A stretch of DNA of 64,000 nucleotides from a virus (taxonomy: Duplodnaviria > Caudoviricetes), in IMG/VR virus record IMGVR_UViG_3300016643_000312, positions 5,139 to 69,138 of that record. One strand, 5' to 3'. The notes beneath the pieces were generated by a model. The model was not told where the DNA came from. It saw nothing but the letters and a program-made list of their open reading frames with translations, and made no database searches. Made by a program: the position numbers and the translations under genes. This document shows positions 1 through 64,000 of this stretch, one piece after another (position 1 is the stretch's first letter; each line of letters begins with the position of its first letter).

Positions 1-671
1 ATTCCAAGCCCAACGAGCTTCTGGCTCCCCTGGGTGTGGAGCGGTCCTACGGCGGCTTCTACCACATCATCGATCCGTACCCTCCGCGGTACAGCCGCAT
101 TTCGGTCAATGCGACGGCGTCCTATTCGGCGCCCTCCCTTACCGTGACGGCGACCGCGCACGGGCTTGAGGTCGGCGACGTGGTGACCTTGGTGACCAGC
201 GCTCCTGCGGCAGTCTCCAACTACACCAATGTGACGGTGGCTACCGTGGCGGACGCCAACACGTTCACCATCGCCGGCTCCCTCGGCGCCCCCGCAACGA
301 CCGTGGCCGGCGTTCGCGCTTGGAAACGGGTCTATCCGTTTGCCCGCGCTGCCTCGACCAAGGGTTACAAGTACGACATTAACAGCTCGTACCTGTCGGC
401 CTCCTACGAGGATTCAATCATCCTCATCAATGAAGTGTTCCACTCCGTGGTCCCGAAGCCCCTGGGCTCGATGGGCGGCATGTCCTTCGATCCGCAGAGC
501 TATCGCGGTGACTTCAAGTGGAAGAACATCGTTGATCGCGAGACCAATCCCGACGGCACCGTCGGGTATTTCCGCGCTCTGTTTGCCAACGGCTCCAAGC
601 CGGTTCGTCCGGAGTGGGGTTACGTGATCCGGCACAAGCGCGGTGAGGCTGCCCTGGACTTTGTGGCTTAA
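1..671 (+). CDS. Major capsid protein, C-terminal part (5' truncated), with an inserted beta-sandwich domain
   Basis: Frame is open from position 3. C-terminus YRGDFKWKNI...NPDGTVGYFRALF...PVRPEWGYVIRHKR resembles capsid proteins of aquatic podovirus-like phages. It heads the structural module. Confidence 0.7.
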   Translation, partial: SKPNELLAPLGVERSYGGFYHIIDPYPPRYSRISVNATASYSAPSLTVTATAHGLEVGDVVTLVTSAPAAVSNYTNVTVATVADANTFTIAGSLGAPATTVAGVRAWKRVYPFARAASTKGYKYDINSSYLSASYEDSIILINEVFHSVVPKPLGSMGGMSFDPQSYRGDFKWKNIVDRETNPDGTVGYFRALFANGSKPVRPEWGYVIRHKRGEAALDFVA

Positions 672-693
672 CCTTTAAAGAGGAGATAATATT

Positions 694-939
694 ATGTCTC
701 TCCCTTTAGAGATTAAGACCCAGGACAACGTCCTCGCGGCCCAGGTCCGTAACGTTCTCGCCAATGGCGGGACGTGGACTGACGTGGTGTCCTTGACGGA
801 TAGCACTGGTGTGGATATCTCGGCTTCGCCGAATACCATCGCCAATGTGACAGACACGCAAACAGCTGAAAATGCCATTGCGCGTCTGACCGCCAAGGTC
901 AACGAGCTGATCGTTCTGGTCAACAACGTCAACGCCTAA
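694..939 (+). CDS. Small putative virion/capsid-associated protein
   Basis: Strong RBS (AGAGGAG), directly after the capsid gene, C-terminal amphipathic helix. Confidence 0.65.
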   Translation: MSLPLEIKTQDNVLAAQVRNVLANGGTWTDVVSLTDSTGVDISASPNTIANVTDTQTAENAIARLTAKVNELIVLVNNVNA

Positions 940-942
940 TGT

Positions 943-978
943 GAACGCCCCCGGGGTTCAAACCCCCGGGGGCCGTTC
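943..978 (+). terminator. GC-rich stem-loop (terminator or mRNA-stabilising hairpin)
   Basis: GAACG-CCCCCGGGG ttcaaac CCCCGGGGG-c-CGTTC right after the stop at 939; no clear U-tract. Confidence 0.55.
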
Positions 979-988
979 CTAACAAAGT

Positions 989-1333
989 ATGATGGAATCC
1001 ATCCTGCTGGTGCTGCCAGGTGGCAAGGTTTCCAAATCTGGACCCGGAAAGTCCGAGGCCAAGGAATCCAAGACTGCTAAGGCGGAAGGCGAAGCCAAAG
1101 TAACCGATAAAGTTACAGGAGTTCGCGTACCGCTCCCGGTAGGTTTTGCCGCTCCGCCCGACACCAAGCCCAGGTCCGAGTTTGAGTTCATGGCCGCCGG
1201 CATCATTGATGGCGGCGAGCTGGTGATCACCAAGCTGGAGGGGCTTCCCGTGCCCAACGATACGCCAAAGGACGAAAAATCCGACGAGGACTTCGTCAAA
1301 ACTATTGAGGAGGGTTTAAAGAATGAAGATTGA
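989..1333 (+). CDS. Acidic hypothetical protein, paralog of 1323..1553
   Basis: Shares P.P.GF.AP...FEFMA.G.I.G..LV.T..EGL.V with the next ORF. Confidence 0.75.
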   Translation: MMESILLVLPGGKVSKSGPGKSEAKESKTAKAEGEAKVTDKVTGVRVPLPVGFAAPPDTKPRSEFEFMAAGIIDGGELVITKLEGLPVPNDTPKDEKSDEDFVKTIEEGLKNED

Positions 1334-1553
1334 GTTTCCGATCCCGGAAGGATTCAACGCCCCTGATGGTGTTCCTGAAGGGGAAAGTTTTGAGTTCATG
1401 GCCGGGGGATATATTTCCGGCAACAACCTGGTCCTGACCTCGGTCGAGGGCTTGGCGGTCGGCGAGGAAAAGAAAGCCGAACCCACAGAAGACGAAATGA
1501 CGGCTCCGGATGACCGCGACTTTGTCGATTCAGTCGAGACCGGTCTCGCCTGA
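1323..1553 (+). CDS. Acidic hypothetical protein, paralog of 989..1333
   Basis: Overlaps the upstream stop; paralogous motif. Confidence 0.75.
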   Translation: MKIEFPIPEGFNAPDGVPEGESFEFMAGGYISGNNLVLTSVEGLAVGEEKKAEPTEDEMTAPDDRDFVDSVETGLA

Positions 1554-1776
1554 GCTGGTGCTCAGGGAACTGGGGCTGGCCATCGTCGAGCAGGCGGTAT
1601 GGGATCTGAGGTATGCCGAGAAATACGGGACCAAAAGTCTTTACCCCGAGGATCTCATGTCCAAGGAACATTTTATCTGGTTTTTTGACCCAAAAAACGA
1701 GCTGTGGCACATGCTGGAGCTCGACGGGGAGGCCATCTGCGACCGGCTTCGGCCGAAGATTGCTGGTTTGAAATGA
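1510..1776 (+). CDS. Hypothetical protein (small phage family with AIVEQAVxD motif; possible regulator)
   Basis: LAIVEQAVWDLR...FIWFF...LELDGEAICDRLR; stop overlaps the next ATG (ATGA). Confidence 0.6.
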   Translation: MTATLSIQSRPVSPELVLRELGLAIVEQAVWDLRYAEKYGTKSLYPEDLMSKEHFIWFFDPKNELWHMLELDGEAICDRLRPKIAGLK

Positions 1777-1988
1777 GCGAAGATTACCAACACGAGTTTC
1801 GGGACCGGCTAGCTCGGATTGAAACCAAGGTCGACATGACCCTAGACCACATCACCAAACACGACAGCCGTATCCACAAAGTGGAAGGGCACATCAACCG
1901 GGGTTACGGGGTGGTCGCTACGGTAACCCTGATTTTTTCAGTTTTAGGTCAATGGATTTGGAGTGCTATTTTCGGCAATCGGCAATAA
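1773..1988 (+). CDS. Holin/antiholin-like protein (coiled coil plus one C-terminal TM)
   Basis: Start reassigned to ATG 1773; RLARIETKVD coiled coil, then hydrophobic VVATVTLIFSVLGQWIW. Confidence 0.6.
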   Translation: MSEDYQHEFRDRLARIETKVDMTLDHITKHDSRIHKVEGHINRGYGVVATVTLIFSVLGQWIWSAIFGNRQ

Positions 1989-1989
1989 T

Positions 1990-2015
1990 TATTGACTTTA
2001 AAAAGGAAATAATTA
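1990..2015 (+). promoter_or_regulatory. TAYTGAC-N13-TA motif (putative short-spacer promoter)
   Basis: TATTGACT TTAAAAAGGAAA TAATTA, 18 nt before ATG 2033. Confidence 0.65.
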
Positions 2016-2032
2016 ATACTAGCCACAACCTT

Positions 2033-2419
2033 ATGCATGCCCTTGCCATCCTGGCGATTGCTGCGGTTTTTACAGGTTGTTCAACAACTCCAAAAGGCGG
2101 CCCTGATTTCAGCGTAGCCGAGACTCGATTGGATTTAGCTTATCAATCCGCCGACCCCGTCACCCGAAAACACCTGGATGAAGCCAGAAAACAATTGGCG
2201 TCCGCAAAACAGCTTTGCCTGACCAACACCGAGGCGTTGGAGCAGGCCGTCAGGGAACGCAACGAGGCTTCCGCCAAGGCCGAGTATTGGGCCGCCAAAC
2301 AGCGTAAAGCGCTTAAGGAACTCTGGTTCTGGAGAGGCGCCCTGATTGTGTCCGTCCTGTTTGCCGCCCGGGGTCCGATTCTCTGGTTAATCAGAAAGTT
2401 TATTGGGATACCCTGGTGA
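2033..2419 (+). CDS. Lipoprotein with C-terminal TM, unimolecular-spanin-like
   Basis: Start at ATG 2033; signal MHALAILAIAAVFTG-C (lipobox), helical core, C-terminal hydrophobic segment; inside the lysis cassette. Confidence 0.6.
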   Translation: MHALAILAIAAVFTGCSTTPKGGPDFSVAETRLDLAYQSADPVTRKHLDEARKQLASAKQLCLTNTEALEQAVRERNEASAKAEYWAAKQRKALKELWFWRGALIVSVLFAARGPILWLIRKFIGIPW

Positions 2420-2757
2420 TCCGCTGGCTTCAATCCAACCTGCAGGGACTGGCGGCCCTTTCGGTGGCCACTATCATCTTCTTTTTTCTGGGCCCTATTC
2501 TGCAAGGTTTCGACACGACCGCCGGCACGGTCGACCTCGGTAGCCTTCACGTTCTGGCTTTTGGGGCCGTTCGTTTTCTTTTTTGTACTTTTCTCGCGTG
2601 GTCGGTCCTGCAACTGGATTGGAAAATCCTGGACCGGTACATTGACCGTGGGGTCTTGCGGGATGACTGGAAGGAATCGGGGGCCAGGACCCGGCTGACG
2701 TTGTTTATCGCCGTGTTCATTGCCCTACTCTTTGCGGCCATCCTGTCGTGCAAATAA
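2416..2757 (+). CDS. Holin-like three-TM membrane protein
   Basis: Three hydrophobic segments; immediately upstream of the endolysin. Confidence 0.6.
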   Translation: MIRWLQSNLQGLAALSVATIIFFFLGPILQGFDTTAGTVDLGSLHVLAFGAVRFLFCTFLAWSVLQLDWKILDRYIDRGVLRDDWKESGARTRLTLFIAVFIALLFAAILSCK

Positions 2758-3281
2758 CCTATGCTTGCGCGCTTTCTCTTGTGCTTACCTCACCGGCTTT
2801 TTTGCTGGGTGATCAGGAAAGTTCGAGGGATCGACTCGTCCACACCGCCCAAACCCAGATTGGGGTGCGAGAAGATACGGGTAGAAACGACGGACGCGTG
2901 GTGGATTCGTACCTGGCCTCCACGGGGCTAGCCGGATCCAGGGCGCCGTGGTGCGCCGCTTTTATTGTTTGGGTCGGGGACACAGCCTTTGGCTCAACTT
3001 TATTTAACCCTTACCCTCGCTCGGCTTGGTCTCCCGTCTTTGTGGCTAAGCCGACCTGGGACCGACAGCGCAGAGGCACACCTCTCAGGCCCGCCGATGT
3101 CTTCGGGATCTGGTTTAACTCGATGGGCCGGGTGGCGCACGTTGGCCTGGTGGAAAAGAACGAGGGGGAGTGGATCGTAACGATCGAGGGCAACACCAAC
3201 GGAGGCGGCAGCCGGGACGGGGACGGGGTTTACCGCCGCCGGCGGATGGCGGTCAATGTGTTGGGCAAGGGTTGGCTATGA
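2748..3281 (+). CDS. CHAP-domain endolysin with hydrophobic N-terminus
   Basis: PWCAAF (catalytic Cys), HVGLVE (His), TIEGNT; N-terminal signal/SAR-like segment. Confidence 0.85.
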   Translation: MQITYACALSLVLTSPAFLLGDQESSRDRLVHTAQTQIGVREDTGRNDGRVVDSYLASTGLAGSRAPWCAAFIVWVGDTAFGSTLFNPYPRSAWSPVFVAKPTWDRQRRGTPLRPADVFGIWFNSMGRVAHVGLVEKNEGEWIVTIEGNTNGGGSRDGDGVYRRRRMAVNVLGKGWL

Positions 3282-3718
3282 GTCAGCACCTTGGGGCTAT
3301 TGCCGTGACTAAGATTTCTTCCGTTCTTTTGGAACACGGTTTTTTGGTAAGCACCCCTGTTTACGATAGCGGTTACGATCTAATCACAGATTACAAAGGT
3401 GTCCTTAAACGGGTGCAGGTAAAAAGCAGCAGTGGCACGGAAGACGGGGTCAAAGGCAGGACCAAACTCAAGTTTTATGCTTTGCGTGGAACGGGGTTTC
3501 AACAAAATGCAGTCAAACGGATTTATGGCCGAAACGAGGTGGACGCTTTTATCTTTTACAACACAAAGCAGAGCGCCGTGTTCGTCGTGCCTTTTGACAA
3601 ACTACCCCGAACCCAGTCGGTGTATTTCGCCCCCAACTGTGAGTGGAGGGAAAATTGGGATGTCCTGCGGGTTGAGCCGGTCAAAAAATCTGGGAGACTA
3701 AAGCATGGCGATCGCTGA
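3278..3718 (+). CDS. Free-standing PD-(D/E)XK endonuclease (homing-endonuclease-like)
   Basis: Start at ATG 3278; YDSGYDLI...KRVQVKS and VDAFIFY motifs. Confidence 0.75.
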   Translation: MSQHLGAIAVTKISSVLLEHGFLVSTPVYDSGYDLITDYKGVLKRVQVKSSSGTEDGVKGRTKLKFYALRGTGFQQNAVKRIYGRNEVDAFIFYNTKQSAVFVVPFDKLPRTQSVYFAPNCEWRENWDVLRVEPVKKSGRLKHGDR

Positions 3719-6700
3719 CCCAGGAAGGCAATACGACGGATTTAGCGCCCTCCCTCTGGGGATGGACTCTTCGTTTGAGCCAAACTTGATTAGCAAACAA
3801 AACTACGCGTTGGGAGTTAATCTGGTTTGCCGGGGAGGAAAAATACAAACCCGCCCAGGGTTTGTCCAAATGGACCTTCAGTCCGATCCAGAGGATCCGG
3901 ATGCGCTAACCGCGTTTCAGTCCGGAGTGTATCAGGGAGGTTGTATTTTTACAGAGCCCGCGTCCCCCGGAGATGTCATTAATTCTTTTACCGGCTCAAG
4001 AGGAAAAACCTATATTATCATAGTTGCAAGTGGATGGATTTTTAGAATTGATCCAAGAAATAAAAAAATCATAAGACTAAACGGCACAACGGGTCAGTTT
4101 ATGGCTGAAAAAACCATTATAGCTGCAAGCGGAAGTGGAACTTCAATTACTGTTGTCACGTCAGGCGATCATGGGTTGAGAGTCGGGGACAAAATTACGG
4201 TATCCGGGTTTACCCCCAACACTTTTAATCCTGCCGGAGAGGTAAACATTACTTCCGTACCCGCTTATAATATTTTTGTTTATACGGTAACTACAAATTT
4301 TGCGTCATTGACCAATGCTTCGGTCGTCGGAACTTATTTCATAAGCCAAACCAGCAAAGGATATTTGTCCCTCCCAAAGTTCATGGATACCACTTATTAT
4401 ACTCTGTCCGTAACCGGGGCTTACCCTGTTACTTACGGTTCAGGGATAACAAACACATCAAAGGTTATTATCGAGGACCCTCAGCCGGTTCGTTTAAGTC
4501 TTGGGTTGACCGGGCAGGGATTTACAGCGCAGACAATTTCTAGTGCCGGCACGGTTTCGTATGTAAATTTGACTAACGGCGGTAGCGGGTTTAGCGATTC
4601 GGCAGCAGCGAACGTTGTCGGGACATCCAACGCTCAGTTAGCCCTTCGGTTCAAAAGAGATTCAACGCAAAACACGAGACCCTGGCCCGACCGAAACCAT
4701 CAAACAAGTCGTCATACATTTTGCCAGGCCGAAAAATTCTTGATCATCCAAGATGGCGTAAACGCCCCCTTTATTTTTGACGGCACATATCTTCGCCGGT
4801 CTTACCTTGGCGGACACCCGGCCTTGTCTTTTGGAGTTGGGAATGGAAAATTGATTAAGGTAGTAGTGACTCACCGCGGGTCTGGTTACACCGCCGCCCC
4901 CTCTGTAACCATTACAGGCGGTGGGACTACTGTTACCCAAGCCACAGCCACGGCAAATTTAAACTCTACAAGTGGCCAACTGGACTCCATTACTCTTACT
5001 AGCGCTGGATCGGGATACACGTCGCTCCCAACTGTGACCATCACTCGGGGCGCCGGCGACACAACCGGCTCCGGAGCCAAAGCTTACGCTGTGCTTGCCT
5101 CCCCTAAAGAGGTGCCCGTCGGCTCCATTATGTCATATGGTCAGGGTCGTTTGTTTGTGACCAGTTCTAATCGATTTGAAATTAAAAGCCTAGATTTTGT
5201 GGGTTCGCACATCAACAAGACAGCTGGGGTTGACTTGCAGGACACAACCTTTTACCCATTAAAAGACCCAAGAAGCTCCATTTTGTTTAACACGGAAGAT
5301 CTTTATTTGTCGGGGGGAGGAAGTTTTTTGATGCCCGCCTACATGGGAAGAATTAGCGGCCTTAGATTTTTACCCACAAAAGACGTTGCGGCAGGGCAGG
5401 GTGACCTTTATGCATTTTGCGAATTTGGCGCTGCCAGTTTTCAAGTAGGGCAGGAACGCTCAACCTGGGGCACAACTGGAAAATTTCAATCTTTGTTGTT
5501 TGACAAGATTGGAGCTGTTGGCCCCGATGCCTTTACCGGCGTCAATGGAGATTTGTTTTTTAGGTCAAACGACGGACTTCGAACTTACCGAAACGCGTCC
5601 GCCTCAAACTCCGATCCGGGCAACACGGCATTAAGCGCTGAGATAGATAAGCTTTTGAAGTTTGAGCCTTTGCCGCTTCTTGGCGATGTCAGCATGGTAT
5701 ATACAGACGATTCGCGATTACTTTTTACAGGGCAACCAAAGGAATACCAGCCGGCGGATGTCAATTCAAGCAGCATCCTCGTCTATAAGGCGCTTATCAG
5801 TTGCGATTTACAGCCTTTAAACCGGTCTATTGCCAAAGGAGGATTGGTCTTTGACGGCATATGGACAGGATTGGATTTTTTACAGCTTTTCAATGGGCAG
5901 TTTGATAGAAAAAACAGAACTTTTATAGTTGCGCTTAGTTGTGATAAATTATCATTGTGGTCTATCAAAGAAAATGCCGCTGAAGATAAACCACTTCCCG
6001 GGCTTGAAAATACCTATAAAACCGAAATATTTAATCGCACCCATGTTTCTAACTTTTTAAAGATTGGTCTTCCGGATCAGATAAACGTAAGATTAAATAA
6101 TAATTCGTCGTCATACTTTATTTTCCAAAAAAACTCCGGCGCGCCTTTTAATTCCGGACCATGGTGGTCTGTTGTAACAACAAATACCACACTTTATTTT
6201 GTTCCACCGGGGGTTGTTTGGGCCCGTCCGCAGGACTTATCTGTATACGGTGATGCTATTACAAATACTTGGAGAATCCTTCAGTATGAGCCGGCTTCAA
6301 ATCGTTTAACCGTAAGCAGGTCACATGCCAGTACAGACGCATCCCAATTGCCCGCAACAGCCTGGTCAGGAGGAGCCGTTTTGCTCAACGACAACAATGT
6401 GTTTGAACTACCTCTTGCCGATTTAAATTCTGAACCCAACACTCAGATTAAACTTGATTTTGAATTTACAAATTCTGCGACAAATTGGACCAATCTTTCG
6501 GTCGGTCAGACCTCAATTGGCGCTGCCGTTTATGTGTTTTATTCGCCGGAACCCCTTGGCCAACAATCAATATTTAAGAACAGCGACTATCCAAGTGTTT
6601 CCAGGTCTAAAAGAATTTACTATTCCCACGCCGCCGGCAATGTCAAACGCGACTCCATCTTTTTGGGCAATTTAAACAAGACGGGGATTTTGTATGTTTA

Positions 6701-7643
6701 CGTTGAGTCGATTGAAACTCTCCCCGGAAGCAATGTTGTCAATTTAACAGCCAGCCTGAAAGGTGTGACCACCGGATCAACGCCAATTACCGCCGAATTG
6801 CAAACCAGGTCCTTTTCTTTTGAATCTATATATGAGCTTAAAAAAATGATTAGGTCGGATTTGTGGATTTCCGAGATGCAGGATGAGCTCAAGATTAATC
6901 TTTATTATCGCCCCGATCAGTACCCCGGTTGGATTTTATGGGATCAGCTCGATTTTAACCGTCAAACTGAAAATAAAGTGGTGGGGCTACCTCTTGAAAC
7001 AATCACGCTAAACAACATCTCCTCCCCCTCACAAGCTTCATACGTTTACGATTTGTCCAAATACCAAAACGACGGCATGGACGGGCTTGGCATGGTGTTT
7101 TCGTTTACTACGGGTGCTACCGGGCCGGGTGGCAATTCTATTAATGTGAGCTATCGAACCTCAAACGTCACTCCCGCGCAAAGAAGCGCCTTGATGGAAG
7201 GGACCCAGGATTATTCAAACTTTGCCGCAGGAATGAGCAGTTTTTCTCTGCCGCTGCCCGTTTCTCAAGCTGAAAAGAGATACGTAAACCTTTTGAACGG
7301 GGGCGAAAAATATCTTTACCTCGACGTCAATTATCCAGTCGTGGTTGTTGGCGGAAGTTATAATTTAAGTATTGATTTGTATAAACTATCCCAAAAAGAA
7401 AGCACACCCAATCAGGCCAATGCCAAAGGGTTTTTTGGGGAATTGAAGAATTTTACACCCCAATATGCCGCACAAATTCGGCTCCCTACTCCAGCGGAGT
7501 TAGAAAATCCCGTATCTAAAACCTTTTTTTCCACCGGACATGAGTTTCAACTGCGGCTTGTTTGGAGTGGAAAACTGCTTCTGCAAAAACTTTTTCTTCA
7601 AGCCAGGGCTCTTGTTGAGAATATTATGGGGAACAGTTTATGA
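3705..7643 (+). CDS. Large tail tube/nozzle (stabilisation-like) virion protein with inserted beta-rich domains
   Basis: 1312 aa; N-terminal DGFSALPLGMDS...NLVCRGGKIQTRPG; GSGYT.APxVTI repeats; position in the tail module. Confidence 0.65.
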   Translation: MAIADPGRQYDGFSALPLGMDSSFEPNLISKQNYALGVNLVCRGGKIQTRPGFVQMDLQSDPEDPDALTAFQSGVYQGGCIFTEPASPGDVINSFTGSRGKTYIIIVASGWIFRIDPRNKKIIRLNGTTGQFMAEKTIIAASGSGTSITVVTSGDHGLRVGDKITVSGFTPNTFNPAGEVNITSVPAYNIFVYTVTTNFASLTNASVVGTYFISQTSKGYLSLPKFMDTTYYTLSVTGAYPVTYGSGITNTSKVIIEDPQPVRLSLGLTGQGFTAQTISSAGTVSYVNLTNGGSGFSDSAAANVVGTSNAQLALRFKRDSTQNTRPWPDRNHQTSRHTFCQAEKFLIIQDGVNAPFIFDGTYLRRSYLGGHPALSFGVGNGKLIKVVVTHRGSGYTAAPSVTITGGGTTVTQATATANLNSTSGQLDSITLTSAGSGYTSLPTVTITRGAGDTTGSGAKAYAVLASPKEVPVGSIMSYGQGRLFVTSSNRFEIKSLDFVGSHINKTAGVDLQDTTFYPLKDPRSSILFNTEDLYLSGGGSFLMPAYMGRISGLRFLPTKDVAAGQGDLYAFCEFGAASFQVGQERSTWGTTGKFQSLLFDKIGAVGPDAFTGVNGDLFFRSNDGLRTYRNASASNSDPGNTALSAEIDKLLKFEPLPLLGDVSMVYTDDSRLLFTGQPKEYQPADVNSSSILVYKALISCDLQPLNRSIAKGGLVFDGIWTGLDFLQLFNGQFDRKNRTFIVALSCDKLSLWSIKENAAEDKPLPGLENTYKTEIFNRTHVSNFLKIGLPDQINVRLNNNSSSYFIFQKNSGAPFNSGPWWSVVTTNTTLYFVPPGVVWARPQDLSVYGDAITNTWRILQYEPASNRLTVSRSHASTDASQLPATAWSGGAVLLNDNNVFELPLADLNSEPNTQIKLDFEFTNSATNWTNLSVGQTSIGAAVYVFYSPEPLGQQSIFKNSDYPSVSRSKRIYYSHAAGNVKRDSIFLGNLNKTGILYVYVESIETLPGSNVVNLTASLKGVTTGSTPITAELQTRSFSFESIYELKKMIRSDLWISEMQDELKINLYYRPDQYPGWILWDQLDFNRQTENKVVGLPLETITLNNISSPSQASYVYDLSKYQNDGMDGLGMVFSFTTGATGPGGNSINVSYRTSNVTPAQRSALMEGTQDYSNFAAGMSSFSLPLPVSQAEKRYVNLLNGGEKYLYLDVNYPVVVVGGSYNLSIDLYKLSQKESTPNQANAKGFFGELKNFTPQYAAQIRLPTPAELENPVSKTFFSTGHEFQLRLVWSGKLLLQKLFLQARALVENIMGNSL

Positions 7644-7855
7644 GCCTGGAGCTAAGTGATTCATCGGCTTCTTATCTTGAGGTGGAACCGTTTTCCCCCT
7701 TTTTGTACACCACAGAAATTTGCGACACAGGAGTGCTGGATATCGAGATATTAATCGAGCCGGGCACCGTCAATATATTTGGCGCGTCCTTCGCTTTTGC
7801 TGAAGCCCTCCAGGATCAGTCCAGCAATCCATTATTGACAGAGAGCCGTTCATAA
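7640..7855 (+). CDS. Small acidic virion-module protein
   Basis: ATGA overlap with the upstream gene; ends LQDQSSNPLLTE. Confidence 0.55.
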   Translation: MSLELSDSSASYLEVEPFSPFLYTTEICDTGVLDIEILIEPGTVNIFGASFAFAEALQDQSSNPLLTESRS

Positions 7856-7858
7856 GGT
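7833..7858 (+). promoter_or_regulatory. TAYTGAC-N13-TA motif
   Basis: TATTGACA GAGAGCCGTTCA TAAGGT, 19 nt before ATG 7877. Confidence 0.65.
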
Positions 7859-7876
7859 AAAACTCAGAGGCCGGAT

Positions 7877-8506
7877 ATGCCAAAAATCACAGAGCTTATT
7901 TCTGTTGCGGGCGCATTAACTGCGTCGGATGTGTTTCCAGTCGTAAACTCCTCGACCACCAAAAAAATAACTCTTTCCGGCTTGCGGGACAACATCTTGC
8001 TCGGCGGAGCTGTAACCTCCAACATATTGGCCGACAGTGCCGTGACCTCGGCTAAGATTAGTGCTGGAGCGGTGACAAACTCCCAGGTTACTCAAGGCAG
8101 CCTTAGCCAGGATCGTTTGGCCACGGTAGCGGGGCTGACGGCCCAAGCTTACGGCTCAGCGACCGCAATACCCGTGGTCACCCTTACGGGGCAGGGAACT
8201 GTTTCCGCGGCCTCAACGGCGGCTGTTAGAAGCATGGCAAGCGCGGCGGTTTATCAGCCCATTAACGGCGCTCGGTTTAATCTTTTCCGCCTTACTTATG
8301 CAATTGTCATGCAAACAGCCATTACTTCTGGTTTTTCCTCTGGCAGTGGCACCGCCACTTTGGCCGGGGAAGGTGCCGGCGGCCCTGTCTCAAGTTTTCC
8401 CATCGGGGCCACCATACCCGCCGGCACTCTTGTTTATGTTACCTATTCGCTTTTAAGCTCCTCCGCTCAAAATTGGTATATGTCATTTGGATTTACTTAC
8501 GCTTAA
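7877..8506 (+). CDS. Tail fibre-related protein
   Basis: KITEL...DVFPVV...TKKITL N-terminus, ILADSAVTSAKI repeat, TAQAYGSATAIPVVT motif. Confidence 0.7.
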   Translation: MPKITELISVAGALTASDVFPVVNSSTTKKITLSGLRDNILLGGAVTSNILADSAVTSAKISAGAVTNSQVTQGSLSQDRLATVAGLTAQAYGSATAIPVVTLTGQGTVSAASTAAVRSMASAAVYQPINGARFNLFRLTYAIVMQTAITSGFSSGSGTATLAGEGAGGPVSSFPIGATIPAGTLVYVTYSLLSSSAQNWYMSFGFTYA

Positions 8507-8509
8507 GTT

Positions 8510-9268
8510 ATGTTGATCTCCGTACATTCAGGGTCTCCTTACAATATCAGGATTGGCTCTGAAAATATTAACACTTATGAAGTAAATTTAAGAGAAAATT
8601 TTTTATTTGAGTTTCCTAATGTCTTGACGCCTGTTATTGTGAATTTTTTCGTTAGCGGCAATATTGGCAGCAGAAGTGTCAACACGCCCGCTTTGACCAC
8701 TGGGACGGGTTGGCCTTCTGGTTCTAGACTTACTTTGGTTGTCCCGGATGTAACTAACTTTTCCGGCCCCGGCGGTCAAAACTCTCCCTTTAACGGTCTT
8801 ATTGTTGGAGCAGGAGGCCGAGGCGGTCCCGGTTGGCCCCAAAATCCACGGCCTGACGGGGTAAATCCCTCTTCCGATCAGGGTGAGCCCGGGGGTCCCG
8901 CTATTTCATTGGGGTACAACCTGGATATTATAAACAACGGGATTATTGGGGGCGGGGGGCAGGGATCTAATTTTATTACGTTTCCTGGGGGTGTAAGGAC
9001 CGCTTCAGGTTACGGCGGTGCAGGTATAAACGCTGGGACAGGTGTTTCCGGAGGGACAGCCACTTATCGGGTGGGGCAGGGCCCTGCTTCTGGCGGTAAT
9101 CGGGGTGGCGACCTTGGGCAAGCCGCGCACGGAGTCACTAATCCGCTTAATGCTCCTTTTATTGTTTTAAACAATTTTCAATACTCTATTTTGGGTGGGG
9201 GCCAAACATTTGGAGGCGAGGCCCCTAGCGCGAATCAATCCACTTGGGGAAGGATTGCTCAAACTTAA
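8510..9268 (+). CDS. Glycine-rich tail tip/adhesin protein
   Basis: NGLIVGAGGRGG, GGPAI, NNGIIGGGGQG glycine-rich motifs. Confidence 0.7.
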   Translation: MLISVHSGSPYNIRIGSENINTYEVNLRENFLFEFPNVLTPVIVNFFVSGNIGSRSVNTPALTTGTGWPSGSRLTLVVPDVTNFSGPGGQNSPFNGLIVGAGGRGGPGWPQNPRPDGVNPSSDQGEPGGPAISLGYNLDIINNGIIGGGGQGSNFITFPGGVRTASGYGGAGINAGTGVSGGTATYRVGQGPASGGNRGGDLGQAAHGVTNPLNAPFIVLNNFQYSILGGGQTFGGEAPSANQSTWGRIAQT

Positions 9269-9278
9269 AAATCAAATT

Positions 9279-10175
9279 ATGCCATTAATATCCAACACCC
9301 TTCCGATTGGCTCAAGATATGGAACTCCGCAGGAGCTTTTGGAGCTTTTTGCAGAAAATCTTAACGTTTCCGCATCCGACACCAGTAATATTGTTATTGG
9401 AAACTTTGCACCCACCGATGTTACGAAGCTTTGGGTGGACACCAGTGGGGCCAATCCAGTTGTAAAAGTCTACATTGGCTCCGCCTGGACTTCAATTAGC
9501 GTGGCCGGTTCTTTTTCTTCAGGTATAACTGTAAGCGGCGGCAATATAAGGCTTAACACTAACTCCATCTCAATCGATAGCGGTGGGGCTTACGCCGGTC
9601 GCGTCGGTGTTAACACCACTACACCGACAACTAATCTCGATGTGAACGGGGGCATAAAAGCAACCTCACTTTCAACTTCCGCCGTGTCGGCATCCGGGAG
9701 CAACAATACGATGGCTTTGGCGGGAGATCTTTCAATCACCGCTTCCGCTCCGGCCACGGGGGCTCTTTCGGTTGCCGGGGCGCTCAGCGTGAGCGGCACA
9801 TTGTCAGCGACCGGAACCGCCATCGTCAACAATCTGCAAGGACCCACGGGGCAGGGACCCGTGTTTTTGATTTCCAGCGCTGGGGCAATTACAGCAACGA
9901 GCTTAAATATTGGGACGGCTGCAGGAAACACTATTACGTGCGGGCCTATCACAGCAACATCCTTGAACACCGTAACGGGCGCGGTAACATGTGGGTCGAT
10001 TTCAGCTACTGCTAATACTTCGACCTTTTATAGAATAAAACTTTCGGACATCACACAGTTGGTTACATCAGCAACCACTGATGCAAATGGCCCTGCCCTA
10101 CCTGCAAAACCCACCACTTTTTTACCAGTTGTTATTGGCAGTACTACTTATAAAATTGCTCTGTACAATAACTAA
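9279..10175 (+). CDS. Tail fibre-like protein
   Basis: Start at ATG 9279; APTDVTKLWVDT, RVGVNTTTPTTNLDVNG repeat. Confidence 0.7.
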   Translation: MPLISNTLPIGSRYGTPQELLELFAENLNVSASDTSNIVIGNFAPTDVTKLWVDTSGANPVVKVYIGSAWTSISVAGSFSSGITVSGGNIRLNTNSISIDSGGAYAGRVGVNTTTPTTNLDVNGGIKATSLSTSAVSASGSNNTMALAGDLSITASAPATGALSVAGALSVSGTLSATGTAIVNNLQGPTGQGPVFLISSAGAITATSLNIGTAAGNTITCGPITATSLNTVTGAVTCGSISATANTSTFYRIKLSDITQLVTSATTDANGPALPAKPTTFLPVVIGSTTYKIALYNN

Positions 10176-10177
10176 AA

Positions 10178-11875
10178 ATGACTCTTGGTGAAATTCGTTC
10201 TGAAATTGCAAGGGTTGTTGACAACGGTGTCACGGCTAGCGACCCCCGGGTGATTCAACGTGTAAACCAGGCCCAACGAAGGCTTCATGCCGTCCGCTCC
10301 TGGGTGGGTCTTTTGGCAAAGTACAAGGTTGACGTTGTGACTAATATTTTCACCTTACCCTCCGAGCTTGAAAATGTTCACAGTGTCACCAAATACACCG
10401 GTCCTGCCCTGTCCCCCGGCAACGTTTTATTGAGCAAGGACGCCAACGCGTTCGTTCATTTGGACGGAGATATTGTCCCGTTGGTTTTTCAACCAGTGAG
10501 CGCCGCCGGAGTGGTTACCTATCAGATTGATCCTTCGTTGGCCCAGAATTTAACTAGTGTTGTGGTCACAGGCAAAAAAGCTTTTGTTCCGGCGACCTCA
10601 GACACCAGCGAGCTGTTAATTGACGATCTGGAAGCCCTTAAATTGATGGTCATGGCCCTTTGGCGGGAGGAAAATAACCAGCTTGATCTTGCCACCGGGT
10701 TGCAGGCAAAGGCGGTGGAACACCTAGCATTCAAGACTGACATGGCTATTGAGGTGGCTAGGAGGCTTGCCTATCAAACTCGTCTTTCTTCCGCTAGCCC
10801 CGGCACCATGGCTTTTGTCCGGTCCCGTTTGGCCTTGGACTTGAATTACGGTCTTAAAACAGACGAGACGCAAATATTTGATTTGGTGAACAAGGCCCAG
10901 GACATGCTTATCGACATCAAAAGAACCTTGCTCGCCTCGGGACGTTACGGGGTCAAGGACGGGCTTTCTTTGCCTTCTTACAGCTACATTGTTTCCGACT
11001 CCGCGCAACTGCCCGTTCCCGATTATACCACGGTGAAATTGGCCGCTCTTTCCTTGATGGCAAATTCCGTAAATGACAAAAATCCGCAGCCCAATCCGGA
11101 TTTGGCCGCCAAATACGAGGCGGAAGCCATCAAATCTTTGGAGCAGGATTTAATGGTGGAGCTTGAAAGAAAACGGCATGCCGATTATTCCACGACCTTG
11201 GCCTCATCCCAACCTAACACGTTTGGGCATATCAAGGCCAGGTTGGCGCTTGATTTACCCAACGGACTTCGGTTGTCCGACAATGAACTCTCCAGGACCA
11301 TTAACCGCGCCGAAGAGATTCTCATTGCCCGGGGTAAGTGGGCCGGAGCCGTTGAAGAGTTAAAAGTCACAATCCCCAAAGAAGGGCTTTTTTATCTTCC
11401 CGGCAACGTGGAAAGCATTCTGTCGGCCACGCTTAACGATGTGCCCGTCCCCGTCTTTGACCAACACTACGATTATAATCCTGGGGGCCCCGGGTTTCAA
11501 ACCGAGGAGTTTAATTCCGGCACACCCTCAATCATAGCCCGCGGCGAAAAAATTGTGAACCACCAGAGACTCCGTGTTTATTTTGTCCGTGGCAACTGGG
11601 CTGATACAAGTTGCGCAAGATTGCTGGTAAAGCGGCGTCATCTGGATTACCTAACGGACCAGGAGTTGATGCTGATAAGAAATTACTCGGCGGTGTATTC
11701 CATGGTTTTATCGCTGTTACAACAGGAACAAAATCCCGAGTCCGCCAAATATCACGAGGAGCAAGCCCTTTCCATTCTTCGCTCGGAGCTGGAGCAGTTT
11801 CAGGCTTCCAATCTTTCCGCCATCAAGGTGCAGCCCAGCGGTTTCTCCATGGGCGACATCGGGGCCATGGTGTGA
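10178..11875 (+). CDS. Head-tail adaptor/tail tubular A-like protein with internal repeats
   Basis: MTLGEIRSEIAR...RVNQAQRRL pattern recurs three times. Confidence 0.6.
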   Translation: MTLGEIRSEIARVVDNGVTASDPRVIQRVNQAQRRLHAVRSWVGLLAKYKVDVVTNIFTLPSELENVHSVTKYTGPALSPGNVLLSKDANAFVHLDGDIVPLVFQPVSAAGVVTYQIDPSLAQNLTSVVVTGKKAFVPATSDTSELLIDDLEALKLMVMALWREENNQLDLATGLQAKAVEHLAFKTDMAIEVARRLAYQTRLSSASPGTMAFVRSRLALDLNYGLKTDETQIFDLVNKAQDMLIDIKRTLLASGRYGVKDGLSLPSYSYIVSDSAQLPVPDYTTVKLAALSLMANSVNDKNPQPNPDLAAKYEAEAIKSLEQDLMVELERKRHADYSTTLASSQPNTFGHIKARLALDLPNGLRLSDNELSRTINRAEEILIARGKWAGAVEELKVTIPKEGLFYLPGNVESILSATLNDVPVPVFDQHYDYNPGGPGFQTEEFNSGTPSIIARGEKIVNHQRLRVYFVRGNWADTSCARLLVKRRHLDYLTDQELMLIRNYSAVYSMVLSLLQQEQNPESAKYHEEQALSILRSELEQFQASNLSAIKVQPSGFSMGDIGAMV

Positions 11876-12345
11876 GCTCCCAGCCGGTCGGTTGTTCCAT
11901 AGACGCATTTTATTCTCCGGCCTCACCAGGCCAGGACACGATTGCCCAGTCCGTTGCCGGGATGCCGGATACGGGCACGCATTGCGCGATTCCGGTTTCC
12001 GTGGATCCTTTTATTCCAATCAATGGCGCGGAGGATCAAGTTTTTTTCAGCGCGCAGGCAAATGTCAATTCCGCGACCGGCGCCGCCCTTGTCCCGGGGG
12101 ACACAATTTTTTCATATGGCGCCGCACAGGAGGACGCTACAGATTCTTTTTTACAGGGGGCATACGAACTCCCGACCTCCCCCGGTGTTTGTACCGGGGA
12201 GTCTTTTGATCCCGTTGCATTTTGCCCTTTACCCTCGCTGCCCGAAGGCTTGACCTGGCTCGAGCAAAATGTCCTTTGGACTTTGAATTTTGACCTTTGG
12301 GGATCCGCTTTTTCCGATTTTACGGGGTGTCAAGACAATGGCTGA
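11872..12345 (+). CDS. Acidic hypothetical virion-module protein
   Basis: GTG 11872 overlaps the upstream TGA; fills the gap in the operon. Confidence 0.55.
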   Translation: MSSQPVGCSIDAFYSPASPGQDTIAQSVAGMPDTGTHCAIPVSVDPFIPINGAEDQVFFSAQANVNSATGAALVPGDTIFSYGAAQEDATDSFLQGAYELPTSPGVCTGESFDPVAFCPLPSLPEGLTWLEQNVLWTLNFDLWGSAFSDFTGCQDNG

Positions 12346-14311
12346 TTTGTCCACCCGAACCATTGCCAGCTCATACCGGGAGCTCCTGAAAACCTCCAGC
12401 GGGGCCGGGTTGACCTCAACGTTAACCGTCGTTGAGGACGGTGATGCCACTCCATCCTGTCTTTTGCTGTCCACACAGTCCGCCAGGCTAACCGGGGCTC
12501 TAACCTGTGAGGGTTCTTTGAATGTTTTAAGCACCACAGAAAGCGAGTCTTTGGGGCAAGGTGGCCTTGTTTTAAACGGTGGTTTGAGTGTCGCAAAAAA
12601 TTCAAGGGCGGGGGGAGATGTTGTTGCGGCGCAAAGTTTAAAGGCCGGTTCCGGACTTGTGTTGGGGGATGTCCCGTCCCCTTCAAACCTTGGCGCGGAC
12701 ACCATTGGTGTCACCGTGCGCGGGGACACCGACAAATCCATAAAATGGCAAAACAGCACGTCGTCTTTTGCCATTTCGGAGCATCTTAATTTGGCTCCCG
12801 GAAAAGGATACAAAATTAATGGAGTCGATGTGCTTTCCTCCAGTTCCCTGGGTTCCGGGGTGGCAAACTCCTCGCTTACCTCCCTTGGCGTTGTGACGGC
12901 CGGAACCTGGAGAGCCTCGGTGGTGGCCGGCGAATACGGAGGAACCGGGGTAAACAACACCGGAAAAACCCTCACCCTTGGGGGAAATCTAACCACAAGC
13001 GGGGCCCACCAGACCACTTTCACAACCAGTGGAAACACAAACCTTGCCCTCCCCACTACCGGAACCTTGGCCACTCTGACGGGATCGGAAACCCTGACTA
13101 ACAAGACCATCAACCTCTCAAACAATACCCTGACCTCCACTTCGGGTCAACTAGCCTCGGCGGTCACTGACGAGACGGGTACGGGGCAATTGGTCTTCTC
13201 AGAAAACCCGGTCCTGGGCAACTTCAGTTTTCAGGCTGGCTCAGGGAACAGTCTATCCCTGGGGAACAGTCTATCCCTGGGTACCCCTTTAGCCGTCGGT
13301 TCGGGCGGAACAGGGCAAAGTACAGCCAGTGCCGCAATCAATGCGCTCGTGCCGGCTCAAAACGGCCAAGCAACAAAATTTCTTTCAACCAATGGTACGA
13401 CGGTGCTTTGGGCCTCCCCGGTGGCCGCATCTTCAAACTTAACATCGGGAACCACAGAAATTTTAGGACAAGGGTACGACAATACCGAAGCCGTTCTGGC
13501 CGTAAGTTCAACTACTAATGCGAATGGAAACAGAACCTTAAAATATGTGGCTTCAACCGGGACCAACGATGTTGTCAGAAGCATAAAACCCAACATAGGT
13601 TTTGAATTTCTTACTGTAAATGCTTCTGGGGGTCAAGGGAGTACCGTTTTGCACGGAACAGCTGCACAGGGTGGGCGCACAACCAAATTACCTTTGATTG
13701 TACAAGTCGCAGGTGGGAGCGTTTATAGTGGGGTCACTTTATCGGGGGCCGAATTATCGCCATCCACAACGGGTGCCCCCATAATTACCGTGATTAATTC
13801 AATGATTGACACCCCGATTAGGGTATTTCCCTCCCTAAACACTTCAATAAACGACTTAAACATAAATGAACCTTATGAACTTGCGGCAGGATTATCACAA
13901 ACTTTTGTTGCCGTAAACACCTATCAATGGCTAACAGTTATTCCCAATACCGCTTACGCGGCTTATACAAACCGACCTACCTCTTTTACCCGGTCGGCGG
14001 TTTTTAGCCAAGTTACGTTAACAGACGCTTCAACCATTAACTGGAATTTGGAACAAGCACAGGTCGCTTCAGTGACAATTTATGGGAATCGAATCCTGAG
14101 TAATCCGGCGTACGGGAAGGATGGCGGTTTCTATGTTTTGGCGGTAAAACAGTCGAGCGGCGGGAATACTCTGTCTTTTGGTAACCAGTATTATTTTGCC
14201 GGGGGGCTTCCTACGTTTTCGACGGCGCCTAGCGCCGTCGACATCCTGACATTTTTTTATTATCAAGGCAATATGTACGGGACCGTCACTCAAGCGTTTC
14301 TGCAGGTGTAA
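12338..14311 (+). CDS. Tail fibre protein
   Basis: Start at ATG 12338; Ser/Thr/Gly-rich; TLTGSETLTNKT, VTDETGTGQLVF, PLAVGSGGTG; C-terminal TLTDASTINWN...AVDILTF domain. Confidence 0.8.
   Translation: MADLSTRTIASSYRELLKTSSGAGLTSTLTVVEDGDATPSCLLLSTQSARLTGALTCEGSLNVLSTTESESLGQGGLVLNGGLSVAKNSRAGGDVVAAQSLKAGSGLVLGDVPSPSNLGADTIGVTVRGDTDKSIKWQNSTSSFAISEHLNLAPGKGYKINGVDVLSSSSLGSGVANSSLTSLGVVTAGTWRASVVAGEYGGTGVNNTGKTLTLGGNLTTSGAHQTTFTTSGNTNLALPTTGTLATLTGSETLTNKTINLSNNTLTSTSGQLASAVTDETGTGQLVFSENPVLGNFSFQAGSGNSLSLGNSLSLGTPLAVGSGGTGQSTASAAINALVPAQNGQATKFLSTNGTTVLWASPVAASSNLTSGTTEILGQGYDNTEAVLAVSSTTNANGNRTLKYVASTGTNDVVRSIKPNIGFEFLTVNASGGQGSTVLHGTAAQGGRTTKLPLIVQVAGGSVYSGVTLSGAELSPSTTGAPIITVINSMIDTPIRVFPSLNTSINDLNINEPYELAAGLSQTFVAVNTYQWLTVIPNTAYAAYTNRPTSFTRSAVFSQVTLTDASTINWNLEQAQVASVTIYGNRILSNPAYGKDGGFYVLAVKQSSGGNTLSFGNQYYFAGGLPTFSTAPSAVDILTFFYYQGNMYGTVTQAFLQV
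13244..13279 (+). repeat. Perfect 18-bp tandem duplication (GNSLSL x2)
   Basis: GGGAACAGTCTATCCCTG twice. Confidence 0.9.
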
Positions 14312-14312
14312 C

Positions 14313-16895
14313 ATGGCTTTTCCGGTGCTGCCTTACGGATTTGGGTCTTCACTAAGCGGATACCCAGAGGTCGACGGTTACCAAATAAAAAATTCAGCTT
14401 TTTTCGGGTATATTGCCCCAAATCCCGGTAATATTAATAGAGATTGGAGATATGACCATATTATGACCCAAGGCTCCGGTTTTTCTTTTCAACCGCCTAT
14501 TTTTACTGCTCCCGGAATTGGCGGTGGAATTGATTTGGGCACCGACCATCAAACAAAAATGACGCTGTCCTTTTGGCTTAAGTTGAGCGGAGAGTCAACC
14601 TATAATAACGGAGGCATCACACGAGAAACTGATCCTCCCCTACAGGACACAGATGGGTTATCCCGTCAAATTTTAACCGATGTGTTTCCTGAAATATACA
14701 GCGGCGTCGTTGTGTCGGAAACCAATAAAAGACAAAATGAGATAGCTCTTACATTTAAACAATATCCCCCGTTAAACAACATGTCTTTGCACATACGAAT
14801 AATAAAAAATTATCAGGTCGCGCTTGATACGTATGGTGTTTTTACCGACCCAACCGCATGGTACCACATGCTATTAATTTTTGACACAACCCAAGCAAGT
14901 GCTAGTCGCAGGGTAAGGGTTTATGTTAACGGCAGGCAGATCATTTATCATGACATAGACAATCGAGGTTTTTTCATAAGATATAGCACGGTCCCATTCA
15001 ATACACTGCCAGATCCTAACCAGCCAAGTTCTTACTGGCGTTTTGGTCATACCTTGTGGGGGAGGGTTACGGAATTATATCTTATAAGGGGGTGGGCGCC
15101 TGTTTTCAATGACCAGGCCACTGATTTTGGTTTTATTCATCCATTAAGCGGAAGATTCGTTGCAAAACCATTTACTAGAGACCTTACAGGAACCGCTCCG
15201 ACCACCCTTAATCAGCCGCCCCGCAAGTATTACCTTAATTTTTCCGATACTTCCTCTTTGGACTCCGCATTGCAAAACCACGGATTTATCGCGAAGGGCG
15301 CGTTTATTTCTGATGACGGACCCTATCAACTTGAAAATTACGCTATCGGCTATCAAGACAATAACTCGGCTGCCAACAAAACAATCAATTTATATTCAGC
15401 AGTCACAGAAATGTTTTTGCCTTTGCCGGATCCCGACACCAGGGAAAAAGATGCTTATGGAAGACCTATTGGCGGGGTTTGGAATTATGCTCAGGGGGAT
15501 GGGAGGGGTATAGACTTTTTTGAAAAGTGGTTCACGGTGACGGATGTGCCAATACGCAGGCCGTGTCAAAACACGTTCAGCGTTTATGCTACCTATTGGA
15601 ATAGTGAAGTCTACAGATATTTCACTGGTTTTAGACCTTATTACTTTTACATAAGACTAAATGGCTCAACAATTTTGCAAGTCCCATTGGGAACCGGGCA
15701 GTCAAGAGAAATACAGGCCCCCAAGTGGCATGATCTTGCCTTTACCGGAGCAATAAACAAGATTGAGCTTGCGGTTTGGTATCAAACGGTGGGCGGAGTC
15801 TTTGGGCTGCCTGTGGATCAGCGACTTAATACTGTGAAAATTTGGGCTTTTAAGATTGACAATAATCTCATTAAAAGTTTGCCAACCCAGATATTTACAG
15901 CCGATTCCCCCACCAATACGACCACATCTGAAACCGGCCAAGGCAGGCAAATCTCTTCAAACTATTGCACACTGAACCCGAGGGCCACAGGGCCAACATC
16001 AGATTCGATTCAGTATGTATTAAATCCCACGAGAACTTTTTCTACAGGTGTCACTATGAGCCCATTCAGGATTCCGGGGCACAATCCTTCAAACCCCAAT
16101 CAGCATTACAAATGGTTTTTTGAAGTACAATGTGAGCGAGACCCAAATGGATGTAATGGTGAGTGGTATCCATTTGGGCCTGTGGTTGGGCCGCGAGGGT
16201 ACAATGATTTTTCAGGAGTGATTTCTGTCGTGGGGATAATCACCGCAACCAACGCCTATAACTGGGATTATAATGCCGGAAACTCCTTTTATGTTGCGGA
16301 CAATGGCTTTTATTCAAACTACACCATGGGGTCGAGCGGGAAAATTAACATAAAAAACGGGTCCTATCTGGGTTTCGCCTTTGACCGATTGGCAAACACG
16401 ATTGCAATCTATCACAACGGTCAGTTAAGCCAGACGATCACCCTGGGCAGACCTTCCAATAATGATTTTTTTGTTTTTGTGGGGGTAAGACAAAACAAAG
16501 CCGACAGGCCGGCGGGTTACGATGAAAAGTGTTATTTCAATAACTTAAACTTCGGGGAATCCAAATTCAGGTACCCCGGTCCGGCGGGATTCAGAACCCT
16601 TAACACGGTCAATCTAAGCAACCTTGAACCGAACATAACGTCCGGATCCTTTTTGGGCAACGGAAACAACGATGGGCCCATGGTCTTCACAAATTTCCAG
16701 CCGCTGGCCATGTCTATTAATGGCAATGAGATAAATTTTTTGCAAGAAAGCCCTCCGGTGCAAAGGTTAGCAAACGGTTTTAAAGTGAGGTCGTCCAGCA
16801 ATCTTTACAACCAGCCAAACGTGTTAAACTACTTTACGGTGTCAGAAGTCGGTTCAAAGTTTAAACACAGTCGGGGAGCGGTTACTGTTCCATAA
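14313..16895 (+). CDS. Tail receptor-binding protein with LamG/ConA-like and SPRY-like domains
   Basis: TLSFWLK, AWYHMLLIFDTTQ...RVRVYVNG; KWFFEV...LGFAFD...YHNG...NFG..F.Y..P.GF. Confidence 0.75.
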   Translation: MAFPVLPYGFGSSLSGYPEVDGYQIKNSAFFGYIAPNPGNINRDWRYDHIMTQGSGFSFQPPIFTAPGIGGGIDLGTDHQTKMTLSFWLKLSGESTYNNGGITRETDPPLQDTDGLSRQILTDVFPEIYSGVVVSETNKRQNEIALTFKQYPPLNNMSLHIRIIKNYQVALDTYGVFTDPTAWYHMLLIFDTTQASASRRVRVYVNGRQIIYHDIDNRGFFIRYSTVPFNTLPDPNQPSSYWRFGHTLWGRVTELYLIRGWAPVFNDQATDFGFIHPLSGRFVAKPFTRDLTGTAPTTLNQPPRKYYLNFSDTSSLDSALQNHGFIAKGAFISDDGPYQLENYAIGYQDNNSAANKTINLYSAVTEMFLPLPDPDTREKDAYGRPIGGVWNYAQGDGRGIDFFEKWFTVTDVPIRRPCQNTFSVYATYWNSEVYRYFTGFRPYYFYIRLNGSTILQVPLGTGQSREIQAPKWHDLAFTGAINKIELAVWYQTVGGVFGLPVDQRLNTVKIWAFKIDNNLIKSLPTQIFTADSPTNTTTSETGQGRQISSNYCTLNPRATGPTSDSIQYVLNPTRTFSTGVTMSPFRIPGHNPSNPNQHYKWFFEVQCERDPNGCNGEWYPFGPVVGPRGYNDFSGVISVVGIITATNAYNWDYNAGNSFYVADNGFYSNYTMGSSGKINIKNGSYLGFAFDRLANTIAIYHNGQLSQTITLGRPSNNDFFVFVGVRQNKADRPAGYDEKCYFNNLNFGESKFRYPGPAGFRTLNTVNLSNLEPNITSGSFLGNGNNDGPMVFTNFQPLAMSINGNEINFLQESPPVQRLANGFKVRSSSNLYNQPNVLNYFTVSEVGSKFKHSRGAVTVP

Positions 16896-16904
16896 GGACC
16901 CGCC

Positions 16905-17339
16905 ATGTGGATTCAAGATTCAGACAAAGAAAAACTTATACGTTATCCCAAGGATATTGTAATTGACGGGGTTCAGCATCCCGCTCAAATCTTTTTGGCC
17001 TGGTCAAAACAAGAGCTGTCCTCCATTGGTATAAAACCATTTCATCCAGCTACTTATGATCGGGGGCTTCGTGTAGTTGGCTCTACGCTGGAAGAAGTTG
17101 ACGGGGAGGTGTACGAACGGTTGGAGCTTGAGCAAATCCCGCAAGAAGCTCCGGCTGTTCCGCCTAGCCCGGGTTACGATTTTTTACGAAAAAGGGCTTA
17201 CCCAAAAACCGATGATCTGATCGTGGCTCTGTGGGAAAAGGTGATGGAAGGCAGAAACGGGCCGGCCGAGGAGCTTCAAGCCGCGCGTCTTGAGGTAAAA
17301 AACAATTTTCCCAAACCTGATGAAAAGGTATTGATTTAG
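16905..17339 (+). CDS. Tail fibre assembly/chaperone-like protein
   Basis: IDGVQHPAQIF..WS..EL..IGI and RKRAYPKTDDLIVALWE motifs; follows the fibre genes. Confidence 0.6.
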   Translation: MWIQDSDKEKLIRYPKDIVIDGVQHPAQIFLAWSKQELSSIGIKPFHPATYDRGLRVVGSTLEEVDGEVYERLELEQIPQEAPAVPPSPGYDFLRKRAYPKTDDLIVALWEKVMEGRNGPAEELQAARLEVKNNFPKPDEKVLI

Positions 17340-17342
17340 AAC

Positions 17343-17368
17343 CGAATACTGGCAGAATCCGGTCAATA
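17343..17368 (-). promoter_or_regulatory. TAYTGAC-N13-TA motif, antisense orientation
   Basis: Minus strand TATTGACC GGATTCTGCCAG TATTCG, intergenic. Confidence 0.5.
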
Positions 17369-17371
17369 CAA

Positions 17372-17797
17372 ATGAGTCGCAAGTCGCTCAAAACCCAGCA
17401 CCTTTTGCATGAGATCTCGGAGTTTTTGTCGGTCATGAGCCCTAGTGTGTCCTTTCCCAAAGAGGCGGTGGAGTGGCATTTCGATAGGCTGAGCCTGGTC
17501 ATAGACCGGGATCCTGGCCGGCAAAATCTTTTGTCCGGGCTTGTTCTTTTTAGAAAAATAAGCGAGCCGGAACAGGCGCAGGACCGGTGGTTTCACGACC
17601 CTCAAGGGCAGACTTTGTGGGTTGATGAAGCCGTGTCCCTGAGAAAAGGGGGTCTTGCCGAAATGATCGTTCGCGGTTTTGTTGCCACGGGCAGGAGCTT
17701 TTCCAGAATAGGTTTTAACAAAAGAAAAAATCCGTATTTGCCCGTCAGGGTATACCCCGTGGCCATGTTTGATCGCATGATCAGGGCGGGTGTGTAA
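17372..17797 (+). CDS. Hypothetical protein preceding the ejection genes (gp13-like position)
   Basis: Synteny; stop overlaps the next ATG. Confidence 0.55.
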   Translation: MSRKSLKTQHLLHEISEFLSVMSPSVSFPKEAVEWHFDRLSLVIDRDPGRQNLLSGLVLFRKISEPEQAQDRWFHDPQGQTLWVDEAVSLRKGGLAEMIVRGFVATGRSFSRIGFNKRKNPYLPVRVYPVAMFDRMIRAGV

Positions 17798-18969
17798 TGG
17801 GCGGCGGCGGTGGTGGCGGGTCCCCTCCGGCCCCTCCAAAATTGGTGGCGCCAAAATACTCTTACGTAGACCTCGAAAAGCTTGCAAGCCTGTTGGATCT
17901 GGATTTAAGAGAGCTGTCCGACTACACGGATAGCATTCCTTCTTTTCTTAAACAGCAGGACCAATTCGAAAACCTTGGTCGTTTTGCTTCGGCGGCCAAC
18001 GAACAAACCCGTCAAAGTCTAGAGGAGGTGACCCCGGGGCTTTTGGAAGGATTAAAGAGCGTGGGGGCCCTGACAGAGTCGCAGTTGGCCGGAAGGATAC
18101 CGCAGGATGTTGAAGACGAAATTTTGAGGATAGGGGCGTTCAGGGATTTTGGTTCTGGCATTGGGTCTCAAAGCGGGCTGGCCAGAAACCTTACCGGCCG
18201 GGATTTTGGCCTTAACAGCATGGCGCTGCAGGAGCGAGGGCTGCAAAATCTGGAAAGCTCCTTACGCGCATCCGCGGCTCTAAGCCCGGTCCAGGCCACA
18301 GATTTGCTTTTCAGCCCCGCCGATGTGCTGGCGAGAATGGACGCCAATACGTCAATTCAAAACCAGGAACAAAGTTTCAACACCAACCTCTCTAACTTCA
18401 GGACGGTGTTCAACAACGATCTTGAAAACCAGGAGCGATATTACAACACCAACACAAAAAACAACGAGGCCGCCGCGGCGGCTCAGGTCGAAAACACCAA
18501 CGCCATGAATCGGTACAATTACGACTTGATGAAATATCAAATGGACCAGCAAAGGAGTTCTTCCGGACTAGGCAGTCTTTTTGGAGGCGTTCTTGGCGGG
18601 GCTTTGGGTTTTGCCGCAGGAGGGCCCGGCGGTGCCCTGGCCGGATTGGGTTTGGGTAGTTCGCTTGGAGGGGGAATAGAAAGTGCCGCAACGGGCGGGG
18701 GGTTCCAGCCTTTGGCAACCGGTTTAACCGCAGGGTTTACCAACATGGCCTCCATAGGCGTAAGCGACCAAAATCCTTACGGAATGTTAAGTGCACTATC
18801 AAGATCATTGGGGCTAAACGACGGTATGACCATGACACCAAGCGGCACGCCCATACCCAGGGCGCAGGGAATCAACAAAGCCGCGAATGACCCTCGCCTT
18901 CCTTTTGTCCCTCCGGCTGGATCCGGAAGACTGCCGGTCCGGCAAACCCAGGCATCACCCTCCATTTAA
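17797..18969 (+). CDS. DNA ejection/internal virion protein (small)
   Basis: MGGGGGGG N-terminus, Q/N-rich helices, glycine-zipper GGVLGGALGFAAGG. Confidence 0.7.
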   Translation: MGGGGGGGSPPAPPKLVAPKYSYVDLEKLASLLDLDLRELSDYTDSIPSFLKQQDQFENLGRFASAANEQTRQSLEEVTPGLLEGLKSVGALTESQLAGRIPQDVEDEILRIGAFRDFGSGIGSQSGLARNLTGRDFGLNSMALQERGLQNLESSLRASAALSPVQATDLLFSPADVLARMDANTSIQNQEQSFNTNLSNFRTVFNNDLENQERYYNTNTKNNEAAAAAQVENTNAMNRYNYDLMKYQMDQQRSSSGLGSLFGGVLGGALGFAAGGPGGALAGLGLGSSLGGGIESAATGGGFQPLATGLTAGFTNMASIGVSDQNPYGMLSALSRSLGLNDGMTMTPSGTPIPRAQGINKAANDPRLPFVPPAGSGRLPVRQTQASPSI

Positions 18970-18972
18970 TTT

Positions 18973-20445
18973 ATGGCTTTAGGAGCTTCAAACACCCAAA
19001 AGATGAACCCGGCTCAGTTTGTCGGGCAATATTCCCCGGAAGGGTTATTTCGTCCTGGCAATTACAGCCAGGTCAATTACAACACAAACTTTGATCCGTC
19101 CAATTTTGCGTCCTTGGTCCAGGACGCCATGCAGAAACAGGCGGCGTTTGAGGCGGCCTACCAAGCCAGACAAAACAACATGGGCTGGGAGATTGCCGAC
19201 CAGATCCAGTCCACTCTCGACAAGGGGGCCATCACCGCCGAAAGGTTTGAAAGAGCCAGAACTCAATCCATCCAAAACCGGTTGAATGAAAAATACGCGG
19301 AACGGCAGGCTCTGGCCGAATTGGAAGGCAAAGAAGCCGACACGGAAAGAAAGCAGTTTGATTTGGCCACCGATCGGGAATTTAAAGCGCGAGACATGCG
19401 CTCGTTGCTGGACCAAAGGGACGCTGCGATAGAGAGCACAAGAGCCGGCACGGAAAGCACAAAGGCCGGAACAGAGTCCACAAAAGAGACAACCCGGGCC
19501 AAACAGGCTGAGTATCCGTTCATTGCCAGGGCCCAAGAAGCCGCAATCGGGGCCCAGGAAGCCGGCACCCGGGCTAGCCAAGACCAAAGTGAGGTAGCTG
19601 CCAGCACCCGGGAAGACGAGGTAATCAAGGAAATCCAGCGCAGAGATGCGTTTTCAATTTTAAACAAGGAAAATCAGATTGTGGACAATCTCTATCAAAG
19701 GGCGATGGCGGGGGACATCAAGGCGTTTGAACGCCTGGAAAACTACAACGTGCCTTACGGTTTGGAGGAACATTTGCCGCAGCAGTTAAAGCAATTCACG
19801 GACAAGGTGCAGGAGCTAAAGAAACTGGCAACAGGCTCGCAAACAAGATTACTTTCAGAAACAAGCCGTAATTCTTACGAAAGGTTAGCTCAAAAGCTTT
19901 ATACCGATAGCCCCGCAGGGCGGCCCATTGCCGCAAAAATAATTGAAATTTTAAGGAGCAAACCGGGTTTTCTTGGTTTTGAACAGGAACAACAAATTCA
20001 GGACGCGTTCAACGTTTACAAAACCAAAATCAACCCGTCCACCAAGCTGGTTCTGCCGGTCATTGAGGATAACTACAGTTTTGCCCCCAGGGAAGAACGG
20101 GAGGCGAGACGCGAAGAAGCGCGGGAAACGGACAGGAAAAATCAATTTTCCGAGCCCAAAAACTTCAAGGACGTCTCGTCCCTGATATCAGCTGCTTCAA
20201 GGATTATTGCGGCTCCTCCCGGTATTGATATCACTGAACAAGCCAAAAATGAAGCGACCGCACTTCTTATGTCCCTAACCCAAGACCCGGAACTCAGACT
20301 GGTCGATCCGAAAATCAGGAATCGTGTCATGTTTTTGGCAAGCCAACTTGATGCCAGGCAGACAGTCCAGCCCGGGGGCAAAAAACCAACTCAAGACGCA
20401 CAAAAAGCGAACCAGCAGAATTTTGACGTATACGGGGCCCCGTAA
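18973..20445 (+). CDS. DNA ejection/internal virion protein (middle)
   Basis: Helical, E/Q/R-rich; EST(R/K)AGT repeats; sits between the small and giant ejection genes. Confidence 0.65.
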   Translation: MALGASNTQKMNPAQFVGQYSPEGLFRPGNYSQVNYNTNFDPSNFASLVQDAMQKQAAFEAAYQARQNNMGWEIADQIQSTLDKGAITAERFERARTQSIQNRLNEKYAERQALAELEGKEADTERKQFDLATDREFKARDMRSLLDQRDAAIESTRAGTESTKAGTESTKETTRAKQAEYPFIARAQEAAIGAQEAGTRASQDQSEVAASTREDEVIKEIQRRDAFSILNKENQIVDNLYQRAMAGDIKAFERLENYNVPYGLEEHLPQQLKQFTDKVQELKKLATGSQTRLLSETSRNSYERLAQKLYTDSPAGRPIAAKIIEILRSKPGFLGFEQEQQIQDAFNVYKTKINPSTKLVLPVIEDNYSFAPREEREARREEARETDRKNQFSEPKNFKDVSSLISAASRIIAAPPGIDITEQAKNEATALLMSLTQDPELRLVDPKIRNRVMFLASQLDARQTVQPGGKKPTQDAQKANQQNFDVYGAP

Positions 20446-20447
20446 GA

Positions 20448-23400
20448 ATGACGCTGTCAGAATTGTTGCGAAAACCCAGGTTCCTGGCCGAGGACCCGGA
20501 CAAGCAGGAAGAGGTTATCGACACTTACGTCGAGGCCGCCAGGCAACGGGCTTTGGCCAACAACGGGCTGGGCGGGGACCCAAGAAAATATTTTCAGGCG
20601 GTGGCCGAGGCCGACCAGGCCAAGGCCCAACTTGGCCTGACCAAAGACACACGCTCATGGTTTGACAAGGCCACCGACTCCTTTGTCGAAGGTTTGGACA
20701 CCGCGGCCGATTCCATGACGGCCCTGCAGGCAGTCAGCGGAATCCTGCCTCCGGACAAGGCAGCCGAGCAGATTGCCGCCAACGCGCTGGAACGAAGTCA
20801 AAGACCGCAGGCCAGGTCCATGATGAAGTTCCAGAAAGCAGGAGACAAAGGCTGGGCGGCACCGCTGATCAATCTTTTTTCCAATCCGGAAGCCGCCGCG
20901 CTGATTACGGCCCAGGGGCTTGGCACCAGCGTGCCGGGCATTGCCACGGGTTCCGCGGCCGCCGGAGCGGCCTCGCTTTTAAAGGCTGGTCCCATTGTCC
21001 GGGCCTTGTCGGTTTCCGGGGCTGTGGGAGGTTCATCTGCCTTGGTGGAGGGCGGGGCTCAGATTCTGGAGGATCTGCAGGCGGAAGCCGGAGGCGACTT
21101 GCAAAACACCGAAGCTCTGACGCAAGCCCTCTCAAATCCGGAGGTGCTAGCCAAACTGAGGGACAGGGCAACCAAGCGTGGCATCGGAGTGGGTGCGTTT
21201 GACGCGGCCTCCGTGCTCATACCATCAGAACGAATTTTAAAAACCGCCAAGGGATTAAAGGGTTTAGCCGCCAGGGGGGCAATCAACACGGTTCTGCAGG
21301 GAGGTCTGGGGGGTGCGGGAGAGGTGGCCGGCAACGTAGCTATCGGAGAAAAAACCAACCCTTCGGATTTCTGGGCGGAAGTGGTGGGCGAGGTTTTGCC
21401 GGGCATGGTGGAGCTGGGCATTGCCGGAAGGGGAGACCTGACCCCGCAGACCGACCAGGCTCTGAAGGAAAAACTTGGGCAAAACCAGGCCCGCGTGTTC
21501 GCCACCCCGACCGTAGATGCGGCCCCCGTGCTCCGAAAAAAACGGCCCGGGGACTTTTCTCCTCCGGCGGTTTCCATGGCCAAGGCGCAGGAGGTGGTGT
21601 CGTCAGCCGAAGCCACACCACAAGCTGCGCCACAAACGGCGACGCCTGGAAAGCCACCTGTTGCCGGACAACCCGCCCAACCTGTAACCCAGGAGGTCAA
21701 GCCGGTTAAAAACCCTCCGACAGAACTGGGTAAGACTGCGGATGAGATAGAGAAGGAGCTGCCGGAAGAGGAAAGAAAGTCTCCCTTCATCATTCACACC
21801 AGCGGTGTGGGCACATCCTCTGAAGTAAATACCCTCGCCAAAAAATACAACCTTACCGTCCAGCCCACCCTGAACACCCAGGATACCGAGGCCATGGTGG
21901 CGGGGGATCTGGAGCGTGCGGACGCCGTGCTGGTGATCGGGAACGATGAAAGCCTCCGCAACGACCCCGGGCAGATGCAGCAACGAAGGGCGGCAATCAA
22001 GAAACCGGGCACAAAGGGCACGGTGATAGAGGGCCGCGACCCAAGCCGGATTCTCCTCAACGTCCTTGACTTCCTGCGGGCCAACCCCAAGGCAAAGAAC
22101 TTTGCCGTGGCCATGCCCCAGTCCACGGCCATCAACGTAACTGGCGAGCAGAAACAAAAAACAATTTCCACGGCCGGATTGATTGTTGACCAGATTTTTG
22201 ACTTTATCAGCCAGCTGAATCCGGACCCAGCCAAGCGGGACTACGACGACCTGGAAAGACAGATCCGGGAATACAGCGGACTGAACAAGGCCGAGCTCGC
22301 GGACCCGAAACAAACGGCGGCCAATGTGATCCCGGGGTATCCCTACGCCGCCAACTCCGAGGCGGCCAGGGAGCTAGCCGGGGAGTTTGAGGGCCCGGGC
22401 AACGAAAATAATATCCTGGTGTATCAAACCGGCTCCAAGCCCCAAGTTGGCGTCGGGGAACTTGCCAAGATCCTGGGAGCTCAGCCCGGCCAGATTGGAC
22501 TGGCAGGCAGGACATACGCCCTGCCGTTTTTCACAAAACAAAAGCAGCCGTCCAAAAAGAAGTTGTCCCGGGAGGGGGAGGAAAGCGGGTTGGACATCAA
22601 GAAAACCCAGGATGAATTGAAAAAATTCCTGGAGTTTGCCAAGGCCAACCCAACAAAAAAATTCCTTTTCACGCCAAGCGCCTACACCGGAAACTTTACC
22701 CAACTGGAAGAGCGCCAGCTTTGGGGAGGCCTGACAAATATACCCTCCAATGTGAGGCCGATGGCGGATACTTTTGCCAATGCCCTGGCCCGTGGAACCA
22801 TGGCCTCGCAGAACGCGGGCCGGGTTGTTTCGTGGGACACGCAAAGGGCCGGCAAGAGAGGCCGCAACAGCGCCCAAATACTGAACCTCGACAAGGTTGA
22901 GGAATCCCAAAACCGTCCGCTTGCCCCGCAACCGGGAATGGACCCCGAGCAGGCAAAACGGGAACAGACGCTTGCGGACGTTTCCGCAAGACTCACCCGG
23001 GCCCAGCGGATCCGTGGGATTGGGGCCCGGGTCGGGGAACAAAAAGGCTCGATCCCGATCCTCAAGGGAGTGGTAATCAGCGAGGATCACTACAAGCGTT
23101 ATCTCCGCCCGGCGGCCACGCAGGTCAAAAGAAAACAGGAGCGCCGGGCCATTGGGACGCCGGAAGAACAAGGAACCCCTTACCGGCCCAAGCAGGATGC
23201 CGGCGGGATCACCGAAGCCTTTCCTTTCCCGTTTCGTGTTTTTGGGAGATCCAAAACCGCCGGCGGGGATATGGTTCTGTTGGTTCGAAACATACGGCGG
23301 ATCGGGGATGAAGTGTCCACGGAGGAGGCCGAGCAGGTCGCGCAATACCGCAAGGGCAGCCTGGATTACCTGAAAGGTATGGGGTCAAAGCCAAGGTACC

Positions 23401-26400
23401 TTGTCGAGTTTCGGTATCTGCACCAGGTCCCGCAGGAAAACATCAGCCGGTCCATACCTCCCAAATACACGTTTCGCCGCACGGAGGCCACCAACCGTTC
23501 GGAAGCACTAAACGCCGGAGATTTGGACGCACCTATTCAAACCATGGAAGAAATAAGCGAGGGCCAGGAGGAAACGCAGGTGACCTTTGGGGCGCAGGGA
23601 AATAAAACAGAGTGGGGAGACGACCCAATTGGCCTAGAAGAACTACAAAAAAACCTTAATTTTACTGTGTGGTCTGGGTTTTCAAACGAACAGAAAAAGA
23701 AATTTTTGTCTTCAATTGATACTATTCCGACGTTAAGCGCGGAAGACAAAAAGAAGATAGTTGATAAACTTAAACTTTTTGAAAAACAGAAAAAACTAAA
23801 AGGAACCAAAACAGGATTTTTCCGGCCGCCTCCGTACCTAAAACTGAAGTTTGACGCCCAGGCCAAACCTTACGTGGAGTTTTTGCAGGAGCCCGCCACG
23901 GCGGGAGAACCGTCCAGAAAGCCGGTAGCTATGAACTACCCCATGCCCCCGGAGGCCGTGCGGCCGGAGCTGCGGGCCAAGTACCCGAAGGGAACAACCA
24001 CGCTCAAGCTTGTGCAAAACGGGGACAGAAAAGCCACCACCCGTCGGCCTTTTGCCAAAGTGGGGGACGAGATCCGCTTCGAGGACGATCCCACGGTTTA
24101 TGAGGTGACTGAGGTCAGGGTCCCAAATCTGACCACGCCGGAAGGCCGACTCGAATGGGAAGAATCCGAAGGTTGGTCTCTTGATTTCATCGACCGCAGC
24201 CCGAAACTGCGGCAACAGGTTTACTCCCCCGACGCCGTCCAGACTGTCTTTAGAAAAGTAATCCGTAGGGGAGGCATAGCTATCCCCTATGTTGACTTTG
24301 ACCAGATGGTTTCCGACATTCTTGAGGAGAATGAATTGCCCGTGTCCGCATTGATTGAACGGGAAGTTCCGCTTTTTCGCAGGATGACGGCCGACGAGTT
24401 GGGCCAGGTCCGGCTGGGGCTCAAGCTTGCCCGTGAAGTTGTGGGTAGCTTAAAGCCCGGTGACCGTTTGAACCGCAAACAGGCAAAAATGCTTCGTCCG
24501 TTCCTGGACTTGGTTGGCCGGCATGTGGAACTCCAGAACATTGTCCGTGAAGCTTATCAGGGATCAGTTGAAGGCTGGGGCTTAAACACCCCCAGGAATT
24601 ACGTCAAACTGATGGCGGCAAGACTCATTGGAAACCCAAACCTTACGACCTTGGTGCCTTCCGGAAATTCCGTTCCTGTTGGAATCACGGAGGCGGCCGA
24701 GCCGGACCCGGTAAAACGCAGCCAGGACGGGGGAGAACCGGAAAATCTTGTTCCCGATAAAGCCGTTTTCACTTCGGACGACAAACTAGTTCTGTTGGAC
24801 GGGAACAATGAAACCCTTCAAACCTTGGACTTTTCCTTCCGTCACAAAGACATTGCCAACACCACCAGGACCAATGTTGTTTCTCAGGAAGCCCTCGTCA
24901 CCCCGGGGTTGTCCATCGTGCGGGCAGACCTGGAAGCCGAGGGCAAATGGCGGAACCTGAGCCCGGAAGAACAAACGGATCTGTCCTGGATCGAGCAAGG
25001 GCCAAAAGCCGGATACCGCTTCAAGTTTTTGGAGGACATCAGGAAAACGCTTTCCGAGGGTTATCCTGTCGGGATTGCCGATGCCGACAGCATTGCTTTT
25101 GTAAAAGCCTACAAATCCATTTTTGAATATGAGGAGACACCTGATGGTTTAATTGTCTTTAGCATCAGTATAAACAAAAAAACCCATTCCGTGGATATTC
25201 CGGTCCCGGGAGTAGCCGGGGACTTCAGCAGGATTTTCTACAGAATCCTCAAGCCCTTCTTTCAGGTGCAGGAGGATGAATTCAACCGGGGGGTTGAATT
25301 TGGACGCTCACCCAAGACCCTGGAATTGGCTCGAGATGAATCGGCGGAAACTTTTGACTTTAGAAACAGGCCGGAAACAACAATCATGCAGTCTACGGAG
25401 GAAAGTTACGCGGGGAGCGAGCCGGTGGGCAGCACGGTGCCGGCCACCACCGCATCGGGGCAACCCACCCTGTCCGTTTTCAGCGAGCTGGAGCGCAGCG
25501 AGGAACAGCTGGAAAACCAGACCCCGGAGACCGAGCTGGGCAATTTTGAGCAGGACGAGAAGGAACGTATCAGCCAAAGCCTGAGATCTTTAAGGCAACA
25601 CCTGCTGGTCAAACCTGAGATCGCCGCGGCCATCCGCAGGGCTGATCCGGATTCCAGGTATGTGAAGATGCTCGTTCTTCCGCAGGTCATGTACCTGGCA
25701 AGAGGAAGGACGGAGCCGTCGCCAAACCTGGATTATCCGTCCGGCTCGGCTTTGATCACCGGCATTGTTGACCCCGTCAACGGGGAACGGTTGGGCATGA
25801 TGGGCCATACGATCGGCCGGTCGCCGGAAGAAATCAGCCGGGAGGATGAGACCGGAAACCTGATTCGCCAGGCCTTTGCCGGCAGACAGGAGGCCGGAAG
25901 ATTCGTGAAATTCTCCGACGAAGTCGACAGTGGGAGGATTTTACGCGCCTGGAATGCCGTGTTGCGGGCCCTGTCGGCGGATCCAAAAGCCCTGTTTGTG
26001 CTTGAGGAGACCTCCTCGGAAGTTGAAGGGCAGATTCTCAACGGCCTTGAGCGGGTCACCAGTTACGACATTTTTGACGGGCGCATCCATTTTACAGGGG
26101 TTTATGACCAGGCCAATAACCGCTGGATCGGCCAGCTGCCTTACGGGGCCCGCCGGTTCACGCCGGAGGAAATCGGTGCCATGCCCAGGGACCAGGTTGT
26201 GGCCAACGCCAAGTTGATCAACGAATGGCTGAGGGAAAGGGGGGCGGAGGTCGACACGATCGGGGTGGACGACCCCAACTTGGCCGACACCGAACTAAAA
26301 TCAAAACTCCAGCTTCTTCAGGTGGTCGCCAAATCCTATTTGGAGGGGATGTTCCCGGATTTCAGGGCCAACGAAAAAAGTTTTGTTCCGGCCTTGCAGA

Positions 26401-29400
26401 CACTGGAGGAGCAGAAGTCCGATCTTTTGTTGAACTACACCACAACGGAGGGATTCCAAAGCAGACTCAACGACGCGCTGGACCCCGTGGAGCAGCAGGC
26501 GTTGCCGGTCTTGTTGGACCACGCCGTCCGGGTGTTTGACACCGGCATTGTCTACAAATACGGAAGGAAAAAAGCCGGGATTTACAAAAGCGTGTCCGGG
26601 CGGCCGAGGGAGCGGGCCATCATTCATTTCCGGCAGAACACCTCCATCAGCGAGCAGGACGCCCACAACCTGATCGACCGGCTGACCATCACCTCAGAAG
26701 GGTCATTCAAAGAGCCCGGACAAGAGGTCGGTGGTGCGCGGCTATTCCGTCGTATCTTTTTGGATGCCGTCCTAAAGACCAGGGAAAAAGGCATAACCGG
26801 AAAGATAGCGGACAATATAAACGCATTGCTTGAAACCTACGCGGTAGCGCTGGACAACAACGACCAGGATCTTTTTTCCGAGCCGGCCAAGCCGCACAAT
26901 CTACTCTACGGAACGGTCATGCGGCTGGTGGAAAATAGTTTCCAGCTCCAGGACAAAAAGACCAATGTCCGTTTCCTTGGGTTGATCGACCGCATCAAGA
27001 GAATCCACGGGTCCCTGAAGCTGCCCGCCGCACCAATCAGCATCACGGTCACAACCTCGGACGCCGGATCCATGGACCTGAGCGACCTTTCCATGCAGGA
27101 GCAGGCCATGCTTTACATGGGGGAGGATCTCCAAAGCGTGGAGGAGGTGGAGCGCGCGCTTTCGGAGGGCGTGTTCGAGGACACGACGATGGTCGACTCG
27201 TTCATGGAGGATTCCGAAAAGGTCAAATACCGCCGACGGGCCGACCAGTTCATCAGGGAAATGTCGGAGGAACGCAACGCCCTGCCGTTTGTTCAGCGCA
27301 TGATCCACGATGTGGTTATGCGGACCAAATTTGGCATCAAGGCGACCCAATACGACTCGGCCAACACCCGCAGCAACTCCCATCTCGACTACGTGTTTTC
27401 CAAGGTGCGCAGCGAGGCGGCAAACAACTTCCTCAACGGGGCCGAGCTAAAGAAGGCGGTCGATCTAATCAACGATTTTCCGTCGACCTATTCCGACCCC
27501 AAGGTTTTGGCCGCCTTTGCCGAGCAAAGATACGAGGCTATCCTGCAGAAGCTCGACAAGTTCGTTTACCAGGGAGATTCGTCGGCGCGTTCTGCCGTCC
27601 AGTTGCTGGAGGGTTTCAAACAGGATGATAAAACAAACCAAGCCTACGTGGCAGGCCTGAAAAGGGAAGCCGCCAGGCTGGACCTGGGGATCACCGAAAA
27701 ACGGGATAAGGCCAGAAAAAAGGAGCAGGAGGTCCAGGAAACCGAGCGGAAACGCATGCGTCTCACCGACCTGGAAAAACAGTTTGCCGGCGCGGTGGCC
27801 TTGCGGGCCAGAGACGCAAAGAGGTTTGAGGACTCAATGGCGGAAGTTCTTAACGGGGCCCGCACGTCAACCCTGAGAATGATTGCGGAGAGCGTGTTGG
27901 ACGACATGCAGAAGTTTTCGGATATCCCAACCAACCTGCATGGCAAAATTTATGACGAAATTTTCTCTCCTCAGACAAGAACAGGGGATTCGGCAGCCGG
28001 AGAGCTTGAGCAATCGGAGCAAAGACAAAGGCTTTACGAGGTTATCACCAAAGCCCTGATGCCGTTCTATAGCACTTTCCCAATGTCTGGCCGGGGGTTT
28101 CAGACCAAGATCAATTACTCCTTCGATGCAACCAACGAGCGGGCCATTTTTTCAATTTCGAAAGACATTTCCCTTCGACAGGAACCTGTTTCGGCAGATT
28201 TTGAGCCTTTGCTGGACGCACTCCGGAGGATCAACCAGCCGTACAAGACCACCGCCAGGACAAGGCAGGCGAGCCAGGTTTTACAGGAAAGGCTGGCGGA
28301 AGTCAGGGCGTTCAACGTGCAGTACCGGGACCGTGCCGGTTACACCGTGGACAACCGGTTACTCAATCTTACGGGTAAACAAAAAGAAGCTTTTGACCGG
28401 CTGCGCCACCGGGCCACGGAGAAAGGACTTAACGGGGTTCATTTTGCCTTTGGCACAAACAGCCGTCACCCCGTTTATACGGTGTTCAATACCGGCATGG
28501 CCACTCCGACCAGGATGGACTCCACCATTTTTGTAAACCCGAATCTTTTGGCCGAAAAAATGGCCCTGGATGTTTTTGACGTGGCCTATCAGCCAACGGA
28601 AGTGGTCGACGCCCAGACCGGGGAAATCACCTACCGCATGGATCTGAATCGGGAAGTCGGGGCGGAAGCACGCCGCCGTTATTCCGACCTGGCCGACCAG
28701 CTGGCCGCAAATTACCTGAGCCACGAGGTGGCCCACCTGGCCTACATGAACCAGACAAGGCGGGACTACGCCGCGCTTTGGAACGGCAACCCGCCGGAAG
28801 ACGGGTTCGCTCGCTATTACCGGGAACGCACCGACGAGTTTGCGGCATTCCTCAAAGACCCCGAAAACGGGTTGAAAATCAAACAACCGGGCCGGCCCCC
28901 GATCACCGTGGTAGAGGCCGTTGGCAATCTTTACGAACTCTACGGCGGCTCCGGAGCCGTCAACAACGACACCTTGGTGGCTGAGTTCCTTCGGATGATG
29001 ATGGAGATTGAAAAGTCGGGCGGCACTATCATCACGGAGATCACCGAGGAAACCCGTCGGGAAATGTCCGGTGTCACGGGCATCACCCGATTCATAGAGT
29101 TTATGCGTTCCGTGTTGGACTCCTTGTACTCCCTGTTCCAGGGGCTTCGCAACTCCAGGGACCCCAGGGCCGCAGAGCTTTATGCCACCTACAACAAGGT
29201 CAGCTCGCTTTACGACAAATACTTCAGTGCCTTCATGGAGAGCAATCTCCCGGACGGAACCCCCCTGATCGAGCCCGGTTCAAGGATTGTCCCGGTCTTC
29301 GGGGCCGGATACGTAAGACCCAAGACAAGGTCGGAAGCCATTGATTCCCGCCTGGTCGGCTCTCTCGGCTTGGATCCGGAAGAAGCCCAGACTTACAACA

Positions 29401-32400
29401 CCCGTGGCTTGGATACGACCATCGCCAAACTGCGGGAGACCGGGGTGGCGGATATCATTGATGAATTGGCATCCGAGCTTACGCCTCTGGAGCTGACCCA
29501 GCTTTTGAGTTCCGACGACAATCTCAACCCAGATGAGGAAAAACCGGCGGACCTGCGCGGCCGCAATATTGGAAACCTGACTGAGCTGGACCGGTATGCC
29601 GTGATCACCCTGGCCATCACCAAGCTGAAAAACATGGGCCAGGTTCACAAGGCCAGGGAGATTGCCCGGGCGGTAAGCACCAAAATCCGGGGTATGGGCC
29701 AGACCATCTCCATCATCGGGAGACTGGCCAAGACATTGTTTTACGAGGACCCGGCCTACATCCTGACGGAATACTCGGGTCGCATTGCGGAAGGAAGAAA
29801 ACTTATCGGGGAACGGGTTAAGCCACAGATGGACGAGCTCATGGGGGCCGTAAAATCCATCCAGGCTGCAGCCATCGGCAGTGTGTTGGGAGAGCAAGGG
29901 GTCAAGACCCTGATCAACACGATCAACCGGCTATACGGCCAGGAGCTCCTCCGTGTCGGCGCAAACAACATCGAGGCAATCCTCCGGGACCACTACACCA
30001 ACTTCAACGGGGAAAGTCTCCTGGCGGTGCTTAGCCGGATCCTGCCCAACCGGAGCCTGGACGACCGGACCCTGGAGTCCCTTACCGAGCAGGTGGAGGA
30101 AAACATGCGCATCCAGATGGCCAACCGCATGGGCTTTGGCGGCCGCACGGTCGGCGGAAAGATCCTCGGGCGAACGGACAACGTCAACGTTGACCTCAAG
30201 GAAGAGCGCATCCAGCAGATCCTTGAAAAAATGGTTCGGGTGGCCAAGCCGCCGATGATTAAGAGCGGCTCCTCCATTGAGAATGCCATCGCCGGGGACG
30301 CCAAGATGATCCTGGAATTGGCCATCAAGGGAGCCCTGGACCGCGACCAAGTGCTCGGCGTCATCCAGTCCATCGGCAAGTTTCCCAGCTTCAACCTTGA
30401 GACCGCGCGGGTGTTGAGGGAATTGGCCGAGGAAGCCAAAAGCCTTCCGCCGGACAGCTTCATGCGCGGCCGGGTTCTGCAAAAAGCCCTGGGGGTTCTG
30501 CAGAACGCGACCCAGCCCACAAGCAGCCTGTACGGGGGATTGGCTTCCGCCTACTGGTACATGTCGATGTTGTCCGGACCGGCCACCTTTATGGTCAACT
30601 TTGTGTCCACGGCCTTCAAGGCCATCATGGACATGACCTCCTATGCCTTTGCGGCCGGAGTGGCCAGGAGGGATCTCGGGCTTTCCATGCGGCTTCTTGG
30701 CTTGTCGTTCAAGACATTTCTCAGATCCATCCACACCATCGCGTTGGCCGAGGCAAAAGGCATCTTGCTCAAGGGGGACCTCAACCCGAGAACCGCCGGA
30801 AAATACATCACCGAAGAGACCATCAACGCCCTGGAGTCCATGGAGACAGACGCGCTTTGGAAGAAAACGCTTTCCCTTGGAAAATATGTGTTTCGCGTGA
30901 TGTCCGCGTCCGATGCCCTTTTTGGAAGAGCCGCCATGGAATCTTACGCCCACGTGCAGGCACACCTGAAGGCCATCGAGCAAGTGGAGCAGGGGCTTAC
31001 CCCTTACACCGTGGAGCAGGAGGCCGCCAGGCTGATTGCCCAGACCGAGGTGGAGCAGGCAGACTACGTACAGAAAGCAAGTGGAGAGGGGCTGGAGCCG
31101 GGCTCCGCCGACTTCCTCAAGCGGGTGTACGAGCTTCGCGACCAGGCGCTGCGCATGGATCCGGAGCGGAGCGCCATTATACGGCGGGCGGAGGAACTTT
31201 CCCTGTACGCCACCTACAACAATGAGCCCTACGGGGTTCTTGGCTTTATTGGAAAACAAATAGGGCAGTTCAACCGGAAATACCCCCTGGGGGTAACCAT
31301 CGTGCCTTTCACCAAAATCGTGTCCAACGTGACCAACGAAAGCATGAACTACACGCCCATTATTGGGCCATGGCGTGCGTTCAAGGAACTCAAGGAATCC
31401 GGGTTCAAATTAAACGAGCGGGCGCCGGGCTTCCCAACCACCCAAGCCGAGCTGGAAAGAATCTCCAAGATTGAACGGGGCTACCAGTTGGGTATGCAAT
31501 CCATTCTTGGTACAGCGTTGATGGCGATGATTGGCGTGGCTGCCGCCCAAGCTCTGCGGAGCAAGGAAGATGGGGAAGACGACGAGCTGGGCTTCAATGT
31601 GACCGGAGCCGGCCCCAAGGACCCCGCCCAGCTTCGCCAGGCCAGGGAAGGCGGATGGACCAACTACTCTTTCTCCCTTGGCGGGAACACCAACTTCCGG
31701 GTCAACTATCTGGCCACCCCCCTGGCCATCCCTTTTGCGGTCATAGGCACTTGGTCGGACAGCGCAAGGTTCCCCAGGGGAGACGATGAAAAATCCATGT
31801 ATGAAACGCTAACCTCGGCCGGGTTGGCTGTCATCCAGGTGCCGTTCAACCAATCCTTCCTACAGGGTTTGTCCTCGTTGTTCAGCATTGTGGACGGACG
31901 GTTTGAAGGGGAAGACCAAAAAGCCCTTGAGAAACTGGTCAGTAGCTCGTTTGGAAACCTGGTGCCAAACATTGCCCGGCAGATCGAGCAAGTGTTTGCC
32001 CCGGTAGCGCCCACCCAGACCTCGACCATGGGCAGGCTGCTGTACAACAAGATCCCGCTGCTCCGGCAGGCCACCGGCCAGCCCACCCTGAACGTCCTGG
32101 GCGAGCCGGTAAATGCCCCCAACGGGGCGGAACGACTCTTCTTCCTGCAAAGGTTTGTCAACTCTGTGAAAGCCGACCCGCTGTTCAAACTTTTGATGGA
32201 GAAAAACATATTCATTCCCGACGTCAAGGCGGGGACAAAGGTTGGGGCCCTTCCGTTGGACGACGCGCAACGTTACCGGTTCCGGGAAATCCGCGGGCAG
32301 ATGTTGGCCAGGACCATGCGCACGGAAAGGTTTTACCAGTTTGCCCAAAGGGCGGCCCAGGCCCAATTGGAAAAATACGTGGAGGACCTGGCCGGCCAAG

Positions 32401-32486
32401 CCACCAGGGCAGCCAAGCGGCAAATGGCCTCCGAGCTGATTGACAGCGGAATCAACCCCTTTGATGGGACTTTACTGACAAAATAA
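20448..32486 (+). CDS. Giant (4012 aa) polyvalent DNA ejection protein: SLOG-like, Macro-like, ASCH-like, HEXXH peptidase and LPD38-like regions
   Basis: Single 12-kb ORF; Gly/Ala hydrophobic N-terminal helices; HEVAH; C-terminal PF..I.SN, GAGPKDP, SFLQGLSSL, NVLGEPV motifs. Confidence 0.8.
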   Translation: MTLSELLRKPRFLAEDPDKQEEVIDTYVEAARQRALANNGLGGDPRKYFQAVAEADQAKAQLGLTKDTRSWFDKATDSFVEGLDTAADSMTALQAVSGILPPDKAAEQIAANALERSQRPQARSMMKFQKAGDKGWAAPLINLFSNPEAAALITAQGLGTSVPGIATGSAAAGAASLLKAGPIVRALSVSGAVGGSSALVEGGAQILEDLQAEAGGDLQNTEALTQALSNPEVLAKLRDRATKRGIGVGAFDAASVLIPSERILKTAKGLKGLAARGAINTVLQGGLGGAGEVAGNVAIGEKTNPSDFWAEVVGEVLPGMVELGIAGRGDLTPQTDQALKEKLGQNQARVFATPTVDAAPVLRKKRPGDFSPPAVSMAKAQEVVSSAEATPQAAPQTATPGKPPVAGQPAQPVTQEVKPVKNPPTELGKTADEIEKELPEEERKSPFIIHTSGVGTSSEVNTLAKKYNLTVQPTLNTQDTEAMVAGDLERADAVLVIGNDESLRNDPGQMQQRRAAIKKPGTKGTVIEGRDPSRILLNVLDFLRANPKAKNFAVAMPQSTAINVTGEQKQKTISTAGLIVDQIFDFISQLNPDPAKRDYDDLERQIREYSGLNKAELADPKQTAANVIPGYPYAANSEAARELAGEFEGPGNENNILVYQTGSKPQVGVGELAKILGAQPGQIGLAGRTYALPFFTKQKQPSKKKLSREGEESGLDIKKTQDELKKFLEFAKANPTKKFLFTPSAYTGNFTQLEERQLWGGLTNIPSNVRPMADTFANALARGTMASQNAGRVVSWDTQRAGKRGRNSAQILNLDKVEESQNRPLAPQPGMDPEQAKREQTLADVSARLTRAQRIRGIGARVGEQKGSIPILKGVVISEDHYKRYLRPAATQVKRKQERRAIGTPEEQGTPYRPKQDAGGITEAFPFPFRVFGRSKTAGGDMVLLVRNIRRIGDEVSTEEAEQVAQYRKGSLDYLKGMGSKPRYLVEFRYLHQVPQENISRSIPPKYTFRRTEATNRSEALNAGDLDAPIQTMEEISEGQEETQVTFGAQGNKTEWGDDPIGLEELQKNLNFTVWSGFSNEQKKKFLSSIDTIPTLSAEDKKKIVDKLKLFEKQKKLKGTKTGFFRPPPYLKLKFDAQAKPYVEFLQEPATAGEPSRKPVAMNYPMPPEAVRPELRAKYPKGTTTLKLVQNGDRKATTRRPFAKVGDEIRFEDDPTVYEVTEVRVPNLTTPEGRLEWEESEGWSLDFIDRSPKLRQQVYSPDAVQTVFRKVIRRGGIAIPYVDFDQMVSDILEENELPVSALIEREVPLFRRMTADELGQVRLGLKLAREVVGSLKPGDRLNRKQAKMLRPFLDLVGRHVELQNIVREAYQGSVEGWGLNTPRNYVKLMAARLIGNPNLTTLVPSGNSVPVGITEAAEPDPVKRSQDGGEPENLVPDKAVFTSDDKLVLLDGNNETLQTLDFSFRHKDIANTTRTNVVSQEALVTPGLSIVRADLEAEGKWRNLSPEEQTDLSWIEQGPKAGYRFKFLEDIRKTLSEGYPVGIADADSIAFVKAYKSIFEYEETPDGLIVFSISINKKTHSVDIPVPGVAGDFSRIFYRILKPFFQVQEDEFNRGVEFGRSPKTLELARDESAETFDFRNRPETTIMQSTEESYAGSEPVGSTVPATTASGQPTLSVFSELERSEEQLENQTPETELGNFEQDEKERISQSLRSLRQHLLVKPEIAAAIRRADPDSRYVKMLVLPQVMYLARGRTEPSPNLDYPSGSALITGIVDPVNGERLGMMGHTIGRSPEEISREDETGNLIRQAFAGRQEAGRFVKFSDEVDSGRILRAWNAVLRALSADPKALFVLEETSSEVEGQILNGLERVTSYDIFDGRIHFTGVYDQANNRWIGQLPYGARRFTPEEIGAMPRDQVVANAKLINEWLRERGAEVDTIGVDDPNLADTELKSKLQLLQVVAKSYLEGMFPDFRANEKSFVPALQTLEEQKSDLLLNYTTTEGFQSRLNDALDPVEQQALPVLLDHAVRVFDTGIVYKYGRKKAGIYKSVSGRPRERAIIHFRQNTSISEQDAHNLIDRLTITSEGSFKEPGQEVGGARLFRRIFLDAVLKTREKGITGKIADNINALLETYAVALDNNDQDLFSEPAKPHNLLYGTVMRLVENSFQLQDKKTNVRFLGLIDRIKRIHGSLKLPAAPISITVTTSDAGSMDLSDLSMQEQAMLYMGEDLQSVEEVERALSEGVFEDTTMVDSFMEDSEKVKYRRRADQFIREMSEERNALPFVQRMIHDVVMRTKFGIKATQYDSANTRSNSHLDYVFSKVRSEAANNFLNGAELKKAVDLINDFPSTYSDPKVLAAFAEQRYEAILQKLDKFVYQGDSSARSAVQLLEGFKQDDKTNQAYVAGLKREAARLDLGITEKRDKARKKEQEVQETERKRMRLTDLEKQFAGAVALRARDAKRFEDSMAEVLNGARTSTLRMIAESVLDDMQKFSDIPTNLHGKIYDEIFSPQTRTGDSAAGELEQSEQRQRLYEVITKALMPFYSTFPMSGRGFQTKINYSFDATNERAIFSISKDISLRQEPVSADFEPLLDALRRINQPYKTTARTRQASQVLQERLAEVRAFNVQYRDRAGYTVDNRLLNLTGKQKEAFDRLRHRATEKGLNGVHFAFGTNSRHPVYTVFNTGMATPTRMDSTIFVNPNLLAEKMALDVFDVAYQPTEVVDAQTGEITYRMDLNREVGAEARRRYSDLADQLAANYLSHEVAHLAYMNQTRRDYAALWNGNPPEDGFARYYRERTDEFAAFLKDPENGLKIKQPGRPPITVVEAVGNLYELYGGSGAVNNDTLVAEFLRMMMEIEKSGGTIITEITEETRREMSGVTGITRFIEFMRSVLDSLYSLFQGLRNSRDPRAAELYATYNKVSSLYDKYFSAFMESNLPDGTPLIEPGSRIVPVFGAGYVRPKTRSEAIDSRLVGSLGLDPEEAQTYNTRGLDTTIAKLRETGVADIIDELASELTPLELTQLLSSDDNLNPDEEKPADLRGRNIGNLTELDRYAVITLAITKLKNMGQVHKAREIARAVSTKIRGMGQTISIIGRLAKTLFYEDPAYILTEYSGRIAEGRKLIGERVKPQMDELMGAVKSIQAAAIGSVLGEQGVKTLINTINRLYGQELLRVGANNIEAILRDHYTNFNGESLLAVLSRILPNRSLDDRTLESLTEQVEENMRIQMANRMGFGGRTVGGKILGRTDNVNVDLKEERIQQILEKMVRVAKPPMIKSGSSIENAIAGDAKMILELAIKGALDRDQVLGVIQSIGKFPSFNLETARVLRELAEEAKSLPPDSFMRGRVLQKALGVLQNATQPTSSLYGGLASAYWYMSMLSGPATFMVNFVSTAFKAIMDMTSYAFAAGVARRDLGLSMRLLGLSFKTFLRSIHTIALAEAKGILLKGDLNPRTAGKYITEETINALESMETDALWKKTLSLGKYVFRVMSASDALFGRAAMESYAHVQAHLKAIEQVEQGLTPYTVEQEAARLIAQTEVEQADYVQKASGEGLEPGSADFLKRVYELRDQALRMDPERSAIIRRAEELSLYATYNNEPYGVLGFIGKQIGQFNRKYPLGVTIVPFTKIVSNVTNESMNYTPIIGPWRAFKELKESGFKLNERAPGFPTTQAELERISKIERGYQLGMQSILGTALMAMIGVAAAQALRSKEDGEDDELGFNVTGAGPKDPAQLRQAREGGWTNYSFSLGGNTNFRVNYLATPLAIPFAVIGTWSDSARFPRGDDEKSMYETLTSAGLAVIQVPFNQSFLQGLSSLFSIVDGRFEGEDQKALEKLVSSSFGNLVPNIARQIEQVFAPVAPTQTSTMGRLLYNKIPLLRQATGQPTLNVLGEPVNAPNGAERLFFLQRFVNSVKADPLFKLLMEKNIFIPDVKAGTKVGALPLDDAQRYRFREIRGQMLARTMRTERFYQFAQRAAQAQLEKYVEDLAGQATRAAKRQMASELIDSGINPFDGTLLTK

Positions 32487-32498
32487 AACCAATAAGAT
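32473..32498 (+). promoter_or_regulatory. TAYTGAC-N13-TA motif
   Basis: TACTGACA AAATAAAACCAA TAAGAT, before the RBS AGGAG and GTG 32511. Confidence 0.65.
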
Positions 32499-32510
32499 AA
32501 GGAGAACATC

Positions 32511-32969
32511 GTGGAAAAAAGCAATGCAGCCAAACTGATCGGCGTCACCGAGCTAGGCAAAATGTTGCCACCCCCGGCCCCGCCTTCACGGTTAGCAGTG
32601 CAAAAGGAAATGGACCGGATGGAAACCGAGCGGCAAAACCTGAATGCCATGGAAAAAATAGCCCCTAATCCCCTGTACGAAGAGAAATCTAAGGACAAAA
32701 AACTCCCGAAAAAAGATAAAAAATCCCTGAAGACAGGGATGTTAAATGATTTGTTCAAGGATTTGTCAAAAGAGGACATTGAAAAACTTATCACCGCATT
32801 TGCTGAAAGCGGCGCGGATCCCAAGACCAAGGCCATCCAAGACATGGTGCAAGGGGGGCAGGCGGCCGATAACATTTTTGATAGATATGCCAACAATCTG
32901 GCCCTGCCGAGTTTCGAAAGCTATCAAACACCCACCCCTTACAGGTTTCCAGGCTTCTTTAACGGTTGA
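32511..32969 (+). CDS. Hypothetical protein
   Basis: GTG start with AAGGAG RBS. Confidence 0.7.
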   Translation: MEKSNAAKLIGVTELGKMLPPPAPPSRLAVQKEMDRMETERQNLNAMEKIAPNPLYEEKSKDKKLPKKDKKSLKTGMLNDLFKDLSKEDIEKLITAFAESGADPKTKAIQDMVQGGQAADNIFDRYANNLALPSFESYQTPTPYRFPGFFNG

Positions 32970-32972
32970 CCC

Positions 32973-33233
32973 ATGCCCCTTGGGAAAAAAGCCTCCATGC
33001 CCTGCAACGTGCCGCGCAAAAGCACGCGGCCCGGCAAAAAGAAAATGGTCAAGGCCTGCGCCAACGGCAAAGAACGCCTCGTCCACTTCGGGGACAGCTC
33101 GATGAAGGACTACACCCAGCACGGCAGCAAGAAGCGGCGCAAGAGTTACTGCGCCCGGAGCGGCGGGATCAAGGGTGGGGACGGCAAGCTGTCGGCCAAT
33201 TACTGGGCACGCAAGGTGCTTTGGAGCTGTTAA
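32973..33233 (+). CDS. Small basic Cys-containing protein (aquatic-phage family)
   Basis: KACANGKERLVHFGDSSMKDYTQH...RRKSYCAR...SANYWA. Confidence 0.75.
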   Translation: MPLGKKASMPCNVPRKSTRPGKKKMVKACANGKERLVHFGDSSMKDYTQHGSKKRRKSYCARSGGIKGGDGKLSANYWARKVLWSC

Positions 33234-33234
33234 T

Positions 33235-33426
33235 ATGCCACTAGGAAGACGTTCTACTGAAAATATTTTTGACGAGGATACCGGTGCGCCTTTGTGGCAA
33301 GACACGGATTCTAAAACGGCAACAAGCGTACGATCCAATTGGCCGAAGAACGCTAAGCGAAAAATGAAGGGTTGGAAAAAGAAGCCTAACGGCGAATGGG
33401 ACGTGACGTATTACATAAAAAAATAA
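33235..33426 (+). CDS. Small basic protein
   Basis: Start reassigned to ATG 33235 (MPLGRR...). Confidence 0.6.
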   Translation: MPLGRRSTENIFDEDTGAPLWQDTDSKTATSVRSNWPKNAKRKMKGWKKKPNGEWDVTYYIKK

Positions 33427-33428
33427 CT

Positions 33429-33494
33429 ATGGCCCTGGGAAAACCCTCAACCCCAAGGGGTCATTATGACCACGGAGCCCATTTATGGCATTAG
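33429..33494 (+). CDS. 21-aa mini-ORF MALGKPSTPRGHYDHGAHLWH
   Basis: Starts 2 nt after the upstream stop, fills the gap, same N-terminal motif as its neighbours. Confidence 0.4.
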   Translation: MALGKPSTPRGHYDHGAHLWH

Positions 33495-33631
33495 GTAAGA
33501 AAAAGTCCGGCGCCAAGGACGCCTGCTACCACAAGGTCAAGGCCCGCTACAAGGTCTGGCCATCGGCGTACGCCAGTGGCGCACTGGTCAAATGCCGCAA
33601 GGCCGGGGCAAAGAACTGGGGCAACGGATAA
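33485..33631 (+). CDS. 48-aa basic protein (cyanophage-like KDACYHKVK family)
   Basis: MALGKKKSGAKDACYHKVKARYKVWPSAYASGALVKCRKAGAKNWGNG; below the ORF-track cutoff. Confidence 0.75.
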   Translation: MALGKKKSGAKDACYHKVKARYKVWPSAYASGALVKCRKAGAKNWGNG

Positions 33632-33635
33632 AGTT

Positions 33636-33872
33636 ATGGGTTTCGAACTTGAAAAGAAGTACGGCCTTCACGGATGGTACAAGCGCAACAAGGGTAAGGG
33701 CTGGATCAACTGCAAAACCGGAGGGCCTTGTGGCCGCAAGTCAGCCGACGCCGGAGGAAGCTACCCGGCCTGCCGCCCGACCAAGGCAATGTGCAACTCG
33801 GCCGCCCGCAAAAAGAAAAGTTCCGAGCGGATCAGTTGGGGGCGCAAGGGTTTGGGTAAGGCAAGATCGTGA
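33636..33872 (+). CDS. Small basic Cys-containing protein
   Basis: GLHGWY...GWINCKTGGPCGRKS...YPACRPT. Confidence 0.7.
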   Translation: MGFELEKKYGLHGWYKRNKGKGWINCKTGGPCGRKSADAGGSYPACRPTKAMCNSAARKKKSSERISWGRKGLGKARS

Positions 33873-33907
33873 CTATCATCAAACGCAAACCCCTGCCGTG
33901 CAACAAG

Positions 33908-33933
33908 TATTGACTAGTAAAAGGAAATAGATA
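33908..33933 (+). promoter_or_regulatory. TAYTGAC-N13-TA motif
   Basis: TATTGACT AGTAAAAGGAAA TAGATA, before ATG 33949. Confidence 0.65.
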
Positions 33934-33948
33934 AAAAGGAATAAAACC

Positions 33949-35268
33949 ATGGCCGCAACCGATCGAGTCCAAAAGATACTTGAGTGGGCAAAAAGCACCG
34001 GAAACCCAAACCTTGCCCGGTGGGAAGACATGTTGAACAGGGGTCTAATAAAGGATGTAGAAAAAGAATTGCCCGCTGGGTGGGCCAGCAAGCAAACCAA
34101 AACGGGGAGCGGTTCCGCGAAGCCAAAAAAAGAAACGCCTGTAGAAACGCCGCCCGAAAAAAAACCAAAAAAAGAGCCGGCTCAAAAAAAGCTTCAGCCC
34201 AAACCTGAAGCGGAAGCCAAAGCCGACGCCAAACCCGATGCGGCTAAACCAAAGGCCGAGGTTAAACCAGCAGACGCTAAGCCGGAAGCAGAAGCCAAAC
34301 CCAAGGCTGAACCTAAATCAGACGCACCTAAAAAACAAAAAGCCCCGAAGGGCAAAGTAAACGTTTTTGGGTACGAGGAATTTAAAGACAAGGCCCAGGC
34401 AATGGAAAAAGCCAAGGCCAACAAGTCAAGTGGGGGCGTAATCCAAAGAGTCAAGCAAGCATACAATGAGCTTCCAAGATCCCCGGGGGAACCCATACGA
34501 AAAGGATTGGGCAAGGCGGCCGGAGTAGCCGGCAAAACCATGGGGGCCTTGGGACTTGTCGAGCCTGGCGTGGCCGCATACGACGCGTATCAAAAGGATT
34601 TCAAGGACCCCGAAGCCAACCGCAAAGCCAGACGGGCAGCCGCGGTGTATGCCGGACAAGCTATGGGTTCCACCGCCGGGGGAGCAATCGGTGGTACGGT
34701 AACATCCCCAACCATTGCGGGTGTTCCAGTCGGGGTGGCGGCAGGCGCAACCGCAGGTGGCTACACGGGCGGATCGTTGGCCGGGGGAGTTTACGACATG
34801 ATCGACCCACCGCCGGCAGTTGAAAAGCTTGAAGCCAAGACGCCGGAGCCCGTCGCAACTGGACGGGACTGGCAGCCGGGCGAGCTGGACGAATTGTTCA
34901 ACAACCAGGCCGAGGACGAACTTCAGCAAATGCAGAAGGAGCAAATCGACCAAGCGCCGAAAACCCCTGAACAGACCATGGAAAAAGAAAGGCAGGCGGC
35001 CACCGCTGCGGAAACGTCTTCCGCCTCTATGGGCCCCTCTTCTCCTCCTGCATGGTTTAATCGTCAGCCTGATTCTGGCTTGAATGAAATCCTTAATCCC
35101 CCCGACCCCGATGATAACTTCAACCGTTTGCTTCGCATGCAGGACAACGCCCGCAATAACCCCGCGATCCTGGCCCGTAAAAAAAGAATTATGGGGGCGG
35201 GGCTTGAGATGGCAGAGACGGGTACCTTCCGTGTCCGGAGACCAGATCGCTATACAATCGTGGTCTAG
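33949..35268 (+). CDS. Putative internal virion/membrane protein with a K/P/E/A-rich linker and glycine zipper
   Basis: KPEAEAK-type repeats, GSTAGGAIGG...GVAAGATAGGYTGG. Confidence 0.65.
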   Translation: MAATDRVQKILEWAKSTGNPNLARWEDMLNRGLIKDVEKELPAGWASKQTKTGSGSAKPKKETPVETPPEKKPKKEPAQKKLQPKPEAEAKADAKPDAAKPKAEVKPADAKPEAEAKPKAEPKSDAPKKQKAPKGKVNVFGYEEFKDKAQAMEKAKANKSSGGVIQRVKQAYNELPRSPGEPIRKGLGKAAGVAGKTMGALGLVEPGVAAYDAYQKDFKDPEANRKARRAAAVYAGQAMGSTAGGAIGGTVTSPTIAGVPVGVAAGATAGGYTGGSLAGGVYDMIDPPPAVEKLEAKTPEPVATGRDWQPGELDELFNNQAEDELQQMQKEQIDQAPKTPEQTMEKERQAATAAETSSASMGPSSPPAWFNRQPDSGLNEILNPPDPDDNFNRLLRMQDNARNNPAILARKKRIMGAGLEMAETGTFRVRRPDRYTIVV

Positions 35269-35302
35269 GTGAACCGAACACGGAAGGCCCCATTGGCAGC
35301 AA

Positions 35303-35890
35303 TCAGTTAAACGGACAGGGGGGTTCCGGATAGTCTTCCGGTTTAGCCCGAACCGCTGGGCAAGGCCCCTTGAGCCTCACCCAAGTATCAATGAAGTCGG
35401 CGCTTCCTGCTTCGTATTGGTGTACCAAGTCTTGTGTGTAGCCAACTTCAATAAGTGCCTGGTTTAAGTCAGACATAAAATTAGGTTCAAACTTTTTCAT
35501 GCGGTTAAAGAATTTATTAATCTGACTGAACCCAAGCAAAGCTTGCAGCTTTTCATCATGAAGCGCTGACAGCACAGCAGTTTCCACACACATGATATGC
35601 ATCATCAAGCCAGCCACAGCCACACAAATACCGCGTGGTTCGACAGCGCAGTGATCATGCTCAAGCTCACACATGTGAGGCAGCACTTTGTCTTCGTTTT
35701 CTAAATAATACTTGGACAATTCTTCCCAAGTCAGTTTGTAAGTCTTGGCATTTTTAAACTTTAGTTTGTCTTTTTCGCCATTTGGAACCGTGACTTGGAG
35801 GCGAGTGTAGGCTGCAAGATTGTCAGCCATTAACTGATCTCTTTTGCTGAAACCATTCTCAATCGCTTTCCAATTCAATCGGTCAGTCAT
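35303..35890 (-). CDS. Orphan hypothetical protein, AT-rich
   Basis: 195-aa ORF coupled to the upstream gene (ATGA overlap); last gene of the leftward operon. Confidence 0.65.
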   Translation of the reverse strand: MTDRLNWKAIENGFSKRDQLMADNLAAYTRLQVTVPNGEKDKLKFKNAKTYKLTWEELSKYYLENEDKVLPHMCELEHDHCAVEPRGICVAVAGLMMHIMCVETAVLSALHDEKLQALLGFSQINKFFNRMKKFEPNFMSDLNQALIEVGYTQDLVHQYEAGSADFIDTWVRLKGPCPAVRAKPEDYPEPPCPFN

Positions 35891-36531
35891 TCCAATATTT
35901 TACTCCAGTATCTTGTGGATTTGTAACCCTGAAGCTTGTTCCACCATATCTCACGGGCCACGAAGGGCCTGACTTTATAGTCCGAAGCCAGGGTGATCCA
36001 CTGGTTTTCCATGGTTTTGTATTGTTTGTCGGTGACCTGCCGGGTCTTGAGGGCATGGATACCCCGCAAAACCAAACGGTCAAGGCAGACCACAAAGCAT
36101 TTCCAGTTAAGCATGCCGATGACAAAAGATGCCTTGGCCAACCCCAACCCGGGGACGGTTGCGGCAATGCGGTCTCGGTATGCCTGGCAATCCTCGTGAG
36201 CCTGCCTGACAAAGAGGTGATACTTGTGCCAGTACAGCTGGGCCAAGGCCTGGATATCCCGGGCCTTGTTCTGCCACATGCCGGTCCTGGCATTGTACAG
36301 ACGGCGCTCCAGCTCTGCCCGGTTGTCGATCCAATCCTCGTGGTTGCCGGCAGCCACCATGCATTTGACGTTGTCCTCCCAGCCCATGTTGGCGGCAAAG
36401 ACCCCGAACATCCAAAACCGGAACTCCCGTTTCCGGTCGCCATTGGGCTGGATGTCTTCCCAGTATTTCTGAAAGTTGTCGAGGTCGGATTGTTTTAGGT
36501 TGTGGTAAAGATCCCGGATGGAGGCGGTCAT
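35887..36531 (-). CDS. HhH-GPD DNA glycosylase-like protein (atypical lysine position)
   Basis: VPGLGLAKASF...VCLDRLVLR aligns by eye to OGG2-type GIGYKEASH...AILDRHILR; start at ATG 36531. Confidence 0.7.
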   Translation of the reverse strand: MTASIRDLYHNLKQSDLDNFQKYWEDIQPNGDRKREFRFWMFGVFAANMGWEDNVKCMVAAGNHEDWIDNRAELERRLYNARTGMWQNKARDIQALAQLYWHKYHLFVRQAHEDCQAYRDRIAATVPGLGLAKASFVIGMLNWKCFVVCLDRLVLRGIHALKTRQVTDKQYKTMENQWITLASDYKVRPFVAREIWWNKLQGYKSTRYWSKILE

Positions 36532-36740
36532 GTCAGGAGAAGTTCCCGGGTATGCCCCACCTGCCATGGATGGTAAGTGATCTGGGGTTTAATCTCATGA
36601 AACCTTTGCAGGTCCTCGTTGACCGCCTCCAGTTCGGTGTAGCCACGGATCCGGTCGGTTCTGATTCCCTCGGCCTCATCGATCCAAGTGTCGTCGATGG
36701 AGAGCCAAAGATTGCGGTTGTCCTTGATTGCATATGTCAT
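36528..36740 (-). CDS. Hypothetical protein
   Basis: ATG 36740; stop overlaps the next ATG. Confidence 0.55.
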   Translation of the reverse strand: MTYAIKDNRNLWLSIDDTWIDEAEGIRTDRIRGYTELEAVNEDLQRFHEIKPQITYHPWQVGHTRELLLT

Positions 36741-36756
36741 GGGTTTTTTTTCTTTC

Positions 36757-36969
36757 TTACGTGATGATGGCATGGTGGTTGGTAATACTTATGTGTTTGG
36801 CATCACCCCACACCACGGCCTTGGGTTGGGTTTTGCGTTCCCTGTCCTGTAGAATGACGCTGGTTGTGAAATGCCGGATAGGCACGCACTGGCCCTTGTA
36901 ATGCAGGGTCCACCAGTTTTCCCGCTTTTGGCGGGATAAAGGTTTGTTGTAGTGAAAAAAGAATCTCAT
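36757..36969 (-). CDS. Hypothetical phage protein (FFFHYNKP family)
   Basis: MRFFFHYNKP...WTLHYKGQC...RKTQPKAVVWG. Confidence 0.65.
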   Translation of the reverse strand: MRFFFHYNKPLSRQKRENWWTLHYKGQCVPIRHFTTSVILQDRERKTQPKAVVWGDAKHISITNHHAIIT

Positions 36970-37541
36970 GCTCTTCCGCTCATTTCTTTCCAGACCAGGA
37001 GGTCCGCCTGGGCTGGAGTGCAATGCGGATAGGCCAGGGGAGAGTGGTATAGCCACGCCCGCTCCAGCCTTTCATAAACCGCTTTGTCCTGCGGCGTGGT
37101 GCGTGGAACTTTGTACACGCCTCGCGCTTTGAGGAACTTCAGAATGTGGGTATCCAACACAGCCAGGTAGGCATTGGGCCTGGTATGCAGGACAAAGAAC
37201 CTGGAGGTCTTGGGCCCGACGCCATAGATGGCATCGAGCTCGTCGACCGTCACCTTGAACAAGTCAAGGTCCAGGCTTTCCATCAGTGCCTGGGCAATAC
37301 GTTCGTATTGCCCGGTCTTTGCCTCTTTCAGGGCTTCCCTTAACCCATAAGGGCCAAGGTCCCGGAAGTAGTCAAAGGGTTTACGATGGCGGTTTTTTCC
37401 CAGAAGGTTGGCTACCTTCTTGCTTTGTACATCGGCGTTCTTGCCGGCCGTAATGATGCAAAAGGTCCAGAAGGATTGAAGCTGGGCCTCATCCCTTTGG
37501 TAGTTTGTGACGTTCTTGGGGTCGATGATGGCAACACTCAA
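36966..37541 (-). CDS. HhH-GPD DNA glycosylase/AP lyase-like protein (canonical K and D)
   Basis: IYGVGPKTSRFF...AVLDTHILKFL. Confidence 0.8.
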   Translation of the reverse strand: MSVAIIDPKNVTNYQRDEAQLQSFWTFCIITAGKNADVQSKKVANLLGKNRHRKPFDYFRDLGPYGLREALKEAKTGQYERIAQALMESLDLDLFKVTVDELDAIYGVGPKTSRFFVLHTRPNAYLAVLDTHILKFLKARGVYKVPRTTPQDKAVYERLERAWLYHSPLAYPHCTPAQADLLVWKEMSGRA

Positions 37542-38197
37542 GCAGCCTCCTTGGTTTCATGGTTGAGTTTGTAGGTGATGACTTCGACCGAACGGTCCCA
37601 ACACTTGCGGCAATCAAGACACTTGTTGCCTTGCTCGTGGGCCGGACAACTCCAGTCCTGACGGACTGACATGGCGGTTTGCACGCCAAGCCGGCGGCTC
37701 AAAGCCAGGGGCAATGGGCCGTCAATCATGTAGGCGGACAGCCGGATGCATAGGTTGTCGGGGATCACCCCGCCTTGTTTGATAAAGTCGGAGACAATCC
37801 CGTATTCCTTGGTGGGCAGGTAGTGCTTGACGTTGGGCGTCTGCTCACAGACCTGACAGATTTTTGTCAGTAATTCCACCGACTGAAGGTCGCCGGAATC
37901 AAACCAACGGAACACGTCCCCGCCTTTCCGCTTGCTCCTGAAGTTGATCATGAACGCCATCAGGTTGCTCCAATCCACCCGGCTGGAGGCAAGCAGCCGC
38001 TTGGTGTGGGCGGCCTGCACGTTCTTTTGTTTGTAGTGGCCACGATCCGCGTAGCAAAGTTTGCACACGGCATTGGCCACGTTGACCAGCTTGCGACCGA
38101 CGTTGCACCAGGCGGTCGAGATTCCCCAGCCCCATCCCGGCATCTTGCTGGGATGGGACAGGGAACCGACCAAAGACTCCGCCATGGTCATGGTCAT
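37538..38197 (-). CDS. Gp88-like Fe-S (radical-SAM-related) protein
   Basis: SKMPG, C-x13-CxxCYA, FRWFDSGD, LPTKE, NLCIRLS, C-terminal CPA..QGNKCLDCRKCW. Confidence 0.75.
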   Translation of the reverse strand: MTMTMAESLVGSLSHPSKMPGWGWGISTAWCNVGRKLVNVANAVCKLCYADRGHYKQKNVQAAHTKRLLASSRVDWSNLMAFMINFRSKRKGGDVFRWFDSGDLQSVELLTKICQVCEQTPNVKHYLPTKEYGIVSDFIKQGGVIPDNLCIRLSAYMIDGPLPLALSRRLGVQTAMSVRQDWSCPAHEQGNKCLDCRKCWDRSVEVITYKLNHETKEAA

Positions 38198-38412
38198 AGG
38201 GTTGCTCCCGTTTTGTGTTCATTGACCAGGTTGCTGAGCGCCACACGCAGAGACGTTTCAATCTTGTCAATGAACTCTCCACTGACCCGGGAAGGGGGCG
38301 CCTTGAGGGGTGCAATCCCCATCTCCATCCGGGTTTTGTTGCGTTCTTTGAACTTGGCGTTGGCCAAATCCAAAGCGGCACGTTTGATGGCTGCCTTGTT
38401 GAGCAGACTCAT
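38194..38412 (-). CDS. Small basic protein, possible histone-fold
   Basis: MSLLNKAAIKRAA...RVSGEFIDKIETSLRVALSNLVNEHKTGATL. Confidence 0.55.
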   Translation of the reverse strand: MSLLNKAAIKRAALDLANAKFKERNKTRMEMGIAPLKAPPSRVSGEFIDKIETSLRVALSNLVNEHKTGATL

Positions 38413-38627
38413 GGAGCCAGCAGTGCGCTTAGTTTTTTGCGGAACCTGGGTTGCGGCTTGTTCTTGCCGTTCTCCCAGTTCCAAACGCTCATCTCGTTTG
38501 TGCCAAGCAATATAGCCATCTGTTTTCGGCTCATGCCTGTTCTCACTCGCAGCAACCGTGCAAGAATGCCGTGTGTGCTGAAGTTGGTGTGGACCTTACG
38601 CCCACCGATCGGACTGTATCTGCTCAT
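38409..38627 (-). CDS. XRE-family HTH regulator
   Basis: LRVRTGMSRKQMAILLGTNEMSVWNWENGKNKP. Confidence 0.85.
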   Translation of the reverse strand: MSRYSPIGGRKVHTNFSTHGILARLLRVRTGMSRKQMAILLGTNEMSVWNWENGKNKPQPRFRKKLSALLAP

Positions 38628-38799
38628 CCCTGACCTCCTCCTTGGTTTTGCGTTCCAGCTGCAGAACGCGTTCCTTGAGTTTTTGGTTTTCCAACTCAAG
38701 CAGTTGAGTTCTTAGATCCCTCCGGCTTTCGGCAATGGAATCAAGAGCGGCCTGCTGCCGCATCCTCGACCACCATTCCCCGTAAGTTACTCCTGGCAT
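38596..38799 (-). CDS. Coiled-coil hypothetical protein
   Basis: GGAAAGGA RBS; first gene after the promoter motif. Confidence 0.55.
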   Translation of the reverse strand: MPGVTYGEWWSRMRQQAALDSIAESRRDLRTQLLELENQKLKERVLQLERKTKEEVRDEQIQSDRWA

Positions 38800-38816
38800 A
38801 ATTTCCTTTCCGGAAG

Positions 38817-38848
38817 GCGTGGCACATATGGGCTCATATGTGCCACGC
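38817..38848. promoter_or_regulatory. Perfect 14-bp inverted repeat (operator or hairpin)
   Basis: GCGTGGCACATATG ggct CATATGTGCCACGC. Confidence 0.75.
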
Positions 38849-38870
38849 TACTTCCAGTTATCAGTCAGTA
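38845..38870 (-). promoter_or_regulatory. TAYTGAC-N13-TA motif
   Basis: TACTGACT GATAACTGGAAG TAGCGT, just after the rIIB stop. Confidence 0.65.
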
Positions 38871-38871
38871 A

Positions 38872-39708
38872 TCAGACTTGATGGATGTGGCCCGCGCCAT
38901 CCCGGCATCCGCCGGTCGGCCAGCTTTCCGCACCCGACTCGTCCTCATTGGACCAATCGTATTCGGAATCGCCGTTGCTGTAGGACCGGCCGTCGGAAGA
39001 ATCCGAGTAGTGCTTACGCATGGTGCCGGCGTAATCCGCCGTCACCGAATAAGCGCACACCCGCATCTTCTGGCATTCGCAATCCAGCGGGACGCTGACC
39101 ACGTCCTTGGGATTGACCTTGCAGATGACGGTGCGGGAGCCAAAGCCGGTGGCATACTCCTCGCTGCCGACATGCAACCCGGTGTGGCAGCCCAAGCTCG
39201 GATCGTCCGAGATGCGGCTGCGTTCCATGGTCACGGTCCGGCCGGGCCGGTTGATGATCTTGCCGGTGTGAACGTCGGTGTAATCGTCGTTGACACCCTT
39301 GTAGGCAAGGAAGCAACCGTCGTCCGTGATCGGCAAGCCCTGGTGTTCCAGGAACCTGTAGAGCTGGGAACGGCTGCGGCTGCTTGGGTTCTGCATCAGG
39401 TTCTCCAGGAACCGGATATAGGGGGAGGCTGGCAGGCCTTCCTCCATGAATCCAAGGAGCCGGTCGACCAGCGTGCCCTGGACTTCCTCGCCACGGTAAA
39501 AGACGCGGCCGCCCTTGACCTCGACGGAGTCACCCGCGAAGTCGGCGACGCTTTGCATCACGTCCATGAGCTTGATGATTTCGTCCTCACCCCGGCCATC
39601 CTTGATGGCCTGGATCACCGTCCGGTAATTGGGGTGCTCCCTGCGGAGCGTGTAGGACTTGTTGTCAATGACAGCCGTCAGGCTGTCTTCCGTCTTGATC
39701 CAATTCAT
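38872..39708 (-). CDS. rIIB: rIIB-like protein
   Basis: FLENLMQNPS..SRSQLYRFLEHQGLPITDDGCFLAYKGV...CHTGLHVGS..YA...VNPKDVVSVPLD...KMRVCAY. Confidence 0.9.
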   Translation of the reverse strand: MNWIKTEDSLTAVIDNKSYTLRREHPNYRTVIQAIKDGRGEDEIIKLMDVMQSVADFAGDSVEVKGGRVFYRGEEVQGTLVDRLLGFMEEGLPASPYIRFLENLMQNPSSRSRSQLYRFLEHQGLPITDDGCFLAYKGVNDDYTDVHTGKIINRPGRTVTMERSRISDDPSLGCHTGLHVGSEEYATGFGSRTVICKVNPKDVVSVPLDCECQKMRVCAYSVTADYAGTMRKHYSDSSDGRSYSNGDSEYDWSNEDESGAESWPTGGCRDGAGHIHQV

Positions 39709-42050
39709 TGGACCTCCTTTGGTTGTTGATTCAGCTGCGTCTTTTCATTGACGTACTGAATGAAGATGTTTTTCTTAATCTCTTTCTGTTTGCCCGAGCT
39801 GTTCCACCACTCATCGTCATACTCAAAGAACCTGGCCACCGGATAGTTCTTGATGAACTCCCGGGTGGCGTCGATGTATTCAAAGCGGTGATCCCGGATG
39901 TTGGCCCAGGATGAAAGCCCAAGCTTGGTCATCAAGGCTCCGTCGAAATCAAACCCCTTGGACAAAAGAAGTTCGAGTTCCTTGACTGTTTGACTGGCTT
40001 CCTTGTACAGATGGGCAAGTTTGGAGACGGGTTCCGGCAAAACCTGGGAAACCTTCGGGTTCCCGATTTGCAGGAAGTTAAGAATCTTGAGTATCCTTTT
40101 GTGGTAATACTCGGTCTTCTTGTAAGTCCACCCCTTTAACTTGCCGTCAACTTTGTCCACGTCACTTGGGCTGCGATGCTCAAACACCTTGTGGTTCAGG
40201 AAGCGAAGTAGCTTGTCCTTGAAGACAGGGTTTTGCATCCAGTTGGACAAGGCCTCTTGAATGGCGTCGTCCAAACTGACCCAATGATTGGGGACATTGT
40301 CTTTGTCCCCGATCTTAACACCAATAACGCGGTTGTACTCCCTGACTCCCAACCATCTGAGAACTTTAATCCCGTGGTGGGTGAAGTGAGACTTGGGTTC
40401 GAACTTGTCGATCAACACCCAAACCTCGGGACTTCCGTCCGCATCCACGTTGACGATCTCCCAGTTGTCCGAGAGCTTGTCGGGGTCGTCTTTGGGTTTG
40501 TACTCAAAGAAGTGTCCGTCGCAATGCTTGCGTGACTTGATGCCGTTGCTGTCCCCGTCCTTCATCTCGGATGGGGAAAGCTCGGGCAGGTCATCCGCCT
40601 TTAGGAAAGGCAGTGTCCAGAAGTTGGGATACACCTTGGTGAACAGGTCCCTCGACTTGGGGTGTACGCCAATGGCGTAGACGTGGTCGATGGTTTCCCG
40701 ATTGGCGTCCAGGTACTTCTTGATCCGTTTGACCGGGAAACCTGAACGCTCCGTCAGGAAGAAAGCGGCCTTCCCGTGGGGGATGATCTCGCTTTCAAAG
40801 TCCGTCTGGAGTTTGTCCCGGTGGGGATGCTTCCAGAGGATACGCATGTTGACACCTTTGGTCCTGATCCAATCCTTGAAGTCCCCGTCAGAATCATTGT
40901 AGATGTTCTTGAAGACTTTCTTGATGGAGTATTCCTTGGTGGCCAACGGCTTGCCCTGCCAGGTCCACTTGCCATCCAGCTTTTTGGCCAGCTCCTTGTT
41001 GAAGTTGGAGCTGTCCCGCCGGTAGTGGTAGTGGGTGGTGTAACCCCGGGCCGACAATTCGTTGACCTTCAGAATGGCTTCGTATTCATTGGGCATCTGG
41101 TCAACGGTCTTGATCAGGTTGGTCGACAGGCTGTCGGCAATCTTCTTCAGTTCACCGAACAATGCGCTGACCGTCCGGGTGGTGTACTTGAGGGTTTCCC
41201 GGCTGGGGGCCAGGTCCACCTCGCCGACATTCAACTCAAGCACGATGCCCGATTCAATGAGGTTCTTCAGAAGCACATTGAAGTTGGAGGGCAGGTGGCT
41301 TGTGCCGATGGGGTATAACAAACGCCCCATGCGGACAAACGATTTCTTGGAGTCACCAAAGAACACGTAACGGGTTTCCCGGTAGATGGGTTTGCGTTCC
41401 CCAAACTTAAGGTCCTCGTCGACATGCTCTTCCAGTTGGGCGTCAGTCAGGTTGGTAAACCTGGGCCGGACCGGAAACATCCAGGCGATGTTGGCCGCCC
41501 GGTTGGTGAAGGTGTCGATGTCCTCCTTCTTGACCGGGACCTTGATGGTGATGCCGCTGCTTCGGCTTGGCTCGGTGGCCAGAATGGCCGCCTTGCCCAT
41601 GTTGGTCTCGTCCAGGAAGAACGAATAGGTGGTCTTGGTTCCGTTGTGGCAGGACTCGACGATGATGCTGTCGGCATAGGCACGCCAGCATTTGCCGCCC
41701 AATCCGAAGCCGCCCTCGTAGTCGTTGCTGGTCTCCTTCTCGTCGCCGCTGGCGCCGTAGGTGGTGAACAGCTCAAACAGTTTTTCCTTGGGCAAGCCCG
41801 GACCCTGGTCACGGATGATGAACTCCGGGGCCAGCTTGGTCGGGAGCGTCACCTCGATGGGTCGGTTATGCCCGGCCAGTTGGTGCGCCTCGTCCGCATT
41901 GGTCATGTACTCCCGGCACAAGGCCAGGATGGGGTCCGTGTAAAGCGAACCCAAAGCCTCGAACAGCTTGGGATTGAGGCGTATGCTGAACTGTTTTTCC
42001 TCAAACTCCGCCGACTGCACGGGCTTCTGTCTTGAGTTGGTGATGATCAA
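39705..42050 (-). CDS. rIIA: rIIA-like protein (GHKL/Hsp90-like ATPase N-terminus)
   Basis: LYTDPILALCREYMTNA, IRDQGPGL, GGFGLGGK, VDLAPSRETLKY; adjacent to rIIB; probable TTG start at 42050 after GGAG. Confidence 0.85.
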   Translation of the reverse strand: MIITNSRQKPVQSAEFEEKQFSIRLNPKLFEALGSLYTDPILALCREYMTNADEAHQLAGHNRPIEVTLPTKLAPEFIIRDQGPGLPKEKLFELFTTYGASGDEKETSNDYEGGFGLGGKCWRAYADSIIVESCHNGTKTTYSFFLDETNMGKAAILATEPSRSSGITIKVPVKKEDIDTFTNRAANIAWMFPVRPRFTNLTDAQLEEHVDEDLKFGERKPIYRETRYVFFGDSKKSFVRMGRLLYPIGTSHLPSNFNVLLKNLIESGIVLELNVGEVDLAPSRETLKYTTRTVSALFGELKKIADSLSTNLIKTVDQMPNEYEAILKVNELSARGYTTHYHYRRDSSNFNKELAKKLDGKWTWQGKPLATKEYSIKKVFKNIYNDSDGDFKDWIRTKGVNMRILWKHPHRDKLQTDFESEIIPHGKAAFFLTERSGFPVKRIKKYLDANRETIDHVYAIGVHPKSRDLFTKVYPNFWTLPFLKADDLPELSPSEMKDGDSNGIKSRKHCDGHFFEYKPKDDPDKLSDNWEIVNVDADGSPEVWVLIDKFEPKSHFTHHGIKVLRWLGVREYNRVIGVKIGDKDNVPNHWVSLDDAIQEALSNWMQNPVFKDKLLRFLNHKVFEHRSPSDVDKVDGKLKGWTYKKTEYYHKRILKILNFLQIGNPKVSQVLPEPVSKLAHLYKEASQTVKELELLLSKGFDFDGALMTKLGLSSWANIRDHRFEYIDATREFIKNYPVARFFEYDDEWWNSSGKQKEIKKNIFIQYVNEKTQLNQQPKEVQ

Positions 42051-42139
42051 AGGATACTCCTCGCGATGATCAACAGGATGCCTGCCAGCATGGATATCCA
42101 TGCCAGGATCCAGGCCCCGTTGGTTTTAATGGGTGGCAT
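42047..42139 (-). CDS. 30-aa single-pass membrane peptide
   Basis: MPPIKTNGAWILAWISMLAGILLIIARSIL; stop overlaps the rIIA TTG (TTGA). Confidence 0.55.
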   Translation of the reverse strand: MPPIKTNGAWILAWISMLAGILLIIARSIL

Positions 42140-42146
42140 AATGGGG

Positions 42147-42178
42147 AAAGGGAGGGCCGGGGTTGTCCCGACCCTCCC
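42147..42178 (-). terminator. Intrinsic terminator-like hairpin after the DUF932-like gene
   Basis: GGGAGGGTCGGG acaa CCCCGGCCCTCCC TTT on the minus strand. Confidence 0.55.
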
Positions 42179-42189
42179 GATCCTTGGAA

Positions 42190-42942
42190 TCAGTTGACTC
42201 CGGCGTACTGGACCTTCGACTCGTCGAAGCCGACAAAGGCGTCGAGCAGGTCGTTGGACACGGTCGTCAGGTGAGGGGCGTCAAACGCAATGGAACGCTT
42301 GAGCGTCTCGGTGACGGCGTTGTGGAAGGACCAGACATTGCGGGGACGAAACGCCTGGAAGTTTGGTTCCCGGTATTCGTCATGCGCCGCCTTGAGCTGG
42401 CGATCCCCAAAGACACCGCGCCGCCAATGCTCCATGAGGAGATGGTCGGCGTCCTTGTCCTCGAGTTCCGTTCCCTTGTAGGCCTGGATGCGCTGGCGGT
42501 TGCCGAAGAACCGGCGTTCCGCATCACCCAAAGCCCCGGCAATGAGCCCGGGCAGGTCCGTCAGGATCTCGGTGGTGTGCTTGCGGGCAACCACCCGGAT
42601 GGCAAAGACCATCCCGTTGGAACAAACCTTGATCTCCTCGGCCATGTAGGTGCGGGCTGCAAAGGACTTGTCCCAGCTGTTGATCCAACCCACCTGGGCC
42701 TTGCTTTCGCTGGTGTCCAGGTTGGGCAGGTCCAGGTCGTAGCAGCCCATGGCAACCTCGCCGTTGGGGGCGAGCTTGAACCATGCGGGCCGGATGGCCT
42801 GCTTGTTGATGCCGGCAGCTTCCTTGAAGAGCTCGTGTACGCGGCCGTGGGCCACGGGCATGAACGTCTTGGTGGGTGCGGGCAAGGGGTGAATGTCGAG
42901 TTGGTCAATGGTGACCGTGTCGGTTGCTTTTAACTTAGCCAT
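42190..42942 (-). CDS. DUF932-like protein
   Basis: TKTFMPVAH, GWINSWDKSFA...VCSNGM, RKHT, RNVWSFHNAVTE. Confidence 0.8.
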   Translation of the reverse strand: MAKLKATDTVTIDQLDIHPLPAPTKTFMPVAHGRVHELFKEAAGINKQAIRPAWFKLAPNGEVAMGCYDLDLPNLDTSESKAQVGWINSWDKSFAARTYMAEEIKVCSNGMVFAIRVVARKHTTEILTDLPGLIAGALGDAERRFFGNRQRIQAYKGTELEDKDADHLLMEHWRRGVFGDRQLKAAHDEYREPNFQAFRPRNVWSFHNAVTETLKRSIAFDAPHLTTVSNDLLDAFVGFDESKVQYAGVN

Positions 42943-42954
42943 GTTGATTCTCCT

Positions 42955-43323
42955 TTAGGCTGCAATCGCAGCCCGTTGATCCACGAGATGAGCCAGCCGC
43001 CCGACCAGGATGGAGGAGCGGAAGGAAACGACGTGGGATGATGTGCGGCAGGATTCGACCAGCACGTTGGCATCGGTGATGCCACGGCGCTGGAGTTCCT
43101 CGATCAACTTTTCCGGGTCAAGCCGACCGACACTCTTTTCAGAGGCAGTGATCTGATAACGCAGCCCTGCCCAGTGCGTGTTACCAGAATCGGACGCAGG
43201 CTTGAAAACCTTGTCGATAAGATCTTCGCGTACCTTGCGTGCCTGATTGAGTTGATCCGTTGCTTTGCCAAACCGATCAACCTGATCAGGTGTGGCGATG
43301 ATGACTGCAGTATGTTTAGCCAT
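42955..43323 (-). CDS. Hypothetical protein
   Basis: AGAAAGG RBS; 122 aa in the operon. Confidence 0.65.
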   Translation of the reverse strand: MAKHTAVIIATPDQVDRFGKATDQLNQARKVREDLIDKVFKPASDSGNTHWAGLRYQITASEKSVGRLDPEKLIEELQRRGITDANVLVESCRTSSHVVSFRSSILVGRLAHLVDQRAAIAA

Positions 43324-43363
43324 AGTAGGCGTACCTTTCTGTTGAGTTTTGTGATGAATCGGC

Positions 43364-43834
43364 TCATGAAGCCGAAGATGCCGACGGCTTTTTCCGTCCT
43401 GAAAGTTTGATCTTGTGGGAATAGTATTCCATCATCCGCGACTCGATGTGTTCGACCGTGTCGTGGACCTCCTGAAGTTGTCCTCCCGTGAAACAGTAAC
43501 CGTTGAACCCCCACTTGCGTGGCGACGTCCCGTAAGCCGTGACGATCAGCCGCTCACTGTACACGTAGCCGTAGCCCGACTGACGCGAGGAGTGAAGGAA
43601 GTAAACCCCGTAGATTGGAAGACTTTCCCTGTATCCCTGAATCCTGACCGTCGCCTTGTTGACGGGAAAGGCATTGGTCGAAGACTTGGGGATCTTCTCC
43701 CATCCCATGAAGCTGGCCAACAGCTGGTTCTCCGTGGCGATGGGCCAGAGCCTTAGGTTTTTGGGTTGTGCATGGTGGTTGCCGACAAGGGCGTCAATGT
43801 CCTCGTCGAACTGGGTATCCAACGCTGTGGTCAT
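43364..43834 (-). CDS. Hypothetical protein
   Basis: Start reassigned to ATG 43834 (ATGA overlap). Confidence 0.6.
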   Translation of the reverse strand: MTTALDTQFDEDIDALVGNHHAQPKNLRLWPIATENQLLASFMGWEKIPKSSTNAFPVNKATVRIQGYRESLPIYGVYFLHSSRQSGYGYVYSERLIVTAYGTSPRKWGFNGYCFTGGQLQEVHDTVEHIESRMMEYYSHKIKLSGRKKPSASSAS

Positions 43835-43926
43835 CGGTGCTCCTTGAACACGCTCCAGGCCAGGGCCAGAAGCAGGATGGTGTAAAAGGGCAGCAGCCAT
43901 CGGGTGAATAGTTCGGTGGTTTCCAT
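43831..43926 (-). CDS. 31-aa single-pass membrane peptide
   Basis: METTELFTRWLLPFYTILLLALAWSVFKEHR; GGGAGG RBS. Confidence 0.55.
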   Translation of the reverse strand: METTELFTRWLLPFYTILLLALAWSVFKEHR

Positions 43927-43928
43927 GG

Positions 43929-44090
43929 TTATTTGCCCTCCCGTTTGTTGAGTTCAATGACGACATGCTGGTAGTACAGGCTGCCTGTCTCGCTGCCCTT
44001 GGCGGGCTGGCTGGCGGTCTTTTCCCGTACTGTCTCGAGCTTGGTCCTGATGGCGACCAGCTCCTTGGTGGATGTCCGGTTTAGTTTCAT
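43929..44090 (-). CDS. 53-aa hypothetical protein
   Basis: GGAGG RBS; ATGA overlap. Confidence 0.55.
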   Translation of the reverse strand: MKLNRTSTKELVAIRTKLETVREKTASQPAKGSETGSLYYQHVVIELNKREGK

Positions 44091-44266
44091 TTGGAATCAA
44101 GGGCCTCCTGTCCCCTGTCCCTCAGTTCATGAAGCGACATGTTTGGGTCGTAACAAAAGAAGACGAAGTCCTCGAGGGCCGCCTCGATCTTCTCCGCTCG
44201 TGTCTGGGTGTCTTTGACTTTGGGTTTGGGTTTGGACTTGGGTTTGGACTTGGGTTTCTTGCTCAT
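44087..44266 (-). CDS. 59-aa protein with a KPKS-repeat basic N-terminus
   Basis: MSKKPKSKPKSKPKPKVK...; coupled at both ends. Confidence 0.6.
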   Translation of the reverse strand: MSKKPKSKPKSKPKPKVKDTQTRAEKIEAALEDFVFFCYDPNMSLHELRDRGQEALDSK

Positions 44267-44436
44267 CTGAAAGTGGCCTTTCCAACGGTGTTGCCGTTGA
44301 TGTCCTTGATAAGGATTTCCTCGGAAGCGCTTAAAACTTCCTCGGAAAGCCCTTCAAGTATGCGGGACAGCTCCAACTCGGGGCTGTCTCCGAACGCTGC
44401 GTTGTCAGTTTTAATCTCAAGCCTGAATGTGGCCAT
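44263..44436 (-). CDS. 57-aa hypothetical phage protein (F.LEI.TDNAAF family)
   Basis: MATFRLEIKTDNAAFGD...RIL...IKDINGNTVG; AAGGAGG RBS. Confidence 0.7.
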   Translation of the reverse strand: MATFRLEIKTDNAAFGDSPELELSRILEGLSEEVLSASEEILIKDINGNTVGKATFR

Positions 44437-44459
44437 GTATTGTCCCTCCTTTGTCAGTA
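44434..44459 (-). promoter_or_regulatory. TAYTGAC-N13-TA motif overlapping an RBS and start codon
   Basis: TACTGACA AAGGAGGGACAA TACATG. Confidence 0.4.
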
Positions 44460-44783
44460 CACCTGCCCGTGGTAGTGCCCAAAGAACAGGTTATTGAGTA
44501 GATCATGCGGGCCGTACGTGCTGAATTGTTTGAAACGATGCGATCCCTTGTAATCCCAGATCCCGCAAAGCACGGGCTTGGACTCAGGGTCGGTCACATC
44601 CCTGACCTTGAAGAGCCAGGAGTGAACGACCTTGGAAGGATCGTCGTCGTGGTTGGGTCCAAAGCCAAGGATCTCAACGATCTCCCCGGCGGTGATGTTC
44701 CTCAGCTCCCCGGTCTTGTGCATCCCGTTGGAGCTGTCGTTGCTTGGTGTAATCTCGAATCGATTGATGGTTTGTATGCTCAT
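44454..44783 (-). CDS. Hypothetical phage protein
   Basis: ILGFGPN..DDPSKVVHSWLF...GIWDYKG. Confidence 0.65.
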   Translation of the reverse strand: MSIQTINRFEITPSNDSSNGMHKTGELRNITAGEIVEILGFGPNHDDDPSKVVHSWLFKVRDVTDPESKPVLCGIWDYKGSHRFKQFSTYGPHDLLNNLFFGHYHGQVY

Positions 44784-44904
44784 GATTATCTAAAATGCCT
44801 CCAGTAACCCGACTCGTCGTAGCGGTCCATGCGCTCGAACTTCTCGCGCTCTTCCGCCACCCAGTCGGCGTGGTCTCTGCCGTCAGTCATGTCGGGGTTG
44901 TCGT

Positions 44905-45162
44905 TCACTTTGAAACAAGCCCCCTGACTTTTATGCTTGGGGACTTCATGCTCTTGCGGTACGGGGTTCCGATCTCGTCCTCCTCCCAGTGACTGGTGAG
45001 GTTGGCGAGCAGGTCCTCCGCATCCCGCAAGGGCAACAGATCAATGATCCATTCCCAAAGGTCGTTGGTTTTGAAGTTGGCCAAGTTGTCGTAGAACGCC
45101 TCTTTGTAGGCGTCCGGCAGCTTCTCCAGCCACTTCCTGGTGGGGGTTCTGATGGCGCTCAT
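44905..45162 (-). CDS. Hypothetical protein
   Basis: ATGA overlap. Confidence 0.55.
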   Translation of the reverse strand: MSAIRTPTRKWLEKLPDAYKEAFYDNLANFKTNDLWEWIIDLLPLRDAEDLLANLTSHWEEDEIGTPYRKSMKSPSIKVRGLVSK

Positions 45163-45491
45163 GGGCAAAGGCCGTAAAGCTTGGCCAGCTCGCGGACCTC
45201 CTCCTTGGCTTCAAGGTCCCGCCAGTTGAAGGCCCGGAAAGCCCGGCTGTTAATCTCCGTCAAGCGCCCAAGGCTGGTGCGATCTCTTTCTTTTTCCCCG
45301 TGAGCCCTGCCAAACAAAGCGATGTCACGAATTTGGGCGAGGGTGTCGCGGTAAAGTTTGATCTCTTTCCGTTGTTCCTCCACGGTCGCTTTGAGCCGGA
45401 TATTATCCAGCTGGGCCTGCAGGAGCGGAGGTCTTACAAGGCGGGACACGTCTTTTGGTTTACTTGCTCTGCGTGCAGCTGACTTGGTCAT
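45159..45491 (-). CDS. Coiled-coil hypothetical protein
   Basis: AGAAAGGA RBS; downstream of the promoter motif. Confidence 0.6.
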   Translation of the reverse strand: MTKSAARRASKPKDVSRLVRPPLLQAQLDNIRLKATVEEQRKEIKLYRDTLAQIRDIALFGRAHGEKERDRTSLGRLTEINSRAFRAFNWRDLEAKEEVRELAKLYGLCP

Positions 45492-45535
45492 GTTCTTTTA
45501 TCCTTTCTGTTTTGTCATTACCCGCACCAAGGTTC

Positions 45536-45561
45536 GAACTACGGGCGGGGTTGTGTCAATA
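45536..45561 (-). promoter_or_regulatory. TAYTGAC-N13-TA motif
   Basis: TATTGACA CAACCCCGCCCG TAGTTC; upstream box lies in one arm of the hairpin GTCAATAACC/GGTTGTTGAC. Confidence 0.6.
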
Positions 45562-45590
45562 ACCAATCTTTGGGTTGTTGACCGGTGTTT

Positions 45591-45920
45591 TCAGTCGTTG
45601 ATCCAGGCGGTGATTTCAGCCTCGTCGCGCATGCGGAACGAGGAGTTGCCGACCTGAATGGACCAGCGGCTGGTCGGGTCGATGCTGACCCCGTAGCGCA
45701 GCGACTCCTGCAGGTACCTCATGGCACGCTGCCGGTCATGGCTGCTCTTGGGGTTGTACCAGCATGTCGGGCTCCAGGAGACGCCATCACGCATGACCTT
45801 GGCCGGGATGCGGATGACGGCAGGCGCCGGCGTTGTTCCCTTGGGGACAACGGGAGCCGGCGAGGGTTTGAGGTTGAGTTGGGGTCGGATCATCTCGAGT
45901 TGGTTGGCCAGACTAATCAT
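45591..45920 (-). CDS. Hypothetical protein
   Basis: Start reassigned to ATG 45920. Confidence 0.55.
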   Translation of the reverse strand: MISLANQLEMIRPQLNLKPSPAPVVPKGTTPAPAVIRIPAKVMRDGVSWSPTCWYNPKSSHDRQRAMRYLQESLRYGVSIDPTSRWSIQVGNSSFRMRDEAEITAWIND

Positions 45921-46101
45921 TGAGCCAGCCCTCCAGTTCGGATACCTCGCGGACCAGATGGCGCTCGTAGGAGGCCTGGTCGTGTTCGGCCAGCGGATGC
46001 CCCATCGCCTGAAACTCGGCGTGGATGGCACCCAGGAGGTCGTTCTTTGCTTCTTGTTGGATCATGTCCCCATCCATGGGGAACTCGTTTGATACAAGCA
46101 T
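45913..46101 (-). CDS. Hypothetical acidic protein
   Basis: CAGGAG RBS. Confidence 0.55.
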   Translation of the reverse strand: MLVSNEFPMDGDMIQQEAKNDLLGAIHAEFQAMGHPLAEHDQASYERHLVREVSELEGWLND

Positions 46102-46407
46102 GGTGTTACTCCTGTACTTTCCGTCCTAACCGCCATGTATGGCCCATGCGGGACGGATGTTCGCATGAGCCGGAAATTCAAGCCGTGGTGTTTAAATGAG
46201 CCCCCACACGGAGCTGTCCGGAGCTCTCCTCCGGCACTATTCCACGGTCTGTTCAGTTGGTCTGGGGAACCCAGCGCAACCACTGTTCGCTAAAGCAAGG
46301 CATCACCGCCAAAAGGCATTGGTCAAAGACTCCTTCAGGCTTGGGGCTTGCATGGTGGTTGAGCAGGATCGGCACGTAAGGCCACTCAGGGGAGAAAGCG
46401 ACGCCTT

Positions 46408-46677
46408 TCATGCGCGCTCCATTCCGAGCTGAAGCTCGGCTTGGAATTTCTGACTTAACCAGCCTTCCTCCTGTTTACGCAGGCGTTCAGCCTTGAGCTG
46501 GTTGTCACGCTTAACCGCCATGAGCGTGTTGTAATGCATGACATGGAACTCCTCGTTCCACTCGTAGCCGGCAAAGATGAGCTCCTTGTAGGCTGTTGCC
46601 CGGTCCCAGAAGGACTTGATGATCCAGGGGTCTTGCGAGTCGCTGGTAATGCGTACGATGTACCAAGGTTTGTGCAT
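46408..46677 (-). CDS. Hypothetical protein
   Basis: GAGG RBS, AACCACCATG start context. Confidence 0.55.
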   Translation of the reverse strand: MHKPWYIVRITSDSQDPWIIKSFWDRATAYKELIFAGYEWNEEFHVMHYNTLMAVKRDNQLKAERLRKQEEGWLSQKFQAELQLGMERA

Positions 46678-46682
46678 GGTGG

Positions 46683-46850
46683 TTACGCCCTCGCTTCCTG
46701 CTGGGTGGCGGCTTTGGGCTCCCAGTTGGCCAGCAACAGGTCGAGTCGGGTCGCCAGGGAGGGAGCGACCACACAGATGATCTGCCTCAACTTGGTGTTC
46801 TCCAGGGTCAAGTCCTGGAGCTTGGATTCGATCAGGCTAGGGGTGTGCAT
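46683..46850 (-). CDS. First gene of the leftward early operon, hypothetical
   Basis: AAAGGA RBS, AACCACCATG context. Confidence 0.55.
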   Translation of the reverse strand: MHTPSLIESKLQDLTLENTKLRQIICVVAPSLATRLDLLLANWEPKAATQQEARA

Positions 46851-46852
46851 GG

Positions 46853-46878
46853 TGGTTATTGTCCTTTCTTTGTCAGTA
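46853..46878 (-). promoter_or_regulatory. TAYTGAC-N13-TA motif overlapping an RBS
   Basis: TACTGACA AAGAAAGGACAA TAACCA. Confidence 0.45.
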
Positions 46879-46893
46879 ATGACTTGCAACAGC

Positions 46894-46909
46894 TGTAACG
46901 CCCGTTACA
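46894..46909. promoter_or_regulatory. Palindromic operator-like site between divergent genes
   Basis: TGTAACG cc CGTTACA, with another TGTTAC half-site at 46913. Confidence 0.5.
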
Positions 46910-46918
46910 ATCTGTTAC

Positions 46919-47389
46919 GTGGAAGTGAAACGAACCAATTGGCCTGTGATTGAGGCCGATTATCTGCGAGGCATTCCTGTTTATGTACTTGCAGCGAAGT
47001 ACGGCATCAAACAGCCGACGATTCGCATGCACATGAGGCGTAACAAAATCGCCCCAACGAGAACAGAAGTGCTACAAAAGATAACAGAAACTGTTAAATC
47101 TGTGGCAGCCGAACAAACGGGAGAAGCCCAAGCATATCTGTCAGGCTTAAAGAAAGAAGTTCAGCGCGGCATGGATGCGCTCGCGGTCCAACCACCATCT
47201 TCGCGTGAAGAAGTGGACGAACATTTTACCGCGCTTGAAAAGGTGAATCGTGTGGCAACGACAGCTTTTGGGTTGTCCGAAGGGTCAAAGACCCAAACAA
47301 TGAACATTGCGGTTTTGCAGCAACTTACGCCGGAATCGCTGTCAGTAACTGCCAGTAATGTCATAGATACAGAGACGAGACCGGTTTGA
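46919..47389 (+). CDS. Small terminase subunit-like HTH protein
   Basis: NWPVIEADYLRG...LAAKYGIKQPTIRMHMRR N-terminal HTH; helical body; MNIAVL C-terminus. Confidence 0.6.
   Translation: MEVKRTNWPVIEADYLRGIPVYVLAAKYGIKQPTIRMHMRRNKIAPTRTEVLQKITETVKSVAAEQTGEAQAYLSGLKKEVQRGMDALAVQPPSSREEVDEHFTALEKVNRVATTAFGLSEGSKTQTMNIAVLQQLTPESLSVTASNVIDTETRPV
47322..47347 (-). promoter_or_regulatory. TAYTGAC-N13-TA motif, antisense within the terS-like gene
   Basis: TACTGACA GCGATTCCGGCG TAAGTT. Confidence 0.5.
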
Positions 47390-47392
47390 ATA

Positions 47393-47431
47393 ACCGTTCC
47401 CCGTGGGTTTGCAGTCCCCACGGGGTTCGGT
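47393..47431. terminator. Hairpin between convergent genes
   Basis: ACCG-tt-CCCCGTGGG...CCCACGGGG-tt-CGGT. Confidence 0.7.
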
Positions 47432-47437
47432 AAAGCG

Positions 47438-47758
47438 TCAGCTCTTCAGGTATTTCGAGCGGAGGAAGTTCGCCGTCGAATCCTGACTCTGAATCGGCTT
47501 CCACTCATCGACCTCGACGCGGATGGTCAGCGCACCGGCCTCGCGTTGCGAGGGCCGAACGCTGATATCCAGCGACTTGCCGGAAGCGAGAATCTCGCCC
47601 AGCACGCTGAAGGTCTTCGCGGCGGGGGATCCGGAGATCACCTTGCCGAGGTGGCCATACTTGTTGGCGGCCACTGTGAGGTAAAGGGCACCTTCCTTGG
47701 GTTTGTACTCAGAGGTTAGCGCCTGCACCTTGTCTTTAGCATTAGCAATTACTGCCAT
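47438..47758 (-). CDS. Hypothetical protein
   Basis: AAGGAG RBS; 106 aa. Confidence 0.7.
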   Translation of the reverse strand: MAVIANAKDKVQALTSEYKPKEGALYLTVAANKYGHLGKVISGSPAAKTFSVLGEILASGKSLDISVRPSQREAGALTIRVEVDEWKPIQSQDSTANFLRSKYLKS

Positions 47759-47991
47759 ATTAACTCCTTACATATCGCACGGTTTTGGGAAACACCAACC
47801 TCACCTGGGTCGGTACTTTCCGCATGCAATACATATATAGCTGGTCGGCAGTGCAACCCCCTGTCGTTGTGGCATATGCCCCCGTGCCCACCCACCCCCC
47901 GCCGCAATAAGACTTCATATATACACGTACAGAAAAAATTAAATTTATTTTTTTGTTGCGTCCTGGTTTTTGTCCGTAGAATTAAACCAAC

Positions 47992-48201
47992 ATGAAAAAC
48001 GCAATTGCCGTCTTGTTGTTTTGCGCCGTGACGGCCGGCGCATTCGCAGAAGACATCAAAATACGTCCCTCCGTGTGGGGCACTCAGGAATGGCCCGGTG
48101 GCTACAACCTGTATCGTGGAGGTACAAAGATCGGGGAAATGAAAGCTTCCAACTGGGGCCAGGAAGCCTGGTACGGCGGATACGATTTGAAATTACGCTG
48201 A
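47992..48201 (+). CDS. Small secreted protein with a duplicated motif
   Basis: Signal peptide MKNAIAVLLFCAVTAGAFA; PSVWGTQEWPGGYNL / ASNWGQEAWYGGYDL. Confidence 0.7.
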   Translation: MKNAIAVLLFCAVTAGAFAEDIKIRPSVWGTQEWPGGYNLYRGGTKIGEMKASNWGQEAWYGGYDLKLR

Positions 48202-48269
48202 AATATTTTCAGCGTTTTGTCATCCGCTGACTAGTTGATCCCGTTTTCCATGGGCGCAAACTTGCGCTC

Positions 48270-48572
48270 ATGGAAACGGTGAAATTCAAATCGTGGTTCC
48301 AAAAAATGGGCGCCGGCCTGCGGGCCATGCGCCGAGACATCGGAAGAACCGAATCGCTGCTTGAGCAGCTTGACGAAAAAATATTCGCGCTGCGCCATGA
48401 GCTGCGCGACACGATCAAGGTCTACAAGGACTCCCAGGTTGCACTGGGGGAATTGAAAAAGCAGCAGGGCAGGGAGGAGCGCATCCTCAAACACAAACTC
48501 CGAGGCTACATCCAGGACAACGTCCAGGACGCCAAGGAGCTGATGCAGCACTTTGAAACGGCGGACTTCTAG
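48270..48572 (+). CDS. Coiled-coil hypothetical protein
   Basis: 100-aa heptad-rich ORF. Confidence 0.6.
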   Translation: METVKFKSWFQKMGAGLRAMRRDIGRTESLLEQLDEKIFALRHELRDTIKVYKDSQVALGELKKQQGREERILKHKLRGYIQDNVQDAKELMQHFETADF

Positions 48573-48832
48573 TCCTCGATCATGTCATCGACAAAATCAG
48601 AAACCTCGGAGTGGCTTTTCAAAAGCTTGAGTTTCATCCCGTCGTCCTCGGCCACCATGACCACGCAGGGTCGGTCATTTGCCTTGGAATTGGCAACGTA
48701 CTCGGCCAGGTCCCTGGTCGCCCTTTTGCTGATCGTGACCTCGTGGTTGGGGCTGTCCTCAAGCAACGACATGAGGATGGCCAGGGCGGAGACGTCATTT
48801 TCGACGCGACGAAAGTTTGTCTGGAAGTCCAC
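48569..48832 (-). CDS. Hypothetical acidic protein
   Basis: 87-aa ORF, convergent overlap. Confidence 0.55.
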   Translation of the reverse strand: MDFQTNFRRVENDVSALAILMSLLEDSPNHEVTISKRATRDLAEYVANSKANDRPCVVMVAEDDGMKLKLLKSHSEVSDFVDDMIED

Positions 48833-48866
48833 CCGTCAATCCTGGGCCGTGGCTCCTTAATGTCAA

Positions 48867-49199
48867 ATGAGTGCCAATAAAAGCCCCTACGTTTGGAAAT
48901 ACAGGGGGAAGGGCTCCACGTGGATCAATGATGACCTGGAGGCCCTGATCACGTCCGTGGCGCGCCACGAGGCCCTGGACCCCATGGACCACACGGTGCG
49001 CACGTTTTACAAGCGACAGATCATCCAGCAGATGTGCGAGGAGGATCCCGGGCTCTGCACAAGGTCGGGTCTCGGGGACCTGGTCCACATGTTTGCGATG
49101 CCTGTCGCGGCGATGTTGGACGCGGTCTTTGGCACCAGGATCAAGGACTGCAAGGGATGTGCCAAGCGCAGGGCAATCCTCAACAAGGTAAGGTTCTAG
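48867..49199 (+). CDS. Hypothetical phage protein (GLGD...CxxCxKRR..LN family)
   Basis: C-terminal GLGDLVH...DCKGCAKRRAILN. Confidence 0.7.
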   Translation: MSANKSPYVWKYRGKGSTWINDDLEALITSVARHEALDPMDHTVRTFYKRQIIQQMCEEDPGLCTRSGLGDLVHMFAMPVAAMLDAVFGTRIKDCKGCAKRRAILNKVRF

Positions 49200-49309
49200 T
49201 GGCCAAAAAGCCAAAGATGGTGGTTCCGCTCACGCAAAGACCCAAGGCCAAGAAGGGGCTGATCGACAAGGTGGCCAAGCTGGCCCTGTACCACCGGCCG
49301 GCAAAATGA
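49199..49309 (+). CDS. 36-aa basic peptide
   Basis: GTG overlaps the upstream TAG; MAKKPKMVVPLTQRPKAKKG... Confidence 0.4.
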   Translation: MAKKPKMVVPLTQRPKAKKGLIDKVAKLALYHRPAK

Positions 49310-49403
49310 CCCGGACAAGAATCCTGAGGTTTGTCCTGCCAATCCTTATTGTTCCCGTAGCCAGGCTTGTGACGTTTGGCCTGGTGGCTTGCTTACGGTC
49401 AGG

Positions 49404-49678
49404 CAAGGGTACCCTTGGAAAAAGCAAGTTACCCGGATTAAGTCGTTGATTGTTAAAATAAAAGGTAACTAGGGTAACTAAGGGTAACTAAAAATATTGT
49501 AAAGTCCCACACCCATATACGGAATTTGGCTTACGCTGATTTGCCCAGGTCGGGAACCCGGGGGGTCAAAAAGGTTACCCAAGTTACCCTAGCTGCTGAA
49601 AGCCGTTGCCAATCAACTTCTTTTTCAGGGGTAACTTGCCCAGGAACTTCATTTTTGGGGTAACCTCGAAGTTACCCT
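49404..49678. repeat. Iteron-like GGTAAC/GTTACC repeat array, putative replication origin
   Basis: 9 hexamer copies in about 250 bp non-coding DNA, a 14-bp palindrome and an AT-rich stretch. Confidence 0.65.
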
Positions 49679-49742
49679 AAGGGGGTTTGCCCCATGGTTT
49701 GACGGTAAAAGTCTCGCTGCTGGTGGTTTAAGCCGACTTATT

Positions 49743-49768
49743 TACTGACCGACCCTACCTGATAGGAT
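49743..49768 (+). promoter_or_regulatory. TAYTGAC-N13-TA motif
   Basis: TACTGACC GACCCTACCTGA TAGGAT, 7 nt before ATG 49775. Confidence 0.65.
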
Positions 49769-49774
49769 TGGCTT

Positions 49775-49930
49775 ATGGACAAACAAACTCCCGACGACCT
49801 GGCCTCTGTTGAGGGCTATCTGGACGCTAAACAGGTTTTGTCCCGGGACCCCCTGGATTTCAGGGACGAGGACAAAGACAGGGTGGATGACCGGCTGGAG
49901 GGATCGCGGCGAGAATGTCATCCTCGCTGA
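49775..49930 (+). CDS. 51-aa acidic protein, possibly leaderless
   Basis: MDKQTPDDLASVEGYLDAKQVLSRDPLDFRDEDKDRVDDRLEGSRRECHPR. Confidence 0.5.
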   Translation: MDKQTPDDLASVEGYLDAKQVLSRDPLDFRDEDKDRVDDRLEGSRRECHPR

Positions 49931-49963
49931 ACTTGCTGAAATAAGAGGCTCCGTTGTTCTCGC

Positions 49964-50521
49964 TCATGCGGCGGTGATGGCTTTTAATCTAAAGCCTATA
50001 CTGTATCTGCCTGATCCTCCATATACACAATGCCAAAACGGGTTGGCTTCATCTCCAACATAAAATATTCTGTAAGACCAGCCCTTTGGGTCATAATCTG
50101 TGACTATTTCGTCATCTTTTACGTATCGAAAAAAACTATCTCCCTTAAGGCTTTTCACAATATAGATTCTCCAATCGTTTCTTTTGTAATTGGTGTGCCA
50201 CGCCATAAAGCCATCGGGGGGGTAGTAAAAGCATCCAGAGGGCCGTTTTTCCGCTAAAGAGTAGCCCTTTTCGGACAACCATTCAGCCAGATCCTCAATA
50301 GGGACGTTCTCTCTAACTTCGGTTAAATGAAGCAGATCCTTGTAAAAGCTAGAGTCAATTATTTTGCTTTCCTTGAGGTGTTCTTCTCCGCAATAAAACA
50401 TGGCGTCCCTATTTTCCTCTTTTCTTTTTGCGGACAAACACTTTTTAGGCAAACAACTAAAGTCAAAAACTTTATCAAGATATTTTAATGCTTTTGCAGG
50501 AAGATCTAAACACGTGTTCAT
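49964..50521 (-). CDS. Cupin/2OG-Fe(II) dioxygenase-like protein
   Basis: YYPPDGFMAWHTN...SFFRY...FWHCVY...RYSIGF (H-x-N...H, DSBH pattern). Confidence 0.65.
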   Translation of the reverse strand: MNTCLDLPAKALKYLDKVFDFSCLPKKCLSAKRKEENRDAMFYCGEEHLKESKIIDSSFYKDLLHLTEVRENVPIEDLAEWLSEKGYSLAEKRPSGCFYYPPDGFMAWHTNYKRNDWRIYIVKSLKGDSFFRYVKDDEIVTDYDPKGWSYRIFYVGDEANPFWHCVYGGSGRYSIGFRLKAITAA

Positions 50522-52200
50522 GCAATACGAGTAATGTTAAAAGTAACTCCGCCACCCGTGAACGAAGTAGGCATTAAATAGGGATTACCGAGCCCACTTT
50601 CGTAATAGTACACACTGTCACCGCTTGATTGAATGTACCAACCCATGCTTGGCCACCATTGAAAAGTATTAATATCATTATCCGTGTAGTAATAATTTGG
50701 ACTACTACCGGCCCTGTAATAGGTAGACCCGTTTACAGAAATTTGTTCAGTTGTCTCCGTGGGGATACCCGCCACTACAGGAGTTCCATTCAATGTGGCG
50801 GGAAGCGTGGTCGCAGATATTCCAGCCGAATTATAGCTTAAACCCGAGGGGAAAAAATTAGAGTTTAAGTCGTAATTGGTTATTGAGTAAATACCCTGAT
50901 CATCTCCATCATCTATAAACTCAGTTGCAGTGTACGCTTGAACCCAAGTATTTACTGGCCCATTAGGTCCGCTCCAAAAGAAAATGAAATGATTGGTTCC
51001 CGGGTTTTCACTGATGTTAGTATTGTCTCTTCTGTAGAAAAATGTTCCCGGTGTAACGTCATTAAAGTTTTGATTTGTGCTTTTTATCCACGTGTGACCG
51101 CCCCAAGAAAAACCAAGTGTAGAAGAAACAGGAATCCCGCTGGCTTGAGGAGCCGAAACAGTAATCGTCCTGTCCACATTTGTTGCAGGGTTGTAGTTTC
51201 CGTTCCCAGCTTGGCTCGCCCTTACCACCACGCTTCCCGCCCCGGAGTAGGTGAGCGTGGAGCCGTTAATCGAGCCGGGACCACTTACCACGGAGAAGGA
51301 CACCGTAAGACCGCTGGTGGACGAGGCAGAGAGATTGGTGGTGTCGGTGGTGAGAGCCGTGCCGCTGGGGTTAAAGGTGATGGTCTGGCTTGCCTTGTTG
51401 ATCGTCCAAGTTGCTGAAGCCGGAGAGTTGGTGATGTTATAATTTTGGGATGTGTAGTTGGGATTAAATGAAATCGTGTAGCTTCCCGCGTTTGCGTTGG
51501 CGGCGGGAACTCCCGTTAAAAGATCGGAGTTAAATCGACCCTGAATCGTGTCCCCTGCGGCCAAGGTGGATACGCCCACGGCACTAAACCAGTTGTAAGT
51601 TGCGTTGGGGGAGTAGGTGGAAGACTGGTTGTTGATGGAAAGGGTGACATTCCTTTTGGTGATCGCGACGGGAATGGTGACAGAGTTAGCCAAATAGTAA
51701 TCCGCCTTTTCCAGGCTAATGACGGCGTATTGAGTTCCAACATTTGAGGACGAAAGCCCAGAAATCGTGAACAGATTTGCGTTGATGGCAGGTGACGAAG
51801 TGAGGACGATGGAGGGAACTGAGTTTGAATACGCAAAGCTCTGGGGAGAGGCGTAGGAAAGGGTGACTAGAGTTGGACTCGCCACTCCAAACTGCCAGCC
51901 CCCCGCCCACCCTGTCGTAGGCCAATTTGTTGGCGCAGAGCCGAGGGTGGGTCCTGAAAACAATGTTGAGTTTTCGAACAACTCACCAAGGTTCGATCCA
52001 AAGGCCCACAAAGCATAATAAACCTCGTTGTCGGAAATGTATTCGACTAAATTAGCGTTGTTGGTTATGCGGTAAAGATTGACCGATGTGGCCCCGTTAA
52101 ACATACGGAGGCGAAGCGGGAACCCAACGATTCCGCTAGGGCTGGTTTTTGATGAGGCGCCCTCGGTTGAAACAGCCAAAGATAAACCTAAGCGCGGCAT
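50518..52200 (-). CDS. Adhesin/virion surface protein with MBG- and Ig-like domains
   Basis: NAGSYTISF...NYNIT...WTINKASQTITF...ASSTSGLTVSFSVVSGP...VVRASQAGNGNYNPA; MPRLGLSL N-terminus. Confidence 0.75.
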   Translation of the reverse strand: MPRLGLSLAVSTEGASSKTSPSGIVGFPLRLRMFNGATSVNLYRITNNANLVEYISDNEVYYALWAFGSNLGELFENSTLFSGPTLGSAPTNWPTTGWAGGWQFGVASPTLVTLSYASPQSFAYSNSVPSIVLTSSPAINANLFTISGLSSSNVGTQYAVISLEKADYYLANSVTIPVAITKRNVTLSINNQSSTYSPNATYNWFSAVGVSTLAAGDTIQGRFNSDLLTGVPAANANAGSYTISFNPNYTSQNYNITNSPASATWTINKASQTITFNPSGTALTTDTTNLSASSTSGLTVSFSVVSGPGSINGSTLTYSGAGSVVVRASQAGNGNYNPATNVDRTITVSAPQASGIPVSSTLGFSWGGHTWIKSTNQNFNDVTPGTFFYRRDNTNISENPGTNHFIFFWSGPNGPVNTWVQAYTATEFIDDGDDQGIYSITNYDLNSNFFPSGLSYNSAGISATTLPATLNGTPVVAGIPTETTEQISVNGSTYYRAGSSPNYYYTDNDINTFQWWPSMGWYIQSSGDSVYYYESGLGNPYLMPTSFTGGGVTFNITRIA

Positions 52201-52252
52201 AACTCATTTACCTTCTCATTTTTAATGCCCGGCTTAGCCTTGGCACTTCAAA

Positions 52253-52579
52253 TTAAGCCGCGTTGTAGGCGACTACCTTACCCGACTGTAAATTGACGCG
52301 CGAAAAAGCCCCGTAAATTGTGACCCCGGTCTTAAGCGGCAAATTTGCCGTGCTTCCTGTCCAGTTGGAGGAAGTCAGGGTTGTAAAAACTGTGTCTTCA
52401 AGGGCCGTTATGCAACCCCAGGCTCCGTCAACATTAGCGGCGGTGGTTGAGATGTAATTGGCACCCGCCTTACCCATGGACTCCCGGCTTAGGGTCTCCA
52501 TGTCAGGCAGCGTCTTGTAAAGAATCTGTTGCGGGTCTTGCGTCTCTGATACTACGTCTGTTCCTGCGTCTTTGGGCAT
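52253..52579 (-). CDS. Small putative virion protein
   Basis: ITALEDTVFTTL...GVTIYGAFSRVNLQSGKVVAY family pattern. Confidence 0.65.
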   Translation of the reverse strand: MPKDAGTDVVSETQDPQQILYKTLPDMETLSRESMGKAGANYISTTAANVDGAWGCITALEDTVFTTLTSSNWTGSTANLPLKTGVTIYGAFSRVNLQSGKVVAYNAA

Positions 52580-52589
52580 GGTGTTAGAT

Positions 52590-52615
52590 TAAATACGGAC
52601 CAGAAATAGTCAATA
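52590..52615 (-). promoter_or_regulatory. TAYTGAC-N13-TA motif
   Basis: TATTGACT ATTTCTGGTCCG TATTTA, before ATG 52579. Confidence 0.65.
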
Positions 52616-52846
52616 CTTTCGACCGCGATTTACCGACTTGGATTCGACGGTAAGGTTGGCGGATGAGTTGTTCCAGGTGTTGCCGTCCCGGTGATTGACG
52701 TCCTTGCCACGGATTGCTGCCAGGCCGCGCCGTTTAGCCACTTTTCGTCTGGCTGCGTTTCGCCCGGCACGGCGGCGGAGTTGCTCGGGCTTGCCGTGGT
52801 ACTCACGGTATTCCTTTTTGTAATCGCGTTTGTTCCCGAGGGGCAT
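52610..52846 (-). CDS. Minimal HNH-like endonuclease, basic
   Basis: RDYKKEY...RAGRNAARR...GKDVNHRDGN..NN...NL.V.S...NRGR. Confidence 0.75.
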   Translation of the reverse strand: MPLGNKRDYKKEYREYHGKPEQLRRRAGRNAARRKVAKRRGLAAIRGKDVNHRDGNTWNNSSANLTVESKSVNRGRKY

Positions 52847-52859
52847 GAGTAGGTAGGTT

Positions 52860-52885
52860 AGGATACTGGCATATACCGGTCAATA
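52860..52885 (-). promoter_or_regulatory. TAYTGAC-N13-TA motif
   Basis: TATTGACC GGTATATGCCAG TATCCT, before ATG 52846. Confidence 0.65.
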
Positions 52886-52886
52886 A

Positions 52887-53480
52887 TCAGGCACTGTCCC
52901 CCGTCACCACCCGGTCAAACCCGGGCTCCTCGGCGTGCCAGGTCTCGCTTTGAACCTTGAGCCAGTCTGGTTTGCCGCCCTCCCGGATAAAACTGGACTC
53001 CTTCCAAAGCACATTGTTGCCCGGGACGCAGGCGTAACGGCCGTTGACCAGGGCAATGAAGTGATGGCTTTTGGTCTGCGAGGGCTCCAATGAATACCCG
53101 TCCTCGTAGGGTTCTGCGGTGAAGACGTAATGGCCGGCGAACCAGCAGTTTCGTTTCGGGATCCAGACCGAGCAATCCAGCTCCCGGAGGTAATCATAGC
53201 GGATTGGCTGGAAGGAATAACCAAAGCAATCCCACCTCTGGGCTTCCCCGATGCCCCAGTGTTGCTCCTCTCCGACCTTGTCGTGGGCCAACGCGGAAAT
53301 CGGTAGCCCCCGGTAAATTGCGCCGCATTTTAACATCACCGTGCAACCCCATGCCCGATGAGGAACGGAAATCAGCCCGAACCAGACGGCTTCCTCCCAT
53401 CCCTCGGCTTTGTTCCCGCTCAGGATTTTCTTGTCAACCGACACGTACTGATGGAACGGCAGATTGGCGGCGTGGGTCAT
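52887..53480 (-). CDS. Conserved phage hypothetical protein
   Basis: Start at ATG 53480; AVWFGL...RAWGCTVML..GAIYRGLPISAL...QRWDCFG...HFIAL.NGRYA..P.N. Confidence 0.75.
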   Translation of the reverse strand: MTHAANLPFHQYVSVDKKILSGNKAEGWEEAVWFGLISVPHRAWGCTVMLKCGAIYRGLPISALAHDKVGEEQHWGIGEAQRWDCFGYSFQPIRYDYLRELDCSVWIPKRNCWFAGHYVFTAEPYEDGYSLEPSQTKSHHFIALVNGRYACVPGNNVLWKESSFIREGGKPDWLKVQSETWHAEEPGFDRVVTGDSA

Positions 53481-53926
53481 TTTCGTTTCAACCGCTGTTT
53501 CAACTCTTTCATGGCGTATCTGGAGATCTTCTTTTTGCCGTCGCGGAGTTGCTCCTCCAGCTCCACCTCGTCGCCAAACATGTGGATTTTGAGACCCGCT
53601 GTGGGCCCGGCGTCGTTGGCGTCCCGCTCGCTCCGCACCGCCCGGCCAATGGCTTCGATCCGGTCGTTTTTTTCGACCGGTCCGTGCCAGAGCATCTGGT
53701 TTTCCAGCGACTTGATCCTCCCCATCAGGTCGCAGCACGAGTCATAAAGCCCATGGAACTGGGTCTCCAATTGTTCAACCCGCTTGGTCAGGACGCCGAT
53801 CCTTCCGACCAGACGCTCTTCCTCCAGATTTCGGGTTGTATTGGTGGTCGTGCTCGTTTCATACAGGTGTTCTCTTCCCTTGGGCACCGGCCAGTTGGGG
53901 GGCCACCACCAGCTGCCTGAGCTCAT
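53477..53926 (-). CDS. Hypothetical coiled-coil protein
   Basis: AAAGGAG RBS before ATG 53926. Confidence 0.55.
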   Translation of the reverse strand: MSSGSWWWPPNWPVPKGREHLYETSTTTNTTRNLEEERLVGRIGVLTKRVEQLETQFHGLYDSCCDLMGRIKSLENQMLWHGPVEKNDRIEAIGRAVRSERDANDAGPTAGLKIHMFGDEVELEEQLRDGKKKISRYAMKELKQRLKRK

Positions 53927-54155
53927 AGATTTTCTCCTTTTTGTAAGGACGTTTCCCAATCAAATAACAACCTGTTGTTCATCAATTGGTTGGGCGTTTG
54001 GCCGATTTGTTTGAGATAATACGCATAAATGATACTTAACGGTGGTTTACTGCCTCCGTTTCAAACGATGTGGACTGCGTTACACGAATATGTCGCAAAA
54101 ACGTGTATTACGGCACATGAACTGTCACGTTTTGACGGTTGGTGTACAGTCCGGC

Positions 54156-54437
54156 TCATTTTTCGCTCTCCTCCCTAAACTGCTCCCGCAGCTTGTCCGT
54201 GGTTTCGGTGCCGATGTTGGGTTTTTCCTCGTCGTAGAGATCGATCTCATCAATCTCCCCCTTGATGTAGAACCCGCATCCCAGGAGGAATTGCTTGAAT
54301 TCCCGCATGACTGTCCCCAGTTCGATGCACTCAAACTCATGGGTGGTCTTGGCCGCGGAGTCCTCCCACCAATGGTTATGCCGCATGCTGGTGATTGGAT
54401 CCGGTTTTGGGTGTTCCCCGATGAATGTGAACTTCAT
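54156..54437 (-). CDS. Hypothetical phage protein (MKFTF...FKQFL.GCGF family)
   Basis: ATG 54437 in ATGA overlap. Confidence 0.7.
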   Translation of the reverse strand: MKFTFIGEHPKPDPITSMRHNHWWEDSAAKTTHEFECIELGTVMREFKQFLLGCGFYIKGEIDEIDLYDEEKPNIGTETTDKLREQFREESEK

Positions 54438-54616
54438 TTGATGGTTTCTCCCTTCATTATTTTTTGGCTTTTGGGGAGCTTGTTGTACTCCCGTTCGGCC
54501 TGGTTGTAGTAATCGAGGCCCTTCTTGCAAAGGGCCACGGCTTTCCGGTACAGGCGCACCACTTTTCGGAAACGCTTCCCGGTTTTTAGGACTGTTGCTC
54601 GATCGCGATTTCCCAT
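54434..54616 (-). CDS. Small basic helical protein
   Basis: 60 aa; overlaps the primase 3' end. Confidence 0.5.
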   Translation of the reverse strand: MGNRDRATVLKTGKRFRKVVRLYRKAVALCKKGLDYYNQAEREYNKLPKSQKIMKGETIK

Positions 54617-56712
54617 GTGATTTTACCTCCGCATTTGCGTCGTTGGATCTGCTCCGGCCGGATCGCCATGATCTTGGCCAAACGCTGGCCCATGCGGTCC
54701 GGACTGGAGACATAGTGGCGGGCGAGCTTTTCCAGCTCGGCGTCGTTGAGCATCCCGTTAAGCAGGTCGGTGGCCGATCCTATCCATACCTTGACCGCGT
54801 GCCCGTTCTGGGCGGTTTTGTAGTTGCCAAGGTACTTGTCCAGGAGCTCCGAAAAGGCGTGGTTGGGGTGCGTGGTGCGGGTGTCCTCCAAGATTTCCGG
54901 GTGGTGGTAGCTGACCACGCCGAACCGGTTGGTGCCTAAAAGCGCCTTGTCCGGCTCCCAATCAACCAGCCAGCGGGCCAGCTCCGGCAGCTCGATCGAG
55001 AGGATCCGGTCGATTTCTTTCTTGGTCGGGAAGGGGAACTCCCGGTGGGTGGCCTTGAAAAGCATGATCTTGTCCAGGATCGAGGTGTCGGTGTAGGGGA
55101 TCATCCGCATGCTTTCCGGGTCGTCGTTAAGCGTGACAATGACCCGGCCAACCCAGTTGATCGTCGTCGGGTTTTCCCGCATCGCCCGATGGCGGTGCTG
55201 GGTGTTGGCGACAAACTTCTTTATCGCGTTGGTGAAGAGAAGGTGCTTCTCGTAGCTCGTCGAGGCGACGGCGTCGTCGATGTTGAGGACGCCGACCTCA
55301 AAAAGCTCGTTGTTGAACTGGTCCCCGCCGGCGATGTGGCTGGAGGCGTCGCAGCCCCCACCCATCAGCCCGGCCACGATCCGAGTGCCCAGCAGGGTTT
55401 TGCCCATCCCCGCAGGCCCGGCAATGAAGACCGCCTGCCCCTGGGCCGGGATCCCGCTGGAGGCCGTCATGTAGAAGTGCCGGAGCCAGGCCAGGAAGTA
55501 TTTGAGCGAGTCGTGCGGGTCGAAGAACTCGTTAAGCAGGCTGGCGATCCATGGAAACTTCTCTCCCCATGCCCCGCCTGATTCGTTGGCCGGGGAGATA
55601 ACTTTGACCCTGGAAGTGTTAAGGATTGAGCGGGTGCCAAAGCGGACGACTTCCTCGTGACTGTAAAGGATTGGACCAGTGGCATCGACCCGGCGGTTTT
55701 CCCGAATGCGGAGCATAGCCTCGTCCACCTCGGCCATCTCGCCCCGGGCGTCGCTGGAAAGGCTGAGCTGAAATAGCCCGGCGATGTCCTTGCGGGCCGT
55801 GTCGGTCGTGGCATCGCGCCAGGATCCGGCGTGGTCGCGTCTCCAGTATTTGATCCCGTCGTACCAGTAGTGCCCCATAGGTCCGCCCAGGCGGCTGTTT
55901 TGGAACTCGGACACCCATTCGGTGCCCAGGATGTCGGCCCAGGTGTAAAAGGATCGGTCCTGAGAAAAACTGATCATCCCGGTGGCCGTGACGATACATG
56001 CCGAAGGGTTGGTTGAGTCGGAAACCCAGAAGGCGTTGGTCCTCCCGTTCAGCTCAAAATTTCCACGCAAGCGGCCCGGATACAGCACGTTGATCCGCTC
56101 AAGCAGCTTGTCGGTCGGGATCTCGGTTGGGCCCTCGCCGCGATACCGGGTCGAGGCGTCAAACGCCGCGGCCAACATCGCAAAAAGCGTGTCGCTTTTG
56201 ATCCTGTGGTCCGACACCTCGGTGGAAGGGGGCAACCAGGCGTAGTATTGCTCCGGTCGTCGGAAATTGTCGTCCAGGTTGGCAAACAGTTGGCGGGCGT
56301 TGACGGCCTTAACCAGCCGGGTCAGGAACGGATCCAACAGCCCGGGCACGATGGCCAGGGGCTTTTCAAAAAGCCAGATCACCCGCACGCCGTTGGAAAC
56401 GGTGCGGTGAACGAACGCCGGCTTCATACCGGCCTTGGCCCGGGTGTTGAGCCCGACCAGGATTTCCTCGGCCGAGATGCTGGCGTCATAGTCGGCAACA
56501 AAGCCGTGCATCCGGCTGACCGGATTTTCACGCGACACACGAAGGTTGGGTGCCTGGCCCTCGTAGGCCGAGATAAAATGCCAGTCGGTCGACGGGTTGG
56601 CCGACCAGGACGCAAACTCGTCCTTGGTCATGCGGGGCAGGGGGGTCTGGTGTTTCCAAGGCTCCGACGGAGTGACCTCGATCGAGGTCAGGTTTTTGAG
56701 GGAGAAAAGCAT
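54586..56712 (-). CDS. Primase-helicase (AEP-like N-terminus, DUF5906-like NTPase)
   Basis: FVADYD...HRTVSNGVRVIW; Walker A GPAGMGKT; FNNEL...LNIDD. Confidence 0.85.
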   Translation of the reverse strand: MLFSLKNLTSIEVTPSEPWKHQTPLPRMTKDEFASWSANPSTDWHFISAYEGQAPNLRVSRENPVSRMHGFVADYDASISAEEILVGLNTRAKAGMKPAFVHRTVSNGVRVIWLFEKPLAIVPGLLDPFLTRLVKAVNARQLFANLDDNFRRPEQYYAWLPPSTEVSDHRIKSDTLFAMLAAAFDASTRYRGEGPTEIPTDKLLERINVLYPGRLRGNFELNGRTNAFWVSDSTNPSACIVTATGMISFSQDRSFYTWADILGTEWVSEFQNSRLGGPMGHYWYDGIKYWRRDHAGSWRDATTDTARKDIAGLFQLSLSSDARGEMAEVDEAMLRIRENRRVDATGPILYSHEEVVRFGTRSILNTSRVKVISPANESGGAWGEKFPWIASLLNEFFDPHDSLKYFLAWLRHFYMTASSGIPAQGQAVFIAGPAGMGKTLLGTRIVAGLMGGGCDASSHIAGGDQFNNELFEVGVLNIDDAVASTSYEKHLLFTNAIKKFVANTQHRHRAMRENPTTINWVGRVIVTLNDDPESMRMIPYTDTSILDKIMLFKATHREFPFPTKKEIDRILSIELPELARWLVDWEPDKALLGTNRFGVVSYHHPEILEDTRTTHPNHAFSELLDKYLGNYKTAQNGHAVKVWIGSATDLLNGMLNDAELEKLARHYVSSPDRMGQRLAKIMAIRPEQIQRRKCGGKITWEIAIEQQS

Positions 56713-56716
56713 GGCC

Positions 56717-56896
56717 TTACTCCCGTTCGTGGTTCTTGAGGTAAATCTTCTCGATGCGAAGAACCGAGCCGTCCGGCCATCTATTGACGATTCCCCGCCA
56801 GTAATCGAGCTCGACCTGGGCGTCCAGCAGGTTGCGGTGCGTCCTTTCCGACACCCGCGACCCGTCTCTTAACACGATGAACCTTGCGTTTTCCAT
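56717..56896 (-). CDS. 59-aa hypothetical protein
   Basis: AGGAG RBS; fills the polA-primase gap. Confidence 0.6.
   Translation of the reverse strand: MENARFIVLRDGSRVSERTHRNLLDAQVELDYWRGIVNRWPDGSVLRIEKIYLKNHERE
56782..56807 (+). promoter_or_regulatory. TAYTGAC-N13-TA motif, antisense toward polA
   Basis: TATTGACG ATTCCCCGCCAG TAATCG. Confidence 0.5.
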
Positions 56897-56906
56897 AATT
56901 GTTCTC

Positions 56907-58664
56907 CTATTTGACGTATTTGTCCGCCTCGACTGCCTCGGCTGCTACCGGACAGCCCTCTAGCCAGTCCGGGGTTACGGACATAAGTTGTTCGACATCC
57001 TTTGGGGTGACGTCGGCATCCACCTCCACGACAGCCTCGTCGTGAACATGCAAAACCAGCGGCAGCCCCGCTTTTTCCAACCGGAGGATGCACTCCGCCA
57101 TCACGTCCCGGGCGGTGGCCTGGACCGTGTTGTTGCAGAGGATGCCCCCGTAGAAATTGATATGCGGCGCGCCCATGACGACCTGGGCCGTGTAACCCGG
57201 CTTCTCGCGCCCGATGTTCTGGGTCCGTATATTGCGGTACCTCAGTGTGCGCCAGCTTGGAAGTTGGATTTCATAAGTCCCCTCGTCTTTGCTTTGGCGA
57301 AACGCCGTTTCCAGTTGCCGCCAAAACCCCACAACCTTGGGGTTTTTGGAACGGTACATGGTGACGACCCGCGAAGCCTCAGACTCATCCATGTCGATGC
57401 CGTAGGATGTCTTGGCAAGATAAGAAAACTTCTTGGCCCCGGCCCCGTAGCCCAACCCTAGCACCATCGCCTTGGCAAGATGATAAAGCTTGGGGTTGGA
57501 TTTCTTCAGTGTGCCCTTCTCGCCTTTCCACAGATTGGCGGTGATGGCGAAGGCCTCGTAGATTGCGTAGCCTTCGCGCACGGCATCCAAAAGCCCGTGG
57601 TTCCCGCAAAGCCAGGCCAGGACACGGGGCTCAATCTGGGAAAGGTCGCAAATGATGAACTTCTTGCCGGAGCGGGGGACAATGCAGGAGCGAAGATCAA
57701 CCCCGTAGTGGGGTTCGCGCGGCAGGTTCTGCACGTTGAGGCGGCTATCCCCCGAAAAACGTCCAGTGTGGGCTCCGAAGTATTTCAACCCGTAGGCTAT
57801 CGTGCCGTCCGGACGGATTCGGCTGCGAAGCACCTTCATTTTGACCAGGTAGCTGTTGGACTTGCGCCAGTCGCGCATCGCCCCGACCCAGGGGACCTGA
57901 TTCCCGTATTTCTCCTCCCAGGCGGCGCACTCCTCCGAGTCTTCCGAAAGACTTTCTGGGTAGGGGATGCCCGCCTTGACGCACTCGGACCGGAAATTTT
58001 TCACCGACAGAACAACTCCTCCGTCCTCAAACCACGGCAATTTCTGTTCCGACTCCCACTTGATTTGCCCCAGCTTGCGGATGCCTTCGTCGACCAGGTC
58101 CCGGTTGACCGAAAAACCGCGCCAGGCCATCTGGATGGTGTGCCGGGACAGCGCCTTTTCAATTTCCGGCATTTTGTCCTGGTACTTGTCGTACAATTCC
58201 AAACAGCTGTAGCTGTCATCCAGCGCGTACCGCTGCATCTCGCAGGCAAACTCGGTGTTTTCCACCTCCGACCACTTCTGGCCCTTCATTTTCTTGCGTG
58301 GGTCCTTGGAGATCTCCTTGTTCAAAAGATGATGCGAGGCTCCTTCCAGATCTCGGGGAGAACCAAGAAAAGCGGCAAGGTTTGCGGTGCAGAAATATTC
58401 CGCCGGACGGGCCTTGATCCTGTCACCAAGCGCGGCCACACACTCCCCGTCGAAGGAGTAGTTGTGGGCCACCCACCGCCACCCGTTGATCCTGTCCCAG
58501 GGTGCGTTTTTGACGGGGCCGCAGTACGGCTCCAGACCTTCACCAACGATGGAAACCATGTAGATCTCCCCGCGGGGGTCCCGCAGGTAGTGCCACTGGC
58601 CCATTTCCTTGATGTTTATTTCTCCGTCGTAATAACTTTCGAAATCGATGGCTGCGGTTCGCAT
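56907..58664 (-). CDS. polA: Family A DNA polymerase with 3'-5' exonuclease
   Basis: DFESYY (ExoI); HTGRFSG; motif A DLSQIEPRV; motif B KAMVLGLGYG; motif C HVHDE. Confidence 0.95.
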   Translation of the reverse strand: MRTAAIDFESYYDGEINIKEMGQWHYLRDPRGEIYMVSIVGEGLEPYCGPVKNAPWDRINGWRWVAHNYSFDGECVAALGDRIKARPAEYFCTANLAAFLGSPRDLEGASHHLLNKEISKDPRKKMKGQKWSEVENTEFACEMQRYALDDSYSCLELYDKYQDKMPEIEKALSRHTIQMAWRGFSVNRDLVDEGIRKLGQIKWESEQKLPWFEDGGVVLSVKNFRSECVKAGIPYPESLSEDSEECAAWEEKYGNQVPWVGAMRDWRKSNSYLVKMKVLRSRIRPDGTIAYGLKYFGAHTGRFSGDSRLNVQNLPREPHYGVDLRSCIVPRSGKKFIICDLSQIEPRVLAWLCGNHGLLDAVREGYAIYEAFAITANLWKGEKGTLKKSNPKLYHLAKAMVLGLGYGAGAKKFSYLAKTSYGIDMDESEASRVVTMYRSKNPKVVGFWRQLETAFRQSKDEGTYEIQLPSWRTLRYRNIRTQNIGREKPGYTAQVVMGAPHINFYGGILCNNTVQATARDVMAECILRLEKAGLPLVLHVHDEAVVEVDADVTPKDVEQLMSVTPDWLEGCPVAAEAVEADKYVK

Positions 58665-58846
58665 TCTTCTTTCGGTTCTTTAAGAGTTTCCAGGTAGACG
58701 TCGACGAGCCGGCAAGCCAGTTGCCGGAGTTCCTCGCCTATCGCCTTTTCCAGCGGGTTGGCGTCAAACAAATCTTTGTGGACCTCAAACTTGGTCTCGT
58801 TGGTAGTATCATTTGAGTTTATCCGTATCCTTACATCTACACTCAT
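58616..58846 (-). CDS. Hypothetical protein
   Basis: AAAGGA RBS, ATG 58846. Confidence 0.5.
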   Translation of the reverse strand: MSVDVRIRINSNDTTNETKFEVHKDLFDANPLEKAIGEELRQLACRLVDVYLETLKEPKEECEPQPSISKVITTEK

Positions 58847-59001
58847 TCGGAGTTTCCTTTCGTGGTGTGGGTGGTGGTCTCGGGGTTTACCGTACCGAGC
58901 CCCCACACGTAGTTGACGGCGGCCTGGTCCAGCTGGTAAGCGGTCGGTTTGGTTTCGAACTCCTTCATAAATTCAAATTCAAGTTGCTCGGGTTGGCTCA
59001 T
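58843..59001 (-). CDS. 52-aa hypothetical protein
   Basis: ATGA overlaps at both ends. Confidence 0.5.
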   Translation of the reverse strand: MSQPEQLEFEFMKEFETKPTAYQLDQAAVNYVWGLGTVNPETTTHTTKGNSE

Positions 59002-59255
59002 ATGTGCCTTTCATCCGCCGCCTTCGGTTCCAGCTTTCTAAGCTGTTCTTGAAGGGTGCGGATTTTGTCCTTGAGCCTCCGATTTTCGACCCACATGGAT
59101 TCGTTCTCCTCCCGCATCTGGCGAAGCCCCATCTCCAAAACCACGTCATGGGTTCGATGAAAGATCGGGGCAAACACGTCGGCTACTTCCTCCCCTTTTT
59201 CGTAGGGGGCTTGTGCCACGGTTTCGGTTTTCTTGGGTGTAGGGGAGGTGTCCAT
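58998..59255 (-). CDS. Coiled-coil hypothetical protein
   Basis: 85-aa ORF in the operon. Confidence 0.55.
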   Translation of the reverse strand: MDTSPTPKKTETVAQAPYEKGEEVADVFAPIFHRTHDVVLEMGLRQMREENESMWVENRRLKDKIRTLQEQLRKLEPKAADERHI

Positions 59256-59321
59256 GCGGGTGGGAATCCTGGGTTGTCGGGGCTCGTCGAGTCGTAGGCG
59301 ATGACGCGGTACGGCCTTCGC

Positions 59322-59507
59322 TTAAGCCTTTTTTTCAAGGAGGTGTTTGGCGGCTGACCGGATCGCCTGGCTGTAGGTTTTCTCGTCGACGGCCATGATG
59401 ATGGCCTTGGTCGTGTCGTCGGGGCAGTAAAGGTCGAAAAACCCAAACCACCTGGTTCCAAGCCGTATAAACAGCTTCATCAAAAGCCCGTCCCAAAAAC
59501 TACTCAC
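59322..59507 (-). CDS. Hypothetical protein
   Basis: GTG start with GGGAG upstream. Confidence 0.5.
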   Translation of the reverse strand: MSSFWDGLLMKLFIRLGTRWFGFFDLYCPDDTTKAIIMAVDEKTYSQAIRSAAKHLLEKKA

Positions 59508-59652
59508 GGCGCCACAACTCCCTTAGCCGCTCCCAGGAAAACAGCGCCATGGCGTAACCCAGACCTAACAGACCCATGACCAAAAGCCCCGCGACAACGA
59601 GAGCGCCAATTTTAAGAAGGGCAATCAACAAATCAGCAGCCAACTGCATCAT
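59500..59652 (-). CDS. 50-aa membrane peptide
   Basis: MMQLAADLLIALLKIGALVVAGLLVMGLLGLGYAMALFSWERLRELWRRE. Confidence 0.55.
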   Translation of the reverse strand: MMQLAADLLIALLKIGALVVAGLLVMGLLGLGYAMALFSWERLRELWRRE

Positions 59653-59906
59653 TTGCACCCCTTTCTCGGTTTGTGGCCCTTAAACTCGTCCAGGCTGTCA
59701 ACCAGTGCCTTGTGGAAGGCGATGCGGAAAAAGTCCTCCGGAGTTGCGACCTTGCGGCCGTATTCCACCAGCTCGTCCATCACCTTGTCGTCGACGTCCA
59801 TGGTCATCTCGACCATGTCGACATTCTTGATTGACCGAATCTTGATAAGCGGGAGGTTTTTGGAGTCCCGCAATTCATTTGGTTTTATCTTCTGTAGTTT
59901 CATCAT
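59649..59906 (-). CDS. Hypothetical protein
   Basis: AGAAAGGA RBS, ATG 59906. Confidence 0.6.
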   Translation of the reverse strand: MMKLQKIKPNELRDSKNLPLIKIRSIKNVDMVEMTMDVDDKVMDELVEYGRKVATPEDFFRIAFHKALVDSLDEFKGHKPRKGCK

Positions 59907-60268
59907 TTGGTCTGTCCTTTCTTGGTTTTCATGGAAACGAAGGCCGTGCGGCACAGCGCACGGTCCAGGTGCCCCTGGATCCCCTCGTCGTCCTCGTCCT
60001 TGTTTCCGTCCAACATTTTCATGGCTGTAACGAGGTGCGTTATGGCCCGGTCGCATGAGTACCGGATCGAATCCCTCGTGAACCATTGGCCCGGACCGGA
60101 TTTTGTGGATCCTGTCGCGGCCTTTCCTCCCCCGGTCATGATCGACTCGATGACAATCGCCGCATAATCGGCGACCTGGTCGGGGGTTGGGTAAGCCCGG
60201 TGTTTAACAGAAGGGGAACGAATTCCTTGTCCACGGCTCTCCCGCGGCACTATTCCGGGCTTCCCCAC
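59903..60268 (-). CDS. DUF5664-like (dATP/dGTP diphosphohydrolase N-terminal-like) protein
   Basis: KSGPGQWF...RAITHL...D....GHLDRALCR pattern; weak. Confidence 0.4.
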   Translation of the reverse strand: MGKPGIVPRESRGQGIRSPSVKHRAYPTPDQVADYAAIVIESIMTGGGKAATGSTKSGPGQWFTRDSIRYSCDRAITHLVTAMKMLDGNKDEDDEGIQGHLDRALCRTAFVSMKTKKGQTK

Positions 60269-60273
60269 TTGAA

Positions 60274-61005
60274 TCAGACCAGCCCGTTGAACCAGGCTGC
60301 GTCCTCCTCGTTGTTGCGCTCCGACAGACGGAAAACCGGCGTGAACCAGCTTCCCATGGCGTTGGAGCGAATGGCGGTGGTTAGCTCATACAAACCACCG
60401 GTCAGACCGGTGCGAAGGGCGGTGGCCGCCTCCGTGATGAGCTGCTTGCCGGCGTTGTTGTACGCGCTTTTGGCCAGAATCATCTGGGCCAGGGCGTAGT
60501 GAGCGCCGTTTCTTTCGTAAACAAAGAGCGGGTGGGCCCCCTCCGGGCTGCGGATGGCCATCGTCAGGGTCAGGATCGGGTCGTAAACGTCCAGATCCGT
60601 CTCGGTGATGTCCAGCGTGCCGCCAGCGGCGCGCACGTCGTTGGCCGTCGCAAAGATCTTCGGCCGCTCCTCGGTCCCGTAGGGGAGCCGCTGCATGTAC
60701 TTTTTGGCCATGCGGAGCAGGACGAGTTTGGCCGGGCTTTTCTGGTTGCCAACGGCAACTTCCTTGCGGAAGACGATCGAGCCCGGGGGAAACTCATTGG
60801 AGAGCTCTCCGGTCTTGTTGGCAATGTTGAGCCGCGGGATCTGGAAGTCGGACGCGTTGATTTCCCCTTCGATGCCCGGCGTGGCCAGGGTGAGGGGACG
60901 CTCCGCGATTTCCGCCAGGGCGCTGGTGGAAGCCGTCTCGGTGGCCTCCGCCGGCTTGGTGACCGCGGTGTTTGTTTTGGTTGGTTTAGGGAACGTAGTT
61001 TTCAC
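60274..61005 (-). CDS. ssDNA-binding/annealing-like protein
   Basis: DFQIPRLNI, GSWFTPVF, C-terminal aromatic tail; follows the Cas4-like nuclease. Confidence 0.6.
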   Translation of the reverse strand: MKTTFPKPTKTNTAVTKPAEATETASTSALAEIAERPLTLATPGIEGEINASDFQIPRLNIANKTGELSNEFPPGSIVFRKEVAVGNQKSPAKLVLLRMAKKYMQRLPYGTEERPKIFATANDVRAAGGTLDITETDLDVYDPILTLTMAIRSPEGAHPLFVYERNGAHYALAQMILAKSAYNNAGKQLITEAATALRTGLTGGLYELTTAIRSNAMGSWFTPVFRLSERNNEEDAAWFNGLV

Positions 61006-61015
61006 TATTGTTTTG

Positions 61016-62128
61016 TTATTCCTTTGTTTTTGTTTTTCTTAGTTGGTAGGACTCCTGTCCGCGCGAGAGGGCATTCGCATCGGTCAGGGCGTCTTCCAGT
61101 TTGTCGCGTTCTTCTTGTTTCTGCCCCCGAGGAGCCTTGGCTGCGACTTGGTCCGACAGCTCCTTGAAATTGACGGTCACGCAGGTCATGAATTCCTCAT
61201 GCGTCAGCTGGTCTTTGACCACCTGGTGCGCCTTTATAGCGTCGCTTATGCGTCTCGACCCCTGGACGGTGGTCAGGCTGTAGCCGGGAATTTCCCCGCC
61301 CTCCTTGGCAAACTCGACGTTGTGTTTGCGGACCGACCCGCACCAGGCCTCCAGCACCGGCACCAACCGTTGGGCCTGGGCCCGTTTTTCCGGGGTGGCC
61401 AGCTGGCGCGGATGAAACAGGTCGGGTAGCTGGGCGTCGTGGGCCAGGTCGTAAGATTTGGCCAAGGCCAGCGTCATTCCCTGGACCGCGTCGCAGGTGG
61501 CCAGCCGGTTGCAGTACACGCACTGGTCGCCGGGTTTGGCCATTTCGGGTGTGGCGACCTTGGCCCGCTCAATGATCGACTTGATCCGGACCTTCATCGT
61601 CCCAAGGTCCTTGGAACGCTCGAACTCGGCGGAGTCTATATAGTTGAGGCGGGGCTGGAGGATGTAGAGGACAAGCTTTTTGACGAATGGGTATTTTTCA
61701 AAGATGCCGATTGCGTACGCCCACATTTGAGGGTTCGTCTCCGCCGGGTCGACGGGGTTGAAACCAAACTTGAAGTCAAAGAGCGCAGCCTCGTCCGCAA
61801 CGATGAAGAAGCGGTCGACGTAACCCCACTGGTCGAAAACCTCGAGCTTTTGCTCGGAGAGGTCCATGAAGTTGGAGTTTCGCGCGGTGTATTCGGCCTT
61901 CTTTTCTTCGACAAAAGATAGGCACTTCTGTACGAGGATCTTCTCATCGGAATCCAGTCCTTTCGTGTTTCCGGTCTCGCAGGCCTTGTGCATGACCGAG
62001 CCGCGGGCGGTGACCGGGTGTATTTCCGCGGACTCGGTTTTCTGGTAGCAGGGGCAGGCCTCGAAATATTTCAGACTCGAGGGGGAAAACCTGGCGTGAT
62101 TCAGTTCGCTGTCAGTAACGTCAGGCAT
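61016..62128 (-). CDS. Cas4-like PD-(D/E)XK exonuclease (DUF2800-like)
   Basis: HARFSPSS...CP; GYVD...FDFKFG; PGDQCVYCNRLATC Fe-S cysteines; start at ATG 62128. Confidence 0.85.
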   Translation of the reverse strand: MPDVTDSELNHARFSPSSLKYFEACPCYQKTESAEIHPVTARGSVMHKACETGNTKGLDSDEKILVQKCLSFVEEKKAEYTARNSNFMDLSEQKLEVFDQWGYVDRFFIVADEAALFDFKFGFNPVDPAETNPQMWAYAIGIFEKYPFVKKLVLYILQPRLNYIDSAEFERSKDLGTMKVRIKSIIERAKVATPEMAKPGDQCVYCNRLATCDAVQGMTLALAKSYDLAHDAQLPDLFHPRQLATPEKRAQAQRLVPVLEAWCGSVRKHNVEFAKEGGEIPGYSLTTVQGSRRISDAIKAHQVVKDQLTHEEFMTCVTVNFKELSDQVAAKAPRGQKQEERDKLEDALTDANALSRGQESYQLRKTKTKE

Positions 62129-63401
62129 AAAGTTGTATTCCCAGATCGCCGTCATTAAGCAAGGAAATTTGCTCAATTTTCTTTTTTGTTTTCCGGGCGA
62201 CCTGCTCTTCGACCGAGTTGGCGGCGTAAACGATGTACTGGAGTGCCCGGCTTTTGCTTCCGGCCCGGTGAATTCGCCCCAGGGCCTGCTTAAGGTCAAT
62301 TGCGGAATAAGTCGGGCAGATCAGGCTGACCCTGGGCCGGCCCCTGGTGTCGTGCAAAGACAAACCCACACCCCCGGCCTGAATCTGGACAACAATTACG
62401 TGTTTTTTATCCTCCTGAAACTCATAGATGGCACGCTGTCTTTCTTCGTCGGTCTGTTCACCGTGCACCCCAACGGCATCCAGCCGCTCCATCAGGGTCC
62501 GGCAGGTGGCCATAAAGTTGGTGAAGATGACGACGCTGTTGCCCTGCTCGACAAGGTTTTCCGCCATGTCGACTAGGACGGGGACCCGGAGCAGTTCCAC
62601 TTCTTGCCGTAGCCGGAGCAGGCGGGTCCGGGGCTCGCTGGGGTCAAAGTCCTGGCTTTTGGCCTCCTGAAGAACGGCAATTTCGGCCTCCATCTGTTCG
62701 TATAGTTTGCCGATCTTGTCGTCGATGTCGTAGACCTCGGCCATGATCTTGTTGGCGGGGAAAGCGTCCCCCAGGTCCTCCACCCGCGTCCGCACGCCTT
62801 TTTCTGGGAAGATGGACCGGTGGATTTCCTTGAGCCCACCGGCACCCCCGAAATACATCAGCCCGCCCCAGGGGGCCTGGCCGACCTTCATGTACTGAAG
62901 CCACTTCCAATAATTGTCCCCGTTGTGGATCCCCAGCAGCTCCCCGGTCCATCGCATGTCCAGCGGGTTTTGGGCTGCGGTGGCTGAGAGCATGAGCACC
63001 TCATGGACGCCGCGGGATGCTCCCAGAATCTTTCCGTTCTGGCTTTTGTAGCCCTTGCATTTGTGGACCTCGTCAAAAATCAGGAGGTGTTTTTCGGTCT
63101 GGTCCCACACCCATTTTGAACCCATCCAGTGGCCCAGCTCGTTTTTCTTGCGCGATTTCAGCTTCTCGTAGTTGATGACCTCAAACCGGGGGATGGCAAA
63201 GACACGCAGCCAGTTTTTCCAGGCGGGGATCACCGCCTTGGGGCAGATCACCAGCACGGGGAGGCCGCGTTTGGACGCCACATGGACGGCCGTCACGGTC
63301 TTGCCCGTGCCGCAATCGCTTGCGTCCAGGGCCACGCCGTGGTCCTCCAAAGCCCCGATCAGCGTCGAGGCGTTTTCAAGCTGCCAGGGGTAAAGGTTCA
63401 G
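62121..63401 (-). CDS. SF2 (SNF2/DEAD-like) helicase
   Basis: LYPWQ, GTGKT, DEVH, SAT, GGVGLSLH, QALGRIHR; probable CTG start at 63401. Confidence 0.9.
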   Translation of the reverse strand: MNLYPWQLENASTLIGALEDHGVALDASDCGTGKTVTAVHVASKRGLPVLVICPKAVIPAWKNWLRVFAIPRFEVINYEKLKSRKKNELGHWMGSKWVWDQTEKHLLIFDEVHKCKGYKSQNGKILGASRGVHEVLMLSATAAQNPLDMRWTGELLGIHNGDNYWKWLQYMKVGQAPWGGLMYFGGAGGLKEIHRSIFPEKGVRTRVEDLGDAFPANKIMAEVYDIDDKIGKLYEQMEAEIAVLQEAKSQDFDPSEPRTRLLRLRQEVELLRVPVLVDMAENLVEQGNSVVIFTNFMATCRTLMERLDAVGVHGEQTDEERQRAIYEFQEDKKHVIVVQIQAGGVGLSLHDTRGRPRVSLICPTYSAIDLKQALGRIHRAGSKSRALQYIVYAANSVEEQVARKTKKKIEQISLLNDGDLGIQLYA

Positions 63402-63556
63402 AAATCTACGATGATGGAGACGAACGAGCCGTCAGGGTCATCGGACTTCCAGGTTTCCACTTCTTTGATTTCGTGGCACTCCTGCTCGAGGTCGACACAA
63501 ATGTCCATGCCCGGGTCGAGCTTACTGAGTTTTTCAACGAGTTCACCTACGGTCAT
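63398..63556 (-). CDS. Small acidic protein (MTVGELVEKL family)
   Basis: ATG 63556 in ATGA overlap. Confidence 0.65.
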   Translation of the reverse strand: MTVGELVEKLSKLDPGMDICVDLEQECHEIKEVETWKSDDPDGSFVSIIVDF

Positions 63557-63885
63557 TCCGTCTCCTGTGGTTTTGGCGGATGGACTTTCTGTACAAGCTG
63601 GAACCATGAATCCGCCGTCATGGTGACCAGCCAGGGTTGGTTGTTTTTTCTGTGGCAGACCGCAACCGGTTTAGGGCCTGCATCACGAAGTGCCTGTTCA
63701 ACGGCCTTGGCAACGTTGAGATTCTGCACACGTTTGACTTCAAAGTGGAAGGGGAGCTCGCAAACGACGTCGGGTGCGTCGGGGTGACCGGAATATTGAC
63801 GACCACGGCGTGCTTCATAGCCGCGCTGCCGGCATTCATCGCGCCACTCCCGTTCGCCCACGCATCCCTTGGCACGGCTATTCAC
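63553..63885 (-). CDS. Holliday junction resolvase (Hjc-like PD-(D/E)XK)
   Basis: NSRAKG..GERE...PDVV...HFEVKR...HRKNNQPWLVTM. Confidence 0.85.
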   Translation of the reverse strand: MNSRAKGCVGEREWRDECRQRGYEARRGRQYSGHPDAPDVVCELPFHFEVKRVQNLNVAKAVEQALRDAGPKPVAVCHRKNNQPWLVTMTADSWFQLVQKVHPPKPQETE

Positions 63886-64000
63886 GGGGCAGGCCGAACT
63901 TGTCGTTCGCCAGCCACCGCTCGATGTCGGTTTCCGAAATGCGGATCGTCCCACCGGCTCTGGAGTGGGGAAGGGGGTGTTTTTTTGCCGAGAGATAACG
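63878..64000 (-). CDS. Excisionase-like HTH protein, C-terminal part (truncated by the window)
   Basis: Minus-strand frame reads ...HPLPHSRAGGTIRISETDIERWLAND. Confidence 0.65.
   Translation of the reverse strand, partial: RYLSAKKHPLPHSRAGGTIRISETDIERWLANDKFGLPRE

Follow-up and report, generated by a model that had tools for sequence, protein, structure and literature searches.

The motif TAYTGAC-N13-TA recurs across the genome of an uncultured freshwater phage and its relatives, and it is somewhat probable that most of its copies are sigma70-type promoters read by the host, each overlaid by the operator of a dimeric regulator that is most probably a repressor. The window, that is, the whole stretch of DNA analysed, comprised 64,000 nt of a 69,138-bp record (hereafter G000) that is 96% complete.

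An exhaustive scan of the window revealed 14 sites, against 0.24 expected, and none of 100 shuffles reached 14. These are exactly the sites with invariant spacing listed in the original prediction, which gives each minus-strand site by its 5' end. The enrichment of TA at the fixed offset, on which that prediction had staked itself, was found: the window holds 19 TAYTGAC heptamers (6.7 expected; 18 had been counted earlier), and 14 of these carry TA at this offset, as claimed. Two additional sites lie upstream of the window, bringing the full record to 16, and the spacing is rigid, with N13 in 16 sites of the 69-kb record and N12 and N14 in none. Thirteen of the 16 sites are co-oriented with the next gene and 12 are intergenic, though the genome is about 89% coding. 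A plausible start codon follows on the same strand 1-49 nt downstream of 12 sites, a slight revision of the 11 sites at 0-46 nt reported before. The consensus is wider than the heptamer and TA, with G at position 16 (13/16), C at position 18 (10/16) and a purine at position 20 (16/16), while no position after TA is conserved.

The spacer element that ends in TA, G-n-C-A-R-T-A, mirrors TAYTGAC, and the whole unit is therefore a 22-bp dyad, TAnTGnC-N8-GnCAnTA, with TA as its outer right end. In G000, the inner positions were complementary in 42 of 80 cases, against a null of 20 +/- 4 with a maximum of 35. In the relatives, pairing was observed between positions 4/19 in 44, positions 5/18 in 36 and positions 7/16 in 50 of 53 sites, and some sites of G011-G014 are perfect palindromes, matched on both strands. 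Positions 3/20 and 6/17 are systematically asymmetric, which counts against reading the dyad as an operator. Judged by this symmetry, TA is not a -10 element; it closes an inverted repeat, as the outermost part of its second half.

Ten closer relatives, retrieved via a capsid-like protein, carry 4-14 copies of the motif each, against 0-2 copies of a control pattern, and the near-complete ones carry 9-14; sites of different genomes are partly orthologous, so that counts across genomes are not independent. In these relatives, a canonical -10 hexamer (nAnnnT) lies 2-3 nt past TA, at 16 or 17 bp from TTGAC, which contradicts the short spacer and -30 box originally proposed. Clade-wide, such a hexamer was present at spacer 16 or 17 in 38 of 56 TATTGAC sites, against a background of 0.11. 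Spacers 16 and 17 were equally frequent (18 times each), so the dyad keeps its register with the -35 rather than with the -10. Where position 3 is C, which gives a weaker -35, a -10 was present in 3 of 13 sites (Fisher p = 0.005), and this scarcity of -10 hexamers at position-3 C sites speaks for a dual constraint on the element.

A sigma70-type promoter was taken to have a -35 resembling TTGACA, a spacer of 16-18 bp and a -10 whose second position is A and sixth is T. These elements were observed, as was a placement upstream of, and co-oriented with, genes. Intergenic sites made up 75-100% of the copies in G000, G009, G010 and G014 (12/12 in the last) and about 90% overall; co-orientation with the next gene reached 81-92% in the same four genomes and about 85% overall, and the motif usually ends 14-22 nt before the start codon. 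This placement and orientation bear out the earlier view of a genome-wide, promoter-associated regulon of structural and accessory genes. Seven of the eight intergenic canonical promoters of G009 bear the dyad, with a like result in G014, and the sister clade (G001-G003) has plain canonical promoters without it at orthologous positions. In G000, the sigma70-type definition was satisfied at spacer 16-17 by the sites at record position 4071 and at window positions 1990, 46878, 52615 and 52885; those at 4071, 1990, 52615 and 52885 are examples of orthologous sites that share the geometry seen in relatives. Four further sites have weaker or spacer-18 hexamers, and a convincing -10 was present in just 5-9 of the 16 sites, which counts against the promoter reading in G000 itself.

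The best documented dyad-bearing promoter is located on the minus strand at 52594..52615, where the -35 (52613-52608) is followed by a 16-bp spacer, the -10 (52591-52586) and, after 6 nt, the ATG at 52579, which predicts a leaderless mRNA. In the close relative L071, the -35, the dyad, the -10 and their distances are preserved and the 6 nt preceding the ATG are replaced; orthologous canonical promoters occur at this locus in G001-G003. The promoter at 52864..52885 (minus strand) has a 17-bp spacer, a -10 at 52860-52855 and the ATG (52846) of an HNH-like gene of 78 aa. On the plus strand, the dyad at 1990..2011 sits on a -35 at 1992-1997, with a 17-bp spacer, a -10-like hexamer at 2015-2020 and an ATG at 2033, a geometry shared by the G006 and G009 orthologues. 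The dyad at 7833..7854 (plus) lies 5' of a tail-fibre-like gene at 7877 and has a weak -10-like hexamer at spacer 17, where the G009 orthologue (7386) has a clear -10. That at 32473..32494 (plus) overlaps the stop codon of a 4012-aa ORF, 5' of a GTG at 32511, and its G009 orthologue (56598) shows a good -10 at spacer 16, then 8 nt and an ATG; that at 33908..33929 (plus), 5' of a 439-aa gene (ATG 33949), has a -10-like hexamer at spacer 16, the same as in G009. The minus-strand site 45540..45561, with a -10-like hexamer at spacer 18, is kept in L071 (20/22 positions) and G009. A 68-nt divergent control region harbours the dyad at 46857..46878 (minus), which is identical in L071 at 22/22 positions, where homology stops at the next ATG. 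This dyad lies 5 bp from the -35 of the opposite promoter of an HTH gene (46884..46911, plus). That promoter has no dyad, has a good -10 after a spacer of 16 bp and stands 7 nt ahead of the GTG that opens gene 46919-47389; L071, G009, G010 and G014 share this layout. Just one of the record's intergenic canonical promoters of the TTGAC type has no in-register dyad; it is located at 48839..48866 (minus), and the GTG 6 nt past its -10 is the start of an acidic ORF of 87 aa (48569-48832). In G009 and G014, the orthologous promoter has no dyad either.

Other copies are without a promoter, and some of these are conserved. The site at 38849..38870 (minus), without a -10, lies between the rIIB stop codon and a perfect hairpin (38817..38848, minus; 14-bp stem, 4-nt loop) and abuts both. 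This arrangement is kept clade-wide, with a hairpin of other sequence at the same place in G009, G010 and G014. The dyad at 17347..17368 (minus) is antisense, without a -10, in a 32-nt gap between two plus-strand tail genes. Among the remaining sites, the dyad at 56782..56803 (plus) lies antisense in a 59-aa ORF 3' of the polymerase gene, and is kept in L038 and L039 and has a degenerate left half in G009. Polymerase identity to any cultured relative was not above 28%. Two minus-strand matches carry less weight: that at 44438..44459, over a stop codon and Shine-Dalgarno sequence 1 nt before an ATG, is of doubtful function because it is missing in L071, and that at 47326..47347, inside and antisense to gene 46919-47389, is probably non-functional because its TA is CA in L071.

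We infer from these data that host RNA polymerase would read TTGAC as the -35, with the -10 hexamer 16-17 bp downstream, and many transcripts are predicted to start at the initiation codon itself or within a few nt upstream of it, and so to be leaderless. The dyad, superimposed on the -35 and spacer from roughly -37 to -15, would most likely be an operator at which a dimeric regulator competes with sigma region 4. Such an arrangement would provide one switch for most phage promoters, structural and accessory, and the few promoterless copies would be pure binding sites. The switch would most likely act by repression in a lysogenic or silenced state, because genes for an integrase and for an excisionase-like protein are present in relatives. 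In G007, G009-G011 and G014, an HTH_17 gene was found together with a tyrosine integrase that matches PF00589 (E 2e-5, slightly short of the curated cut-off) and PF22022, and half a tRNA-Thr adjoins the integrase gene in G009 and G011. Integrase and attP are visible in relatives alone, since the G000 record stops at this point, inside the HTH_17 gene.

In the original prediction, TA was taken to start a -10 located 12 bp after a TTGAC-like box near -30, served by a MotA-like activator or an unusual sigma factor. We regard this as highly improbable, even though the spacing is rigid and TAnnnT begins at TA in 6 of 16 G000 sites (counted by eye). At the plus-strand match 49743..49764, TA truly begins the -10; however, this match is of a different kind, its actual promoter having a -35-like hexamer that precedes the heptamer by 4 nt, a 16-bp spacer, TAnnnT starting at TA, 6 nt and an ATG, and L071 retains this promoter and has lost the heptamer. 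The mirroring of the left half by the right half, the lack of conservation past TA and the position of the relatives' -10 beyond it also argue against a short spacer. MotA and AsiA were not found in the record (96% complete; PF09114 and PF09010 without match in six frames at E <= 1), nor was a sigma factor, as had been stated, or a T7-like or other phage RNA polymerase. As in the T4 MotA/AsiA middle promoters, a phage-specific box precedes a TA-containing element by a short, fixed distance, but the T4 MotA box (TGCTT core) near -30 replaces the -35 and precedes a TAnnnT -10 by 11-13 bp, whereas the box here is TAYTGAC with TTGAC, part of a dyad, and has a true -35 and, at the 38 of 56 TATTGAC sites, a normally spaced -10.

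It is rather unlikely that the spacer element is intrinsic to the promoter, being read by host RNA polymerase or tuning strength or DNA shape, with no regulator and an incidental dyad. The element does lie inside promoters, nearly all strong promoters of the clade have it and regulator searches identified none; yet its register with the -35 is fixed, whereas its distance to the -10 varies by 1 bp, and at 13-18 bp from TTGAC it is beyond the reach of sigma region 4. Conserved copies without -10 (at the rIIB end and antisense after a portal-like gene), the existence of near-perfect palindromes and sister-clade promoters without the element speak against it as well. Binding of a phage-encoded activator, with positive control of a middle or late class, appears unlikely. 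Many marked G000 promoters have poor -10 hexamers, and in phages P1, Mu and P2 late promoters that depend on an activator have a dyad in place of, or next to, the -35, but a near-consensus -35 with, in relatives, a good -10 at optimal spacing should be intrinsically active, the site covers the -35 itself and the marked genes span all functional classes. We consider it quite improbable that the protein binding the dyad, whose unconstrained form is TACTGnC-N8-GnCAGTA, is a global regulator of the host instead of a phage protein, a LexA-like repressor with longer spacing being the candidate. The LexA (SOS) box of gamma- and beta-proteobacteria is TACTG-N10-CAGTA, with the same outer half-sites and A+T-rich centre, and LexA-silenced phages such as GIL01 exist; however, the CTG and CAG cores are 10 bp apart in LexA boxes of the CTGT-N8-ACAG type, against 12 bp in all sites here. 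In 101 sampled genomes of Verrucomicrobiota, the element was not enriched. If a host regulator were responsible, a temperate freshwater phage clade would wire most of its promoters, structural ones included, to a host stress switch, and these phages would need no repressor of their own.

For the putative operator of a dimeric regulator, which is the reading we favour, the candidate factors named in the original prediction fared unequally. The 72-aa XRE-type HTH gene at 38409..38627 (minus) is present only in G000 and not in the G009 clade, and is an unlikely binding factor for a clade-wide motif. The excisionase-like HTH_17 gene at the window end (63881..64000, minus; 3' part, cut by the record end), which in relatives stands after the tyrosine integrase, remains a candidate, and its product is the sole clade-wide XRE/MerR-like HTH protein. 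ORF 1510-1776 is conserved across the clade and has no recognisable DNA-binding domain. A further candidate regulator is the clade-conserved product of gene 46919..47389 (plus), which lies on the strand opposite its neighbours; this protein of 156 aa has an HTH at its N-terminus and long helices. Its architecture is also compatible with a small terminase subunit, and its structure model has low confidence (mean pLDDT 57.8). Searches for an S24-type CI/LexA-like repressor found none.

For this uncultured lineage of freshwater phages, the analysis provides a transcription map that can be tested, with canonical promoters, many of them predicted to give leaderless mRNAs and most with a shared putative operator. 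If a single site silenced or released most of a phage genome of 70 kb, it would amount to a compact genetic switch and would help to track down both regulator and host. A bipartite motif with rigid spacing is not necessarily a -35/-10 pair, and here the real -10 was exposed by comparing relatives.

By analogy, the system resembles the known multi-operator systems of phages L5, P1 and phiC31, in that 16 dispersed copies in G000 cover the -35 and spacer of promoters and include promoterless ones. The promoter copy of the L5 site overlaps a TTGACA-type -35. In mycobacteriophage L5 and cluster A, more than 20 copies of a short site in the L5 genome occupy promoters and short intergenic gaps, with an orientation that tracks transcription (PMC9283540). 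These repressor operators and stoperators are likewise numerous, genome-wide, both promoter-borne and intergenic, and correlated in orientation; they differ in being 13-bp, asymmetric and monomer-bound, whereas the present unit is a 22-bp dyad located mostly on promoters, for which no repressor gene was identified. In phiC31 and in P1 with its C1 protein, a dozen or more dispersed operators of 17 bp overlap the lytic promoters of a temperate phage and answer to one repressor; those of phiC31 are inverted repeats. Sequences, lengths and hosts differ from those of the present clade, in which the putative operator is held in fixed register with the -35 and is also found at the promoters of structural genes.

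An exhaustive scan of the window recovered the same 14 copies of TAYTGAC-N13-TA on which the original prediction rested, against 0.24 expected, and none of 100 dinucleotide-preserving shuffles came near 14. The heptamer TAYTGAC itself occurred 19 times rather than the 18 tallied by eye (6.7 expected), while the number followed by TA at the fixed offset stood at 14. The window covers bases 5139-69138 of an IMG/VR virus record of 69,138 bp (G000; rated 96% complete). Over that whole record the N13 spacing accounts for all 16 sites, N12 and N14 giving none, so that the spacer was indeed invariant. The motif observation is correct and far beyond chance, and the motif is longer than originally described and is a dyad. 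Alignment of the 16 sites revealed G at position 16 in 13, C at position 18 in 10 and a purine at position 20 in all 16, with no conserved bases 3' of the TA. Positions 16-22 form an imperfect reverse complement of TAYTGAC, and 42 of 80 inner positions pair (null model 20 +/- 4, maximum 35), defining a 22-bp element, TAnTGnC-N8-GnCAnTA. A literature search for this string gave no match. In the first set of relatives, our own expectation-maximisation search returned only a Shine-Dalgarno/A-rich signal, and spaced-dyad counts, upstream 6-mers, inverted-repeat counts and Markov z-scores were uninformative.

The first polymerase-based searches yielded only a motif-less clade at 41-58% identity and short metagenome contigs, the contigs of known polymerase homologues at 75-88% identity lying outside the comparison. 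The sister clade (G001-G003; polymerase identity 57-58%) lacks the multi-copy motif and carries about 10 intergenic canonical promoters per genome (TTGACn, 16-17 bp spacer, yAnnnT). Their distance to the following ATG is often 6-9 nt, so that leaderless mRNAs are predicted, and two of them, preceding the capsid-like gene and gene 52253-52579, have orthologues among the G000 sites. No relatives came from queries with the 439-aa, 390-aa and XRE-HTH proteins. The capsid-like protein as query recovered a closer clade, comprising G006-G008 (82-97% identity), the complete genomes G009, G010 and G014 (72-76 kb), and G011-G013 and G015. The motif is present in all of these closer relatives, at 4-14 copies apiece against 0-2 for a control pattern. 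Approximately 90% of sites are intergenic and 85% co-oriented with the next gene.

In the lower-GC relatives the 22-mer is followed by 2 or 3 nt and then by a good -10, in several cases with an ATG 6-8 nt further on. Among 69 distinct sites, a count that includes orthologous ones, nAnnnT stood at spacer 16 or 17 in 38 of the 56 TATTGAC sites (background 0.11), the two spacers being equally common (18 each). Because this canonical -10 lies 2-3 nt past the 22-mer, the TA is not the -10 of a short-spacer promoter, as had been proposed; it closes an element within the spacer (G-n-C-A-G-T-A, from about -21 to -15) whose distance to the -35 is fixed and to the -10 variable. The element is borne by 7 of 8 canonical intergenic promoters in G009, and likewise in G014.

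A gap of just 6-8 nt between the -10 and the start codon was also observed at window 52577-52615, 52844-52885, 46884-46921 and 48830-48866, and at many sites of G001-G003 and G009-G014. Since many such genes lack a Shine-Dalgarno sequence, widespread leaderless mRNAs are predicted, a hint that the host translates such messages efficiently. Just upstream of the window (genome 4093-4297), the promoter and the capsid-like gene are separated by a leader of some 200 nt, which is conserved in both clades (orthologous regions in G001-G003 and G006-G014). Within it are two tandem boxes of about 16 nt (CCTAYAAAAATGGAAG-like) and a GC-rich segment that is likewise conserved; the leader may act as a regulatory RNA or form a structured 5' UTR.

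Comparison of the sites indicates selection on the dyad as a whole. Of 53 sites in the relatives, 44 have complementary bases at positions 4/19, 36 at 5/18 and 50 at 7/16, and several sites are perfect palindromes that match the pattern on both strands. Promoter sites are asymmetric at 3/20 and 6/17, where the left T and A complete TTGAC and the right half carries G and non-T. A C at position 3 restores symmetry, and a -10 is present in 3 of 13 such sites versus 38 of 56 TATTGAC sites (p = 0.005). This is the pattern that two overlapping constraints would produce, a factor preferring TACTGnC-N8-GnCAGTA and a sigma region 4 requiring TTGAC in the upstream half. The exact pattern undercounts the family, since near-perfect palindromes in G009 (40649-40670 and 44839-44860; TACTGAC-N8-GTCAGCA) miss it by one mismatch.

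The 16 G000 matches are not equal in kind. By promoter geometry, those at genome 4071 and window 1990, 7833, 32473, 33908, 45561, 52615 and 52885 are promoter-type (minus-strand sites are named by their 5' end), and window 46878 is perhaps so. No promoter accompanies genome 1304 or window 17368, 38870 and 56782. Three sites are doubtful: 44459 is absent from a related 10-kb contig (L071, about 78% identical to the window); 47347 lies inside coding sequence and its TA is lost in that contig; and 49743 belongs to a different, canonical promoter whose -10 by chance starts at the TA. At site 52615, L071 retains the -35, the dyad and the -10, together with the distances, and has the 6 nt before the ATG replaced. 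Site 46878 is identical there at 22 of 22 positions and sits at a mosaic junction, since nucleotide homology stops exactly at the next ATG, beyond which the genes differ. The junction was mapped to window 46848-46857 against L071 4130-4140.

Genes, assigned by our own codon-bias calls, place the structural functions on the plus strand (tail-fibre and virion-protein matches and a 4012-aa ORF), and rIIA/rIIB, a family A DNA polymerase, a DUF5906 primase-helicase, a DUF2800 nuclease and an SNF2 helicase on the minus strand. The polymerase is at most 28% identical to that of any cultured phage. The 4012-aa ORF (window 20448-32486) is 36-44% identical to its counterparts, versus 66-76% for the capsid-like proteins of the same relatives. 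A small, very basic DUF5754 protein (window 32973-33233) is 94% identical to its G010 and G014 copies, which are encoded at another genomic position, and occurs in the sister clade too. Six-frame searches detected no T7-like RNA polymerase, sigma region 2 or 4, MotA or AsiA, and a phage RNA polymerase within the 4012-aa protein was rejected, as searches against Pfam, PHROG and PDB gave no match and a DxDGD-type motif is lacking. Transcription of the phage must therefore fall to the host RNA polymerase.

Regarding candidate binding factors, the search found no S24-type repressor, and the XRE HTH gene at 38409-38627 (minus strand) was discarded as a clade-wide factor, being an insertion confined to G000. 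An HTH_17 protein is the only clade-wide XRE/MerR-like HTH. Gene 46919-47389 (plus strand, opposite to its neighbours) encodes an HTH followed by long helices, and has its own dyad-less promoter abutting dyad site 46878, a layout conserved in L071, G009, G010 and G014. The region resembles a repressor/operator switch region; however, a small terminase would also be compatible with the protein's architecture and its highly conserved C-terminus, and confidence in the protein's structure model was too low to support a fold search. A second, lineage-specific palindrome covers the spacer and -10 of the divergent HTH-gene promoter (window 46879-46921; G009 41716-41760), reading TGTAAC-N4-GTTACA in G000 and two copies of GTTGCAAC in G009, G010 and G014; this palindrome may serve a switch as its second operator. 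Gene 46919-47389 belongs to a plus-strand island of small genes inside the minus-strand block (with 47992-48201, 48270-48572, 48867-49199 and 49775-49930), one of them with a signal peptide, that the prophage may express as a module. Of the promoters examined, that of gene 47992 is dyad-less and that of gene 49775 canonical, its motif match being incidental.

Two genes of lysogeny type, for a tyrosine integrase (its Pfam scores fall slightly short of the curated cut-off, and the usual catalytic motif is present at the C-terminus) and for the excisionase-like HTH_17 protein (E 1e-10), are found in G007, G009-G011 and G014; in G009 this region spans 24841-26729 and includes a small, possibly ribbon-helix-helix-like ORF. 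In G009 (about 24650-24740) and G011 the integrase adjoins the 3' half of a tRNA-Thr(UGU), placed as an attP site would be, and ARAGORN found no whole tRNA beside it. G010, G014 and G007 lack this piece and may use other attachment sites. Given the integrase, HTH_17 protein and tRNA half, the clade looks temperate. The G000 record breaks off within the HTH_17 gene, which places the integrase region of G000 in the missing part (about 4%); by analogy with G009, that part would also hold the attachment site, the rest of the portal-like gene and the neighbouring 571-aa gene. The G009 tRNA half had no match at up to 3 mismatches in 401 Pseudomonadota genomes, and of 81 Verrucomicrobiota genomes 2 gave matches, all with 3 mismatches. 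The commonest dyad form, scanned once against a collection, gave scattered single matches only. The motif upstream of host housekeeping genes would have marked an ordinary host promoter; in the genomes sampled for this, 101 Verrucomicrobiota, the dyad showed no enrichment.

Most likely, a host sigma70-type holoenzyme reads the marked promoters, and a predicted dimeric regulator would bind the 22-bp dyad, at about -37 to -15, excluding sigma region 4 and thereby silencing most phage promoters at once. Promoter-less copies would be extra binding sites or roadblocks. Less probably, the dyad would be an intrinsic spacer element or the site of an activator; least probable is the short-spacer class first envisaged, read by a MotA-like activator or unusual sigma factor. 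Against an intrinsic spacer element stand the dyad's fixed distance from the -35 and the promoter-less copies kept across the clade: one lies between the rIIB end and a strong hairpin, directly abutting both (window 38849-38870, minus strand; the hairpin sequence differs between lineages), and another is antisense, after the portal-like gene. An RNA hairpin or translational operator was rejected, as the halves lack covariation and some copies are antisense; promoter-like placement ruled out nick or restriction sites, and a divergent -35 pair failed because the other strand has no -10. For the predicted dimeric regulator acting at many dyads, the multi-operator repressors of P1 and phiC31 are among the closest known systems. 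So is the operator/stoperator network of L5 (PMC9283540).
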